Below, in pieces: positions 1 to 64,000 of a stretch of 64,000 nt of DNA. The DNA is taken from contig OX597838.1 in assembly GCA_951406725.2 (NCBI GenBank), positions 29,822,001 to 29,886,000 on the forward strand, read 5' to 3'. A program made the translations under genes and the position numbers. Within the stretch, counting starts at the first letter, position 1; the number at the start of each line of letters is the position of its first letter. Below the pieces are notes generated by a model. That model saw nothing but the letters and a program-made list of their open reading frames with translations, made no database searches and was not told the origin of the DNA. The DNA is from Octopus vulgaris. Lineage: Eukaryota.

Positions 1-510
1 TATATACATACATATATACACACATATATATATACATACATATATACACACATATATATATACATACATATATACACACATATATATATACATACATGCA
101 TATATATACACACATATATACATACATGCATATATACATACATGCATATATACACACATATATATATATACACACATATATATATACATGCATATATATA
201 CACACACATATATTATATATATACACACAAGATTTTAAAGCACAGTACGCATAGGATATCATGAACACAGATTTATAAATATAGTTATATGCACATGTAT
301 AAATGTCATAATATAGTCCATATACAAATATAGAAACATCTATATATACACACACACAACAATGTATATATATATATGCAACCGTATATAAATAAATACA
401 CACGTAGATTGGGTATATATTTATATTAGTATATATATATAAATACATAAATAAATATTAGTATGTATATTACACTATATGCACGAATACATATATATAT
501 ATATACAGGA
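1..510. repeat. (TA)n/(CATA)/(CA) compound microsatellite
   Basis: Direct reading: alternating TATATACATACA/CACACA units, degenerating after ~230. Confidence 0.9.
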
Positions 511-829
511 ATATAAAACTATGTTTCTGAAAATAAGATAATGATGATGATGATGAGGAGTTGATGAAGAGAGAAGCAAAATGAAATGAGGAGATTTTAA
601 GAGAGGAAAAACAAAGGTGATCTATTTATGAAAGAAAGAGGAAATAACCTTAATCGAAGCACGCCAAAACCATGGTTATTTTCGCCAAAGAAATCACCGT
701 CGCACTTGCTGCTGCTGTAACACACCTCGCTTTTTCTTTTCATATGGTCTTACGTTCCCCTCTCTATCTATCCATCTGTCTATCACTTTCTCACTCGGTT
801 CGTCTCAGTCTCTGTCTTTCTCCTTAACT

Positions 830-2200
830 CTCTATCACTTCTCCTCCTTCTCTGCTTCCTATCTATCAACGACTTCTCCCCGTTCTCTCTTTACTGTCTA
901 TCTATCACTTCTACTCTTGCTTACATTACTATCTGTCTATGACTTCTCCTCCTTCTCTCTTTACTGTATCTATTACTTCTACTCTTCCTTTCTTTACTGT
1001 CTATCTATTACTCATACTCCTTCTCTCCTTATTATCTATCTATCACTTCTACTCTTGCTTACTGTCTATCTATAACTTCTACTCTTCCTTTCTTTACTGT
1101 CTATCTATTACTCATACTCCTTCTCTCTTTATTATCTATCTATCACTTCTACTCTTGCTTACTTTACTTTCTATCTATTACTCATACTCCTTCTCTCTTT
1201 ACTGTGTATCTATCACTTCTACTCTTCCTTACTTTACTGTCTATCTACGACTTCTCCTCCTTCTCTCTTTACTATATCTATTACTTCTACTCTTCCTTTC
1301 TTTACTGTCTATCTATTACTCATACTCCTTCTCTCTTTATTATCTATCTATCACTTCTACTCTTGCTTACTTTACTTTCTAACTATGACTTCTCCTCCTT
1401 CTCTCTTTATTATCTATCTATCACTTCTACTCTTGCTTACTTTACTTTCTATCTATGACTTCTCCTCCTTCTCTCTTTACTGTACCTATCATTTCTACTC
1501 TTCCTTTCTTTACTGTCTATCTATTACTCATACTCCTTCTCTCGTTATTATCTATCTATCACTTCTACTCTTGCTTACTTTACTTTCTATCTATGACTTC
1601 TCCTCCTTCTCTCTTTACTGTATCTATTACTTCTACTCTTCGTTTCTTTACTGTCTATCTATTACTCATACTCCTTCTCTTTTTACTGTCTATCTATCAC
1701 TTCTACTCTTCCTTACTTTACTTTCTATCTATGACTTCTCCTCCTTCTCTCTTTACTGTATCTATTACTTCTACTCTTCCTTTCTTTACTGTCTATCTAT
1801 TACTCATACTCCTTCTCCCTTTATTATCTATCTATTACTTCTACTCCTCTTTTACTATTCATCAGTTACATTCACTCCTTCCCTCTCTACTTGCTATCTA
1901 TTAATGCTACTCCTGTTTTCTTTACTATCTATCTATTACTAGTCCTCCTCTGTTTATTATCTATTCCTTCTACTCCTCCTTCTCTCTTTACTATCTATAC
2001 CTCTCTTCCCTCTTTCTCTATTATCTGCGACCGCTCTTCCTTCTCTATTACTATCTATCTATCTATTACTTCTCCTCCTCCTTCTCTCTTTACTCTCTCT
2101 CTATTACTAGTCCTCCTTCTTTCTTTACTATCTATCTAATACGACTTCTTTCTTTTTACTGTCTATCTCTTACTTCGCTCTCACTTTACAAATCTCTTAC
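830..2200. repeat. Pyrimidine-rich ~33-35-bp minisatellite with a 138-bp higher-order period
   Basis: Monomers CTATCTAT(C/G/T)ACTTCT...CTTTACTGT. The variant CTATCTATCACTTCTACTCTT recurs at 1414, 1552 and 1690 (138-bp spacing). Confidence 0.9.
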
Positions 2201-4045
2201 TTCTCTTCCGTCTCCCTATTATCTATCTATCTATCTATCACTTCTCCTCTCTCAATAATATCTATTTGTCACTTCTCTCTCTCTCTCTACAAATTACTGC
2301 ATTTCGCTGTTTATAATCTATCTATTAGTTTCCCTCCATTTTAGTAACTACCAGTCTAACACTTGCTTTACCGTCTATTATTACTCATCCTTCTCTCTTC
2401 ACTTTTTCCTCCTTCATCCTAATCTATTACTTCTTCTTTACTGTCTCTCTCCATCACTTCTCCTCTCTTTACTATCTTCCATTACTTTCTCAATTTCTTT
2501 ATATATATATATATATATCTTTCTCTTACTTTTCTCATCAATGGCTTGTGGGGGACGCGGTATTTCGTTATGCAACCATAATATACCATAAAGTATTTTA
2601 AACGTCAACAAATAATCATTTTTCTCAGTATTTCTATTTATACATGTTCTATCCGTCTCTTCTCTATTATCTATTAACCCCCCCCCCTCTTTCTCTCTTA
2701 TCTATCAATTGGGTCTCCTGTTCACTATGAACTACCATCCTTGTTCTCTTTATACTTACTATCTATCTATTACTTACTTCTCCCCCTCATACTTGACTTA
2801 TTATTTCTATCTCTCTCCCTCTCTCTTTAGCTTTGATTACTATCTATCTATTACTTCTCCCCCTCATACTTAAGTTATTATTTCTATCTCTCTCCCTCTC
2901 TCTTTAGCTTTGATTACTACCTATCTATTACACTTTGTATCTCTCTCTCTCTCTCTCGCCTTCTCTATATGTTTATTAATCTATTATTCTTCCCACCATC
3001 CTCTCTCTATGTTTACTATTTATCTATTATTTTAATACCTCTCTCCCTTCCTCCTTCTATGCTTACTATCTATTTATTACTTTTTCCTTCTATATAACTT
3101 TCTCTCTTTCTCCTTGTATTTATCATCACTCTTTCTCCTCTCTTCCTTTTCCTCTCTATTTCATTTCCTCTCTTCCTTCCCCTCTCTATTTCTCTCCCTA
3201 TTGCTCCCTTCGTCGCTCTCTATTTTCCTTCATCCTTCTCTCTCGCATTTCTTCGACCTCTTCCTTTCCTCCCTCCTTCAATCGCGACTGCAATGACATT
3301 AGTAGCGTTAACACTTCCGGTCTTCCATCAATTGTGCATTCTCCTTGGCATCCGGACGAACATGTATAATAATAATGTATTTCTAACATGGACACAACAC
3401 CGAACATTTGGAGGGAGGAGGTGTAGTCGAGAAAATGAACTGTCACGTTTTGACTGGGTCTTTATGAACCCCAGAGAGATTAAAAAGACGAAGTCACCCT
3501 CAGCAGGAATTGAACCTCGAAAGTAAAGGGACATAACTAAAGGCCGCAAGATATTTGGTCTGTCGCTCTACTGACTCTACTATTAATATAATAGCAGACG
3601 GTCATATGTAACAGCGGGAAGCGATACAATTACTGGAGCGTCTGCGCAATCTACTAAAAATAGCAGCCAAATCACCCCTTTTTTTTTTATCACACCTCAC
3701 TATCTTAAAAATAAAGGAAGGGCTCATTAGATAAGTTAGTTCTTCATACCTCTTCAAAGGTGGGATGGTCACGGCTGGAGTGCTTTTCATCAAGAGGTTT
3801 GCTCATTCAAGGTTGACTTGGGGGTTAAACAAAAAAAAAACAACATATTTCTCTTTAGATCCCTGGAGGATGAAAGATGTAGCCGACCTCAGCAGGATCA
3901 GAACTCAGAACGTTATGAGGTTGAATTTGGCAAAGCCATTAATGTTTTGTATTATTTAGTCACAGCCCTTTACGCCTCGAGTTCAAATCCGGTCAGGGTC
4001 ATCCTTTTGGGGGCTAATATAATACATACATACATACATACATCA

Positions 4046-4190
4046 GGCGTGGTGGCTGTGTGGTAAACAATTTGCTTCCCAACCACATGGTTCCAGGTTC
4101 AGTCCCACTGCGTGGCACCTTGGGCATGTGTCTTGGGCCAACCAAGGCTTTCTGAGTAGATTTGGTAGACGGAAACTGAAAGAAACCTGT
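4046..4190 (+). mobile_element. CORE-type tRNA-derived SINE, 5' part
   Basis: GGCTGTGTGG (A box) ... GGTTCAGTCCC (B box) ... GCACCTTGGGCA (CORE-like). Confidence 0.8.
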
Positions 4191-4203
4191 GTGTGTGTGT
4201 AAA

Positions 4204-4485
4204 TGGAAGCGCAAGGGCCCAGTGGTTAGGACAGCGGACACGCAGTCGTAGGATTACGGTTTTGATTCCCAGACCGGGTGTTGTGAGTGTTTATTGAGGC
4301 TCCAGCAGGGGGTGGTGGCAATCTCTGCTGTACTCTTTCGCCACAACTTCCTCTCACTCTTTCTTCTGTTGGCCTGCTCGCTTAGCCTAAGGGGAGGTGT
4401 CATTTGAAGGTTAAAACAATGCGAAGCGCATTGTGACCAGCGATGTCTAGCAACACCTGATAGCCTGGTCTGTCACAGTGATCAC
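4204..4485 (+). mobile_element. tRNA-derived SINE (family of 28674 and 53337, divergent tail)
   Basis: GGCCCAGTGGTTAGG...GGTTTTGATTCCCAGACCGGG head shared with 28674-29059. Confidence 0.75.
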
Positions 4486-4705
4486 GATGATATATATATA
4501 TATATATATGTGTGTTGCCTAACACTCCATTATATAATGCCATATGAAACCGATTGGTAAGACCAGCCACGATGGGTAATTAATATTATAAAATTCAGAC
4601 AATATACCCACTCTACTGACAGTTATATGAATGCATCTTCTCCTTGATTTATGGTCTTTCTTAGATGACTCACGCACGTATATATAGGTGTGTGTGTGTG
4701 TGTGT

Positions 4706-5295
4706 GAAGGCACATGGTTCAGTGGTTAGAGCGTCGAGCTTGCGATTGCGAGGTTGTGAGTTTGATTTCCGGACCGAGCTGTGTGTTGTGTTCTTGAGCA
4801 AGACACTTTATTTCCTCGTTGCTCCAGTTCACTCAGCTGTTGAAAAGAGTTGTGATGTCTCTGGTGCCAAGCTGTATTGGCCCCATTGCCTTTCCTTTGG
4901 ATAACATCATTGGTGTGGAGAGAGGAGGCTGGTATGCATGGGTGATAAAGGCGGCGAGCTGGCAGAATCGTTAGCACGCCGGGCGAAATCCTTAGTGGTA
5001 TTTCGTCTGCCGTTACGTTGTGAGTTCAAATTCCGCCGAGGTCGACTTTGCCTTTCATCCTTTCGGGGTCGATAAATTAAGTACCAGTTACGCACGGGGT
5101 TGATGTAATCGACTTAATACCTATGTCTGTCCTTGTTTGTCCCCTCTATGTTTAGCCCCTTGTGGGTAATAAAGAAATAGGTATGCATGGGTGATTGCTG
5201 GTCTTCCACAAATCAACCTTGCCCAGACTTGTGCTTCCAAAGGGAACTTTCTTGGTGCAATCTCATGGTCATTCATGACCGAAAGGGATCTTTAT
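4706..5295 (+). mobile_element. Older tRNA-derived SINE (TTGAGCAAGACACTT core) interrupted by a younger SINE
   Basis: tRNA-like head. Related copies near 13690-13890 (+) and 55400-56095, 58075-58395, 59660-59775 (-). Confidence 0.7.
4947..5179 (+). mobile_element. Young SINE with Meta-like domain (GCCTTTCATCCTTTCGGGGTCGATAAA) and 16-bp TSD
   Basis: TSD GGTATGCATGGGTGAT at 4931-4946 and 5180-5195. Confidence 0.85.
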
Positions 5296-5839
5296 ACTTT
5301 AACCCTTTTTTATTATTTAACAGCTTTATATTAATTTATTGTTAGCATCTTTAAAAATCAAGCATAAAGAAAATATAACTTCCAAGAACAGTGAGAATAA
5401 TGGTAAAGAATTCCATTCCCTCCATCTCTTTTCTCCCACTGACTATTCCTGGAAGGGTCATGGGAGTAGACACCCCAGACACCTCTTTCGTAAGATCCTA
5501 TCAGAAGCAACTGTCGTTACATTTTCTGGATGGGTTTCCAAGCATGACCAACCAAGATTATCAATATTATCCAACCAGGCACAGATGTGACTGTGAAGTA
5601 AGAAGTTTGCTTCCTGACCGCCTGGTTCTGAGTTCGGTCCCACTGCATGGCGCCTTGGACGAATGTCTTTTACCATAGCCATGACCCAACCAAAGCTTTC
5701 TGAGAGGATTTGGTAGAAACAAACTGAAAGAAGCCAATCTTAAGAATAAGAAATGTGCTGAGGTCAATTCATTCATCTAAAAATTCTTCAAGGTGGTGCC
5801 CCAGCATGGCCACAGTCTAATGACTGAACCTAATACATA

Positions 5840-6222
5840 CAGGAGTGGCTGTGTGGTAAGTAGCTTGTTTACCAACCACATGGTTCCGGGTTCAGTCCCA
5901 AGTGTCTTCTACTATAGCCTCGGGCCGACCAAAACCTTGTGAGTGGATTTGGTAGACGGAAACTGAAAGAAGCCTATCGTATATATGTATATATATATAT
6001 ATATGTGTGTGTGTGTATGTTTGTGTGTCTGTGTTTGTCCCGCTAGCATTGCTTGACAACCGATGCTGGTGTGTTTAGATCCCTGTCACTTAGCGGTTCA
6101 GCAAAAGAGACCGATTGAATAAGTACTGGCTTACAAAGAATAAGTCCCGGGGTTGAGTTGCTCGATTAAAGGCGGTGCTCCAGCATGGCCACAGTCAACT
6201 GACTGAAACAAGTAAAAGAGTA
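5840..6222 (+). mobile_element. Near full-length CORE-type SINE
   Basis: Head GGAGTGGCTGTGTGGTAAG, internal (TA)/(TG) tract, tail GGCGGTGCTCCAGCATGGCC...ACAAGTAAAAGAGTA. Confidence 0.9.
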
Positions 6223-7479
6223 AAGCGTAAAAGTGTATACAGTTGTCTCAGCTGGAAGAATCTGTCTTGCAATTCAAAGAATTCTTCAACCGAAAACATT
6301 TTTTATTTCAATTTCTCTGGAAATCCTGAAATTTTCTTCACATCTTTAAAATACCAGAAAACACTTTTTGCTTTTATTTATTTATATATTTTGTTTTTGT
6401 TAAGGTCATGATCATTATTATTATTCTTCATTTTAACATCCACTTTTCTATGCTTGCATGGGTCAGATGGGATTTGTTGAGACAGATTTCCTACGGCTGG
6501 ATGCCCTGTCTGTCACCGACAGCAGAGCAGCAATCTGAAGGTGGACTTAGCGTATTTCTCCCGTGGTCAGACATTTTTTTCCTTGGCCAACTTGAAACAA
6601 ACAACATTGTTTGTATGACATTGGCTCTCAATTACAATTATCATGTGGTGTCTAAACATAGAGACACAAATACAAAAACACACACACATACCTACATACA
6701 AACATACATACATACATACATACATGGTGGCCACCTCCTTGTTATCGAGTATGGCCATTGCACGAAGCTTAATCAATGTTGCTATCGTGCAATGCCTGTG
6801 CAAGAAGATTTTTTTAAAGTGAGGAAAGGCTGTGCACTGAGTCAATCCCACTCACTAAGCAACAGCAGCCATAATCCGAAAAGAAGAACAAGTCAACATC
6901 ATCGGAAACCACTGAGCCTGCAGGTTTTATGTCGGAGTTATCCCAGTTACCTGAGTTACCTTCTCCTAGAAGGATGCCCTAACAAAGGCGAGGAGTCCTT
7001 CACTCCCAATGGTTTAACCGCGCGACCGGGTATTCAGTCCGATTATTTCTATGTCCCGCGCATGATACAGCCTTAAGACATTTATTGGATGACCGTTGAC
7101 TCTCAAGATTTCCTCCGCTCTTTGATAGCTTTTGTTTTTCATCCCGCAGGGTGTCCAATAAACACCCTCCTCACCAAGCAAGCTTGGTGGGGTTGACGGT
7201 TTAGTTGCCGACGAATAGACCATGCAACAGGTTGTACTGGGTTACATGTTACCAGTAGCACTCGAAAATGACCTGACCTACACATACATACATACATACA
7301 TACATACATCGCAAAACCAGAAAGGAGAAAGCTAATTCAAAGACTACAGATACAATCCATCAATGGAACTGTAAAAATCTGTAAAACTTTCCAGAAGTTT
7401 ATCATTCAAATATATATGAGCATGTCTAGATATGCAACTATATGCATGAAAATACATAATTAAAACAAAACATACAAAT

Positions 7480-7730
7480 CTGCAAATATACATACATACA
7501 AGCATACATCCATCCATCCATACATAAATACATACATACATACATACATACATACATACATGAATAAATACATACATACATAAATACATACATACATACA
7601 TACATACATAAATACATACATACATACATACATACATACATACATACATACATACATACATACATACATACATACATACATACATACATACATACATACA
7701 CACATACATACATATATACATACATACATA
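7480..7730. repeat. (TACA)n microsatellite
   Basis: Direct reading. Confidence 0.95.
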
Positions 7731-8777
7731 CCCTGTTGATGTTGAAATTCCACTGAAAGAGCCTTGTATCTAGGTCAGAATCCACCTTTTTTTTACTATT
7801 GGCAAGAAATCGTGAAATAAAACTGAATAATGACAAACATACATACATACATACATACATACATATGACAGAAGTAAATAGACACCCCATAAAACGTTTT
7901 ATGTTGTTTTTTTTTAAATTGTAAAGGTTTATATTTTTTATTAATTGAAATTTTTATGTTTCAAGTTCTATATGTGACTGTTTAATCATGCCACATACAA
8001 CAGAAGCCTTGGAACTGTCTGAATTTGAGTCAATCTGAAGGTGGACTTAGCGTAAAATCACAGAAAACCTTGAGATCCTGCTTTCTACAGTTAATAGAAT
8101 GATTGTGCAATTCAGCAGATAGGGAAAAGAGTCCATATCACCTCACCCAGGTTGACCAGGGCTCTCTGACAGGACCCTTCACTTTATTAAGAGAAGTGTG
8201 GGGGATAATCCTTGTTGCAAGGCGTCTGACATAGCAGAACACATTGATATCAGTCCCAGAACAGCTGTCAGGTATCTCCACAGATTTGGTTACTATGGCA
8301 GAGCAGCAGGAAGGAAGCCACTTCTATGACCAGCCAACATCAAGTGGAGAAAAGATTGGGCCAGTGAGATGGTTGGAGAGGCCACTTGCATTTTGGAACA
8401 CTGTCATATTCTCTCCAATGAGTCCAGATTTGCTGTATTTTACTGATGGTGGTCAAGTGTGGGTCTGGAGACTCTGTGATCAAGAATGTGATGTGAAAAG
8501 ATTGCAGCCAACAATGAAACACAGCAGATATTCTGCAATGGTCTGGGGAGCAATTTGGAGCAATGGTTGACCAGAGATGGTGGAGTGTGAGGGAAACATA
8601 AACTCAGATAAATATATGTGCATTTTGCAGAAAGGACTCCTTCCAATCTTGATTGGAAGACTCTTTATTTATGGGAAATGGGGCTCCTTGTCACATGGCT
8701 AAAATGACTCAAGTTTTGTTGGATGAGGTTCCGTGACCAAGCCAGTCACCAGATATGAACCCTATTTTTTTGTTTTT

Positions 8778-9170
8778 TTTACTTGTTTCAGTCATTTTGA
8801 CTGCGGCCATGCTGGAGCACCGCCTTTAATCGAGCAACTCGACCCCGGGACTTATTCTTTGTAAGCCCAGTACGTATTCTATCGGTCTCTTTTGCCGAAC
8901 TGCTAAGTGACGGGGACATAAACACACCAGCATCGGTTGTCAAGCAATGCTAGGGGGACAAACACAGATACACAAATATACACACACATACATATATATA
9001 TATACATATATATGACGGGCTTCTTTCAGTTTCCATCTACCAAATCCACTCACAAGGCTTTGGTCGGCCCGAGGCTATAGTAGAAGACGCTTGCCCAAGG
9101 TGCCACGTAGTGGGACTGAACCCGGAACCATGTGGTTGGTAAACAAGCTACTTACCACACAGCCACTCCT
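8778..9170 (-). mobile_element. CORE-type SINE inserted in the Tc1 SPDMNPIE motif
   Basis: Reverse complement of the 5840 family; splits AACCCTATT / CTATTGAACAC. Confidence 0.9.
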
Positions 9171-9390
9171 GAGTCTATTGAACACTTCTGGGGCATAATG
9201 GACAGGACACTCCATAAAAAGAACAAGAAAGCATCTTGAAAGCCAGACCTTTTGAGATTACTGCATGAAACTTGGCAAGAAATTCCTCGAGAGAATATTC
9301 GTCATCTGATCAGTAACAGGCCTAATAGGGTCCTTGCATTGAAAAATGCAAAGGGCATGTCTACTAAATATTAGATATTAACGTTATTAA

Positions 9391-9611
9391 CCCTTTCGTT
9401 ACCAACCCGGCTGAAACCGGCTCTGGCTTTTTAGTATAAATGTCTTGTTTTTATAAGTTTTGAATTCAAATCTTCCACCAAATCTTAGTCACAATTTATG
9501 TTCCTAACACTAGCTTAATGATAACGATGTTATTTTACTAAATTCTTTGATATATTTAAAATAATTGGAAGAAACACAGAGCATCTCAATAGAAATACAG
9601 TAACGAAAGGG
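9391..9611. mobile_element. piggyBac-like MITE
   Basis: TTAA at 9387-9390 and 9612-9615; TIR CCCTTTCGTTAC / GTAACGAAAGGG. Confidence 0.85.
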
Positions 9612-9675
9612 TTAATAAATAGTTTGAGTGTAGAATTTCAGATTTAAATAAATTTTAATGATTTACTACTGTCTA

Positions 9676-9714
<39 letters not shown>

Positions 9715-9874
9715 AGCATTTAGCAGAAGCAACAAAGTGACTCAAAGGCTGTAGTTTCCTGCATTGGCACTTACCAAACATTTTGATAAGCGTCGACACA
9801 CAAAATTCTAGACTCTTGAGTCACTCTGTGGCTTCTGCTAAACACGAGAGAGAGAGGGAGGGGGAGGGAGGGAG

Positions 9875-9876
9875 AC

Positions 9877-9955
<79 letters not shown>

Positions 9956-10041
9956 CAGACAGATAGATAGACAGATATAGATAGATAGATAGGTGGATAG
10001 ACAGATAGATTGACAGATAGATATAGATAGATAGATAAACG

Positions 10042-10123
<82 letters not shown>

Positions 10124-10170
10124 CAGATAGATAGATAGATAAACGGATAGATAGATAGATAGATAGAGAG
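9875..10170. repeat. (GATA)n microsatellite
   Basis: Direct reading. Confidence 0.95.
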
Positions 10171-10754
10171 AGACAGACAGACAGACTGACTGATGGTCAA
10201 ACAGATAGACAGACAGACAGGCCGACAGATGGACAGACAGATACACACACACACACATACACACATGCACATTTACATATATATAAATATACTGTAGAAA
10301 CATTGCCAGATAAGACTGGAGCCTGGTGCAGCCTTCTGGCTTCCCAGATCCCCGGTCGAACCGTCCAACCCATGCTAGCATGGAGAACGGACGTTAAACG
10401 ATGATGATGATACTCATTAATTAATCTGAATTATTTATCATTCCAGTCTCACAGATAATACAAATATTGTGTCTATAATAGATTGTGTCTTTGATGTTGT
10501 TCCATACTTCATTTGTCAATTGTCTTACAAATAATCTATTACGTACAATCAATTATACATAACAAGGACATGATCTGGCAGTCTGTCACATGCACATGCA
10601 CAGGCACACACACACACACACATATATACATACATGCATCCATCCATCCATCTATCCATCCATACATACATACATGTTCACACACAAATAGTTGATTTCA
10701 TTGATCCCAACATTCTTTCTGCTTACATAGCACTCTCTCTCTCTCTCTCTGAAT

Positions 10755-11340
10755 CATCATCATCATCATCATCATCATCATTTAGCGTCTGTTTTCCATG
10801 CTAGCATGGGTTGGACGGTTCAACTGGGGTCTGTGAAGCCAGAAGGCTTCATCAGGCCCAGTCAGATCTGGCAGTGTTTCTACGGCTGGTTGCCCTTCCT
10901 AACGCCAACCACTCCATGAGTGTAGTGGGTGCTTTTTACGTGCCACCCGCACAGGTGCCAGACAGAGCTGGCAAACGCCCACGAACGGATGGTGCTTTTT
11001 ATGTGCCACCGGCACGAGGCCAGTCGGGGTGGCGCTGGCAACGGTCGCGAATGGATGGTTCTCTTACATGCCACCGGCACTGGTAACACATCTGCAATTT
11101 CCATTGATCGATTTCAATTCTGATCCTCACTTGCCTCAACAGGTCTTCACAAGTAGAGTTTTGTATCCCAAGAAGAGAAGGTATGCATACGTAGGCTGGC
11201 TCCATCCCATGTAGAAGGCCACGGGTTATGGACTCACTTGTCCTGCCGGGTCTTCTCGTGCACAGCACACTTCCAGAGGTCTCAGTCTCTAGTCATTTCC
11301 TCAGTGAGACCTAAAGTTCAAAGGTCGTGCTTCACCACCT
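10755..11340 (-). mobile_element. 5'-truncated RTE-clade LINE (ORF C-terminus, 3' UTR, (ATG)n tail)
   Basis: Minus-strand translation VVKHDL*TLGLTEEMTRD*DLWKCAVHEKTRQDK* resembles an RTE ORF end. 3' UTR GTTGGCGTTAGGAAGGGC and terminal TGATGATG. Confidence 0.75.
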
Positions 11341-11428
11341 ATATATATATATATATATATGGAGTGGAGGGCTGTGTGATAAGAAGCTTGCTTCCCAAGC
11401 ACATGGTTCCAGGTTCAATCCCAGTCTG

Positions 11429-11854
11429 GGATCTTTTCGGTTTGAATGGCAGTTTTTAACATAACTTCCAGGTAACTAAAAAATTTTAAACTTCGTATAC
11501 TGGTAGAATGTGTTTATAAAACATTCTTTTTCTCTTGGCTTTATTGAGAAAATTCTATAGTTTGTAAGATATTTGTTGTTTTCTTTCTTCAGTTTCTGCA
11601 ATTTCAACCAATCAATGACATCCATTGAGGTAAAAAACATTCTGTGCCGTATGAATATGTCCCTCGTTTAAGAAACAGACTGGGTTTATTTACATTTGTG
11701 AAGAAAAAAAGATACCCTTCCCCCCACCTAACCCTAACCAACCCTAACCCTAAAATAGATTGAAATGCAATAGATCAATACTAGGGTCATAATTATGGGT
11801 GACAATTTCATATGACACCGGTAGAAAAAACTGCCGTTCAAACTGAAAAAATCC
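11429..11854. mobile_element. Merlin-like MITE with internal telomere-like repeats, inserted in a SINE head
   Basis: TIR GGATCTTTTCGGTTTGAATGGCAGTTTT / AAAACTGCCGTTCAAACTGAAAAAATCC; 8-bp TSD CCAGTCTG / CCACTCTG; CCCTAA repeats at ~11726-11752. Confidence 0.75.
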
Positions 11855-12299
11855 CCACTCTGTGGTACCTTCTACTGTAGCCTCAGACTGACCAAAGCTT
11901 TGTATGTGGATTGGGTAGACGGAAACTGAAAGAAGCCCCATCATAAAAGAATATTACTGTCATCATCATCATCATCATCATCACCATCATCCTTTATCGT
12001 CCATTTCCCACACTGGCATGGGTTGGACAGTTTGTCCTGAACTGGCAATCAGGAGAGCTGTGTTGGGTTCCTGTCTGATTTGGGTTGGTTTCTTCCTAAC
12101 ATGACCCACCCTTCCTAACATCAACCACTTTACACTGTGCACACTGGGTGCTTGCAATCCAGCACAGGCACGAGTGCATTTCACGTGGCACCAGCACGGG
12201 ATTCTTGCAGATAAGGATTGGGAGAAGAAGTACTCAATACTAATGCAGAGTGTAATAGTTTTATTTAGGTTGATCCGTTGGCCTCTTTCTCTGTGTCTC

Positions 12300-12316
12300 T
12301 ATGTATGTATATATAC

Positions 12317-12413
<97 letters not shown>

Positions 12414-12445
12414 CATGTGTATATATATATATATGTATGTATATA

Positions 12446-12477
<32 letters not shown>

Positions 12478-12478
12478 C

Positions 12479-12558
<80 letters not shown>
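12300..12558. repeat. (TA)n microsatellite
   Basis: Direct reading. Confidence 0.95.
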
Positions 12559-12828
12559 CATCATCATCATCATTTAGCATCCGCTTTCCATGCTAGCATG
12601 GGTTGGACGGTTCAACTGGGGTCTGGGAATCCAGAAGGCTGCACCAGGCCCAGTCTGATCTGGCAATGTTTCTACGGCTGGATGCCCTTCCTAACGCCAA
12701 CCACTCCATGAGTGTAGTGGGTGCTTTTTACGTGCCACCGGCACAGGTGCCAGATGGGTCTGGCAAACAGCCACGGTCGGATGGTGCTTTTTACATGCCA
12801 CCGGCACGGGGGCCAGACGAGGCTGGCA

Positions 12829-12833
<5 letters not shown>
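12558..12833 (-). mobile_element. RTE 3'-end fragment
   Basis: Near-identical to 10775-10990. Other copies at 20835-21052, 22888-23235 and 27940-28100 (-), and 10290-10410 and 47330-47420 (+). Confidence 0.8.
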
Positions 12834-12871
<38 letters not shown>

Positions 12872-13189
12872 TCAGTACACTCTGTAAAGTGTGGTCAGCA
12901 TTAGAGAGGCTATCCAGCCATATAAACCATGCTGAAACGGACATGGAGCCCGGGCACCTTTTCAGATGGCCAGCTCTTGTCAGACCATCCAACTCATGCC
13001 AAACATTGAATGATGTTAAATGATGATGATGATGATGATGATATATATATATATCTTAAAACGAGATTGGGATATTTATGGCGTTTATTTATTCACCATT
13101 CAAGAAAAAACTTTCCAGTTCCTGTTTCCAGTTTTGCTATTATCATTCTGCAGAAAATATTTGCCTGTATTTTTTAAATCTTATACATA

Positions 13190-13600
13190 GGCGCAGGAGT
13201 GGCTGTGTGGTAAGTAGCTTGCTAACCAACCACATGGTTCCGGGTTCAGTCCCACTGCGTGGCACCTTGGGCAAGTGTCTTCTGCTATAGCCTCGGGCCG
13301 ACCAATGCCTTGTGAGTGGATTTGGTAGACGGAAACTGAAAGAAGCCTGTCGTATATATGTATATATATATGTATAAGTGTGTGTGTGTATATGTTTGTG
13401 TGTCTGTGTTTGTCCCTCTAGCATTGCTTGACAACCGACGCTGGTGTGTTTACGTCCCCGTCACTTAGCGGTTCGGCAAAAAGAGACCGATAGAATAAGT
13501 ACTGGGCTTACAAAAGAATAAGTCCCGGGGTCGATTTGCTCGACTAAAGGTGGTGCTCCAGCATGGCCGCAGTCAAATGACTGAAACAAGTAAAAGAGTA
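13190..13600 (+). mobile_element. Full-length CORE-type SINE
   Basis: Complete head, core and tail as in the 5840 family. Confidence 0.9.
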
Positions 13601-14022
13601 TACCACACATAAGCATAACATCTACATACGGATTTGGAATATTAGAATAAGCAGATTCACTTCAAGAGGAGGACACAGCTTGGATCTTCATTCAGCTGTA
13701 GAAATGAGTGGCCCACTGGTGCCAAGCCATTTCAGCCTTTGCCTTTTCCTTGGATAGCATTGGTGGCACAGAGAGGGAAAGCTGGGTGACTGCTGCTCTT
13801 CTATAAACAACCTTGCCTGGACTTGTGCCCTTGAGGGGAACTCTCTGGGAGCAATCCCAGATTCATTCCTAGCTGAAGGGGGTCTTTACCCTTTATTGAA
13901 GGAAGACATGTATTGGTTAAGACATAAATTATTTCAGAGTTTGGTTTGTTCCCTTGCAAACACACAGGGAGAATTCATCTCAACAAACATGAAAGCTAAT
14001 TTGCATATATAATTTATTCAAT

Positions 14023-14425
14023 AGGCATAGGAGTCGATGTGTGGTAAGTAGCTTGCTTACCAACCACATGGTTCCAGGTTCAGTCCCACTGCGTGACACC
14101 TTAAGCAAGTGTCTTTGGGCCAACCAAAGCCTTGTAAGTGGTTTTGACAGACGGAAACTGAAAGAAGCCTGTAGTATATATGTATATATGTGTGTGTGTG
14201 TGTATATGTTTGTGTGTCTGTGTTTGTCCCCCTAGCATCACTTGACAACCGATGCTGGTGTGTTTACGTCCCTGTAACTTAGCAGTTCGGCAAAAGAGAC
14301 CAATAGAATAAGTACTAAGCATACAAAGAATAAGTCTTGGGGTCGATTTGCTCGACTAAAGGTGGTGCTCCAGCATGGCCACTGTCAAATGACTGAAAGA
14401 AGTAAATGAGTAAAGAGTAAAGAGT
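14023..14425 (+). mobile_element. CORE-type SINE
   Basis: Same family as 13190. Confidence 0.9.
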
Positions 14426-16154
14426 AATAAATTAAAATTAATTTTAATTATCACTACTTTCGTGTCTGTCCTTATTCTGGTCATTTTATTTTTTTTTGTT
14501 CTCTGTTTGCATTCTAAAATAATATTTAGCTGAACAACAATCAAGAGTGTTCCAACCGTAGCCAACACTCCTTCCAACACCTTTATGAATATCTCAGACT
14601 ATATTCTCCAACATGTTTATTTTTCACCTAAAGAAAACGACAACAACAACAGCAACGACAAAAACGGTTGAACATAATTCCGAGGGGACTCTGCTGCTAT
14701 TACTAGCATCTTCATGCGATCGCATGGCGGTTCCCTTTGTTGTCTACGGCACTCATAAAACTCAAGCGTGATTCATTGACTTGCAATGTCGGGTCCAGTT
14801 TTGCCGTGGGAAAAGTTATTTTCGATAGATTAACATTTATTTAGAGCAATGGGAGGCAGGAAAAACCAGATATTTGTTTCATGTCCTGCCATAGACTGCA
14901 ATGATGTGTAAATCTAATGGACGAGCCTCTATGGCGGTCGCATGGTCTGCTAGAAATAGCAGCCACGCACACCCATCTCAGACTGCATTCACTTCATCTT
15001 AGAAGAACAGGAAAGGCTCATTGGACAAAGTAGTCTTTGTTTTTTAACAAAGTTCCTGGCTTTTGAATAAAAGAAAATACAGGAGGATCAATTAATTATG
15101 ATTTTATCCAACATATTCCCCTCTCAGAATCACACAGTTATTGCAGAGGTCCTTCAGTTTTTCTAAGCTCTGCAAAAGAACTCAGAAGGTTGAACCTCCA
15201 ACCAGGCCTTTCATGACACCCATAAAGCCAGGAACTTTTCAGCACTTCCACGTATAATACATTGGAATGGTGTACCGCAACTGCCGTTTCGGAAATACGT
15301 AAGATGTTACTAGAAAGTTCTGTATAAGTAGATGCCTGTTGAAGTGGCATTATGAGGGAGTTTTGCTAATAAAATTAAGAGATATCCCGAATTCTCTTTA
15401 TAAAATTATGGGATGTGCCTTGTCCTCGCTTCTGGTCAATTTATTATTATTATTTTTAACTCTAAACTACGTAATTTAGAAATGTAACTAAATACCACAA
15501 AGCTTTTTCGGATCTTATATCCACTGGCCGACGGTCATTGAATCCTATTTTAAGATGCAAAACACGTAGAACGTAAGATGTGTCAGCAGTGAAGCGAAAA
15601 GAAAAAAAATGTTATGATGATAATCTAGTAAAAAAAAAAAAATGTACATAAAATGTATGCAATGGAAAGAAAAACGAAAGTCTGAAATTTAATCTCTTCG
15701 TGTAATCTAAAAATATTTATATTTTAATCAAATTGCAATTTTCGGCATAACTACACGTGTTCCCCCGACCCCGTGCCAACGACTTTGCCTTCTCATAACT
15801 TCCAGAAAAATGAATATTTTTTAATGATTTTTTTTTTTTACAAATATGCTTTGTATATTCTGATTATTCTAGAATTTGTTGTGAAAAACTTCTGGAGGGC
15901 AGGGAGGGGGTATTTCTGAAAATTTACAAAAGGTGGCTTTGTTTCCTCATAAATTTCAGAAAATTTTTGTTAAGAAATTTTCTACAAATACTTTTCAGAT
16001 GCGTAGATTACAATTATATCGGAAATATATATATATATATAATGCTGACACATAACACAATTTTTTCGGAAGTACAGGTTTCATTTTGTGATGTGTGTCA
16101 GTATATAGGTATCCGAGCACACATTTTTTTTTTCCATATTATATTCCGATATAT

Positions 16155-16375
16155 ATTTCATTACTACCCACAAGGGGCTAAACACAGAGGGGATAAACAA
16201 GGACAGACAAACGGATTAAGTCGATGGTGCGTAACTGGTACTTAATTTATCGACCCCAAAAAGATGAAAGGCAAAGTCGACCTCGACGGAATTTGAACTC
16301 AGAACGTAACGGCAGACGAAATACGGCTACGCATTTCGCCCGGTGTGCTAACGGTTCTGCCAGCTCGCCGCCTTA
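16155..16375 (-). mobile_element. Meta-like SINE with ~16-bp TSD
   Basis: Reverse complement of the 4947 family; flanked by ATTATATTCCGATATA on both sides. Confidence 0.85.
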
Positions 16376-16689
16376 ATTATATATTCCGATATAATCATAA
16401 TATACACCATCTGAAAGGTATTTGTTTAAAATTTTATACAAAATATCCATTTTCGGCAAGTTATGAGGAAACATTACCGACCCGTGAGAATTTTCCGAAA
16501 TTCGTCTCCCCACCCTCAGAAAATGTAATCGGAATCTACACGATCTGAAGCATATCCAGAAGATTTCATTAAAAAATACTCGTTTTTTTTTAATTATGAG
16601 GAAATAAAATCAGGGAATGCACAGTTGTGTAGGTGTCCCAAATTTCTCATTTATAGAACAAATTAGATTCGCGGATACGTGTTCTGCAT

Positions 16690-17390
16690 TGTCGTCGTAT
16701 TTTCTTCTGAGCTAAGATTTGTACGTGCCAAGTGGTCCATGAAAATGCTGTGAGTGATTAGCAAGTTCATGAATATAATTTTCCATCACGTACTTCGACT
16801 CATTTAAGCTCGACCATCGATCCCATATAATCACGTTCGCTCAGTCTTTTCCACAGCATTCGTTGTTGAAACCATTGAAGAAAAAAAAATCACAATTTTA
16901 GCTAGAAAAAAGTCACATTTTATTTAAATACCAACAATTAAAGTGATACAAAATATAATTCTAAATCAGTTATTGAGTTACAGTACGTGACTTATACGCA
17001 ATGTGTATGCATGATGGCATTACACAAATGCAAAAAATCCTTCTATTAAATTTCTTAAGCTAAAGTTAGACAACGACAGCCATTTATTGACCATACATGA
17101 GACGTACAGATTTTAAAATCCGTCATAGTATCGTGGATATTCAGTATCTTTAATGTCGATACCACGGATAAACTTGCCACAGTCTTGTGGTCCTCCCGTC
17201 GAGCAGCACAAATGGAATGTTTTTATAGCTGCACATCACGCCAGCCAACTCTTATTTGATGTCGGTTACCAACATCATTCTGCTGTCTGGTGACATTTTT
17301 TTTCTGAGACTTTTTCCTAGATTCGTCATTTCGGTTGCTATTTCTGCTACAACTAAGACTTCACCTATAAGTACGATAAACGTGGCTGTG
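16690..17390 (-). pseudogene. Highly degraded Merlin/IS1595-like transposase relic
   Basis: Minus-strand fragments in the expected order: LIGEVLVVAEI / NDESRKKSQKKKCH (cf. EIDES.FGKRKYH), ELAGVMC...PFVLLDGRT (cf. WVFGG...F...V.DR), IIWDRWSS...YIHELANHSQHFHGP (cf. I.SD.W.AY...Y.H..VNHS..F.DP). Confidence 0.5.
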
Positions 17391-17595
17391 GCATTATTCA
17401 TTTACAGTGTTAATGAAATAATTTATTTATTCATATTTCAGTTCCTGTTGTTTCCTCTTCCACTGGTTGGTCTGTCGTGTATGGACACAAAATGGTGGAC
17501 ATCGAGATGAAAGCAACTGGAATGACAGTACAGAAAAGAAAAACGTGTACGTTAAAAATCACCAATAAAATGTTACTGAAAATCACGCATCTTTC

Positions 17596-17929
17596 GGATC
17601 TTTACCTTTTGACCGATAGATTTTAAAAAAAATGTTTGTAACTAAACACTTTCAAACTTCGGACACTGGTAGAATGTGTTACATAAAACATCTTTTACTC
17701 TTGGCGTTGTTGAGTAATTTTATTTAGCTGAATACATTTCATTGATTGGTTGAAATTACTGAAATACGAGAACTTTAACAAAAAATAACTTCCAAAATAC
17801 AGAATTTTCTCAACAACGCCAAGAGAAAAAGATGTTTTTATGTGACACATTCTACAAGTATACGAAGTTTGAAAGTATTTAGTTACAAAAAATTATTTTT
17901 AAAATCTGTCGGGCAAAAGGTAAAGATCC
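17596..17929. mobile_element. Merlin-like foldback MITE
   Basis: ~130-bp TIRs starting GGATCTTTACCTTTTG; perfect 8-bp TSD CATCTTTC (17588-17595, 17930-17937); subterminal sequence shared with the 11429 element. Confidence 0.85.
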
Positions 17930-18000
17930 CATCTTTCTTTGTCATGCACACATCGTTAGGTTGTTTGTTTGTTTGTGTACACACACACACAACGCAAACA

Positions 18001-18752
18001 CAGAGGGTGGCGCACAGAAAAGTAGCCTGGATTCGGCAGCATAGTGTATTTAAATTTATACACTTGAAAAAGCTCCCAGCCTTTTGTTTGCAAATGTCAT
18101 TGTGTTATTTCGGCCACTTGTAACTGCTATTCAGAAGCCATGTGCAGTAATTTACTCGTTTGCACCTGTCACCCACTTTTAATTATTGTACACATGTGAA
18201 ATGATATGGCTTCAACTTCAAGCTTTTCAAGCCCCGTTGGCATGACCTCCTGCTTGTACGAGACTGATGCGCCAATTAATGTGTGGACTTCTTTGGCGAA
18301 TGTCTCTGAATAGTTTCCTGCTTTCGAACTGTAGGGTCTCTTTGTTTTGGGACATTGTACACAGACCCTGTAATGTGTCACTTCTTAACCAACATCTATA
18401 TCGTTCTCTTTGCCGCGGTTAAGCCTTTACCCGAAAACTTGACTTCAAAAATTTCACACAATTTGCTTAACAAAACCCATTCTCACAGATGCTTCCACAA
18501 TCTTCACTCTTCCTGCTGTTGAGTACGTCTTGATGCAGAAAAGGCCAGATATGTTCATTCGATGCTATCTTACTATCGACTAATGTGGTGAGGATGCAGT
18601 AAGCATAACGAAGCAAACAGTCGACTATAATGCGTCATCTTTGTTCAGCAGTTACAAGGTGTCGAAATAACACAAAAGACATTTGCAAACAAAAGACTGG
18701 GTGCTTTTTCGCATGTGGAAATTTATTTTTGTATTTACGCTATGCTACGGAA
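18001..18752 (-). mobile_element. Internally deleted mariner/Tc1-superfamily element (DUF4817-type HTH transposase relic) with long TIRs
   Basis: Minus translation MLVKK*HITGSVYNVPKQRDPTVRKQETIQRHSPKKSTH*LAHQ...LKLKPYHFTCVQ*LKVGDRCKRVNYCTWLL; ~100-bp inverted repeats at 18032-18127 and 18647-18752. Confidence 0.75.
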
Positions 18753-18762
18753 TAAGAAATCA

Positions 18763-18802
18763 CTGATGAAGGCTGGATGGTATATCAGCCGAAACGTTGT
18801 GT
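18763..18802 (+). ncRNA. Minimal hammerhead ribozyme motif (family P3), stem I 5' strand truncated
   Basis: CTGATGA-A-GGCTG...CAGCC-GAAAC-GTT-GTGT; element tail continues after a SINE at 19316-19351. Confidence 0.6.
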
Positions 18803-18850
18803 TAGCAACAAACAAGATGAGGACAAATATCCGTCGAATGTAAATAATGT

Positions 18851-19013
18851 AGGAGTAGGAGTGGCTGTGTGGTAAGTAGCTTGCTTACGAACCACATGGT
18901 TCCAGGTTCAGTCCCACTGCGTGGCACCTTGGGCAAGTGTCTTCTACTATAGCCTCAGGCCGACTAAAGCCTTGCGAGTGGATTTGGTAGACGGAAACTG
19001 AAAGCCCGTTGTA

Positions 19014-19092
<79 letters not shown>

Positions 19093-19315
19093 GTGTGTAT
19101 ATGTTTGTGTGTCTGTGTTTGTCCCCCCAACATCGCTTGACAACCGATGCTGGTGTGTTTACGTCCCCGTAACTTAGCGCTTCGGCAAAAGAGACCGATA
19201 GAATAAGTACTAGGCTTACAAAGAATAAGTCCTGGGGTCGATTTGCTCGACTAAAGGCGGTGCTCCAGCATGGCCGCAGTCAAATGACTGAAACAAATAA
19301 AAGAGTAAAAGAGTA
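18851..19315 (+). mobile_element. Full-length CORE-type SINE
   Basis: Same family; short TSD TAATGTA. Confidence 0.9.
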
Positions 19316-19574
19316 ATGTACATAATTCCTCATCTCTTAAATATAGAACTGTATAATCTATTTACACTTTAAATTTCATTTTAGCAAACAAAAGATAAAA
19401 TTTGAACTTTATTTTAGTAAACAAAGATAAACACAAGATATTAAAATCATTTTTCATAAAGTCGTTCATTTTTTAGTCCATTCAGCTGGTGACTAGCTTG
19501 ATATTGGTGTTTCTGACACAAGATATCCTAATCAGTTTTAATGAACTCATTAGTCTGATAGTTCCTCTGCTCTT

Positions 19575-19987
19575 TCTCTTTACTCTTTTACTTGTTTCAG
19601 TCATTTGACTGCGGCCATGCTGGAGCACCGCCTTTAGTCGAGCAAATCGAACCCGGGACTTATTCTTTGTAAGCCCAGTACTTATTCTATCGGTCTCTTT
19701 TGCCGAACCGCAAAGTGACGGGGACATAAACACACCAGCATCGGTTGTCAAGCAATGTTGTGGGGGGGGGGGCAACACAGACACACAAACACATACGCAC
19801 ACACATACATATATATATACATATATACGACGGGCTTCTTTCAGTTTCCGTCTACCAAATCCACTCACAAGGCTTTGGTCGGCCCGAGGCTATAGAAGAA
19901 GACACTTGCCCAAGGTGTCATGCAGTGGGACTGAACCCAGAACCATGTGGTTGGTAAGCAAGCTACTTACCACACAGCCACTCCTGC
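19575..19987 (-). mobile_element. CORE-type SINE inside the hAT ORF
   Basis: Reverse complement of the 13190 family. Confidence 0.9.
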
Positions 19988-22106
19988 AGTTGACATCTAA
20001 TTTATTTCTTTTTCTACTTAGAATATCTACAACAGATGAAAATGCAGATTCCACCATCCATGTGGTAGGGAAAGAAATGTTGCTTGCTTTCTACATGTCG
20101 AAAAATATTTGGGTGTGATTCCTTAATCGACATGTAGGCAAAGACACCTTCTTTGTCAATTCTTCTTCTCGGTTTCATATTCTCTTTCAAATCCAACAAC
20201 ATTTCAGCCAACTCAAAATTTTCATCTCCTGGCTCATAATTTTCTAGGTCTACAAACCATAGTGGATAATCCATCTTTAATAAATCATTGTATCTTCTTT
20301 CAAAGTCTACATGAAGACCTTCAAGATGGGCAATGCATTCTGATGCAGGAACAGAGATGTTAAAATTTTGAAATGATGCCAATTTTTTTTTCCAAACTGT
20401 TTTTTACCAAAATTTTAATTTCCCCATATACCCTTTTATCTTCTGAGAACAGCTCTAGGTTAAGCAGATTCACTGTTTTAAAAATATCACTCAAGTAGAA
20501 TATTTTTGATTTAAACTCAGAAAATCTTTCCAAAATTTTCTTAGCTGTTTCAGTTTGCTTCTTGGAATTGTAATGAGTCAGCTGATTCTTGAACATGATT
20601 AATGGTTCCCACCAATTCACTAGTCTTTCAAGGCTCAGACCTTTTGACAACCATCTTATTTCTGTGTGAAGCAATAGGGTTTTAAAATCTTCATCTTCAC
20701 AGAATTGCATTAAAAAATCTACTATTCTCTGAGTTTGATTTGACAAAGTTTATTACATGTATGGCAGTGTTGAGTGCTTCTTCCACTTGTCCTCCAATAT
20801 TCTTAGTAACCAAATGCCGTCTGTGGATAATGCAATCATCATCATCATTTAATGTCCGTCTTCCATGCTAGCACAGGTTGGACGGTTTGACCGGGGTCTG
20901 GGAAGCCAGGAGGCTGCACCAGGCTCCAGTCTGATCTGGCAGTGTTGTTTCTACAGCTGGATGCCCTTCCTAACGCCAACCACTCCATGAGCGTAGTGGG
21001 TGATTTTTACGTGCCACCGGCACAGGTGCCAGAGAAGGCTGGCAAACGGCCGTTTATAAAAAATGTGAGGAGCAACTGATTTCATTCTAGAAACAAAACC
21101 TTTCACTTTTCCAGTCTTGGCTGCAGTTCCATCTGATGCAATGTTGATCAAATTAGTCAATGGAATATTTTTATCTTTAAAATACTGCATTACTTCATTG
21201 AATATATCTTCTCCATTAGTAGTTTCAGACAAACTTTTAATGAATCACATTTCTTCCCTTATATCATCTTCATGGATGAATCTGACACAGACCAGAAGGA
21301 TAGCTTGGTTGTGAATTGTGCTATCATCAACCTGGATAGAAAAATGTCTTTTGAAGAATTTCCACAATCTTCTCCTCAACAATATTAGACATTCCATCCT
21401 ATCTTCTTGTAATTGTGTTATTTGAAAGTGGAATTGTACTCAGAGTAGATGCAGCATCTTTTCCCAGAACATCATTTGCACAAGCTATCATAGCAGGCTC
21501 GACAAGTTTCTCACCTTAAATCTGAGGTGCTGCAACCTTGGCAATAATTTCAGAGACCAAATAACTTGGTTTGAGTGTCTTTGCTTTTTCAGTATTCCTC
21601 TTCTTTACAAAGTCGGGTAGTTTGATTGGCTGTAATTTCTTTTTATTCTCAAAATATTCCCTACCTTTACCAACAGATGATGGGTGCCTTAATTTCTGGT
21701 GCTGTTCCAGCTTAACTTTCTTCATGGAATGATTTGTCGTGATGGCATCACATTCAAGACACATAGGTTTTGAGTCTACAGATACAAAACCAAACATGAT
21801 AAAATCTTCTTTGTAGTTCTTCAGTTTTGCCTTTTGTAGCAGTTGGTTCAGACATTATTACAACTGATCTTAAAAAAAATAAAAATAATAAATACTTTAT
21901 TTCTATAGATCAAAAATATCAAATTTATTATGAAACTGTTGTGATTGTAAAATTTTAATTTATGTAATTCTTGATTGTAATATATTATTGATTATATAAT
22001 ATACATTATTGATTCTTATGGAATAATTATAGAATTTTGTTTTCTTATTATTGTGTCTTCTTATAAATCATTATTAACTAACAATGTCTTTATTATTGAT
22101 CAGTAT

Positions 22107-22321
22107 TACTCTTTTACTTGTTTCAGTCATTTGACTGCGGCCATGCTGGAGCACCGCCTTTAGTCGAGCAAATCAACCCCGGGACTTATTCTTTGTAAGC
22201 CCAGTACTTATTCTATCGGTCTCTTTTGCTGAACCGCTAAATTACGGGGACGTAAACACACCAGCATCGGTTGTCAAGCAATGCTAGAGGGACAAACACA
22301 GACACACAAACATATATATAC

Positions 22322-22380
<59 letters not shown>

Positions 22381-22547
22381 TACGACAGGCTTCTTTCAGT
22401 TTCCGTCTACCAAATCCACTCACAAGGCATTGGTTGGCCTGAGGCTATAGCAGAAGACACTTGCCCAAGATGCCACGCAGTGGGACTGAACCCAGAACCA
22501 TGTGCTTGGTAGGCAAGCTACTTACCACACAGCCACTCCTGCGCCTA
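22107..22547 (-). mobile_element. CORE-type SINE inside the hAT 5' region
   Basis: Reverse complement of the 13190 family. Confidence 0.9.
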
Positions 22548-25054
22548 TTGTATAAATCTGAAAGGGTTTACATTTTTTTTATGGCTACAAATTCTCTGGG
22601 GACCACCGGTGGGCCCTAGGGACCACGTTGGGAATCACTGAGTTACATCAATCCCAGTGCTCAACTGGTACTCTCTTTACTCTTTTACTTGTTTCAGTCA
22701 TTTGACTACAGCCATGCTGGAGCACCACCTTTAGTCAAGCAAATCGACCCCAGGACTTATTCTTTGTAAGCCTAGTACTTAGTCTCTTTTGCTGAACCAC
22801 TAAGTTACAGGGATGTAAACACACCAGCATCAGTTGTCAAACGATGTTGGGGTACAAACACAGACACACAAACATACATACATACATATCATCATCATCA
22901 TCATTTAACGTCCGCTTTCCATGCTAGCATGGGTTGGATGGTTTGACCGGGGTCTGGGAAGCCAGGAGGTTGCACCAGGCCCAGTCTGATCTGGCAGTGT
23001 TTCTACAGCTGGATGCCCTTCCTAACGCCAACCACTCCATGAGAGTAGTGGGTGCTTTTTACATGCCACCAGCACAGGTGCCAGGTGAGGCTGGCAACAG
23101 CCACGATCGGCTGGTGCTTTTTACATGCCACCAGCACAGAGGCCAGTCGGGGCAGAGCTGGTAACGGCCACGTTCAGATAGTTCTTTTACGTGCCACCAG
23201 TACTGGTATCACAACTACAATTTCCATTGATTTTTTAGCGATTTATACATTTATATATAAAGTTAATCCAAACAAGAAAGCACAAAAAACACAACAACGC
23301 GAGGATGTGGAACTAATATAGTATTATTAGCTCTTCGTCAGAAACATAGGAGAAGGAAAGATCCAGAGAAGGGAAGACAGAGGAAAAAAAATCGCCTACG
23401 GTACACACGAGGTCACATGTATAAATCGCTCAATGGGCTTCTTTCAGTTTCCGTCTACCAAATCCACTCACAAGGCTTTGGTCAGCCTGAGGCTATAGTA
23501 GAAGACACTTGCCCAAGGTACCACACAGTGGCACTGAACCCCGAACCATGTGGTTGCTAAGCAAGCTACTTACCACACAGCCACTCCTACTTATTTTGTT
23601 GATTCCGAAAGGTTGAATGGCAATGTCGATCTTGGCGACATTTGAGCTCAGAACGTAAAATCGGAAGAAATGCCGCTAAGCATTTTGTCCGGCAACGCTT
23701 CTGCCAACTTGCTGCCTTCATCCTACACATTATTGATGTCTGTTGATTGTCAATTATTAAGGAATGTCTATTCTTTACTTTCACTTTCACCAATTTCTTT
23801 CAATTTGTTGTTTGTCATTATATGTACATAAAACGAAAGAACACCTTCTTCTGTCGTTTCTTCCAGTTTTCTCGGTTTTTCTTTTCGTTTGAACCTTGGT
23901 TTCTTTTTTTTTCATTTTTTTTTTCCGCATCCTAAAATATATTTTACGCGATGCTCTGCCGAGTTTTATCGCAACGATATTGATTTTTTTCCTCTAAAAC
24001 ATAAGATCAATTATTGAACGAGATTATATAACGACAAGTATTTCGCAGGTACTAAATATCAACAATCACAGGTGAATTTGTGTTACGAAGTTTTCTTCCC
24101 AACCACACAGTTCCGGGTTCAGTCCCACTGCGTAGCCCCTCGGACAAGTGTCTTCTGCTTTAACCTAGAGCCGACCAAAGCCTTGTGAGTGGATTTGATG
24201 GACGGAAACTGAAAGAAGACCATTGTATATATAAATTAATAAATATATATGTGTGTGTGTCTGTAATTGTCCCCCCACAACCAGTGTTGGTGTGTTTACG
24301 TCACCGTAACTTAGCACTTCAAGAAAAGAGACCTATAGAAGAAGTACCAGATTTAAAAATAAATAGGTACCTAGGTCGCTTCGTTCGGCTAAAATTCCTC
24401 AAGGCGGTGCCTCAGCATGGCCGTATTCTAATGGTTGAAACGAATAAAAGATAAAGGTAAGAAAAAAATGGAACTGAAAAAAAAATTATAATCACAAGAC
24501 AAACTTTTAATAAAAGGACTGAAATATTTTTTTTGTTTTATTTAAGACACTGAATAAAACGTAAATTGTTTGTCACATATAAAAGTCATGACATAAACTC
24601 ATTAATTCACCCGCTAATTAGTATTAGCAGCTAATAATATACGGGTTGCGGCAGAAAAAGATCTTTCAGATTCTCATTCTTGATAAATGTTTTAAGGGAA
24701 AACAAATTATATATATATCACAGAAACGCATTTTCATCTATTAAAAATAAAATGGTAAACCATTAGCAACAAGAGAACGACATTATTACCTGCCTAACAC
24801 CTCTAATGTCAAAGCAATCGTCGTGCAAAATATGGGAGGTCTTTCTGCCTCGCTCCGTATTTGTTTTATTCGTGTAGCCATGATTTTGAATGTGAGTTTT
24901 TGGGGCACACACATACAATGTCATTATTGTATAAATTACGCACGAAAGTCTTAATTTGTTAGTTAATGAGCGACTTTGTTTAATTAACATAGCAACTATT
25001 TTTTTGTTTGTTTTTAATTAAATGTGTCATTTTGTTTGTTTGTTTGAAGTTATG

Positions 25055-25521
25055 AGACTGCGGCTTACTCTGGGGGTACCCAGCCTTGTAGCGTTTAGTC
25101 GAAGAAATCGACCCCTGGTCTTATTGGATTTTTTTTTTTCCTTTTCTTAAAGTTTGGTATTTATTTTATGTTTTTGGATGCCGAACCGCTAGGTTCGAGG
25201 ATGTAAACAAACCGTCACCGGTTGTCAAGTGACGGCGGAGACAAACACATACACACACACGTACGTACAAAAATATGTACACATATTCACACATATGTAC
25301 ACACACATACGTACGTACATATACATACGTCTGTACGTACGTACATACATAAATACATACATTTATACATACATACATGCATACATACGTACATACATAC
25401 ATACATACGTACATACATACATACATACATACATACGTACATACATACATACATACATACATACATACATACGTACATACATACATGCATACATACATAC
25501 ATACGTACGTACGTACATACA

Positions 25522-25552
<31 letters not shown>

Positions 25553-25940
25553 GTACGTACATACATAGTACATACATACGTACGTACATACATACATACA
25601 TACAAACATACATACATACGTACGTACATACATACATATGTACGTACGTACATACATACATACATACATACATACATACATACATACATACATACGTACA
25701 TACATATGTACGTACATACATAGTACACACATACGTACGTACATACATACATACGTACATACATACATACATATATACGTACATACATAGTACATACATA
25801 CGTACGTACATACATACATATGTACGTACGTACATACGATAGGCTGTCACGTCACAAGGTTTTGGTCGGCACACGGCTTATAGTAGAAAACACACTTGCC
25901 CAAGGTGCCACGCAGCAAACCTCTAACCACACAGCCAACT
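25055..25940 (-). mobile_element. Old CORE-type SINE whose internal microsatellite expanded to ~580 bp of (TACA/TACG)n (25255-25837)
   Basis: SINE tail before the array and SINE core/head after it. Confidence 0.75.
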
Positions 25941-26514
25941 TGCACCCAAGGCAGTGTATATATAGACAGATGTAAACACCGTATCTGTACACACAATATT
26001 TTAGTGGCCAGAAACAGCAGGATCAGCTGAACTAGTTTCGGCCCAGTGTTGGAACTTCATAAATAACTGGACAACCCTCTAGCGAAGAAAACTGCTTATA
26101 ACAAACCATCGTTGCCGAGAGCCGAAGTAAACTAGAGAGATCAATTTGCATATATCACACATTATTGACAACAAGCTGCATCGATAAATTACTGTTGCGT
26201 TAACTATGTTTTATTCCGATGTTATTCTATTGTACTGCAGTATATGTGTGTATCTATAGATTTTTTTTAAACCAACGCTGTGTGTAGGCGACACATGCAA
26301 GCATCTACTGCGGCCAACGGAGACGTAAACACACCAGCATCGGTTGTCAAGCAATGCTAGAGGGACAAACACAAACACATACATACACATATTCTATTGT
26401 ACTGCAGTATATGTGTGTATCTATAGATTTTTTTAAAACCAACGCTGTGTGTAGGCGACACATGCAAGTATCTACCTTGTTTTTTCCTGGCCAAAACAAT
26501 GAATTTTTTTCTGT

Positions 26515-26549
<35 letters not shown>

Positions 26550-26551
<2 letters not shown>

Positions 26552-26757
26552 TTTACTCTTTTACTTGTTTCAGTCATTTGACTGCGGCCATGCTGGAGCA
26601 CCGCCTTTAGTCGAGCAAATCGACCCCGGGACTTATTCTTTGTAAGCCTAGTACTTATTCTATCGGTCTCTTTTGGCCGAACCGCTAAGTTACGGTGACG
26701 TAAACACACCAGCATCGGTTGTCAAGCAATGCTAGGGTGACAAACACAGACACACAA

Positions 26758-26805
<48 letters not shown>

Positions 26806-27274
26806 TACATATATACGACGGGGCTTCTTTCAGTTTCCGTCTACCAAATCTACTCACAATATATATATCTTTTACTCTTTTACTTGTTTCAGTCATTTGA
26901 CTGTGGCCGTGCTGGAGTACCGCCTTTAGTCGAGCAAATCGACCCCGGGACTTATTCTTTGTAAGCCTAGTACTTATTCTATCGGTCTCTTTTGCCGAAC
27001 CGCCAAGTTACGGAGACGTAAACACACCAGCATCGGTTGTTAAGCGATATTGGAGGGACAAACACAGACACATAAACATACACACACACATACACATATA
27101 TATACATATATACGACGGGGCTTCTTTCAGTTTCCGTCTACCAAATCCACTCACAAGGCTTTGGTCGGCCCGAGGCTATAGTAGAAGACACTTGCCCAAA
27201 GTGCCACGCAGTGGGACTGAACCCGGAACGATGTGGTTGGTAAGCAAGCTACTTACCACACAGCCACTCCTACG

Positions 27275-27278
<4 letters not shown>
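26550..27278 (-). mobile_element. Two tandem CORE-type SINEs (partial 26550-26857, full 26868-27278)
   Basis: Direct similarity to family consensus. Confidence 0.85.
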
Positions 27279-27318
<40 letters not shown>

Positions 27319-27326
27319 TTGTAAAT

Positions 27327-27550
27327 ATAGGTGGATGTTTTGAAAAGTTCCTGGCTTTAGGGGTGTCGCGAAAAGCCTGGCTGGAGGCTCAACCTTCCAA
27401 GTTCTTCTACAGGGCTTGGCTAAAACTGAAAGACTACTGCAATAAGTGGGTGAATCTGAGAGGGCAATATGTTGAATAAAATCATAATTTAACTGATCCT
27501 ATTGTATTTTGTTTTACCCAAAACCAGGAACTTTTAAGCACTCCCTTGTA
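27327..27550 (+). mobile_element. Mariner-derived MITE retaining the transposase C-terminus
   Basis: TIR-like AAAAGTTCCTGG / CCAGGAACTTTT; KLKDYCNKWVNLRGQYVE* matches the mariner terminal KC...G.Y.E motif. Confidence 0.65.
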
Positions 27551-27555
27551 TGTAT

Positions 27556-27587
<32 letters not shown>

Positions 27588-27589
<2 letters not shown>

Positions 27590-27865
27590 TATCCGCAGTG
27601 TACAATATCATATATCGATCATGGCTGATCTTACCCATCGGTTTGCCGCTAGGGGTACAACGGAATGTTAGGTAACAATCCAAGTATATGACCCCCACGT
27701 TCATCAGAGGTAGCACTGACCACATTTCATTCTATGTCGGCTACCTCTGATGAGCGTAAGGTTATATAATCGGATTGTTACTTAACATTCTGTTGTACCC
27801 CTTGCGCGAAACCGATTCGTAAGGTCAGTTGTGATGGATACATAATACTATACACTTCGGATAAT
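27588..27865. repeat. ~280-bp imperfect palindrome (arms 27588-27714 and 27740-27865) containing hammerhead motifs on both strands
   Basis: Arms pair over ~125 bp at roughly 80% by hand alignment. Confidence 0.9.
27740..27829 (+). ncRNA. Type I hammerhead ribozyme, canonical core
   Basis: Stem I ACCT(27743-46)/AGGT(27822-25); CTGATGA 27747-53; stem II GCGTAAGG/CCTTGCGC; GAAA 27808-11; short stem III AC/GT; GTA triplet with predicted cut after 27821. Confidence 0.75.
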
Positions 27866-28099
27866 AAATACCCACTCTATTGACAGATATAAAAGTGCAT
27901 CTTTTTCCTGACTTATGGACTTTTAAACGACTTATGTATATCATCATCATCATCATCATCGTTTAACGTCTGTTTTCCATGCTAGCATGGGTTGGACGGG
28001 TTTTGACTGAGGGCTGGCAACCAGATGGCTGCACTAGGCTCCAGTCTTGATCTGGCAGAGTTTCTACAGCTGGATGCCCTTCCTAACGCCAACCACTCT

Positions 28100-28171
<72 letters not shown>

Positions 28172-28174
<3 letters not shown>

Positions 28175-28366
28175 GTTAATCCAAACAAGAAAACACAAAA
28201 AAACACAACAACGCGAGGACGTGGAACAAATATAGTATTATTGGACGCTCAGGAAAGAAGGAGGTTTTAACGGTTCGAGCGGAGCTCTTCGTCGGAAACA
28301 TAGGAGAAGGAAAGATCCAGAGAAGGGAAGACAGAGGGAAAAAATCGCCAACGGTACACACGCGGT
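28172..28366 (-). mobile_element. Penelope-type short repeat (family P1) with degenerate minimal HHR
   Basis: Reverse complement of 52229-52431; core reads CCGACGA...GAAC; abuts (TA)n. Deleted copy at 23255-23418. Confidence 0.65.
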
Positions 28367-28373
28367 CTCGATT

Positions 28374-29729
28374 TGTAGAACGACCGTATGAAAGGAGATG
28401 GTGACGAATGAATGTCTCCTTTTAAACACCGCATGGTCGCCTTACAATATGAGCCGAAATATATACGTGCCAAAAAGAATAAGGAAGGAGACGACACAAC
28501 CGATATGCTTAAGAGAAAGGTTTATTCAGTGTGTTGACATGTGGGTAGCAGAGTGTCTGTGTGCTTGTGTGCGTTATATGTACACACATAATAAAGAACA
28601 ATAAGAAGACAATAGACAGACCGTCATTCATACAATAATGTGTATGTACAACAACGGTGTATGCGTGTGAGATGTGGAGGCGCAATGGCCCAGTGGTTAG
28701 GGCAGCGGACTCGCGGTCATAGGATCGCGGTTTCGATTCCCAGACCGGGCGTTGTGAGTGTTTATTGAGCGAAAACACCTAAAAGCTCAACGAGGCTCCG
28801 ACAGGGGATGGTGGTGATCCCTGCTGTACTCTTTCACCACAACTTTCTCTCACTCTTACTTCCTTTTTCTGTTGTACCTGTATTTCAAAGGGCCAGCCTT
28901 GTCACTCTCTGTGTCACGCTGAATATCCCCGAGAACTACGTTAAGGGTACACGTGTCTGTGGAGTGCTCAGCTACTTACACGTTAATTTCACGAGCAGGC
29001 TGTTCCGTTGATTCGGATCAACCGGAACCCTCGTCGTCGTAACCGACGGAGTGCTTCCAATGCGTGTGAGATAAAATACAGAGCATAGAAATGAGTCTCT
29101 CGTGACGCTAGAAGTAGAACACACAAGATGTGGATAAATACTAGTTCGTAGTAAGAAACGCAATTGTAATGGTTCTGTAACAATGAGGTTGAGGCAAAAG
29201 TGGAGAGCCGGTTACTACGCATGTAGAGGTTGTGGCTACTATCCTGTGTCGGGTTACTTGGTACAGAAAGATCTCGCAGGTAGACTTGGCTGTTAACCTT
29301 GGTGAGTATTCACAAATAGCGTGAAGTTAAACCTATGCGAATTGCATGAAGGCGACGGCGGAGAAAGGTCCTGAAATGCTGCTGGTGGTGTTGGTGTCGC
29401 GGTCGCTGGAACTGGCTGAGTCGCTGGAACTGGCTGAGTCGCTGGAACATGGCTGAGTCGCTCTGTGGTCAGAGGTTAGTCCTAAGAAGGACTAGAACCA
29501 AAGACAAGTAATAGTTTGTTGTGATTAGCTTTTAAAGAGTTTAATGGGCTCCAGAAGAGAACCTAGAAGACTGTGTCACGGGACCTTATCAGAAGGTTGT
29601 GATTGGCTGGATTACACATTGGCGCGAAATAAAGCAAGAGTTGAAACTGCACCAAAACCAACCAATCAGAGCAGCGGACACAAGTGGGCCTAAGCAGCCG
29701 AAGGCCGGCTGTTATACGCCACGTCCGCA
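28374..29729 (-). mobile_element. Unclassified LTR-like interspersed element
   Basis: Non-coding and CpG-rich relative to flanks; minus-strand AATAAA (~28520); CCAAT boxes; internal 18-bp tandem repeat at 29402-29462. No clear TG...CA/TSD pair. Confidence 0.35.
28674..29059 (+). mobile_element. Young full-length tRNA-derived SINE with 13-bp TSD
   Basis: TSD ATGCGTGTGAGAT at 28661-28673 and 29060-29072; near-identical copy at 53337-53700. Confidence 0.9.
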
Positions 29730-30439
29730 TTTGTATTATATCTCTCAGAGAGGGATAATGTATTTCACTAAGCGATACAGATTTATCTAAACTTTCAAAA
29801 TTTTATTTGTTTTTGTCATTAGACAGCAACCATGCTTGGACATCGTCTTGAAGGGTTTGACCGAACAATTAGCCCCCATTATTTATATTTTTCCAAGTCT
29901 GACATTCCTTTTATCTGTGTCTCATGTCGATGCGCTCCGGGGACGCCAGCTAAGACAGGTTATCGGTTGGTGGCGCTGGCGAAAACTCCATACACAGAGT
30001 TTTCGTCCACCAAATCCACTCACAGAGTATTGGTTGGACCAGGACTATAGTAGAAGGCTCATGGCCAAGGTATCGCGCTGTGGAACGGAATGTGAAACCA
30101 CCTGCTTGCAAAACTAGCTTCTCCACCACACAGCTACGACTGCGCTTGGAAAAGAACCACCCGGAAAATTAAAAATGACGAGTAAAATTGATAACCATAA
30201 AGTGAATCCTGTTAAGAATAAATTCTTGTATTGCTAACCCCAAGACGGAAGGTAGCACCTATGACTTCTTAAAGAGCTTCCACGACTATGAGTTGAAGGG
30301 AGAGAGGTATCCATAAATCTGTTAAGTGACTCGAATGTTTATAACCGAGGGGGCTGCCCTAAAGACACTTAAGGACCGGGTGGTGTGGTTAAACAGGGCA
30401 ATGATGTGTTAATTTTAATAGGGCGAGAAGAAAATAAGC

Positions 30440-30995
30440 AGGCTGTGTGGTAAGAAGTTTATTTCCCCACCGCATGGTTCCGGGTTCAATCCCACTGCGT
30501 GGCACCTTGGGCAAATGTCTTCTATTATAGCCTCAGGTTGACCAAAGGCTTGCGCAAGGATTTGGTAGACGGAAACTTAATGGCAGACCTTTGTACTGCA
30601 ATGCCAGGCCAACACGTGGCAAAGGCGGAGCAAGCCCCTAACTCTTCGCCTCGTTCTAAAAATCAATCTAACATAGATGATCCCTTAATAGGGACCGTAT
30701 CAGATATTAAGCTGATAAGAACAAATACTACACTTTGATCTTAGCCAGAAGTCCGAAAAAAAGTATGTATGCATGTGCGTGTGTGTGTGTGTGTTTGCCC
30801 CTCCTCCACCGACCACTTGACAGCCGGTGTTAGTTTGCTTACATCCCCGTAACTTAGCGGCTCTGCAAAAAAGAGACCGATAGAATATGTAACAGGTTTT
30901 TAAAAATATTGGGGTCAATTCATTCGACTAAACCCCTTCAAGTTGGTGCCCCAGCATGGCCGCAGTCCAGTGACTGAAAGCAGTGAAAGATAAAA
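30440..30995 (+). mobile_element. CORE-type SINE interrupted by a U2 copy
   Basis: Head and core up to GGAAACT (~30577); tail resumes at ~30767. Confidence 0.8.
30581..30766 (-). pseudogene. U2: U2 snRNA pseudogene (near full length)
   Basis: Minus strand CTTCTGGCTAAGATCAAAGTGTAGTATTTGTTCTTATCAGCTTAATATCTGATACG...GATTTTTAG (Sm-like)...GGGCTTGCTCC...CCTGGCATTGCAGTAC matches U2; degenerate 5' end; no snRNA gene context. Confidence 0.9.
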
Positions 30996-31295
30996 TATAA
31001 ATCGTAAAAATTACAATATGTTATTCTCTTACTGGTTTCAGTCATTAGACTGCGGCCATGCTGAGGCACTGCATTGAAGAATTTTTTAGTCAAATGAATC
31101 GACCCCAGTACTTATTTATTAAGTCCGGTACCCTATTCTGTCGGGATCTGTTACCCAACTACTAAGTTACAGGAACATAAACACGCCAACACCGGTTGTC
31201 AAACAGTGGTGGGGGAACATAAACACGGAGACACACACGATGGGCTTCTTTCAGTTTCCGTCTATCAAATCCACTCACAAGGCATTGGTCGGCCC

Positions 31296-32260
31296 GGCGA
31301 GCTGGCAGAACCGTTAGCACGCCGGGCGAAATGCGAAGCCGTATTTCGTCTGCCGTTACGTTCTGAGTTCAAATTCCGCCGAGGTCGACTTTGCCTTTCA
31401 TCCTTTCTGGGTCGATAAATTAAGTATCAGTTACGCAGTGGGGTCGATGTAATCGACTTAATCCATTTGTCTGTCCTTGTTTGTCCCCTCTGTGTTTAGC
31501 CCCTTGTGGGTAGTAAAGAAATAGGTATCTCGCCCATCGCTACGTTCTGAGTTCAAATTCCGCCGAGGTCGTCTTTGCCTTTCATCCTTTCGGGGTCGAT
31601 AAATTAAGTACCAGTTACGCACTGGGGTCGATGTAATCGACTTAATCCGTTTGTCTGTCCTTGTTTGTCCTCTCTGTGTTTAGCCCCTTGTGGGTAGTAA
31701 AGAAATAGGTATTTCGTCTGCCGCTACGTTCTGAGTTCAAATTCCGCCGAGGTCGACTTTGCTTTTCATCCTTTCGGGGTCGATAAATTAAGTACCAGTT
31801 ACACAGTGGGGTCGATGTAATCGACTTAATCCGTTTTGTCAGTCCTTGTTTGTCCCCTCTGTGTTTAGCCCCTTGTGGGTAGTAAAGAAATAGGTATCTC
31901 GCCCATCGCTACGTTCTGAGTTCAAATTTCCGCCGAGGTCGACTTTACCTTTCATCCTTTCGGGGTCGATAAACTAAGTACCAGTTACGTAGTGGGGTCG
32001 ATGTAATCGACTTAATCCGTTTGTCTGTCCTTGTTTGTCCCCTCTGTGTTTAGCCCCTTGTGGGTAGTAAAGAAATAGGTATCTCGCCCATCGCTACGTT
32101 CTGAGTTCAATTTCCGCCGAGGTCGACTTTGCCTTTCATCCTTTCGGAGTCGATAAATTAAGTACCAGTTACGCAGTGGGGTCGATGTAATCGACTTAAT
32201 CCGTTTGTCTGTCCTTGTTTGTCCCCTCTGTGTTTAGCCCTTGTGGGTAGCAAAGAAATA
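31296..32260 (+). repeat. Head-to-tail array of five ~184-bp Meta-like SINE units, inserted in a minus-strand CORE SINE (31025-32365)
   Basis: Unit junctions AAAGAAATA|GGTAT at 31524, 31708, 31893 and 32078; only the first unit has the 5' head. Confidence 0.9.
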
Positions 32261-32559
32261 GCTATTGCAGAAGACACTTGTCGAAAGCGTCACGCAGTGG
32301 GGGTAAAACCCAGAATCACGCGGTTGCGAAGCAAGTTACTTTACCACACAGCCACGCCTGCGCCTAAATTAATAAAAATTAAGCTAGGTTTTCATTTTAT
32401 TTATAATTTTTAATAAAAAGGTGTTAATTACGTAATTATAGTTTTGCAACTTTCAGAATTATTCTGCTGCTAAGATTTTGTGGTAAAAGTACTTGAAAAC
32501 TGTTATCTAATATTTTCCTGTTTTCAAGTGGGATGTTAATTCCAGCTATTAAACGCCGC

Positions 32560-33506
32560 ACAATTAAATCCTGCTTTCCGTTTTTCCCCCCAGCCTCCAC
32601 CTTACATCAAGTGCTCGGTCTGTTTTCTAAATCGTTAAAACGTCTAAGTCCCTCCTTCTGGCACCACGTGGAGGCACAACGACATTGTTAAAAGCTCAGC
32701 CCGTGACTATTGCACTGTTGCTGGCTGCCGCCGCTGCTGCTGCTGATTTTTTCGTTGCTTTGCTTTGCTTTGCTTTACCGGAGGGAGGTTTGTTGGAAGA
32801 TCTTTACGTCATTCTAAAACCAACCACCCCCTCTCTCCGCTTCACTCTCTCTCTCACTGTCTCTCTACCTTTTCGCCCTTCCTCTTTCCCTCCCTCCGTT
32901 TTATATCTCTGTCTCTATCGCCGTACACGAGTGTGTGTGTGTATGTGTATGTGTAGGTTATAGAGACATGTATGTGTATACGCGTCGATGTCTGTGTGTG
33001 TGTGTGTGTGCGTGTGTTTATTATCATAAACGGCCATTTTGACTGACTTGCCAAAGCTCTAGAAGCTCTCCCTCAGCTCGAACCAGCGAGACTTCAGTGT
33101 CTATTAAAAAAAAAAAAAACAACAAAAAACAAAAAAAAAAACACACACAACAGATAAATATATACAACGTGATTTTTTTTTTTTTCATTCTTTCTTCTCC
33201 TTCACAACAATATTCCGAAGGAAGGAAGAAAGATTTTTTAGTTGACAAGCGGTTTGGACAAAAAGAGACAAAAAAAAAAAAAAAAAAAAAGGACCACCAC
33301 CGCCGCCGCCGCCGCCACCAACTACAATAACCCCCCTCCCCTCCATAAGAACAACATATAGTAGTTCAGTCTCTTTTCCGAGTCTCTTCTTCTTCTTTCT
33401 CTTCCTCTTTCTTCATCAGTTTTGTGAGGAGAGAAGAAAAAAGTGAGAGAGAAAGAGTGGAAGCGAGAGAGAGCACTGTTAAATATCTCTTTAAGTGTTT
33501 GAATGA
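32560..33506 (+). promoter_or_regulatory. Putative promoter / 5' UTR of the downstream gene
   Basis: SINE-free, relatively CpG-rich stretch upstream of the ATG exon; E-box CACGTG 32665-32670; CRE-like TTACGTCA 32804-32811. Confidence 0.4.
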
Positions 33507-33606
33507 ATGGAAACTAGGAAAATGGCCAGAAAAGTCTCCTTGCTCACCGCCGGACTATTGTTGACAATAATAATTCACCTGTGCGGGCTAACTAATGCAA
33601 TCTCAG
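33507..33606 (+). CDS. First coding exon of a secreted or membrane protein (signal peptide)
   Basis: (METRK)MARKVSLLTAGLLLTIIIHLCGLTNAIS: basic N-region, hydrophobic core, TNA cleavage-like motif. AAAATGG Kozak context at 33522; perfect donor CAG|GTAAGT, phase 1. Confidence 0.75.
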
Positions 33607-33835
33607 GTAAGTTGGCCTTTTTTTTTTATTTAAAATAAACATATATCCGTAATTTATGTACGTATATATATATATATATCACTATATATGTGTGTGTATA
33701 TAGTATATATATTTCCTCAATCGTCTATTGAACCTATATTTAATGTCTTACAACTAATTCTTCCTCTTTCATTTTCATGCTTTTTACCTTATAATATAAT
33801 AATCATGATTTATCAGGTGGTTGTCTGTGTGTATA

Positions 33836-33872
<37 letters not shown>

Positions 33873-34725
33873 CTGTGTTTTGTGGTAAGGTTGTGTTTTT
33901 TTTTAGTTGCTGGGGTGAGAGTGAAAAAAAAATTGCGGTTGTTTGTTATATACCATTATTAATTAATCTTCCTAATTAATGTTTTGTTTATCAATACAAA
34001 ATTTAAAAAGAGAGATAAGGAAATAATAAATTCATTTTTATTTGTTTCTCTGAATAAATAATTAACTGTCGGCATAATTTTCTTTCATACAATCTATATG
34101 TTTATTTATCATGGTCTTTAATAAATGTATACACTATATCGATGGCCATTATATATACTCCATATATACACACATATATATATGTATGTATATGTTTGTA
34201 TGTATATTATTCAAATATATGCATACGTAGCTATGGACATTATCGCCTATATATGTATATATAAGACATGATTTCCTAAATATATACACACACACAGAGC
34301 CATGGATATTTTCGCTCGAACACAGAACACACACATACATATATTATATATGTGTGTATATATACATACATACATGTATGTATGTATATACAGTGTGTGT
34401 GTCTGTAGTGTTTATTTGTAAATGTAATGTCTCCTCCTTTCGTCGTCGACCCTTCTGTTAGAATAAAGGAGACCAATGGCTTCGGAAGGGACAGACGAAA
34501 ACAGAGAGAGAGAGAGAGAGAAAAAAAAATGCTAGAAATGAAACTAAGATGGTAAATGTAAAGTCGCAATACGGCTTTTTTTGGTCAGAGTCTCGATGGT
34601 GGAACGATGCCTTTCATTGCAAGGTGGTTGCTACTGGTCGTTGTTTTCTTGTCTTGCTTGTCCACTTCTCTCACCTGCTTGGCCTCATTCCTTATCCTAC
34701 CTTTTATATTTGCATATACCTATAC

Positions 34726-34757
<32 letters not shown>

Positions 34758-36744
34758 CTTTATGTATAATGTCGTTTCGTTATGTGTGTGTATAGTTTAA
34801 CTATCATACAAATATCATTGCATGCCCAGTTATTTTCTACCTATAATGTTTGTATATATAATATATATATATATATATAAGTGTGCGCGTGTGTATATAT
34901 ATATAAAGTGTTCCGTAGATACATGTAAAACACTATCAACCATCATTACATGCACAAACATATATGAGCGTGTGTGTATGATCGAATAGGCTTAGAGAGA
35001 ATACATCTTTCTCACTATATATATGTATATATATATGTGTGTATATGTATATGTATGCGCAAACCGATTATCAGGTGTGTGTGTATAGCAACAATCGAAT
35101 ATGTTTGTTGGAAATTTTGATGTGAAATGCAATCGACATCTCAGGTGTGTGTATGTGTATATATATATATATATATATACCCTCATATGTACACAGTTTT
35201 TCAGGTAAATGATGTATATGAATGTGTATCAAGAAGCATTTACAATTAATTGATCTTTTAACGATTATCGAGAGAGATCAAATAAATTTCTTAATTTTTC
35301 CTCGGTGCTAATCAATTTGCAAGTTTCCTATTTTTTTTTTTTTTTAATTCGATATTTCTAAACGGAAATCATTAAATAAAAGATTAATTTTCCCCAACCT
35401 CCTGTTAAACGGTTAGGAAACAATTATTTTTTATTAATTTTATTATCTTCAATTACAATTTAAATTCTGTTCTGGGTAATCCTCGCTTCTGCAGTCGTAA
35501 ATTCAAATTTGTCTTTTGATTGTGCTTCTATATATATATATATATAATGTGTGTGTATCTAAACGCATTTGCACGTGTGTATATAATGTGTACACATGTA
35601 TGTGTGTATGTGTGACAGCGGACTTAAAGGGCCAATTTTAATTTAGGATCGTGAAACCCTTGTGTTTGAAGTTCAATTTTTATTGCAAAATATAAATCGA
35701 AACAAGTCCGGGGCGGAATGAGTAATTTTATCAGCCTTTCATGGTTTCTGTATTTCCTACCGATTCCTACAGGTAGCAAAAGACATTCTCCTCTATTCTC
35801 ATGATCTCTTCTCTGCAAAACACAGATTCAGAACCAAATATTTTATTTCAAGGTGCGTGTTGATAAGATGTGATCGATCAGATCGAACCTTAAACATATT
35901 ACTGCTGTTTTTCTTTTTTTTTTTTTATCGATTCTGTTCAAATGTAATCAATAAAGTTATAAGTAAGATAAAAAGAAATTTAGTCTTAATCCCCGGCGAC
36001 ATTTTAACTAGGAAGCCAGATTTTAGGTGTTCGATTATAGTGGTGTTAATTTATATATATACATCACGGATTTTACCTGTCTGAACGGTATTCAGTTTTA
36101 TATATATATATATATATATATAATATGCACATACACAATGTAAATACGCATACATATTTCATACACGCACGCATATATATATGTATATATGTGTGTGTGT
36201 ATATTCATATACACACACGACACACAGCACGTATGCATATACATCCGCACAAATGTATTTGTATCAATGTGCGCAACGTCATGGAATTTGTTGGAATAAA
36301 TCTTCCAAACCAGGCATCACAAGGTTTTGAGATCAATTCTTCTCATAGTATAACTGCAATAACATTTTCAAGCCATTTATTATTTTTTTTTCCTGCCCTA
36401 ATTGCACGGAAACCAGCCACAGTTTAATATTTTAATGTTGTGCGTTGGAATGTCGCCAAGATCGACACTTGCTTTTTTTTTTTTTTCGTTCCTTCTTCCA
36501 AAAAGTCGATAAAGTACCAAGCACTCGATGGAGCGGGGTCAGGCAGTGGAATCGGCAGAAACGGTAGAGCGTCGGATGAAATCGCTTTGCGATATTTAGT
36601 TGCGTCCCTTTACGTTCCGTGTTCGAACCTCGCCGAGGGTGGAGATTCTAGCTTGCCTGTTGTACCTCTAGGATTCGAAAACAGAAAGCATCACTGAAAC
36701 ACTGAGGCATCGATTTTTATGCATCGTTAATGAGAAAGGAATTG

Positions 36745-36805
<61 letters not shown>

Positions 36806-36811
36806 ATATAT

Positions 36812-36847
<36 letters not shown>

Positions 36848-38324
36848 CCTTCAAAATGTGTGGCCTTGTGCCTCTGTACGTTAGCAATTAAATTTATTGA
36901 TTCGATTTGCAAACCTGTAAAAATAAATGGAAGTGTGACCTTTATAAAGACGATGCATATTTAAACCCCTGTCTTCGCGCGTGTGTGTGTGTGTGTGTGT
37001 ATAATCATTTCCTAAGGTGTGCATATATGTCGTTGGAAATAATAATAAAAAAAAAGAGACACCTGAATACGATGGAAGAATAGACCGATCGAAATGCAGT
37101 GTGCGTAGTAGGAAGGCCAATAAATGAGAGCCGTTTAACTTCAGCGCACTGAAGCACCTGTTGTTGCTGCTTCAAATAACGCACTTGTCTGTGAATTGCA
37201 CTCACTTCCTTGGAAGGGATGGTCGTTGCCCTGGGCTTGTCCCACCTGTAGAGCTTAGTCTAGAGTTCGCCTACAAGAACAAACAAACAGATCTGGGTGG
37301 GCGGGTGGCAGCAGAATATTTGGTGTTTTTTTTTCGTTTCCTCTGCATTCTGAGTTCAAATCTTGACGGGTTTTGCCTTGATTTTTTTTTTATTATCATT
37401 TCTAGGCCAATAAAATAACTATTTATCTAGACAACAGTGTTATATAGTACACTATATATTTATCTCTCTCTCTCTTTGCCCTCAGGATATTAAATATTTG
37501 ATCTTGTACTTAACTGAAAACAAATCCTTCACACATCTATCATCCAATATTTCCCCTCAAATTATATGTAAAGGTCGGATGTGTGTACACACACATAAAA
37601 CAATGCTGATTGGAAATAGAATTTATTTTTGGGGCAATTGTTTTTGTTTTTGCCTTTTAACATATGTGTGTGTGTGTTTGTGTGTGTATTACATGTGTAA
37701 TGATTTAGCTTGGTTGGTCTATAACATCCATTTCTTTTCGTTTCGGTATAAATAAATCATCGCAATGGCGTTGTATTTATTATAAATTATGAATGTATAA
37801 CAATAATAATAATAATAAAAAAAAAGAGAGGGAAAATATAATTGCTACACCAACAGCAACAACCACAACAACAAAAATAATATTGCAGATATTCAAGATT
37901 CACATCGGAAATTATATAAAATTAGGCCATTATAGAAGGATTTCCAGGTATTAATAATATTGTACTATCAAAATAAATAAATATATAAATAAAATTATTT
38001 TTTGCTTATATCAATATATTATTATTATTATTATTATTTTTTTTTATTTTTTATATCTGTCCAATTATTGAGATATAATTAATTTGAACGCAGCAAACGT
38101 AAAAAAAAAATCGAAGAAAGAAGGATAAAAATGAAAGGAACAAGCATATTTCGTTCATTATATAGTTATGGTGGTTGTACGTATATCGATTTTTATAATT
38201 GATTTTATTTTTTATATTATTTGACATTTTAACGTTTTTTTGATCATTACGCACGCGCGCACATACACAACAACAACAACAGCAACACATAAAGAGAGAA
38301 AATACACACTCAATCCTGAACACT

Positions 38325-39135
38325 CACATATATGTATGTATACACACACATATATGTATGTACATACACATATATGTATGTACACACACATATATGTATG
38401 TACACACACATATATGTATGTACACACACATATATGTATGTACACACACATATATGTGTGTGTACACACACATATATGTGTGTGTACACACACATATATG
38501 TATGTACACACACACATATATATATGTACACACACATATATGTATGTACACACACATATATGTATGTACACACACATATATGTATGTACACACACATATA
38601 TGTATGTACACACACATATATGTATGTACACACACATATATGTATGTACACACACATATATGTATGTACACACACACACATATATGTATGTACACACACA
38701 TATATGTATGTACACACACATATATGTATGTACACACACATATATGTATGTATACACACATATATGTATGTGTACACACATATATGTATGTACACACACA
38801 TATATGTATGTACACACACACATATATGTATGTACACACACATATATGTATGTACACACACATATATGTATGTACACATATATATATGTACACACACACA
38901 TATATGTATGTACACACACATATATGTATGTACACACACACATATGTATGTACACACACATATATGTATGTACACACACATATATGTATGTACACACACA
39001 CATATATGTATGTACACACACATATATGTATGTACACACACACATATGTATGTACACACACACATATGTATGTACACACACACATATATGTATGTACACA
39101 CACATATATGTATGTACACACACACATATATGTAT
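38325..39135. repeat. 20-bp tandem repeat (TACACACACATATATGTATG)n, about 40 units
   Basis: Direct reading; 20-bp period visible line to line. Confidence 0.95.
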
Positions 39136-39196
39136 GTATCTGTGGCTTAGATGTTATGTTTGACAATTATAATTTCAGACAGCTTTGTGCTAACAA

Positions 39197-39227
<31 letters not shown>

Positions 39228-39838
39228 AGCATACATATGTTTATACGCACACACACATATACACATACGCGCACCTGTTATAATGTATGTATGTATATTG
39301 TGTTTATGCATATACGCGCGCACTGATGCATTGTGTTGTAATGTTTGTGTCTGTGTTGCCCTTGTGGCGAATAAAGCTGCTGCTACTAGTTCTACTGCTG
39401 CTGCTGCCGCGGCTGCTGCTGCTGCTGCTGCTACTCATTATCGTCATGCTTTCGATGTTATAGATCCTGTCGGCTTTGCTGATGATGATGATGATGGCAG
39501 AGGCCAGGTTGGCGGTGGGGGGGGGGAGGAAAGCGAGATGAGCAAAATTCCATCAAGGTTAAAAGAGAAACACCTAACACCTATCGATGCCTTGCACACT
39601 TAGTCTCTCTCTTTCTCCACACAAAGCTCTATCTCTCATCAGCTCTATCTCTCTCTCTCTCTCTCCTTTCTCCACACAAAGCTCTATCTCTCATCAGCTC
39701 TCTCTCCTTCCACACACACAGCTCTCTCTCTGTTTTTACTTATCTCTCTCTCTCTCTCTCTGTCTGTCTTAGCTACATAGCTCTGTCTGTCTCTCTCTTT
39801 CTCCACACAAAGCTCTATCTCTCATCAGCTATCTCTGT

Positions 39839-39893
<55 letters not shown>

Positions 39894-40794
39894 CTTAGCT
39901 ACATAGCTCTGTCTTCATCTCTCTCTCTGTCTCTCTCTCTACTTATATACAGAACCTTGGTAGATGGCGATGATGGTGTTCGAGGTAGGATTTAGAAAGA
40001 AGACATAGCAAAGCTATATGGCTTCGAATAATGTGAAACAACAACAACAACAACAATAATAAAAGGATGATAATCTCTCTCTCTCACACACACGCATCTC
40101 AGAAATGCTAAACATCTCGGTTTTATCTCACACCTTAGTAGTTATGGTGGAAATTTTGTGTGGGAAGTGGTAATCGTTCTCCTACTATGTAAGTTTACAT
40201 ACACACGTATGGGTATACATGTGTGTATGTATATGTGTGTGTCTGAATATCATGAATAAAAAATCACCTTTTTGAAGAATTAGTACGCACGGGTGCTAAG
40301 GTTTCTTGTCATATGCACACACACGTGTGTGCATGAATATGTATGTATATATATGTGTGTGTGTGTGTGTATTTTATGGTTCAAATTTTTTTATCTTTTG
40401 AAGAGTTTGAACTTGGTGTATAGCTAAGAATTTTGTCATCTATCTACCTACCTACCTATCTACCTACCTATCTATCTACCTACCTACATATCTATCTATC
40501 TATCTACACACACACACGCTTATTCTTTTCTTTTACTTGTTTCAGTCATTTGACTGCGGCCTTGCTGGAGCACCGCCTTATATATAAACACACACACACA
40601 TCATCATTTAACGTCCGTTTTTTTTATGCTTGCATGGGTTGGACGGTTTGACTGAAAACTGGTAAGCTGCGGTGGGAGCGGGGCTGCGCTAGGTTCCAAT
40701 CAAACACACACACACACACACTATATATATATAGACATACACATACACACACACATATATACATACATACATATATATATACATACATCTATAG

Positions 40795-40829
<35 letters not shown>

Positions 40830-41730
40830 CATATACATACATATATATATGTATACATACATACATACATATATCTATACATATATATACATACATACAT
40901 ATATATATGTATACATACATACATATACATACATACATGCATATATATTTGTGTGTGTATATATTTAAACGCACATTGTTTTTTCTTTTATTTTGATTTC
41001 GTTTTCTCTTTGGAATCATTTGGTTTTTACTAATAAAATCTTCACATCCATGGCTGCTGATATCCAACAAAATAAATCAAGCGAAATCGCAAGTAATTTT
41101 TCTAAAAATGGAATTTTGGATATTAATTGGAAGGAAGATAAAGAAAGAAATATAAATCGTTTCTTGGTTATCGATCCTAAGATATTACTGGTATCTTGAC
41201 AAGACGTGGGAACCACAACACGGTCAGTTGGTTTGCTAGGAAATAGCAGCGGAATTAGTGGATGAGAAAAGGACGTGGTTGAATGATGCAGTCTTCAATA
41301 GACTGTCTGGAGAAAAGGACAGTGATCTGAAGTGACCAAGGGCCGAATAACCACCACCATCATCATCATCATCATCAGCTACAAGTTAAGATGAAGTTGC
41401 AATGCAGACTGTTAGAATTAGTGGCCAAAACTCTTTGAGATCAAACCTTGAGGAAGGATACTTAAGGAAATGTATTTCTTGATGCACTGTGTATGGGTGG
41501 TGGGGGGGTGACAGAACAGGATGATCATGTCTGCCTTTCATCATGTGTCTGTTCGTTCTGGACTGGTTTGGGGTTAAACAATGATGGTTGTATATTATTA
41601 TTATTAAGGTGCCGAGCTGGCAGAGTTGTTAGAATGCTGGGCAAAATGCTTGGCAGCTTTTTGTCTGTTTCATGTTCAAATTCTGTTGAGGTTGACTTGA
41701 TCTTTCATCCTTTCAGGGGTCAATAAATTA

Positions 41731-41890
41731 CCATATTTTAACGTGTATAAGGAACCCTTTTTTGTTGAAAATTAGGTTAAAAAAAATATGGGTGTTTCTT
41801 ACACATGGATATTATACTCCCTTACAAAATCTTTTTTCCAAATTTTCAGCCCCCAAAATTAGAGGGTTCCTTATACACGTTAAAATGCAG
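41731..41890. mobile_element. pogo/Tigger-like MITE inside an old Meta-like SINE
   Basis: TA TSD; TIR ATTTTAACGTGTATAAGGAACCC / GGGTTCCTTATACACGTTAAAAT. Confidence 0.75.
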
Positions 41891-43396
41891 TAAGTGCCAG
41901 TGAAACACTGGGGTCGATGTAACTGCCTAGTCCCCTCCCCACAAATTTCAGGCCTTGTGCCTTTAGCAGAAAGGGTTATTATTAAAGTGGCAAGCTGGCA
42001 GAACCGTTAGCACGCAGGGCAATATGTTCAGCATGTTTTCATTTGTCTTTACATTCTGAGTTCAAATTCTGCTGAGGTTGCCTTTACCTTTCATCCGTTT
42101 TGGATCATTAAAATAAATACCAGCTGGACACTGGGGTCGATATAATCGACTGTACCCCTCTTCTCCTGAAGCTGCTGGCCTTGTGCCAAAATTTGAAACC
42201 ATTATTATTATTGTCACTTTGTATGGTTCTTTATGTTCTGAGTTCGAATTCTGCTGAGGTCGACTCTTCCTTTCATCCTTTTGGGGGTTGATGAAATGTG
42301 TACCAGTCAAGTACTAGGGTTAATGTCATTGACTAGCCCCACCCCATAAAGGTTCTAGTCTTGTGTCAAAATTTGGAATTAGCATTATTATTATTATTCT
42401 TTTCTACTCTAGGCACAAGACCTGAAATTTTGGGGGAGGGGGTTGATGGCCACTCAATTAGATCGATCCCAGTATGCAACTGGTACTTAATTTATCGACC
42501 TTGAAAGGATGAAAGGCAAAGTCGACCTTGGTGGATTTTGAACTCAGAACATGAAGACAGATGAAATACCACTACGCATTTTGCCAAGCATGCTAACATT
42601 TCTGCCAGCTCACTGCCTTATTATTATTACAATGGATAATGAAGAGGTATAGATGTGGCTGTGTGGTTGGAAGTTCACTTCTCAACCACATGGTTTCAAG
42701 TTCAGCCCCCACTCTGTGGTACCTTGGGCAAGTGTCTTCTAGCCTCAGTCTAACAAAAGGTCTTAAGAGTGAAAAAAATCTGGCAGAAATTGAAAGAAAC
42801 CTGTGTGTGTGTGTGTGTATTACTGTCTCCTTGCCTTGATATTGCGTAATAGTTGTAAACGAGTGTCACTGTCATACAAGCAGTGTTGTTCGATTCCATT
42901 TCTTCAGTGGAAACCAGTCTGGCCAAAGGGAGCGGGGGAAAGCATTACCTTATTTGGAAACAGGTGAGGGTTGATGACAGGAAGGGCATCCAGCTGTAGA
43001 TACTCTACTTCAACCAATTCTGTCCGACACATGCAAGCATGGAAAAAATGGACGTTAAAACAATGACGAATGGAAAGCTAAGCTACACTTCATAGGATTT
43101 GGATTAGAGCCGTAAAAGAAAGATTAACAACCGCCTGGTATTTATTTCCGTCTGCTGTTTAACCATTCTGGCTATCACTGCCACATTCTCCGATACAACA
43201 GGGATGATGATGATGATGGCTACGTAAATAACTGCGTTTGTCTTTAGAATTCTTGAAGCGATTATGGTAGGAATCAGAAGCATTGATGCCTTTTCGAAAA
43301 GATTTTTAAATAAACAAAGGATTTCTTCAGTTTGAACAACGAAGAGATGAAATATGTCCTATTATATTACTGGTATATATATATATATTATATAGA

Positions 43397-43577
43397 GATC
43401 GTTAGCCACTACAAACATTTTTTTTTCTCTCCTTGTTTTTTTCTGTGTCCCTTTCTGTAGAAGAGCGTAGGCTCGAAACGTAAAAGACTTTTTCTATTCC
43501 TGAGCGTTATACTAATACATCTGTTTGTTTTGTACACCACCTGTCTTCGTCTTTTGTTTTTTTCGTAAACTCTCCCT
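43397..43577 (+). mobile_element. Penelope-type short repeat (family P2) with variant minimal HHR at 43451-43486
   Basis: CTTT-CTGTAGA-A-GAGC-gtag-GCTC-GAAAC-GTA-AAAG; embedded in (TA)n; second copy at 60102-60288. Confidence 0.65.
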
Positions 43578-43835
43578 ATATATATATATATATATTTGAT
43601 TTTTTTTGATTTTGATTTTTCCAGTTTCAGCTAATGAGCTGTGGCCATGCTGGGGCACCGCCATTTATATATATATATATATATATATTAAGAACATTCT
43701 GGATTTTGTTCTAAGATTAAGTTTCATTGATTAGTTTATATTGGAGATAATCATATAGATTGGTTATAGATTTTTGTTTCATCTCTCTCTCTGCATGTAT
43801 ATATATGTATGTATGTATATATATTTCTTTGATAT

Positions 43836-43948
43836 AATGAACTGAAATGGCTTTACTGATAATTTTTCCACTTTAATAATTAGATAAACTTATAAACATC
43901 TCATTATTAAAGTGGGAAAAATGATCAGAAAAGCCATTTCTATTCATT
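43836..43948. repeat. Short inverted repeat / hairpin (MITE-like)
   Basis: GAAATGGCTTTACTGATAATTTTTCCACTTTAATAAT pairs with ATTATTAAAGTGGGAAAAATGATCAGAAAAGCCATTTC. Confidence 0.7.
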
Positions 43949-44417
43949 TGTTCAAATATATATAGTACCGTACCAAGGACTTCCTGTTTCTTACTCTACT
44001 ATATATATATGTGTGTGTATATGCCTAGTTACCTATTCTACGTGTTAGTTTAAATATACAGGCACAGGTATACAGTATTTGATTATTCTTTGTTTCTGTG
44101 AGCGTTTGTGTATATATTTGTATATATATATATATTTAGCATTTCTTTCATTGAACTGTGGCCATGCTGGGGCACAGCCGTAAAACAATTTAGTCGAACA
44201 AATCGTCCCTAGTACTTATCTTTTAAAAATTCCTTTTAAAAGCATCTACGTGCATACATATGTATGTGTATTTATGTTGATATATATATATATATATACA
44301 CACTGTACAATGGAGGTGTGAACAGGCAAGCAACAGGTATCTGTTTAGATCCTGGCATTTATCTATAATTGCTGAGTTGTTACAATTGGGTAGATCATAA
44401 TAAAAAGGTTGTGTATG

Positions 44418-44463
<46 letters not shown>

Positions 44464-44509
44464 TATTATATAATACATGTCTATATATTGTATATATATT
44501 ATATATATA

Positions 44510-44785
44510 GGTATAGGAGTGGCTGTGTGGTAAGTAGCTTGCTTACCAACCACATGGTTCCGGGTTCAGTCCCACTGCGTGGCACCTTGGGCAAGCATCT
44601 TCTACTATAGCCTCGGGCCGACCAAAGCGTCTTGAGTAGATTTGTTAGATGGAAACTGAAAGAAGCTCGTCGTATATATGTATGTGGATGTATATGTTTG
44701 TGTGTCTGTGTTCGTCCCCCCCCAACATCGTGTGTCTGTGTTCACGCCCCCGTAACTTAATGGTTCGGCAAAAAGAGACCAATAG
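44510..44785 (+). mobile_element. 3'-truncated CORE-type SINE
   Basis: Family similarity. Confidence 0.85.
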
Positions 44786-45902
44786 AAGACTTGGATGAAA
44801 GCATCAAATATATATGAAAACAAGGGTGGACAAACAAGATGTTACACAAATATAAATACAAAATACAATAAAAATAATAATAATAATAATAATAACAACA
44901 GGCGTCTTTCGACTTGGGACGAATTGAATTCAGCTGGCGTGTGTGGAAATGAAGCTCTATGGCTTACAATGATGTAGGAGAGCATATAAACTCCAACAAA
45001 AGAGAACAGGATAGATTCATGATCAAAATTATCCGTTTGGTGCTTAGAGAAGTGGAAAGAGTCAATGATGGTGCTTTGGACATTGTCTGTCTTTGGAGTG
45101 AAAAAGTGGATGGTAAACCACCCGAAATTGGAAGAAAAATATCCAATGGAGAATTGCCAACATGTGTTGCTTGTCTGCACGGTTGACATGTTAATTAGAC
45201 GAGTTTTACAAAGTTAAATGAACTGGAATTAACTGTGTAAAACAAACATAACACACAACAAATGGCTGGTTAGATCAATATCTGGCAGTAAAATGAAGTT
45301 TTGGATGCTGTCTGTAATGCTGCAGTGTGTCTGTGGCCAAGAGAGCTTAATTCCCTACGGCTGAGTCTACCCAGCTGTAAATAGGTAATACATTGTGTGT
45401 AGTTTATTACTGTAAGCTGCACTGATTGCACTGAAATTGTTTCACTGGCTTTCTCTGCTGAGTTCAGTTCCTCTGGTGAGCATCAGTTTATGAAAGACTA
45501 GCTTCCTATCCTGGTTGAGATTTATTTCTCTTTCACTTAACATTGTTGAAAACCAGTTAGTTACTACTCTTTGGATGCAGGTTGTTTGGAAATGTCGTGT
45601 AAATGTGAAAATAAATATCTTTGTGATGAGAATAGCTTGAAATATCATCTTAAGTCCTTTTAGATAGTTAAACATAAAAAAAAAAAAAAAAAATTAGCTA
45701 ATTCTTTCGATACCAGCCTGTGTAAAATTATCCTTCTTCTTTAATACATAGTTCCATTCTAAAGTGTTGTATTTACATTAAAGCCATTTCTGTAATTTTT
45801 ATTCCAATGGTATTTGGAACAAAGCTTGAGAAAAGAGAAATGAATATTGGTATATTAAACTGGTGTTTGGAACCCGAAAGAACACTTGTATATTAAGATG
45901 GT

Positions 45903-46017
45903 TATTTACATCTTGTTTGTTGTTTACACAACATTTCGGTTGATATACCCTCCAGCCTTCATCAGGTGTCTTGGGGAAATTTCGAACCTGGGTTCTCATT
46001 CCTAAGGTATTTTTCGA

Positions 46018-46052
<35 letters not shown>

Positions 46053-46298
46053 TCACTGCCTGGAATCGAACTTGGAATCTTGGGGTTTAGTAGCCTGTGC
46101 TCTTAACCACAATGCCATATGCCTGTGGGCAATTATGGAGTGAATTTTAGGGCTTATAAATCTAATATTTTCATATCTTGAATGCTGGAAGATATATCAG
46201 CCGAAATTTTGTGTTAACAACAAACAAGATGAAGACAAATATCTGTCTAATGTAAATAATGTATATAATTCCTCATCTTTCAAAATATAGAACTGTAT
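45903..46298 (-). mobile_element. tRNA-headed, hammerhead-containing retroelement (family P3) with 14-bp TSD
   Basis: TSD TATATTAAGATGGT at 45889-45902 and 46299-46312. Minus-strand A box TGGCATTGTGG (46107-46117), B box GTTCGATTCC (46062-46071), (AAT)n and HHR (45926-45969); inverted partial copy of the HHR tail at 46183-46295. Confidence 0.75.
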
Positions 46299-47552
46299 TA
46301 TATTAAGATGGTGTTTGGAACAGTTTCTTAGGATATACATATATGTATATATATATATATAAAGTATGAGTGTGCCTTTTATATCACTGTATAAGTCTTG
46401 TATCATAAAAATCATCTTAATATACCAAAATATATTTGTTTTTTTGTTATATTTCGGAATGGTCATTTTATCAGTTTAGCCAATAAATGGCAAAATGACC
46501 ATTCCGAAATATAACAATATCTGTTTCAACACAAGACTTCACTTAAAAAATCTTGCACAACAAATATATTTGTTTTTTGTTACATTCGAATCACCTTCTT
46601 AATAATGAACAAATTAATTTTATTAAATTCCTACAAATTCTTGATAATTTTTGAAGACCTGATTGAAACGATGTAGAAGGTTGTAACAAGTCAGAAAATA
46701 TCCTCAACAAAGGGTTTAGCAGACAAACGTCCAGGTGTCTGCATTCAAGGATTTGTAACAGAGGACATAGTTTTATCTAAATAGAGAACTGGTGTTGTCA
46801 AAGGCATTGGACAAAGGGTGTTGTGGCATATTTTTCCCAGTGTTTTGCAGTCTGAGTTCAATTCCCGCTGAGATCAACTTTACCTTTTATTCTCCTTGTT
46901 TGTGGCAGGAGGGATGGGGGAGAGGGAGGGTGTTTCTAAAGTGCACCAGCCGAGGATGGTGGACTTGCGGAACCATTGACCCATTGGATTTCATGGTATA
47001 TATTTCACCACTTTGCATGCCGAGTTCAAATCCCATCATAACCAACTTTGCTTGTATTCCAAGATCAACTTTGCCTTTCTTTCTCCTCATTGTTGGGGTG
47101 GAGGTCGATAAAGTACACCAGCCCAGGATGGTGGTCTTGTGGAAACATTAAGCCATCGGACTAAATGTTTTACGATATTACTTTCAGCTTTTTGTGTTCA
47201 GAGTTCAAATCCAATGTGTCTGATAGACAACCTGCTGCCTGGTTTAACACCCCCACCTGCTATCTTTGGGTACCTTTAGTAGAGTCCATTTATTTTATTT
47301 CTTTATTTTTCTTTTTTTTTTTTTTTTGGTGCAGCCATCTGGTTCGCCAGCCCTCAGTCAAAATCGTCCAACCCATGCTAGCATGGAAAGCGGACGTTGG
47401 ATGACATTGATGATGATGATATAAGTGTTTAAGTTGAGCTTCCAATTCAAAGATACCTCCTTCCTTTCCTCCCTCCCTCCCTCCCATGTTCCTTCTAGAT
47501 TTGGAGGTTCCGGAAAGGGTCAGGAGTTCTGCCCCTCCTTCCTGACTAAAGC

Positions 47553-47591
<39 letters not shown>

Positions 47592-47856
47592 CAAAACAAA
47601 AAAAAAGCCGTGCTTTTTAATTAGCAAAACAAGAAGGAAAAAGGTGGGAGCAAACAAAGCCTCGATGAGTTTGGTGGGTGAGAAAAAAGAGTGAAACAAA
47701 ATGACACAGGATGATGCAAGCCTGAAGACTGCTGGTTAAACAAGACACTCGTCTAACAAGGTGTTTGGTGTTCAGGGCTTGACTTGTTGAAATTCTAGAT
47801 TTTACTTTGATGACTTGCAAATATGCACCCGCTGATTACTTTTATTATTGTTATTG

Positions 47857-47887
<31 letters not shown>

Positions 47888-48109
47888 AGGTATTATTGTT
47901 GGTATTGTTCAGGGGGGTGACGCAAAGCAAGCAGCAAGTACCTCCCACCGCAACCAGTTCATTTGTTGACATTGTGCACACACAGACACACACACACACA
48001 CACACAAATGTATATGTAAATATATTCATGCATACACTTATGTAAATAACATTTACACACACACACACACACACATGCACTTAACCCACATCCTTTGTGT
48101 GTGTGTGTG

Positions 48110-48132
48110 TGTGTATATATACATATATATAT

Positions 48133-48177
<45 letters not shown>

Positions 48178-48232
48178 CATATATACATACATACATATAT
48201 ACATACATACATATATATATATACATATATAC

Positions 48233-48321
<89 letters not shown>

Positions 48322-48470
48322 CACATACATATATATATACACATACATACATATATATATACATATATATATACATATATATATACATATATATATACAT
48401 ATATATATACATATATATATACATATATATATACATACATATATACATACATATATATATACATATATAT

Positions 48471-48515
<45 letters not shown>

Positions 48516-48521
48516 CATACA

Positions 48522-48562
<41 letters not shown>

Positions 48563-48802
48563 ATATACATACATATATATATACATACATATATATATAC
48601 ATACATATATATATACATACATACGTATATATATATATACATACATACATACATATATATATACATACATACATACATATATATATACATACATACATAC
48701 ATATATACATACATACATACATATATACATACATACATACATATATATATACATACATACATACATATATACATACATACATACATATACATACATACAT
48801 AC

Positions 48803-48838
<36 letters not shown>

Positions 48839-48845
48839 ATACACA
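48110..48845. repeat. (TA)n/(TACA)n compound microsatellite
   Basis: Direct reading. Confidence 0.95.
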
Positions 48846-49819
48846 TATAAACACACGCCCACAATACATACAATACGGACATTACACCTGTATATTCATC
48901 CGGTATCTGTGTGTGTGTGTGTGTATATATATGTATATATATGCACACACACATACATGTGTTGGCAATGCAATTTATACAAATTGCTCTCTACTTCTCC
49001 TCCCACTCTCACCTTTTGGGAAATTTTTCAAACAAAAAACCCACAATGACGACGGTGGTGGTGGGTTGAGCAAAAGAGGATCGTCTGACAGACAAGGAAA
49101 CTCTTTATTTTTCTTAAATTTCATTCTATTTTATCCAAATAGAGTAAACCCCCACCTCCTTCCTTCTCCTCCCCACCTCTACCCGGACCTTCCGTTTTAT
49201 TTGGTTGCTGAGCTTATCATTTTGATCCTTTACCAACTTAAATCCCCGTCGTCGCCGCCCTGCTTATCCGGGGAATGGGTGTTTGGGTACCTTAGAAGTC
49301 AAAGAAATCTTTGGGATTTTTTCAAATTTTTTTTTTTTTCCTTCAATTAGATGCAATCAACTAGTCTTGACTTCTCTTGTCTGTCTGTGTGTCATCAAAT
49401 AGCTTAATAGAGTCCATGTTTTTTTTTTTTTTTGCTCGTCTTGATTATTTTATTTTATTTTGTCAATTTTTTTTTTCGAAATCTGGTTTATTACCAACTG
49501 GTGGTTCGGGGAGTGGTGTGGTAACGCCTGTATTAAAAAAGAAAACAAATAAAAAAAAAAAAGCAAGGATAAAGAAAAAAGAAAACAACTCATGAATAGT
49601 TAAAATATTTTGTCTTAGAAAGAAAAAAAAAAACGTCCGCTATTCATTTTTATATTTTTGATAAAAAAAAAAGCAGGAAAAAAATAAAATTTGTTTTGTT
49701 TTCGTTTATAAATAATTAATTCCATGGATTTATAGAATTTTGAGTAAAAATAAGAATATATTGATGCTTCTAATTTTAGACACATTCAGAATCTTAAAAT
49801 AAAATATGTGTACATATGG

Positions 49820-50127
49820 GCAGAGGAGTGGCTGTGTGATAAGCTTGCTTCCCAACCACATGGTTCTGGGTTCAGTCCCACTGCATGGCACCTTGGGCAT
49901 GGGGGTCAAAATATATATATATATATATGTATGTATTTGTGTCTGTGTTTGACCCCCACCATCGCTAGACAACCGATGTGTTTGCGTCCCCGTCACTTAA
50001 AATGAGATCGCTAGAATAAGTACTAGGCTTACAAAGAATAAGTCCTGGGGTCGATATATTCGACTAAAGGTGGTGCTCCAGCATGGCTGCAGTCACATGA
50101 CTGAAACAAGTAAAAGAATAAAAGAAT
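49820..50127 (+). mobile_element. Internally deleted CORE-type SINE (further fragments at 50450-50732 and 50968-51172)
   Basis: Family similarity. Confidence 0.8.
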
Positions 50128-52187
50128 ATATTGAGATGAGAAAAAAAAATATATATAAAAATAAAAGTAAGGGAACTGTAATTACAACAAAAAAATGTTG
50201 GGATATCCATGCTCCCCCCTATTCTTTCTTGTCCCCTTATCAAATGTACTAGTGAGGTGAAAGTAGTTCCTATATAGAAAGACTTTTACCCCCCCCCACA
50301 GTTGTTGCTCTGCCCATCTTCCTTTGACCATGTTCTGTAATACAGGGATAGGGATCTCCTGCGTTATGGAAATTCTGGATATGGTTATTGATTCCTCTTC
50401 AGAAAAAAAAAAAATTCTATAGAAATGCAATTTACCATATTTTTTTGGTAACCAAGGCTTTGTGACTAGATTTGGTAAACGGAAACTGAAAGAAGCCCAT
50501 CGTATGTGTGTGTGTGTGTTTTTGTCTTTGTTTGTCCCCCACCACTTCTTGATATCCGGTGTTGGTTTGCTTACATCCCTGTAATTTAGCAGTTCATCAA
50601 AAAACACAGACAGGATGGGTACCTTATTTAAAGAAAAACAGAAAGTACTGGGGTTGATTTGTTTGACTAACCTTTCAAGGTGATGCTCTAGTATGGCCAC
50701 AGTCCAGTGACTGAAACAGTTAAAAGATAAAAGGCTTCATCATCATTTAGGAACTTGGTGTGACCCCTGACGTTGCCAGCTCTTGTCAAGCCATCCAACC
50801 CATGCCAGCATGGAAAACAGATGTTAAATGATGATGATGATGATGACGACAATGATTGTCAATGTTTGCAAGGGTCAGGCAGGTTTTGTTGAGACAGATT
50901 TTCTATGTCTTAATGCCTTTCCTGTTGCCAACACTTCACCTGTTTCCAAGCAAAGTAATAAAATGTATTTGTGTGTCTGTGTTTGTCCCCACAACATCGC
51001 TTGACAACCGATGCTGGTGTGTTTACGTCCCCGTAACTTAGCAGCTTGGCAAAAGAGACCAACAGAATAAGTACTAGGCTTACAAAGAATAAGTCCTGGT
51101 GTCGATTTGCTCGACTAAAGGTGGTGCTCCAGCATGGCCACTGTCAAATGACTGAAACAAGTAAAAGAGTAAGTTCAAAGATTATTCATATTGTCGTGAC
51201 TTATCCAGGTATTGTTTCATAGCTTTGAGATTTCAATGATATTGTCCATTTCTAGAGTGGCATTGTAGGGTAGGTGTAAGAGGCTAGACCTGGCCAGTTT
51301 GAACTTAAAAACAAGGGGCGTATTTGGGCTGGATATGACTGGTTTTAACGCTGAAGGGTTAATGTACATAGCTTCTGTACTGGTTCATCTTTGTTGGAGA
51401 TGGTTTGTGATTAAAGACCAAGCTCATGTTGGTATTTTTCATGAAATGGTTTTGTCTTCAATGTATTTACATTAACGTACTTGAACAACTAAAATGTAAC
51501 TGCAGCATATTTCGCCTTTAACCACTGAACAAGCTCAACCCACAACCAATTCCCCCGTTACCGACCGAACAAGCTGAAATCAACAAGTGGATTGCTTGCA
51601 TCGGTCTCAAGCTTTCGTTGCTTTCATCGGACTGGCTAAACCTGCAGGCAATTCGCTCTGCAAGTTTAGCTTGTTTCTTCCTTCTCGTTTTGAATCTTTC
51701 TTGGTCTATCTGCCACCCACCATTGTTTGCTGCTGGCCAGTTGATGTAGTGATGTCAGGTCTGACTTCATTTGCAGCCACTCCTCTCTCTCCTTTCCCTC
51801 AGCACTCTCCTACGCACACACATTTATATATGAATATATACATATATACAAATGAGTAGGTGAATGAATGAAAGAAAATTGTACTGAAAGCAGCTGGAGT
51901 TATTAATAGCCATGTTAACTCAGCACTCAAAGTTAGTTTTGAAGGTGTAAAAATGCAACTGTTTCCTCTGGTGGGTGGGTGTATATATGTGTGTGTGTGT
52001 GTGTGTGTGGCTGTGTGGTTAAGAAGTTTGCTTGCTAATCACGTAATTTCAATTTCGGTTCCTCTGTGTACTATCTTGAACAAGTATTTTCTATTATAGC
52101 CATAGGCCAACCAAACCTTTTGTGAGTAAATAATATATAATTATGTAACCCATGTTAGTATGGGAGATAGACATGAAATCGTGTGCT

Positions 52188-52225
<38 letters not shown>

Positions 52226-52228
52226 AAA

Positions 52229-52431
52229 ATGTGACCGCATGTGTACCGTTGGCGATGTTTTTCCCTCTGTCTTCCCTTCTCTGGATCTTTCCTATGTTTC
52301 TGATGAAGAGCTCCGCTCGAAACGTTAAACCCTCCTTCTTTCCTTCTTTCCTGAGCGTCCAATAATACTATATTTGTTCCACGTCCTCGCGTTGTTGTGT
52401 TTTTTTTGTGCTTTCTTGTTTGGATTAACTA
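52229..52431 (+). mobile_element. Penelope-type short repeat (family P1) with intact minimal HHR at 52296-52330
   Basis: GTTT-CTGATGA-A-GAGC-tcc-GCTC-GAAAC-GTT-AAAC; flanked by (TA)n. Confidence 0.7.
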
Positions 52432-52802
52432 TATATATATATGATATAATAATAATATTAGGGAGTATAACTCCAAACTTAAAGGGAAAAATTCAATTTA
52501 GTATTAAATCAAATTTCACAATATAAAATATAAATTAGAGATAAAACCACTATTATGCAACTCAAACAGTGACAGACGTAAACCAAAACATAAATAACAA
52601 AATAATATATATTTTTTTAAAACATAACTAGATCTCAAAAAGTATAAAAATGAATGATCAATATATAAGTAAAAAATCTACGTACATTTCATGGCTACAA
52701 TTAAATTCGAATTACAATTAAGTTTAAATTCAATTGAAATAAATTCGATTTAAAATTATAGTTAATCATCTCTAATTCATATTATATATATATATATATA
52801 TA

Positions 52803-52987
52803 TAGTTAATCCAAACAAGAAAACACAAAAAAAAACAACAACGCGAGGACGTGGAACAAATATAGTATTATTGGACGCTAAGGAAAGAAGGAGGGTTTAA
52901 CGTTTAGAGCGGAGCTCTTCGTCGGAAACGTAGTAGAAGGGAAGACAGAGGAAAAAAAAAATCGCCAACGGTACACACGAGGTCACA
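52803..52987 (-). mobile_element. Family P1 copy, inverted relative to 52229
   Basis: Reverse-complement match; core CCGACGA...TAAAC. Confidence 0.7.
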
Positions 52988-53336
52988 CTCGCACATAATG
53001 GAGTTTTCCACAGTTTCGGTCATTTGATTCCATTCACAAAACATTGGTCAGCACAAAGCTATAATAGACATTTGGCCAAGGTTCCCTGCATTAGAACTGA
53101 ACCCAAAACTTCTTAGCTGCAATTTTTTATTTTGATTATTTTAAAATAACGAACAAATTTAGAAAAATGCCACGCCCTGCAGGTATTCTTGTCACCAAAT
53201 GTTAAACCATCTACAAGGGTGGGCTTTAAATGGGTTTTTATTTATGAACCCTTTGGATCCCTATTATATTCACTTGATGTTAAAAAAGAAAAATACCCCA
53301 TTACAGTAATCCCTTGTCATATCACAGCTCACCATA

Positions 53337-53700
53337 GGAGGCGCAATGGCCCAGTGGTTAGGGCAGCAGACTCGCGGTTTCGATTCCCAGACCGGGCGTT
53401 GCGAGTGTTTATTGAGCGAAAACACCTAAAAGCTCCACGAGGCTCCAGCAGGGGATGGTGGTGATCCCTGCTGTACTCTTTCTCCACAACTTTCTCTCAC
53501 TCTTACTTCCTGTTTCTGTTGTACCTGTATTTCAAAGGGCCAGCCTTGTCACTCTCTGTGTCACGCTGAATATCCCCGAGAACTACGTTAAGAGTACACG
53601 TGTCTGTGGAGTGCTCAGCCACTTACACGTTAATTTCACGAGCAGGCTGTTCCGTTGATCGGATCAACCGGAACCCTCGTCGTCGTAATCGACGGAGTGT
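53337..53700 (+). mobile_element. tRNA-derived SINE (28674 family)
   Basis: Near-identical to 28674-29059 with a short deletion in the head. Confidence 0.9.
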
Positions 53701-53844
53701 TTCCCCCGTCCCCCACAGCTCACCCTTCTCACAGTTTATTATTTAAGATTATGTCGATTCTTCTGTGATGTTTTGCATTTATAATAAAATAAATATATAC
53801 AGATTATAAAAAAATTTGTAATACAGTAGGAGTGTATTTGTAAT

Positions 53845-54329
53845 AGGTGCAGGAGTGGCTGTGTGGTAAGTAACTTGTTTACCAACCACATGGTTCTGGG
53901 TTCAGTCCCACTAGGAGTGGCTGTGTGGTTGGTAGCTTGTTTACCAACCACATGGTTCCGGGTTCAGTCCCACTAGGAGTGGCTGTGTGGTTGGTAGCTT
54001 GTTTACCAACCACATGGTTCCGGGTTCAGTCCCACTGCGTGGCACCTTGGGCAAGTGTCTTCTACTATAGCCTCGGGCCGACCAAAGCCTTGTGAGTGGA
54101 TTTGGTAGATGGAAACTGAAAGAAGCCCCATTGTATATATGTATATATATATATGCGTGTGTGTGTTTGTGTATCTGTCCTCGTTACTTAGCGGTTCGGC
54201 AAAAGAGACCGATAGATTAAGTACTAGGCTTACAAAGAATAAGTCCCGGGGTCGATTTGCTCGACTAAAGGCGGTGCTCCAGCATGGCCGCAGTCAAATG
54301 ACTGAAACCAGTAAAAGAGAGTAAAGAGT
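53845..54329 (+). mobile_element. CORE-type SINE with triplicated 62-bp head
   Basis: AGGAGTGGCTGTGTGG units start at 53851, 53913 and 53975. Confidence 0.9.
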
Positions 54330-56544
54330 ACTATTTCTACTTTGCGGGTGCTCACCTATCACAGGGGGTTTTAGAATGTAACACCCGTGATAGTCAAGGG
54401 ATGACTGCATGCTTTTATAATTAAACATTAGGAATTATATAAAAAAAAATTCAAATATTTTATAGAAGCATAACCAGTTTAATACAAAATCTTATATGGA
54501 GCCCCCAAAGGGTTATGTGGACCCCCATTGAGGACCAGTGATCTACAAGGACATATTTAACCCTTTGGTATTCAGGTTATTCTACCAAATGTGATGCTTA
54601 TTTATTCACATGGTCTTGAATTAATCATGCGTTATCTCATAGCTGTGAGATTTCTGAGATGTGACCCTTTACCTTGGGGATGATATTATAGGGTAAGTTT
54701 AAGAGGCTGGATCTGAACATAAAGGAGGGCAAATATTTAGGCCGAATATGGCTGGTTTCAAGGCTAAAAGAGTTCTGTGATTGTCGATATGGTGACCAGA
54801 TTTAATTGGCTAACCTGTTTCTTCTGTTTTGATTGGTCAAAAGGCTTCGTTCATATTTTAGCCCCAGGTCAGTCTCTTGATGAGAACAGATCTATGGCTT
54901 GTAGGTAACAGCAACTTGATGTAATCTACAGATCTATTGTTTGAAGTATCCAAGGAGTCTCTGTCACAGCTGGGAGCCTTTTTTCATGTCCTGACATGTA
55001 AAGTAGTTTAGTTGTGGTGTGAATTGACAGGCTGGACAAATTGCTCTCCCGCTAATGTCCAGTTTATTTCTGTATGCCTGTTGTTGTTCTTGTTTAACTC
55101 AACCTCAATAAAACAGACCTAGAGTCTAAGACATTCCAGCCATGACTATCTTAGCTTTTTTTTTTTTGTGAAGTGCATTCCACACTGAATTATATAATGT
55201 CTCTTACCTTCCTCTTTGGACAAGATGCTATTTGAGGCATATTTGGCTGCTATTTCTTGCAGGTGGAGTGACCACATTGTTAATTTTCCTGTCGATTCTT
55301 TGGGGTTCCTCAGTGGAGGTGGGCAAGGTGGCTTCAGTCAGAGCCCAACACTTCCTATATGTGCTTGGTGGTATAAAAGGATGAAGCCCCTTTCCAATTC
55401 ATAAAGACTTATAGGACCGGTTTCTCAGATCCTCTGGCGTATACACTCCTCCCCTGGATGGGATGCTGGTCCATCGCAGGATTACTCATTTTTGGCAGCT
55501 GAGTGGACTGGAGCAATGTGAAATGAAATGTTTTGCTCAAGGACATCACACGTTGGCCAGTCCTGGTATTGAAACCACAATCTTATGATCATGAGTCCAA
55601 CACCCTCACCACTAAGCCATGTCATCATCATTTAACATTCATGTTCCACGCTAGCATGGGTGGGACGGCACCACAAGAACTGACCAGGCCGAAGCCTGCA
55701 CCAGACTTCTGTGACTGTTATGGCAGGATTTTTACAGCTGGATGCCCTTCCTAACACCAACCACTCAGCAGAGTGGACTTAGTGCTTTTTATGTGGCATA
55801 AGCACAGGCGAGGTCAGTTTTGGCATGTGCCTCAACAAAATGTAAAGTTACCTTCTCGAGCCATGCCGACTCATAAGGGTCGGTTTCCTGGTTTCCATGG
55901 CATATCAATCCCCACCTGGACTGGACACTGGTCAGTTGCAAGATTACTCTTTTTTTTTTTTTTTGCCAGCTGAGTGGACTGGAGAAATGTGAAATGAAGT
56001 GTTTTGCCTAAGAACACAATGTGTCACCTGGTCCAGGAATTGAAACCACAATCTCACAATCACGAGTCCAACACCTCTAACCACTAAGCTATAATGGCCG
56101 TCCACTTAGTGGTATGTCTTCTGCTATGATGTTTGAAGATTTATCGACGCTCTTGATGTTGTTGTTGCTATTGTTGTTACGATGCAGCTTTGTGTCTTGG
56201 TCTGAATTATTTAGAAATATATTGTTTTACCTTTAAATGCCGATCATTAAATTACAGATTTATTCCGTTTCCGAGTGGGAGGAAGCTCAGATAGCTTAGT
56301 TTTACCTTCTGTGACTTACTGCCTCTGAACCCCAGTTTCACCTTTTCTCTCTCTCACCTGCTCTCTTTCAAATGATAGAATTAACTATTTATTTCATATT
56401 CAGGTAAATTAGTTTCACATTTCAAATATCTTTTATTCTCCGTTTGATTAATTACTTTCATTTGCGATGGCAATAGTCATTGATTGGGTTACTTTAGGAA
56501 GTTGTGGATTAACTGTTGCGTTATTATGGCCTTCGCTAAGGTCA

Positions 56545-57511
56545 TTAACTCTTTTGTTACCATTCCAGCATGGAAAATGGACATTAAAGAATGATGACGA
56601 TGATGACGGTTTCTGCCTTTGTTTCAATGAGTTTGGGAAATTATGAAGAATTTATTAAAATGTCATTGAGCTTGTGTTTGTAACATAGATTAGCATGAAA
56701 TTTTGATGGATGATTTTAATTTAACTCACTTTAAAATGAGATGTTTGTATTGTAGAACTCTGGGTGGTCTCAGGAATGGTTGGCATCAAAAGGGTTAATC
56801 TTTTTGGTATCATCTTTCTATAGAAATTACATTCCCTTTGTTTCAATTAATTTTGAAAATGAAGAATTGAATAAAATTTAACTAACTTGGCCATTATTAA
56901 TCTGGTGTTTGGAACGTAAATTAGCATAAAATTTTGACTGAAGGTTTTAATTTACCTCACTTGAAAACAGGAAACTTGTGTACCATCAAAGCAGGAACGG
57001 TTTCAGGCAGGTTGGCATCAAATGGGTTCACACTTTTTGTTAACCATATTTCTGTTGAAATACATTGCCTCTCATCATCATCATCATCATCACTATTTAA
57101 CATGTTTTCCATGCTGGCATGGATTGGACAGTTTGACCAGAGCTATTAAGGCCAGAGGCTGCCCTAGGGTCCATTGTCTGTTCTAGCATGGTTCCTATGA
57201 TTAAATGCCCTTCCGAATGCCAACCACTCCAGAGAGTGCTTTCAACATGGCACCAGCACTGATATCAATTCTTGAGTACAGCAATGTGCTAGATATTTCA
57301 GTCCTTAATCATCTCCCTCGTAAATCTCATATCTTAATTAACTTTGACAACGAAGAAGAAGTTTATAAAATCATTATTAAGCTGGTGTTTGAAACGTAAT
57401 TAACCTGAAATTTTTACAAATGGTTTTGCTTTAGCTCATTTAAAAACAGGAGGCTTGTATATCATAAAACCAGGGGTGGTTGGTCCTAAGCAGGTTGGTA
57501 TCAAGAGTTAA
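56545..57511. mobile_element. Three head-to-tail degenerate piggyBac-like MITEs (9391 family)
   Basis: Boundaries TTAA 56545, TTAA 56795, TTCA 57027, TTAA 57508; each ends GGTTGG(C/T)ATCAA...GTT(A/C)A. Confidence 0.6.
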
Positions 57512-57848
57512 AGACTAAAAACTGGATTCAACTGCTGTGGTGGTTTTCCACAAACTTAATCTAACAAATATGAAATGAATTCTTGTTAATAAAATTATGA
57601 CCATTCTGATTGTTAATTAGCTTAATCTTTAAAAGTATGTATAATTATGCTGTTTCAATTAGATTTGTCTCCAATCATCATCAGATATCTTATTCTTGGA
57701 TATGTTTTAAAAAAGTGAATGAAAGTCCTTCATTATTTAAAAATCACTACAATTGTTTCAACACATTTTTACACCTTTATTGCATTGATGAGGTGTTATG
57801 TAATTATCATACACCCAAAGTGTACAATGCACTTCCTCAGATGATTGT

Positions 57849-58068
57849 TTAACCCTTTAGCATTTAAGCTGGCCATTTCTAGCCCAAATATTCTGCCTCT
57901 TTTATGTTGAAACTGACCAGATGCAGCCTCTTACACCTACCCTACAATGTCGTTCTAAAAATAAACAATCACATCTTCAAAATCTTGATGCTATAAAGTA
58001 GTACCCGATTAATTTTAAAAAGTGTGGATAAATAAGCATTACTTTGATATATTAATCTAAATGCTAAA
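57849..58068. mobile_element. Second TTAA-CCC MITE family (related copies ~51170-51362, 54558-54772, 63496-63890)
   Basis: TTAACCCTTTAGCATT terminus and shared CACCTACCCTACAATGTC internal motif. Confidence 0.55.
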
Positions 58069-58551
58069 ATAAAGACCCCTTCGGTCATAAATGATCATGG
58101 GATTGCACCTAGAAAGTTCCCCTTCAAGGCATAAGTCTGGGCAGAATTGTTTATAGAAGACTAGCGGTCACCCATGCATACCAGCCTACCCTCTCCCCAC
58201 CATTGATGTTATCCAAAGGGGCCAATACAGCTTTGCATCAGTGATGTCACAACTCATTTCTACAGCTGAGTGAACAGGAGCAATGTGGAATAAAGTGGCT
58301 TGCTCAAGATCAACACAAGGCCTGGTCTAGGAATCGAACTCTCTACCTCATGATTGTGAGCCTGGTGCTCTAGCCACTGAGCCATGTACCTTCATAGTTC
58401 TACACTCTAACCACTATATATTGAAGGGTTAAGCCCTTGGTTTGATCCTACCATCATTTCACCCAGTTTGAGAACAAATACCCAAAGTGATGTCATTGTC
58501 AGCAATCTACACAGATACAGTGACAGACAAAATACAGAAATAAAGAAATGG

Positions 58552-58582
<31 letters not shown>

Positions 58583-58583
<1 letters not shown>

Positions 58584-58807
58584 GACCGCGTGTGTACTGT
58601 TGGCGATTTTTTTTTTTTTTTTTTTTTTTTTTTTCCCTCTGTCTTCCCTTCTCTGGATCTTTCCTTTTCCTATGTTTCTGACAAAGAGCTCCGCTTGAAA
58701 CGTAAATCCCTCCTTCTTCCCTTCCTTCCTGAGTGTCCAATAATACTATATTTGTTCCACGTCCTCGTGTTGTTGTGTTTTCTCTTTGTGTTCTCATGTT
58801 TCGATTA

Positions 58808-58811
<4 letters not shown>
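58583..58811 (+). mobile_element. Family P1 copy with degenerate HHR core
   Basis: CTGACAAAGAGCTCCGCTTGAAACGTA; flanked by (TA)n. Confidence 0.7.
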
Positions 58812-58862
<51 letters not shown>

Positions 58863-59181
58863 TTGGTCGTGTATATCAGTATGGTGAATTTCCAGAAAAG
58901 AAAGAAACACTATAAAATGTTTATGTAATATTGTATTATTTGTTTACAAAATAAATATAAGATAAAGATTGTCAACTTTTATCATATTCATCATTGTTTC
59001 TGGTATAAATTAATATTACTAAGAAATATTACCGGTCTCTGGCACATTGGAGGATGGGGAACTGCCAGTACGCCACTTCAGATAGTTTGAGAAGCACTTT
59101 TGTGTATATGATGCCAGGTTGAAGTTGATACACTTCCTGTTGTTTAGGAATAAAGGTTCCGCAGTTCTGTAATCCAGCCAT

Positions 59182-59195
59182 GTTGCCATGACAAC
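59182..59195. promoter_or_regulatory. Candidate RFX X-box
   Basis: GTTGCCATGACAAC, one mismatch to GTTGCCATGGCAAC, in unique sequence. Confidence 0.35.
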
Positions 59196-60101
59196 CAGCA
59201 TGGCTAGAGCGGTCCTGACTAAAATCAGTAAAAGCAAAAATATTGATGTGTGACAGTTGTCAGGAAACCTGATGCTTTGTTCCCATAATTAGTCACAGCT
59301 CGTTATAGGACAAGTTGTGACAATCACCTGACACCTGTTGGAGTCATTGAGGTTAGGTTCAACTGTCTGGGGCAATTTCAATGAGGATACAATGGTTGTA
59401 TTTACCTGTCTACAATTTCAATGTGGTACATTGATTGGGTCGACCTACCTGAGACGGTTTCAGTAGGGTACACTGGTTATAGAGTTTTGGTGAGTGATGA
59501 CTCCTTGGGAACCTTAGAGTTTTTATAACAATATGATGGTGACGATGTTGCTGATGCTGTTGATGCCATCCCATATCCACTCTGATTAAGTTGATCTCTA
59601 ATCAAAGATAATCCAGTTCTGATAATCAAGTAAATTTCTTTGTAGTTGATGTCAGTACAACTGTGAACTGGAAGCAACGTGAAATAAAGTATCTTGCTCA
59701 AGAACACAACACACAGCCCAGTCTGAGAATCAAACTCACAACCTCATGATCATGAGCCTGAGACTTTAACTACCTTCACACATGCACAAATGGGAGTTTA
59801 AAATTGTGAATTTAAACCCCATTTGTGTTCTTTTTTTTGTATGTATGCCTCACCTAGAACTAGCCCTACTCTTTAAATTGGTACTCCCGTATTTACAGTG
59901 TCTTACCAACACCTGATACCTTCATAGTTGTTTTATCCTCACTGTGAACTCTGTTATTGTACCTAGCCATTTCTGGCATCCTACCTGTTGAAGTGCCTAG
60001 ATTCTATTGAACCCTGTAACTAATCTCTTTCTCTCTGATATATATCATCATCATCATCATCATCATCATTTAACGTTCACTTTCCATGCTAGCATGATAT
60101 A

Positions 60102-60288
60102 TCGATATCCACTACACACATTTTTTTCTCTCCTTGTTTCTCACCTTGTTTTTTCTGTGTCCCTTTCTGTAGAAGAGCGTAGGCTCGAAACGTAAAAGAC
60201 TTCTTCTATTCCTGAGCATTATACTAATACATCTGTTTGTTTTGTACACCACCTGTCTTCGTCTTTTGTTTTTTTCCTAAACTCTCCC
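60102..60288 (+). mobile_element. Family P2 copy with variant minimal HHR at 60163-60198
   Basis: Core identical to 43451-43486. Confidence 0.65.
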
Positions 60289-60296
60289 TATATATA

Positions 60297-60332
<36 letters not shown>

Positions 60333-61547
60333 GTTTATAGATTCTATTGGATTTTGGTTATCTTTTTATTCCATATTTTCCCTTTTCAAGGGAATTCCTC
60401 TGAGATTGCTAATAAAAAAAAAAATTAAAACATTCAAACTATTTTCAATTCCACCCTTTTTGCTCAGATACTTTCTGTGTGTATGTGTTCCCATATTTTA
60501 GGAACCCCTTTCTCATGCATAAATTTACTTCCTGGTAAACATTCCTTCAAGTAATTAAGTGAAACTGAGGCTAATAGATTGATTGTTAGATATAAATTCT
60601 AATGTTCTGGTTTCGTATTGAAAAGCTTACATTTTTATTGCCAGAGGGAGTAAGGGATAATAGAGACAACAGCCAGGGTAAATGGTTGGCTGGTTGGTTG
60701 GTCGGTAGGTGAGCAGTGTGTTCCTTTAAAAGCCACTGTCATGGTTATTTTATATCATTGTTAATATTTGATATTTCTGAGGTCTTGATGTGTTGCTTTA
60801 CATCTTGAAAATTGATACCCTCCCTGATGTGGAATGCCTTTGGTATTTTTGAGATAAGAAACAATGGGAGTTAGTGTGGCTGTGTGGTTAGGGAGCTTGC
60901 TTACCAACTATAGTGGTTACAAAGTGGGAATTTGGGGGTCTTCTATTATAGCACTACTACGTTAAGTGAGTGGCTTTGGTAGACTGAAACTCAAACAAGT
61001 TTGTCTTTATATATATATACATACATATATATATAAAGGTGCAGGAGTGGCTTTGTGGTAAGAAGCTTGCTTCCCAACTATATGGTACCGGGTTCAGTTC
61101 CACTGTGTGGAACCTTGGGCAGTATTGGTTCAGAATAGCATTCTGTGAATCTTACTTAATGTGGATACACTAAAGCCAGAAAACTGCAGTGTGTGTGTGT
61201 GTGTGTGTGGGGGGGATATCCTTTGATAGTTGCAGTCAAGTGGCAGTGATCATTTCCAATTTTCTGTGAAAATATATCTAACCATGGGGAAAATAATATC
61301 TTGCTTGGAAACGGGTGGCAGCAGAAAAGGTATGTTCCTGAATGAATTCTATCTAACCTGTCATCATCATCATTTTAATGTCCACTTCCATGCTCTTGTA
61401 AGTCAGATGGAATTTGTTGAGACAGAAACAGCATGGCTGGATGCACTTCCTATGACCAAACTGCCTGTTTCCAAGTGAATATTTCCCACTGGCCAATCAC
61501 TTTTTTCTAACATGCTAACAGTTTTGCCAGTAATAATAATAATAATA

Positions 61548-62155
61548 ATTCTTTTATTGGCCACAAGGGCTTACATAAAAACATGAAATGACGTAACGGA
61601 ATGACATATGGGTTTTAAAACGTGTAAACAAAAATACCAATAAAAATTAAACAAATGTAACTCCCAGTAGGGGGAGGCTCTTTAAAGCCATGATTGCCTG
61701 ACCAACAGGGTAAGAGTCCTTTTATTTTTACAGGTGCATGCTCAAAATGGCCCCTTTCACACTGACCATTTTCCCAACAAATTTGCTAGAAGGTAGTACT
61801 TCCCTCTCCATCTTCGCTTTCCTTTTCAAGTGAAACTTAGAAAAGTTTACGAGGGCTTGGCCAAAGAGGAAAGTGTCTGTCTTTAGCCCTTTCAAATGTG
61901 TCCACCACACAACCTCTTTTGCTATTACTACCAGACATATAAAAATTGCCTGTCCCTTCCAGCCAAAGGAGGGCAGCAAGGCAATCTTCACTATGGATTC
62001 AGCTCATAGCTGGATCCATCCTACAATTGACAGCATGTGTCCAACATAAACCCACAGGTCAGTAATGCTCGGGCACTGGACGAGGGTGTGCAGAATGGTC
62101 TTGTCGCTCTGAGTGCACCTTAGGCAGGCTTGGCTAACAGCACTTCTGTGCCTGG
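61548..62155 (-). mobile_element. 5'-truncated Tx1/L1-clade LINE 3' end
   Basis: Minus translation ACLRCTQSDKTILHTLVQCP (C-terminal zinc-binding motif)...AKEVVWW...; AATAAA and (ATT)n tail near 61530-61558. Confidence 0.75.
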
Positions 62156-62289
62156 GAAGAAGTTATTTTGTTGTTTAAACCCAGGAGACTACCGGATGAT
62201 CAAACAACATTCCATCCCTGACCACCTTCCCCTAATATTCAATTTATCTATAACCGACTTTATCTACTTTAGACTTTCATTTTCTTTTT

Positions 62290-62600
62290 CTTCTCATGGT
62301 TGTGAGTGATTCATAGATTTCACCATTAATTCTTGGAGGTCTGGTGATTGTGTAGAGACAGTGACTGACAGAAGAATGGAAGATGTTTGCAATGGGGCAG
62401 TGGGTGGGGTGGTATTTGGTAAGGGGGGCGGGGAAGACGTTTTTATTGTCTGTCGGCAAGTTCAGAAAGAACAAACTACTTTTAATAGGAAAGTGGTAGA
62501 CTGGAGGAAACTAGAGGCTGTTCTGCATTGTCGACCAAAAGTAATAGAAATGGTAAATTCAATGGTGTGGGGAAGAATTCTGAGAAGTGGCAAGGGTGGA
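62290..62600 (-). pseudogene. Possible Penelope-like reverse transcriptase relic
   Basis: Minus fragments LLRILPHTIEFTIS (cf. LNSLHP.I.FT.E), FLNL (cf. FLDI) and YHPTHCPIANIFHS (cf. S.HP.H...I..S). Confidence 0.4.
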
Positions 62601-63653
62601 GAGGGAAAGGGAGGGGACAGTTTTTATGGTGGAATATTGGTTGTAGAGAGTTGAGGAATGAAAACTTGTTTACAAGTGTTATTCCTTTGTTGTTTTTGTT
62701 TCTTTATTTGTATGTACATGATGGTGATTCTGTAGCCAGATGGTAGTTTATAGTATTAATGTGGTTTGTGTAATGCTGAACAAAAGAGAAAAGAAAATCA
62801 AAATATGTTAGACAATGTAGTCATAGATATTACAAAAAAAAAACAAAAAATGTTATGATGGTCATGGCTGGACTACTTTCGATTATAGATTTGCTAAAAT
62901 CAAGGCTGGCTTTGAGCTATATATCAGCATAATATACCTAACTGACTATATTTTCATACTCGTCTTGGTTTGCCGTTGTTAGTGCCACTTTCAAAGGTAT
63001 ATAATTGATTTTATCAAAACTTTGACAGACGAAGAGCAAAGCTGACTGCAGTGGGATTTAAACACAATATAAATGGACATGGCTAAATACTGCCAGGTAG
63101 TTTGTCTGACAGTTTACCAATTCTGCCAGCATCTTGTAAAATAAAATATGTAAATATATTCTGATGCAGTTTGCACTGGCTTTGCAGTGCGGTTGCACCA
63201 AGTGCACAAAATACAAACTGCTTAAATAAAATGAAGAGATTAAGTGTAGACGTCACTCGACTGTTGCACTATTTTTGCATAATTTATATTTCAGCTGTGG
63301 TGCACACATTATGTCTGGCTGTGTGTGTTGGTTAATCCAATGTTAAAATATGACATTTGGAATCTACATGCTCTAGGTTCAATCCTACCTAAAGTATACA
63401 ACTCTGTCTTGACTCCCATCTTGAGAATAAAATTGAGAATATGTACAACTGTGAAGTCTGTCATGTGGTCTGTACCTGTTCTTAGGTAGATGGTTTAACC
63501 ATTTAGCATTTAAATTGACCATATCAAGCTCAAATTTCCTGGTTAATGTTCAAACAGGCCAGATCAGGCTTCTCACACCTACCCTACAATGTCATTCTAA
63601 AAATATACAATTACATCATCAAAATTTTGAAGCTATTGGATAATGTATGATTA

Positions 63654-63858
63654 CAGTAATCCCCTCATTATCAGGGGTGTTACATTCCACCCTCCACCGA
63701 AATAATTGAAATCTAAAAAAAAATACAAATACCTATGGGCTGTAGAAATCCAAGATGTACTGAGGAGTCTACGATATAAATTTACATACATTAACCAGAA
63801 AAATCTGTGATGCACTAAGTGTGCGATAGGTGAACCGCGATATGGTTAGAGATTACTG
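63654..63858. mobile_element. pogo/Tigger-like MITE
   Basis: TA-CAGTAATCCC...GAGATTACTG termini. Confidence 0.6.
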
Positions 63859-63925
63859 GAATTCAAAATGAATAAATAAGTGCCTTATTTACATTTGAAG
63901 GATATTTGTCTTCATCTTGTTTGTT

Positions 63926-63971
63926 AACACAACGTTTCGGCTGATACACCTTCCAGCCTTCATCAGGTGTC
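63926..63971 (-). ncRNA. Intact minimal hammerhead ribozyme (family P3); element runs off the window end
   Basis: Minus strand GACAC-CTGATGA-A-GGCTG-gaaggtgtat-CAGCC-GAAAC-GTT-GTGTT. Confidence 0.7.
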
Positions 63972-64000
63972 TTGGAGAAATTTCGAACCTGGGTTCTCAT

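What the first reader, a model, noticed from the sequence alone, without database searches (positions are those of the whole stretch)
18763..63971. Overall: at least four unrelated hammerhead-bearing repeat families in 64 kb
Seen: about a dozen intact or decayed HHR-like cores. P1, P2 and P3 have different stem sequences (GTTT/AAAC, CTTT/AAAG, ACAC/GTGT; GAGC/GCTC, GGCTG/CAGCC) around the same CTG..GA-A...GAAACGT(T/A) scaffold, which amounts to between-family covariation. Inference: the genome may hold a very large population of ribozyme-bearing non-autonomous retroelements, an overlooked RNA-processing layer in a lineage known for RNA editing.
Basis: partly seen in the sequence, partly recalled or inferred. 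Interest (0 to 1): 0.75.

Follow-up and report, generated by a model that had tools for sequence, protein, structure and literature searches.

The report
Hammerhead-tipped remnants of Penelope-like retrotransposons
The hammerhead-shaped RNA motifs are real and are the broken-off tail ends of four Penelope-like jumping-gene families, a known arrangement in animals; most copies are damaged or carry an altered catalytic core and are likely inactive, so they probably do not form a host RNA-processing layer.

Summary
Confirmed: 13 hammerhead-like copies in 18763-63971 (14 in the window), in four families, far above chance (4 vs 0.0 in shuffles; 16,176 vs 167 genome-wide). They are not unrelated non-autonomous elements. 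Each family is the 3' repeat (pLTR) of a protein-coding Penelope-like element (PLE): A Penelope/Poseidon-type, B and C sister Neptune-type (68% protein identity), D probably Hydra-type. Minimal hammerheads in animal PLEs, at thousands of copies per genome, are published (PMC4209133). About 110,000 copies are estimated here; this window is about 5.6 times denser than average. Only 2 of 14 window copies have a consensus core with intact stems. Two details go beyond the papers I could read. Young, intact B and C elements carry altered cores (U4C, A6U); only 14% of 34,180 intact-stem B/C motifs are consensus. Most A copies that reach a tRNA-like A/B-box head start there (4.6-fold step), like a SINE. 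No trace of cleavage at the cut site was found; activity is untested. The scan reported the PLE origin and the tRNA head before, on other DNA of this genome. Lunse et al. 2017 could not be read and may hold the core variants.

The parts
18763..18851 (+). Family A (Penelope/Poseidon-type) 3' end; consensus core, but cut at the core so the 5' arm of P1 is lost
45896..46172 (-). Family A copy: ORF tail, tRNA-like head, (AAT)n, hammerhead at 45965 (P2 mismatch; GAAATGT), 3' tail
46055..46123 (-). tRNA-like head of family A (A box starts 46117, B box starts 46071); preferred 5' end of A copies genome-wide; lower boundary approximate
46179..46263 (+). Family A, 5'-cut inverted partner of the 45965 copy; first half of the core missing
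63885..64000 (-). Family A copy with an intact minimal hammerhead at 63966 (P1 5 bp, P2 6 bp, ACGT P3); runs about 40 nt past the window end into (AAT)n
23261..23418 (-). Family B (Neptune-type) copy; 3' half of the hammerhead deleted
28174..28408 (-). Family B copy ending in (TA)n; core CCGACGA (U4C) and GAACCGT
52224..52430 (+). Family B copy between (TA)n tracts; consensus core CTGATGA at 52300 with intact P1 and P2, unlike most of its family
52804..52987 (-). Family B copy; U4C core and G12 lost
58583..58810 (+). Family B copy between (TA)n tracts; G8 lost, stems damaged
43398..43585 (+). Family C (Neptune-type, sister of B) copy; core CTGTAGA (A6U) at 43455, stems intact
60101..60297 (+). 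Family C copy; A6U core at 60167, stems intact
27720..27934 (+). Family D (probably Hydra-type) copy with 3' tail; consensus core at 27747, long P2 with inserted hairpin, 3-bp P3 with one mismatch in this copy
27588..27714 (-). Family D inverted partner without tail; core damaged
4546..4657 (+). Family D fragment starting at GAAAC (outside the finding's range)

Best explanation
The motifs are the hammerhead-type RNA elements in the terminal repeats (pLTRs) of four Penelope-like retrotransposon families, and the window's copies are short 5'-truncated insertions that are likely inert as ribozymes. Shown: long copies of each family run from an RT/GIY-YIG ORF or its remnant into the same motif; intact B and C elements have the motif on both sides of a roughly 1,000-residue ORF; copies hold the whole motif and end 45-110 nt beyond its cut site. 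Inferred: the element's protein nicks AT-rich DNA, mostly (TA)n for B, C and D, and starts reverse transcription at a fixed site downstream of the uncut hammerhead, as shown in vitro for anole Poseidon (PMC11167929). It usually stops early, so every insertion deposits one hammerhead. The ribozyme likely acts only in the element's own RNA, as a pair or with the element's protein, slowly and without being needed for insertion. That would let the young B and C lineages thrive with U4C and A6U cores. In family A a tRNA-like A/B-box head likely starts a separate, SINE-like RNA of about 300 nt that the same protein copies.
For: ORF linkage. A: (RVT_1 E=2.7e-6). B. C: (RVT_1 E=5.7e-8; GIY-YIG E=0.0004-0.008, both below Pfam's cut-off); homologues carry RVT_1, many also GIY-YIG. 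D: one decayed copy with a Hydra-like endonuclease end (L081). All 14 window copies map to the 3' ends of these elements. Direct-repeat layout: the motif lies 4.5 kb apart in L300, L302-L304 and 6.1-6.2 kb apart in L292, L293, L297, L298; elements are mostly 95-99% identical; 122 of 150 scored C protein matches share one score. Inverted pairs and two 3' ends (A +58/+80, D +46/about +108) match the PLE 'tail' (PMC8557442, PMC11167929, passages). Cores: 4,868 consensus, 9,287 U4C, 20,025 other (mostly A6U) of 34,180; 0 of 16 ORF-linked C loci have A6. Single changes in CUGA gave low activity (PMC9901934, passage). Hammerhead mutants did not affect insertion, cleavage needed the protein, and no RNA ends were seen at the cut site in anole (PMC11167929, passage). 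No pile-up at the cut site: 4 of 43 junctions vs 8 and 11 at two other TA-like spots (hand count). Head step in A: 3,743 vs 816 and 812 exact words; 22 of 32 held copies start within 13 nt of the A box.
Against: Inertness is inferred; no cleavage was measured. Master lineages vary only where a hammerhead allows it: N7 takes all four bases, position 17 is A, C or U with G in 473 vs 34,180, and P1 keeps a G-C/C-G swap. This points to continued selection on a cleavage-type fold even with U4C or A6U. About 16,000 consensus-core motifs exist, and the D family pattern has a 3-bp P3 that might fold as a monomer. Clade names rest on motif definitions from PMC8557442, not on alignment to named reference elements; Neptune and Nematis share the linker; D rests on one decayed copy. 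The cut-site test covered one C subfamily and (TA)n junctions only.
Confidence: 0.82

Rival explanations
1. Variant-core but working ribozymes: U4C and A6U are tuned, slow or protein-switched hammerheads that the young Neptune elements need, for example to free or circularise their RNA.
For: Constraint at N7, H17 and P1 across B and C subfamilies; both pLTRs of intact elements keep the motif; a natural U4C viroid variant keeps enough activity in vivo and a natural A6C variant cleaves slowly (PMC3088659, section 8 and passage); the anole PLE hammerhead is protein-assisted (PMC11167929).
Against: No cut-site signature; the double-hammerhead fold lies 6.5-24 kcal/mol above the homodimer minimum, worst for the youngest B form, which also has a U-U mismatch in P1; hammerhead mutants still insert in vitro (PMC11167929). 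This rival concerns the masters and can coexist with inert dispersed copies.
Confidence: 0.35
2. One reading: a large set of active, non-autonomous ribozyme retroelements that cut host transcripts and form an RNA-processing layer.
For: About 110,000 copies; 16,176 consensus-core motifs; the SINE-like unit of A has a consensus core; the palindromic P3 could in principle pair with another copy.
Against: B, C and D copies are truncations of coding elements; 1 of 31 random copies and 2 of 14 window copies have a consensus core with intact stems; single minimal motifs were inactive (PMC4209133); no host-gene link was found or could be tested.
Confidence: 0.08
3. The tRNA-like head of A is only the start of the pLTR, or a stop or switch point for reverse transcription (a small hairpin precedes it), not the start of an independently transcribed SINE.
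Against: A and B boxes are conserved, starts peak 6-7 nt before the A box (tRNA position +1), counts are flat over the next 116 nt upstream (816 vs 812), and there is no T4 run in the window copy or in 2 of 3 other copies checked.
Confidence: 0.35
4. Chance matches or an assembly artefact.
For: The core words are short.
Against: 0.0 in shuffles and 167 vs 16,176 for the reversed pattern; independent flanks at many loci; DNA words held by 20 public runs.
Confidence: 0.01

Closest known systems
Minimal type I hammerheads of metazoan PLEs (Cervera and de la Pena 2014, PMC4209133; read: parts 1-2 of 4, passages of supplement 2; supplement 1 not searchable)
   Same: CUGANGA plus an unpaired base, G10.1-C11.1, GAAA, palindromic helix III without loop, 4-5 bp helix I with a U-rich 5' side; several families per genome; mostly single truncated copies, some inverted pairs; thousands per genome (about 4,000 coelacanth, 9,000 Xenopus); Lottia and Crassostrea examples.
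   Different: No cephalopod in the text or supplement searched; higher total copy number here; most B/C copies carry U4C or A6U, whereas the paper's core variant is U3-A8.
Poseidon_Ac of the green anole (Frangieh et al. 2024, PMC11167929; abstract and passages)
   Same: Hammerhead in the pLTR, insertion from uncut RNA, two RT start sites giving the tail, AT-rich targets, no RNA ends at the cut site.
   Different: Consensus core there; no tRNA-like head in the passages seen; activity measured there, not here.
Neptune, Penelope/Poseidon and Hydra clades of PLEs (Craig et al. 2021, PMC8557442; passages, section 11, supplement searched)
   Same: C-terminal GIY-YIG; CX2-5CxxC linker and (TA)n targets in B and C; no linker in A; CX5C, CxH and (TA)n in D; tandem or inverted layout with tail.
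   Different: These octopus-type families were not found in the supplement search, which lists octopus only for Naiads in the rows seen (2 of 4).
Schistosoma Sm-alpha / Sj-alpha hammerhead SINEs (as reviewed in PMC6765202, passages)
   Same: Pol III-type promoter followed by a hammerhead in a short repeat.
   Different: The A unit is the 3' UTR of its own coding PLE, has a minimal hammerhead, and is dispersed or inverted rather than in tandem arrays.
Animal non-LTR retrozymes (PMC7229834, passages; bioRxiv 10.64898/2026.07.22.740005, part 1 of 5)
   Same: Type I hammerheads, PLE connection, up to 120,000 copies (axolotl), 16 families in one coral.
   Different: Retrozymes are tandem, non-coding, with canonical hammerheads and circular RNAs; the window copies are single or inverted ends of coding elements.
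Small stem-III variants associated with PLEs (Lunse, Weinberg and Breaker 2017; not held; seen only as cited in PMC6765202, content otherwise recalled)
   Same: Diminished stem III, dimer cleavage, PLE association.
   Different: Unknown; it may already list U4C or A6U cores and octopus sequences.

Membership tests
Minimal type I hammerhead of animal PLEs | Consensus core CUGANGA and GAAA...UH: families A and D | tested here: met
   A: 2,570 exact matches of a strict pattern, nearly all CTGA in the 100 listed; D family pattern CTGATGA...GAAA...GTA
Minimal type I hammerhead of animal PLEs | Consensus core CUGANGA: families B and C | tested here: not met
   4,868 of 34,180 consensus; young intact elements carry CCGACGA (B; one 5' copy CTGACGA) or CTGTTGA (C). 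Filed as core-variant hammerhead-like motifs.
Minimal type I hammerhead of animal PLEs | Unpaired base after A9 and G10.1-C11.1 closing helix II | tested here: met
   A, B, C; D has G10.1-C11.1 without the extra base
Minimal type I hammerhead of animal PLEs | Palindromic, loopless helix III and short helix I | tested here: met
   ACGT in A, B, C; P1 4-5 bp. D instead has a 3-bp P3 with a 4-nt loop.
Minimal type I hammerhead of animal PLEs | Sits in repeats flanking an RT-GIY-YIG ORF | tested here: met
   both sides in L292, L293, L297, L298 (B) and L300, L302-L304 (C); 3' side shown for A and D
Minimal type I hammerhead of animal PLEs | Self-cleavage as a dimer or with protein | not testable with these tools
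   only folding energies and indirect junction counts
PLE, Neptune (or Nematis) clade: B, C | Telomerase-like RT with DKG motif, CX2-5CxxC linker, C-terminal GIY-YIG, (TA)n targets | tested here: met
   CSRSRCNTC and CSRPRCRTC linkers, YVGQT and YIGQT; (TA)n flanks
PLE, Neptune (or Nematis) clade: B, C | Placement among named Neptune references | not tested
   no named reference proteins on hand; the tree holds only unnamed relatives
PLE, Penelope/Poseidon clade: A | RT with DKG and C-terminal GIY-YIG, no Zn-finger linker | tested here: met
   L306 ORF: DKG, no linker, 27% identity to C; no intact full-length copy among those fetched
PLE, Hydra clade: D | CxCX5C linker, CxxC and CxH around the conserved E and N, (TA)n targets | tested here: inconclusive
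   one decayed copy (L081) shows CX5C and CxH; CxC and CxxC are interrupted; its RT part is absent
Non-LTR retrozyme | Tandem non-coding monomers, each with a hammerhead | tested here: not met
   window copies are single or inverted; no hammerhead-bearing tandem array; families are ORF-linked
tRNA-derived SINE (unit of A) | A and B boxes at a defined 5' end | tested here: met
tRNA-derived SINE (unit of A) | Recognisable tRNA origin | tested here: inconclusive
   no ARAGORN or Rfam tRNA hit; the likeness is to A/B-box consensus as recalled
tRNA-derived SINE (unit of A) | Transcription by Pol III | not testable with these tools
   only contigs of runs not on record as RNA were offered

The most novel reading that the evidence does not exclude
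The two youngest, still-spreading Neptune families of this genome run on non-consensus hammerheads (U4C, and an A6U core for which I found no natural report) that stay under selection as slow, protein-switched ribozymes; and a Poseidon-type element carries in its own tail a Pol III promoter that spawns a hammerhead-bearing SINE copied by a Penelope-like enzyme.
Probability: 0.3. Interest if true: 0.55.

Novelty: new member of a known kind. Interest (0 to 1): 0.3.

Why it matters
As a class this is known. It matters in two narrower ways. First, young intact elements with matched consensus, U4C and A6U cores and their own proteins give a ready test of the open question of what the PLE hammerhead is for. 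Second, standard CUGANGA searches miss about 86% of the intact-stem B/C motifs here, so published counts for animals may be low. The tRNA-headed unit of A would be a clear case of a SINE arising inside a PLE. There is no support for a cephalopod-specific host RNA-processing layer.

Tried and rejected
Rfam gave no hammerhead hit in the parts shown: its models do not fit these forms. Pfam on short ORF fragments was mostly blank; longer ORFs worked. tblastn of four PLE proteins against the window found nothing. Cut-site signature: not found. In one search, starts at 0 or +1 were 3 of 80 (A), 2 of 104 (B, one deletion seen twice), 0 of 92, 0 of 74 and 0 of 72, but these sets were picked for intact motifs and hold duplicates. 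Expression: no RNA holder listed; contigs of four guessed-RNA runs cover the C pLTR and 5' UTR but cannot show ends or circles; host transcripts over the window were not examined. One search used a structure shifted by one column; one search is the correct one. An A6U pattern in viral contigs gave 49 stretches that I did not analyse. A downstream CUGA as a replacement core strand was considered and dropped, because the word varies as YGAGCG and fits pairing with the 3' arm of P2 better. CpG decay as the source of all consensus B cores was dropped: CTGACGA far outnumbers CCGATGA in the 100 listed. Intronic strand bias could not be tested (no annotation). Literature blanks: 'hammerhead + A6U + catalytic core' 0 papers; 'SINE + Penelope-like + tRNA-derived + hammerhead + mobilized' 0; one search gave 13 papers, none on this by title or abstract; 'hammerhead ribozyme + Penelope-like + octopus' gave only PMC8557442. 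PMC13282606 has no mention of ribozyme or hammerhead.
Full report
Setting. The window is G000:C25:29822001-29886000 in a 2.8-Gb genome. Its repeats look like those of an octopus; this rests on recall and on earlier scan notes, and I did not identify the assembly. The window is mostly repeats; tblastn with four PLE proteins finds no coding remnant in it.

Observation. A, B and C have the minimal type I layout: short P1, core, one unpaired A, P2, GAAA and the palindrome ACGT in place of helix III. D has a long P2 with an inserted hairpin and a 3-bp P3. A strict descriptor gives 4 hits in the window and none in 60 shuffles; genome-wide, the consensus words give 16,176 matches against 167 for the reversed pattern. 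Between-family covariation is real for P1 and P2 but comes from three lineages. Only 52300 and 63966 combine a consensus core with intact stems; 43455 and 60167 have intact stems with U at position 6; 27747 has a consensus core with a mismatch in P3; the other nine are cut or mutated.

What the families are. Longer copies lead upstream into PLE proteins. A: RT thumb and GIY-YIG without a zinc linker, Penelope/Poseidon-type. B and C: RT, CxxxxCxxC linker and GIY-YIG, Neptune-type; their proteins are 68% identical over 731 residues and are sisters in a quick tree (SH-aLRT 99, 24 rows, careful search unfinished); A is 27% identical to C. D: one decayed copy has a Hydra-like endonuclease end, and three other loci share parts of its upstream sequence (PMC8557442 section 11). 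All window copies map to the 3' ends of these elements. B and C are young: 122 of 150 scored protein matches for C share one score, and fetched elements are mostly 95-99% identical, with the motif on both sides of an ORF of about 1,000 residues. For A no intact copy was among the five fetched.

Numbers. Exact patterns: B 11,695, C 16,332, A 2,570, D 17, with 1,604 first-look candidates. In 80 random 10-kb stretches there were 31 copies after removing 3 B/C cross-matches, about 108,500 per genome (74,000-154,000). The window holds 219 per Mb against 39. Of the 31, four pass the strict descriptor and one has a consensus core. Published counts are 4,000-9,000 minimal motifs in coelacanth and Xenopus (PMC4209133), and over 6,000 in 16 families in a coral and 120,000 retrozymes in axolotl (PMC7229834). 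The abundance is high but of a known order.

Mechanism. Copies contain the whole motif and end at fixed points downstream of the cut site: about +100 for B (20 of 20 loci), +58 or +80 for A, +46 or about +108 for D. The template was therefore uncut or religated. This fits anole Poseidon, where reverse transcription starts at two internal sites, hammerhead mutants insert normally, cleavage needs the protein, and no RNA ends map to the cut site (PMC11167929, passages). Here, too, 5' junctions of one C subfamily do not pile up at the cut site: 4 of 43 distinct loci, against 8 and 11 at two other TA-like spots (hand count of the first 100 of 657 rows). Single minimal motifs were inactive in vitro (PMC4209133), and the double-hammerhead fold is 6.5-24 kcal/mol above the dimer minimum for five copies tested. 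I infer that dispersed copies are by-products and mostly inert.

Core variants. Among 34,180 B/C-type motifs with intact P2 and A, C or U at position 17, 4,868 are consensus, 9,287 are U4C and 20,025 are other, mostly A6U (the last by subtraction). The intact young elements carry the variants: CCGACGA in both repeats of L292, L293, L297 and L298 (L295 has CTGACGA in its 5' repeat), CTGTTGA in both repeats of L300 and L302-L304, and U6 in 16 of 16 ORF-linked C loci whose motif lay within the locus, of 20 fetched. Against plain decay: position 7 takes all four bases in C subfamilies, position 17 is G in only 473, and P1 keeps a G-C/C-G swap in 37 and 37 of 88 held copies. In 80 related PLE loci from metagenomes, 22 motifs were found in 20 loci and none in the reversed control: 19 with U4 and A6, 2 with U4C, 1 likely chance, 0 with A6U. 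A6U thus looks derived in the C lineage, on a small sample. U4C and A6C are known natural, weaker variants (PMC3088659); single changes in CUGA gave low activity in a type III hammerhead (PMC9901934). I found no report of natural A6U, but could not read Lunse et al. 2017.

The tRNA-like head of A. Between the ORF and the hammerhead, A carries A- and B-box motifs (window 46117 and 46071, minus strand). A 23-letter word at the head (two positions degenerate) has 3,743 matches; 21-letter words just upstream and 116 nt further up have 816 and 812. Of 32 held copies, 22 begin within 13 nt of the A box, half of them 6-7 nt before it, and 10 run into the ORF. The simplest reading is a Pol III transcript of about 300 nt copied by the A protein. 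A repeat boundary or an RT stop at a small hairpin is not excluded, and no tRNA model matches.

Verdict. The families are the ends of PLEs, a known kind; the claim of unrelated non-autonomous families forming a host RNA-processing layer is not supported. Earlier scan notes on other DNA of this genome reached the same PLE reading, a similar copy number and the tRNA head; they are AI notes, not independent support.

Noticed in passing
window 30573-30764 (-): Full-length U2 snRNA-like copy (119.7 bits) with a few 5' changes, next to SINE copies; gene or pseudogene not determined.
   Followed up: no
window 20017-21854 (-): Three open stretches that read like a decayed hAT-type transposase (the likeness is recalled, not searched).
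   Followed up: no
window 31341-32265 and 53851-54036: A 184-bp unit of a common repeat in about 5 tandem copies, and a 62-bp SINE head in 3 tandem copies.
   Followed up: no
window 831-2142: 35-bp CT-rich minisatellite, 38 copies, with a 138-bp higher order.
   Followed up: no
window 9719-9842, 41735-41886, 43820-43964, 46444-46517: Short self-complementary, MITE-like palindromes.
   Followed up: no
window 28675-29058 and 53337-53704: Two near-identical copies of about 380 bp with a tRNA-like 5' end.
   Followed up: no
families B and C, 15-30 nt past the cut site (e.g. window 52351-52358): A conserved YGAGCG word (CCTGAGCG in 54, CCCGAGCG in 8 of 88 copies) can pair with the 3' arm of P2 and G12; it may be an off-switch for the fold.
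   Followed up: partly
L291:1-1425: A further PLE ORF, distant from A, B and C, with no hammerhead seen in the 675 nt after it.
   Followed up: partly
G000 C1, e.g. 4515045 and 10992075: Other minor minimal-hammerhead families with different P2 appear in the genome list.
   Followed up: no
L412, L413, L435: Metagenome PLEs with the U3-A8 core covariation known from Schistosoma.
   Followed up: no
G000 C31: Many family A protein matches share the same open-frame length and stop, suggesting a tandem or segmental amplification on this contig.
   Followed up: no

Follow-up and report, generated by a model that had tools for sequence, protein, structure and literature searches.

Hydra-1_Obim is a member of the Hydra clade, a group of Penelope-like elements (PLEs) with a C-terminal endonuclease (EN) (Craig et al. 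2021, PMC8557442), and the clade is defined by the motifs RWK, DKT, CxCx5C, CxxC and CxH. According to the portions of that paper drawn upon here, the element shares with the octopus family described below an open reading frame (ORF) in which a reverse transcriptase (RT) is followed by a GIY-YIG EN and which carries these motifs, a length of about 3 kb, microsatellite targets, and a type I hammerhead ribozyme that lies close to the 3' end and whose stem III is palindromic. It differs from the octopus family in the EN linker and in the hammerhead, in which an 8-nt loop closes a stem II of 7 bp, whereas stem II of the octopus family is a hairpin of ~54 nt. Moreover, Hydra-1_Obim is listed there as having no pLTR, while in the octopus family the ORF is flanked by this repeat on either side.

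Inverted pLTRs of EN+ PLEs are described in PMC8557442 and PMC3846280. As far as these partial sources go, the octopus copies have in common with them a head-to-head copy at the 5' end, a tail at one end only and heavy 5' truncation, although the tail is ~66 nt long in the octopus family and 30-40 in the published elements, and although the octopus stub is unlike the published cases in that its sense copy is also reduced to the terminal repeat, which yields a near-symmetric palindrome. Dual minimal hammerheads on opposite strands, 100-700 bp apart, have been ascribed to truncated PLEs (Cervera and de la Pena 2014, PMC4209133). Like the octopus pair, these are two type I motifs with a short palindromic helix III; in the excerpted text, however, they come from another animal group, and the octopus stem II is much longer. 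Going by these excerpts, such elements are already known to have head-to-head ends of which one bears a tail, as well as paired hammerheads on opposite strands, and the extras presented here (i.e., the ~66-nt tail and a symmetric pattern of one tailed and one tail-less arm) are modest.

For PAc (Poseidon of Anolis), cutting and extension of both DNA strands have been observed in vitro (Frangieh et al. 2024, PMC11167929), and two start sites delimit the tail. Common to PAc and the octopus family are AT-rich targets and a pair of fixed 3' ends, both located downstream of the hammerhead and set apart by the tail. PAc belongs to another clade, however, and its start sites lie inside the ORF, whereas those of the octopus family lie upstream of the start codon. 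In the part of that paper drawn upon, the likeness covers two-site initiation and the cutting and extension of strands; the joining of cDNAs into a palindrome is a proposal made here.

Avsunviroidae and the CarSV retroviroid (PMC11722881, consulted in part) resemble the octopus palindrome in size, in the rod fold and in having hammerhead motifs on both strands. The octopus palindrome differs from them in that it has no fixed unit and no head-to-tail multimers, one of its cores is broken, and its arms are duplicates of a transposon end. Non-LTR retrozymes, in the portion of the preprint available, are tandem head-to-tail repeats with a type I hammerhead in each (bioRxiv 10.64898/2026.07.22.740005).

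The window analysed here is a stretch of 64,000 nt of the Octopus vulgaris genome. The original prediction had described positions 27588-27865 as a rod-like palindrome with hammerheads in both polarities, being either an inverted Penelope or retrozyme end or a genomic copy of a viroid-like RNA. The palindrome is real but ordinary, a stub of a Hydra-clade family. We consider it very probable that 27588-27934 is a short Hydra-clade PLE insertion, composed of two 5'-truncated hammerhead pLTR copies placed head to head in a microsatellite, likely in a single integration event, and now decaying without function.

Layout of the locus

Folding gives a single rod for 27588-27865 (-161.3 kcal/mol, z = -18.4, with 0 of 200 shuffles equally good), in agreement with the ~280-nt palindrome originally described, and the opposite strand is also rod-shaped (-158.7 kcal/mol, z about -18). 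The two arms are identical at 106 of 140 aligned columns. The earlier count of about eight G-U pairs holds, yet a G-U bias does not: given that 8 G-U mismatches stand beside 9 A-C mismatches, the G-U pairs of the window copy reflect no bias. The earlier right boundary at 27865 has to be moved, for the sense arm extends past it as the family tail and reaches 27934, i.e., 69 bases further. Hence, the insertion is 27588-27934 and asymmetric (Table 1). This copy has no ORF, and no target-site duplication is readable at 27588-27934 within the microsatellite.

The centre junction is spanned by contigs of public runs from two studies, namely X1 record 3, which shows 0 differences and is possibly from the source sample, and X3 record 20, which shows 2 differences. 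Given that two runs from two studies bridge the junction, an assembly artefact is ruled out. No RNA run is among the public sequencing runs listed as containing this stretch.

Table 1. Positions in the window of the parts of the insertion and of its target flanks.
Feature	Position	Strand	Basis
Left target flank, (CA)n microsatellite	27558..27588	.	sequence
Inverted arm without tail; pLTR copy truncated at the 5' side and terminating at the short 3' end of the family	27588..27714	-	
Hammerhead homologue in inverted arm, C for G12 at 27645, predicted inactive		-	
Arm-arm junction, 3-nt microhomology common to both arms	27712..27714	.	bridged by contigs
Sense arm, 5'-truncated pLTR copy, starting ~35 nt upstream of core	27712..27865	+	
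Type I hammerhead, predicted cut after A27821	27743..27825	+	
One-sided tail, ~66 nt in family, leading into the 5' UTR where a copy is full-length	27866..27934	+	
Right target flank, TA/(ATC)n simple repeat	27935..27960	.	

Hammerhead motifs of the two arms

The type I hammerhead predicted on the + strand was recovered in full, with a 4-bp stem I (27743-27746/27822-27825), CUGAUGA at 27747-27753, an 8-bp stem II (27754-27761/27800-27807) prolonged by a long hairpin extension, GAAA at 27808-27811 and GUA with H17 = A27821. Stem III is short and near-palindromic, and a G>C change at 27818 makes it weaker in this arm. The 4-bp stem I claimed for the window copy is present there, yet its perfect state is a minority one in the family, the pair being unpaired in 50 of 55 aligned arms. 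The whole core is kept in 52 of 87 family arms.

G12 of the hammerhead is the residue that serves as general base. On the - strand, the homologous motif of the original prediction exists, with CUGAUGA from 27707 and H17 at 27632, but its core is broken by a C in place of G12 at 27645, so this second hammerhead is predicted to be dead. The conserved core with three stems that characterizes a type I hammerhead is therefore found in the + arm only.

Folding puts the energy penalty of forming the hammerhead at ~83 kcal/mol within the full rod and at 2.8-5.0 kcal/mol within an isolated arm, and the long hairpin of a read-through transcript is predicted to block the ribozyme. The hammerhead is the element's ordinary pLTR ribozyme, predicted to act as a dimer in tandem transcripts. 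If the stubs are transcribed within genes, they are predicted to give long double-stranded RNA.

The Rfam search that had been suggested as a check returned no hammerhead family at E<=10 in 27560-27900 (4 matches, none of them a hammerhead), nor any hammerhead among the best 150 of 297 matches in the whole window, likely because of the long stem II. Covariation in the stems, another suggested check, appears across copies as a weak signal, with a score of 0.218 against 0.199 when shuffled, and this signal is partly CpG-driven. Arms beginning at the predicted cut site were considered as a possible trace of cleavage in vivo. Among 20 loci containing the ORF start, three arms (L113, L115 and L123) start at most 2 nt from this site. 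In a sample chosen irrespective of the 5' end, an arm starts at the cut site in 1 of 30 loci, and that one is apparently split by an insertion.

Further hammerheads occur elsewhere in the window. An unrelated second repeat family is present at 52225-52448 (+), 52723-52987 (-), 58556-58827 (+), 28157-28375 (-) and 23243-23418 (-); it has an intact minimal core at 52300, and the copies at 52225 and 52723 lie tail to tail. A third family, with a minimal hammerhead, is found at 63913-64000 (-), 45909-45999, 46179-46259 and 18763-18847, with a core at 63966 on the - strand and with its two copies near 46 kb oppositely oriented.

Family copies and their link to a Hydra-clade ORF

The host genome is 2.8 Gb in size and microsatellite-rich. 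A DNA search of it yielded 81 matches in the best 40 of 1509 first-look candidates; this search favours whole palindromes and junctions like the window's, and single arms are also among the matches. All locus samples are subsets of the best BLAST hits, with the best 40 scored per search. The family is dispersed and decayed, its arms averaging 86% identity to the majority, with symmetric CpG decay. The 3' ends of 147 arms are bimodal: 71 lie near the short end, and 59 lie at or beyond the tail end ~66 nt further (the reference ends there, and longer arms are counted with this class). Arm ends adjoin TA or CA repeats in most of the loci viewed, by informal tally, which is the (TA)n insertion expected of the Hydra clade. 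Insertion debris of this kind is already known, and here it is very common. A fragment of the family at ~4513-4680 (+) of the window carries the 3' half of the hammerhead and the tail, without the CUGAUGA half, between TA/GT repeats. Three palindromes (L079, L086 and L098) have one arm mostly gone and the tail kept, as if by hairpin-driven deletion.

Upstream of single arms, the order is RT, GIY-YIG EN, 3' UTR and then the arm. In a selected set of long loci, the arm follows the EN region in 13 of 15 (the 3' side is seen in, e.g., L062-L076); given that the query contained both the EN region and the arm, this number expresses linkage, not frequency. At the other end of the element, L108, L110 and L111 show the arm and its tail leading into the 5' UTR and the beginning of the ORF, which identifies the arm as a true pLTR. 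L111 additionally has an inverted arm in front, and L070, which is near full length, has an inverted arm ahead of it. The same arm is found at both ends of the RT + GIY-YIG ORF. Hence, the features expected of an EN+ PLE were found, namely an RT + GIY-YIG ORF linked to a terminal repeat (by motifs in decayed readings), a hammerhead pLTR at both ORF ends with an inverted 5'-truncated copy, and the optional tail at one end, here longer than published.

Both RWK and DKT, which belong to the N-terminal part, are present in several of the 20 ORF-start loci, the RWK position being mutated in L070. The CxCx5C linker, as well as CxxC and CxH, which flank the conserved E and N, are present in L062, L064, L071-L074 and others, and the EN core is without cysteines/CCHH. 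By hand count, the RT core of L070 is identical to that of Hydra-1_Obim at 51 of 68 residues. Pfam gave no RT or GIY-YIG match on 7 decayed ORF pieces, so the clade call is based on motifs and by-eye comparison, not on a tree. Judged from its sequence, the ORF belongs to the Hydra clade as a sister family of Hydra-1_Obim, and not as the same family, because its EN linker and hammerhead are different. The family is probably unnamed. The comparison drew on part of the supplement of PMC8557442, and the rest of that supplement or Repbase/Dfam may contain a closer relative. When longer proteins were searched, one of 553 candidates matched: a UniRef entry from Octopus bimaculoides, labelled as a PH-domain protein, with 59% identity over 92% of the RT piece, which is probably a gene model containing an element fragment. 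The EN ORF of another Hydra-like family was also observed at L062:1776-2363 (-), 2 kb from the studied element.

The original prediction had stated that its viroid-like reading would fall if single arms attached to Penelope ORFs were found. They are found, so that reading falls, and the alternative of an inverted Penelope end was the right one. We give hardly any credence to the reading that the locus was copied into the genome from a viroid-like circular RNA of the Avsunviroidae or CarSV type, bearing a hammerhead in each polarity. Such an origin would account for a rod of about 280 nt and for hammerhead motifs on both strands, but the arms are duplicates of one ORF-linked transposon end, the - core is broken in the window copy, and in folding the rod, being favoured by 83 kcal/mol, blocks the ribozyme. 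Both arms span the whole core in only 33 of 60 head-to-head rows, and, in a junction-blind search, in 4 of 13 close pairs, with a fifth borderline; in many pairs, truncation of one arm falls within the ribozyme. Head-to-tail multimers of the unit are absent at the locus and among 151 arm-bearing loci, where same-strand neighbours account for 7 rows, all of two copies. Avsunviroidae and retroviroids are characterized by a fixed unit whose hammerheads are intact in either polarity and by a DNA form, where there is one, of head-to-tail multimers; neither was found, there being no unit array. The retrozyme-like reading was also dropped, since the locus has no tandem head-to-tail array of hammerhead units. 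Searches of animal data for ambisense viroid-like RNAs could be contaminated by these stubs, which look like such RNAs.

The G-U bias expected of a rod-shaped RNA is absent from the family as well: there are 160 G-U and 150 A-C mismatches (p = 0.61), and selection for an RNA rod was rejected on this balance. Marks of A-to-I editing were likewise rejected; the T>C excess (167, compared with 97 A>G) sits in subfamily columns.

The comparison of copies also bears on whether the palindrome is a repeating unit, as the original prediction allowed; it is not a fixed one, given that junctions and lengths vary between copies. Neighbouring arms lie head to head in 60 rows (two of which duplicate a locus) and tail to tail in 1. 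Junctions use 29 different position pairs in 34 rows (two of these, L022 and L055, mapped badly) and often lie on microhomologies; several have untemplated inserts instead of overlaps, and they are concentrated in a naturally occurring inverted repeat located ~-31 to -6 relative to the core. Considering the 27 pairs in which both cores are spanned, the arm distance is 0.130 within copies and 0.176 between copies (permutation p = 2e-4), a likeness that gene conversion after insertion could also give. The family has three subfamilies, and both arms are of the same one in 23 of 23 callable pairs (4 of the 27 being uncallable), where 35% would be expected; palindromes with arms of differing subfamilies were looked for in these pairs and none was found. 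Among 111 columns, none separates left from right or tailed from tail-less arms.

A non-autonomous palindromic element (MITE-like or retrozyme-like) that arose from a Penelope end and spreads as a whole unit would explain why many copies are of similar size and why a handful of junction positions are each encountered twice or three times. It is nevertheless very unlikely: the number of distinct junctions is high, the recurring ones lie on microhomologies, palindromes occur in all three subfamilies, and between-copy distances are equal for tailed-tailed (0.174), short-short (0.177) and mixed (0.176) comparisons.

Formation of the head-to-head stubs

One tailed and one tail-less arm are combined in 46 of the 60 head-to-head rows, or 46 of the 49 with both ends scorable. 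The remaining rows comprise 1 two-tailed pair, 2 scored as tail-less on both arms (one has a tail with an internal deletion and the other is cut by the locus edge) and 11 with an arm cut short. The sole palindrome seen with tails on both arms is L144:1498-1923. In 24 of the 46 mixed pairs, the arm that extends further upstream is the tailed one, and in the other 22 it is the tail-less one. This pattern, in which either arm may be the longer, argues against a simple fold-back of the cDNA.

We lean slightly towards a mechanism in which the element's protein would nick both strands of a TA or CA repeat, two cDNAs would be primed on the element's RNA, one per start site, both would stop just upstream of the ribozyme, and their 3' ends would be joined via microhomology.

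Self-priming, in which the nascent strand folds on the short inverted repeat upstream of the ribozyme and copies itself, and a later staggered endonuclease cut leaves the tail on either arm, is a tenable alternative within the Penelope reading, although we hold it to be less than an even chance. In the parts of the sources drawn upon, self-priming has been proposed for PLEs (PMC3846280), as has a tail formed through endonuclease resolution (PMC8557442). The clustering of junctions on the natural inverted repeat and the agreement of subfamily between arms are both in line with it. A simple fold-back from the tail end, however, predicts that the tailed arm is always longer upstream, which is the case in about half of the mixed pairs, and the untemplated inserts also speak against it; the version with the later staggered cut is the only one that survives. 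Weighing the two schemes, we find two cDNAs somewhat more plausible than a fold-back with a staggered cut.

Under the two-cDNA mechanism, the stubs might be the genomic record of twin priming, in which cDNAs that start at the initiation sites on either side of the tail, primed on opposite target strands, are joined; they would then be in vivo evidence for a two-site, two-strand reaction of the PAc type, a proposition we place a little short of even. If it is true, the rule of one tailed and one tail-less arm, with either of them the longer, would be the in vivo counterpart of the PAc reaction in vitro, in a Hydra family with a doubled tail length. Junction and end statistics provide a cheap test bed for how PLEs form inverted ends.

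Apart from hammerhead repeats, the window contains a tandem array at 781-1928 with a period of ~35 nt, and a full-length match to U2 snRNA at 30573-30764 (-), with 119.7 bits, which abuts a SINE-like repeat and is either a gene or a retrocopy.

Follow-up and report, generated by a model that had tools for sequence, protein, structure and literature searches.

The insertion at 45903-46298 of a 64-kb window of the Octopus vulgaris genome (the whole stretch of DNA analysed) raises the question of how a tRNA-like head and a hammerhead ribozyme came to share one short element. A SINE is normally a parasite distinct from the LINE that it exploits, and the sequence-only reading had proposed a non-autonomous SINE/retrozyme hybrid mobilised by the reverse transcriptase (RT) of a separate Penelope element. 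Our annotation (Table 1) confirmed the tRNA-like head with its A and B boxes, the (AAT)n spacer behind it and the perfect 14-bp target site duplication (TSD) around the element, as well as the presence of three family loci in the window, among which only this one carries the head. The 14-mer of the TSD occurs only twice on its strand of the window, and the longest flank match reaches at least 12 bp in 1.5% of mismatched flank pairs. The inverted partial copy is also present as an arm, but with only half a hammerhead, the one without CUGAUGA, it does not constitute a ribozyme. The hammerhead motif of the direct arm was found as described, although it differs by eye from the copy at 63926-63970 in five rather than two places, of which loop II holds two and stem II, the palindrome and the final base of stem I one each. 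The stretch 46124-46180, previously left unexplained, is the end of a retrotransposon ORF followed by a short spacer. The locus is a 5′-truncated, inverted insertion that retains the last seven codons and the stop codon of this ORF, and its direct arm begins to match the unit described below 52 nt upstream of the head, at its 5′ truncation point.

Table 1. Features of the insertion and of the two other family copies in the window.
Feature	Position	Strand	Remark
Target site duplication, left copy, 14 bp	45889-45902	.	Exact match to 46299-46312
Target site duplication, right copy, 14 bp	46299-46312	.	Exact match to 45889-45902
3′ end of direct arm, shortened by internal deletion, tail absent here	45903-45924	-	
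Minimal type I hammerhead, damaged in this copy	45925-45970	-	Features as in PMC4209133 (text and one supplement)
Linker, with ATG at 45999-45997	45971-46021	-	
(AAT)n tract, length differing between copies	46022-46048	-	
tRNA-derived head; A box 46117-46107, B box 46071-46062	46049-46124	-	tRNA-Arg scores best
3′ UTR spacer from stop codon to head, short palindrome at its end	46125-46153	-	
TATA-like word overlapping the stop, ~30 nt before the start point of most copies	46160-46153	-	
Final seven codons of a Penelope/Poseidon-type RT + GIY-YIG ORF, with its stop codon at 46156-46154	46154-46177	-	
Inverted, 5′-truncated second arm: half hammerhead, 3′ body, ~32-nt tail (46262-46298)	46184-46298	+	
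Second family copy, hammerhead core intact	63885-64000	-	No head in the flank past the window end
Third family copy	18763-19360	+	Hammerhead and body 18763-18851, tail 19314-19360, later insertion between

The size of the family was estimated from a systematic sample of eighty 10-kb stretches at fixed positions (800 kb of a 2.8-Gb genome in 227 contigs). The sample contained 14 family loci, corresponding to ~49,000 loci genome-wide (95% range 27,000-82,000), which bears out the high copy number expected from the three window loci. The head was present at 10 of these 14 loci and at 22 of 28 loci selected by their hammerhead, from which duplicates and the window's own copy had been removed; the linkage of head and hammerhead, which had been put forward as a check, thus holds across the family. 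The median divergence of the bodies from the majority is 4.5%. Compared with 36 tRNA sequences from the fetched DNA, an incomplete set of isotypes, the head gave its top three scores with tRNA-Arg (z 10-11). As in a tRNA-derived SINE, the head derives from a tRNA with A and B boxes; such a SINE starts at its head and encodes no protein, whereas the locus and the long copies extend upstream into the ORF. The search for tandem units came out negative, as the copies are dispersed and head-to-head, the locus holds one complete ribozyme rather than the tandem units with a complete hammerhead each that characterise retrozymes, and the ribozyme cut marks neither end of any copy. At six loci (L019, L023, L027, L041, L043, L366), a family body joins the 3′ end of another recurring repeat, presumably RTE-like, with the junction at the (AAT)n tract, which suggests that a template switch or a recombination event took place at the microsatellite common to both. 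The window also contains another abundant tRNA-type SINE (e.g., 13175-13389, 44495-44709 and 53850-54170), with 16 heads and no hammerhead seen.

Using the upstream stretch beside the head as a query, we retrieved loci that continue into a GIY-YIG C-terminus and then into an RT. Among 30 RT-selected loci, 20 reach the same-strand end of the ORF, the other 10 having no such end in the stretch fetched; the head follows in 19 of the 20 and the hammerhead body in 18. When 30 loci were selected by the start of the ORF, body and tail lay directly in front of it in 25 (including the query's own locus), preceded in 5 of these by the head and in 3 by the ORF end before that. The tail is therefore the beginning of the ORF. 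Because the ORF end joins the head and the tail opens the ORF, head and ribozyme constitute the pseudo-LTR (pLTR) of a Penelope-like element (PLE), and because the body runs into the ORF start, the copies are circular permutations of one 2.65-kb unit. The unit reads ORF (RT with C-terminal GIY-YIG), stop codon, ~30 nt, tRNA head, (AAT)n, linker, hammerhead and 3′ body, which continues into the ORF start. Its majority sequence comprises 2,649 nt with one frame of 836 codons. Where the repeat precedes the ORF, this frame opens at the linker ATG, which lies 70 nt ahead of the predicted hammerhead cut. No unbroken full-length copy was found among the fetched ORF copies, all of which are broken, so that the 836-codon frame rests on the majority of decayed copies. 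The ORF copies lie ~5% from the majority, and the family looks inactive at present.

A natural 375-residue piece of the ORF matched RVT_1 (E 2.4e-10) and fell with high confidence among the PLE-type Atlas clusters HTH_animal/RVT_1/GIY-YIG. The Pfam GIY-YIG model gave no match to the C-terminal piece, and the domain was read from its motif pattern, with two cysteines between the GIY- and YIG-like words and two histidines after them (CCHH). The ORF also carries a DKG motif and lacks the upstream cysteine cluster of the CX2-5CxxC linker finger, which is present in Neptune and Nematis in the passages covered (PMC8557442). DKG, CCHH and the absent linker finger fit the Penelope/Poseidon clade, whose pLTR overlapping the ORF start, optional one-end tail of 30-40 nt, inverted 5′ arm and TSD were all found here. 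The locus is almost certainly a truncated, inactive copy of a Penelope/Poseidon-type element. The supposed separate SINE/retrozyme with an outside partner was not supported by this analysis, since the ORF runs into the head in nearly all informative RT-selected loci; the autonomous Penelope with the same 3′ end that the sequence-only reading advised seeking does exist, as the ORF element itself and not as a separate partner. Three sets of candidate partners were discarded for their other ribozymes and 3′ ends, namely Neptune-like PLEs with 781-aa ORFs and related families, the PLE family from L117, and PLEs from a GIY-YIG motif scan. Young Neptune-like PLEs (L161-L166) have intact RT + GIY-YIG frames of 771-781 aa, an upstream ORF and atypical hammerhead-like cores, and a further young PLE family has frames of up to 1,312 aa. 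Adjoining the locus on the right, window positions 46430-46570 hold inverted 3′ ends of another PLE family, a pair with its tail on one side that matches by eye the ends of L220/L223.

The mode of insertion was assessed from 80 scored insertions, 33 with two diverging arms and 47 with one arm. In the two-arm insertions, the 32-nt tail stands at exactly one end in 31 and at neither in 2; none has it at both ends, where 7.3 would be expected (Fisher P 1.5e-7). The flanks match over 8-14 bp at 21 of the 33 two-arm and 9 of the 47 one-arm loci, compared with 6.5% for mismatched flanks. The combination of one-end tail, inverted arm and TSD is the pattern described for Penelope in the parts covered of two reports (PMC3846280, PMC8557442). 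Insertion of the family by Penelope-type machinery, as had been proposed for its mobilisation, is supported by this footprint.

The majority hammerhead of the family consists of a 5-bp stem I, CUGAUGA, an extra A, a stem II opened by a G-C pair, GAAA, and a palindromic loop-3 (stem III) remnant preceding the GUU triplet; it has the core, the helix I of 4-5 bp, the helix II and the palindromic loop 3 of a minimal type I hammerhead. The core is intact in 59 of 79 family copies. At the locus, where the predicted cut falls between 45930 and 45929 (-), one pair is lost through the substitution in stem II, and no hammerhead was obtained when this copy was folded. Because Rfam finds nothing at the locus (no hammerhead or tRNA match even at E 10), the ribozyme call rests on motif anatomy; ARAGORN likewise found no tRNA in the 64-kb window. 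Folding of short RNA yielded 0.91-0.94 for stem II, 0.02 for stem I and 0 for stem III, in agreement with the minimal PLE hammerheads described as inactive monomers in the text and one supplement of PMC4209133. The metazoan ribozymes in these parts of the report share with the octopus family the intact core, the extra base between positions 9 and 10.1, the G10.1-C11.1 pair, the 5-bp helix I and the palindromic loop 3 remnant, and dependence on dimers is predicted for both (PMC4209133); the locus copy differs from them in being damaged. We tried and rejected purifying selection on the ribozyme core, as the difference between copies (2.4% vs 3.6% changes) is confounded by the choice of query. 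Minimal hammerheads of other PLE families, ending in (TA)n, lie in the window at 52300 (+), 43455 (+) and 60167 (+); the type at 43455 and 60167 stands downstream of a GIY-YIG ORF in loci L302-L328.

Besides the family of the locus (family A), we identified an older sister family (family B) that has lost nearly the whole ORF (L391-L410, L182-L210, L084:2638-2729). Some 45 nt from the start of the ORF adjoin the TATA-like word of the stop region there; head, ribozyme, body and tail come next, in a circularly permuted unit of ~290 nt (288 nt at L404), with a longer subfamily also present. Family B has its own tRNA-like head, a hammerhead with a GUA triplet and the same tail as family A; B body lies downstream in all 20 head-selected B loci, and many B copies extend upstream past the head, as retrieved with a biased query. 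The relative at L084 had been considered as a partner pLTR and was set aside as a member of this ORF-deleted family. At L210:904-1738, head-less B units form a tandem array of period 333 with 2.5 copies by TRF, flanked by further units. The array is retrozyme-like and was made from a PLE terminal repeat. Family B is closer to a Pol III retrozyme than the locus at 45903-46298.

Evidence on the function of the head comes from where the copies end. Head position +10 is reached by 34 arms in the systematic and ribozyme-selected sets, and 27 of these end within -15 to +10, compared with 13% expected from drop-off within the head; the pile-up is weaker in the systematic set alone, where 5 of 14 arms end in this interval, 4 further upstream and 5 inside the head. 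The locus copy ends at -52 and not at the head edge, and none of the 14 systematically sampled loci extends farther upstream than this. Single-arm copies end at the edge in 14 of 18 cases (4 of 8 in the unbiased sets, the other 10 coming from a head-containing query), and many full arms of two-arm copies whose partner ends elsewhere stop there as well, so that fold-back of the palindrome is not required. Many copy ends lie 2-9 nt past the 3′ base of the hairpin. The TATA-like word, the A box and the B box are common to families A and B, with nearly equal spacing of the TATA-like word and a diverged sequence between the boxes. TTTT is absent from the 2,649-nt majority unit and occurs 1-9 times in the ORFs of each of seven other PLE families here. 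The P value of this absence is 0.007 under a mononucleotide null, 0.028 under synonymous shuffling, 0.057 with the codon use of other PLEs, 0.068 under a dinucleotide and 0.19 under a trinucleotide null. Because copies end at the tRNA edge, the boxes persist in family B and TTTT is absent, the head is probably a working Pol III promoter of the element.

Twenty RNA runs from six organisms and 11 studies hold part of the stretch, and four were mapped. In three RNA-seq runs of a related organism, 5,275-7,173 reads mapped per run from the ~6% of each run that was sampled, equally to both strands. Neither a pile of ends nor a joint was seen at the ribozyme cut in these fragmented, unstranded reads with the head region masked, and a circle joined at the cut restores the genomic sequence and is hence invisible to the joint test. 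As RNA 5′ ends over the head are masked, the transcription start site rests on the genomic copies. A step in read depth at the cut site was rejected as an artefact, since a cluster of mismatches in the reference copy lies at the same place. Across L026:1611-1780, the reads differ at 14-16 A>G and 12-14 T>C places at a level of at least 5%, some of them clustered, whereas the 79 genomic copies here differ at 4 A>G places and 1 T>C place. This suggests A-to-I editing of inverted (head-to-head) copies in host transcripts, in reads from another organism with unmatched DNA.

Taken together, we regard the locus, with somewhat better than even confidence, as a 5′-truncated head-to-head Penelope/Poseidon insertion whose pLTR head likely serves as a Pol III promoter feeding SINE-like copies. 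The tRNA-derived A/B-box sequence that opens the pLTR would act as the internal promoter; RNAs would start at the tRNA 5′ edge, and the element's own RT would copy them into short SINE-like copies, presumably starting near the body/tail boundary. Single ribozymes would cleave weakly or not at all, leaving the short RNAs intact as templates, and dimer cleavage of longer-than-unit RNA may provide unit-length, possibly circular templates. A promoter of this kind leaves translation hard to explain from uncapped Pol III RNA, and the TATA-like word at about -30 suits Pol II as well. It is rather unlikely, though worth serious consideration, that the head is instead a passenger, an old SINE or a piece of tRNA picked up by the 3′ UTR of an autonomous PLE. 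Pol II would then transcribe the element from the TATA-like word or by read-through, and copies would pile up at the head edge through the palindrome there stalling or redirecting the RT. In the literature covered, Penelopes without a tRNA often have palindromes at the 5′ ends of their pLTRs and at inversion junctions (PMC3846280), and known Penelope promoters are Pol II-like, that of Drosophila Penelope lying internally at the corresponding position (PMC2377424). Family B, with its weaker palindrome, has more copies that run past the head, and the absence of TTTT is not significant under the higher-order nulls, both of which would suit a passenger. The sharp edge is nevertheless seen in single-arm copies and in two-arm copies with a distant partner end, with many ends beyond the hairpin base; both families have kept the A and B boxes while the sequence between them changed; and the 800 kb contain no independent SINE with this head.

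The promoter reading also has a bolder form, which we consider unlikely, in which Pol III transcribes the whole coding unit. A captured tRNA-Arg promoter in the upstream pLTR would drive a terminator-free 2.65-kb transcript, which paired hammerheads would trim to unit length by cleaving 70 nt past the start codon. Circularisation by ligation would bring the AUG back to the ORF, so that translation of the enzyme would proceed from uncapped or circular RNA. This promoter would also yield both SINE-like short copies and retrozyme-like circles of ~290 nt; if true, LINE, SINE and retrozyme would exist within one lineage. Quite improbable for the family, and already contradicted for the locus at 45903-46298, is an independent, circle-forming, non-autonomous Pol III SINE/retrozyme moved by a separate Penelope, with the ORF-bearing copies as rare chimeras. 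Such an origin could account for the dominance of short copies and their limited reach upstream of the head (0 of 14 sampled loci beyond 52 nt), for the ORF-deleted B unit with head and ribozyme, and for the one head-less 333-nt array, and some short family A copies may indeed have been re-copied from short copies in the manner of a SINE. It conflicts with the head lying behind the ORF in 19 of the 20 informative RT-selected loci, with the ORF codons in the locus copy itself, and with the dispersed, inverted copies whose ends avoid the ribozyme cut; four other autonomous PLE groups that we fetched have ribozymes and tails unrelated to the family. The absence of a head from the other two window copies could have pointed to a tRNA SINE that landed beside a Penelope fragment at one site, but the recurrence of head, linker and ribozyme in this order within single TSDs, without any solo head lacking a body in the systematic sample, makes such chance nesting negligible.

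All the Penelope features of the unit are already known. According to the parts covered of reports on Pen2a_Av (PMC3846280), D. virilis Penelope (PMC2377424) and related elements (PMC8557442), Penelope/Poseidon PLEs share with the octopus element the single ORF of ~840 codons with RT and C-terminal GIY-YIG; DKG, the absent CX2-5CxxC linker, the ORF start within the pLTR, the ~31-nt one-end tail derived from the ORF, the inverted 5′ arm and the 8-14-bp TSD (PMC3846280, PMC8557442); and the minimal hammerhead in the pLTR with a palindrome at its 5′ edge (PMC3846280). The copies of Pen2a_Av are likewise circular permutations of one unit (PMC3846280). The octopus element differs in that its pLTR opens with tRNA-derived A and B boxes and (AAT)n, and in that short copies starting at this edge vastly outnumber ORF-bearing ones. 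Schistosoma SM-alpha and Sj-alpha, as summarised in part of a review (PMC6765202), likewise have a type I hammerhead behind a promoter of Pol III type, but are short non-coding tandem repeats with canonical ribozymes; in octopus, the promoter-like head belongs to a protein-coding element with dispersed, inverted copies. Metazoan non-LTR retrozymes derive from PLE terminal repeats, as family B and the L210 array also appear to do, and are described in the passages covered as tandem repeats with a ribozyme per unit and abundant circles (PMC7761336; bioRxiv 10.64898/2026.07.22.740005), whereas the locus has a single ribozyme, an inverted insertion, a tRNA head and ORF codons. The TRIMp3 elements Cassandra, Helenus and Ajax similarly carry a small-RNA-derived Pol III promoter in their terminal repeat, but these LTR elements are non-autonomous and do not exceed ~1.3 kb, a length linked by the author, in the part covered, to weak Pol III processivity (PMC10886601), while the octopus repeat belongs to a 2.65-kb ORF-bearing element of non-LTR type. 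No cephalopod minimal hammerhead is reported in the text and one supplement of PMC4209133, the giant squid genome paper gives hammerheads as Rfam counts only in its part covered (PMC6962438), and the covered part of PMC5786205 has no passage on Penelope. Neither a Penelope element with a tRNA head nor this family was described in the literature that we searched; repeat databases (Repbase, Dfam, SINEBase) and subscription papers may catalogue it. A tRNA head within the pLTR of an ORF-bearing element was thus not found described. Pol III promoters in terminal repeats have, to our knowledge, been described only for short non-coding elements.

The element offers a concrete route from one autonomous element to a SINE-like family and retrozyme-like mini-units. 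It also makes several Penelope questions testable in one system, namely where transcription starts, what the hammerhead does and whether the template is circular. For genome annotation, the 27,000-82,000 loci that resemble a tRNA SINE should be recorded as truncated PLE copies; being arranged head-to-head, they are likely to form double-stranded RNA on which A-to-I editing can act. Elsewhere in the window, positions 30573-30764 (-) give a full-length U2 snRNA match (119.7 bits, above the cut-off) with several non-pairing changes, and positions 781-1930 hold a tandem array with a period of 33-35 bp.
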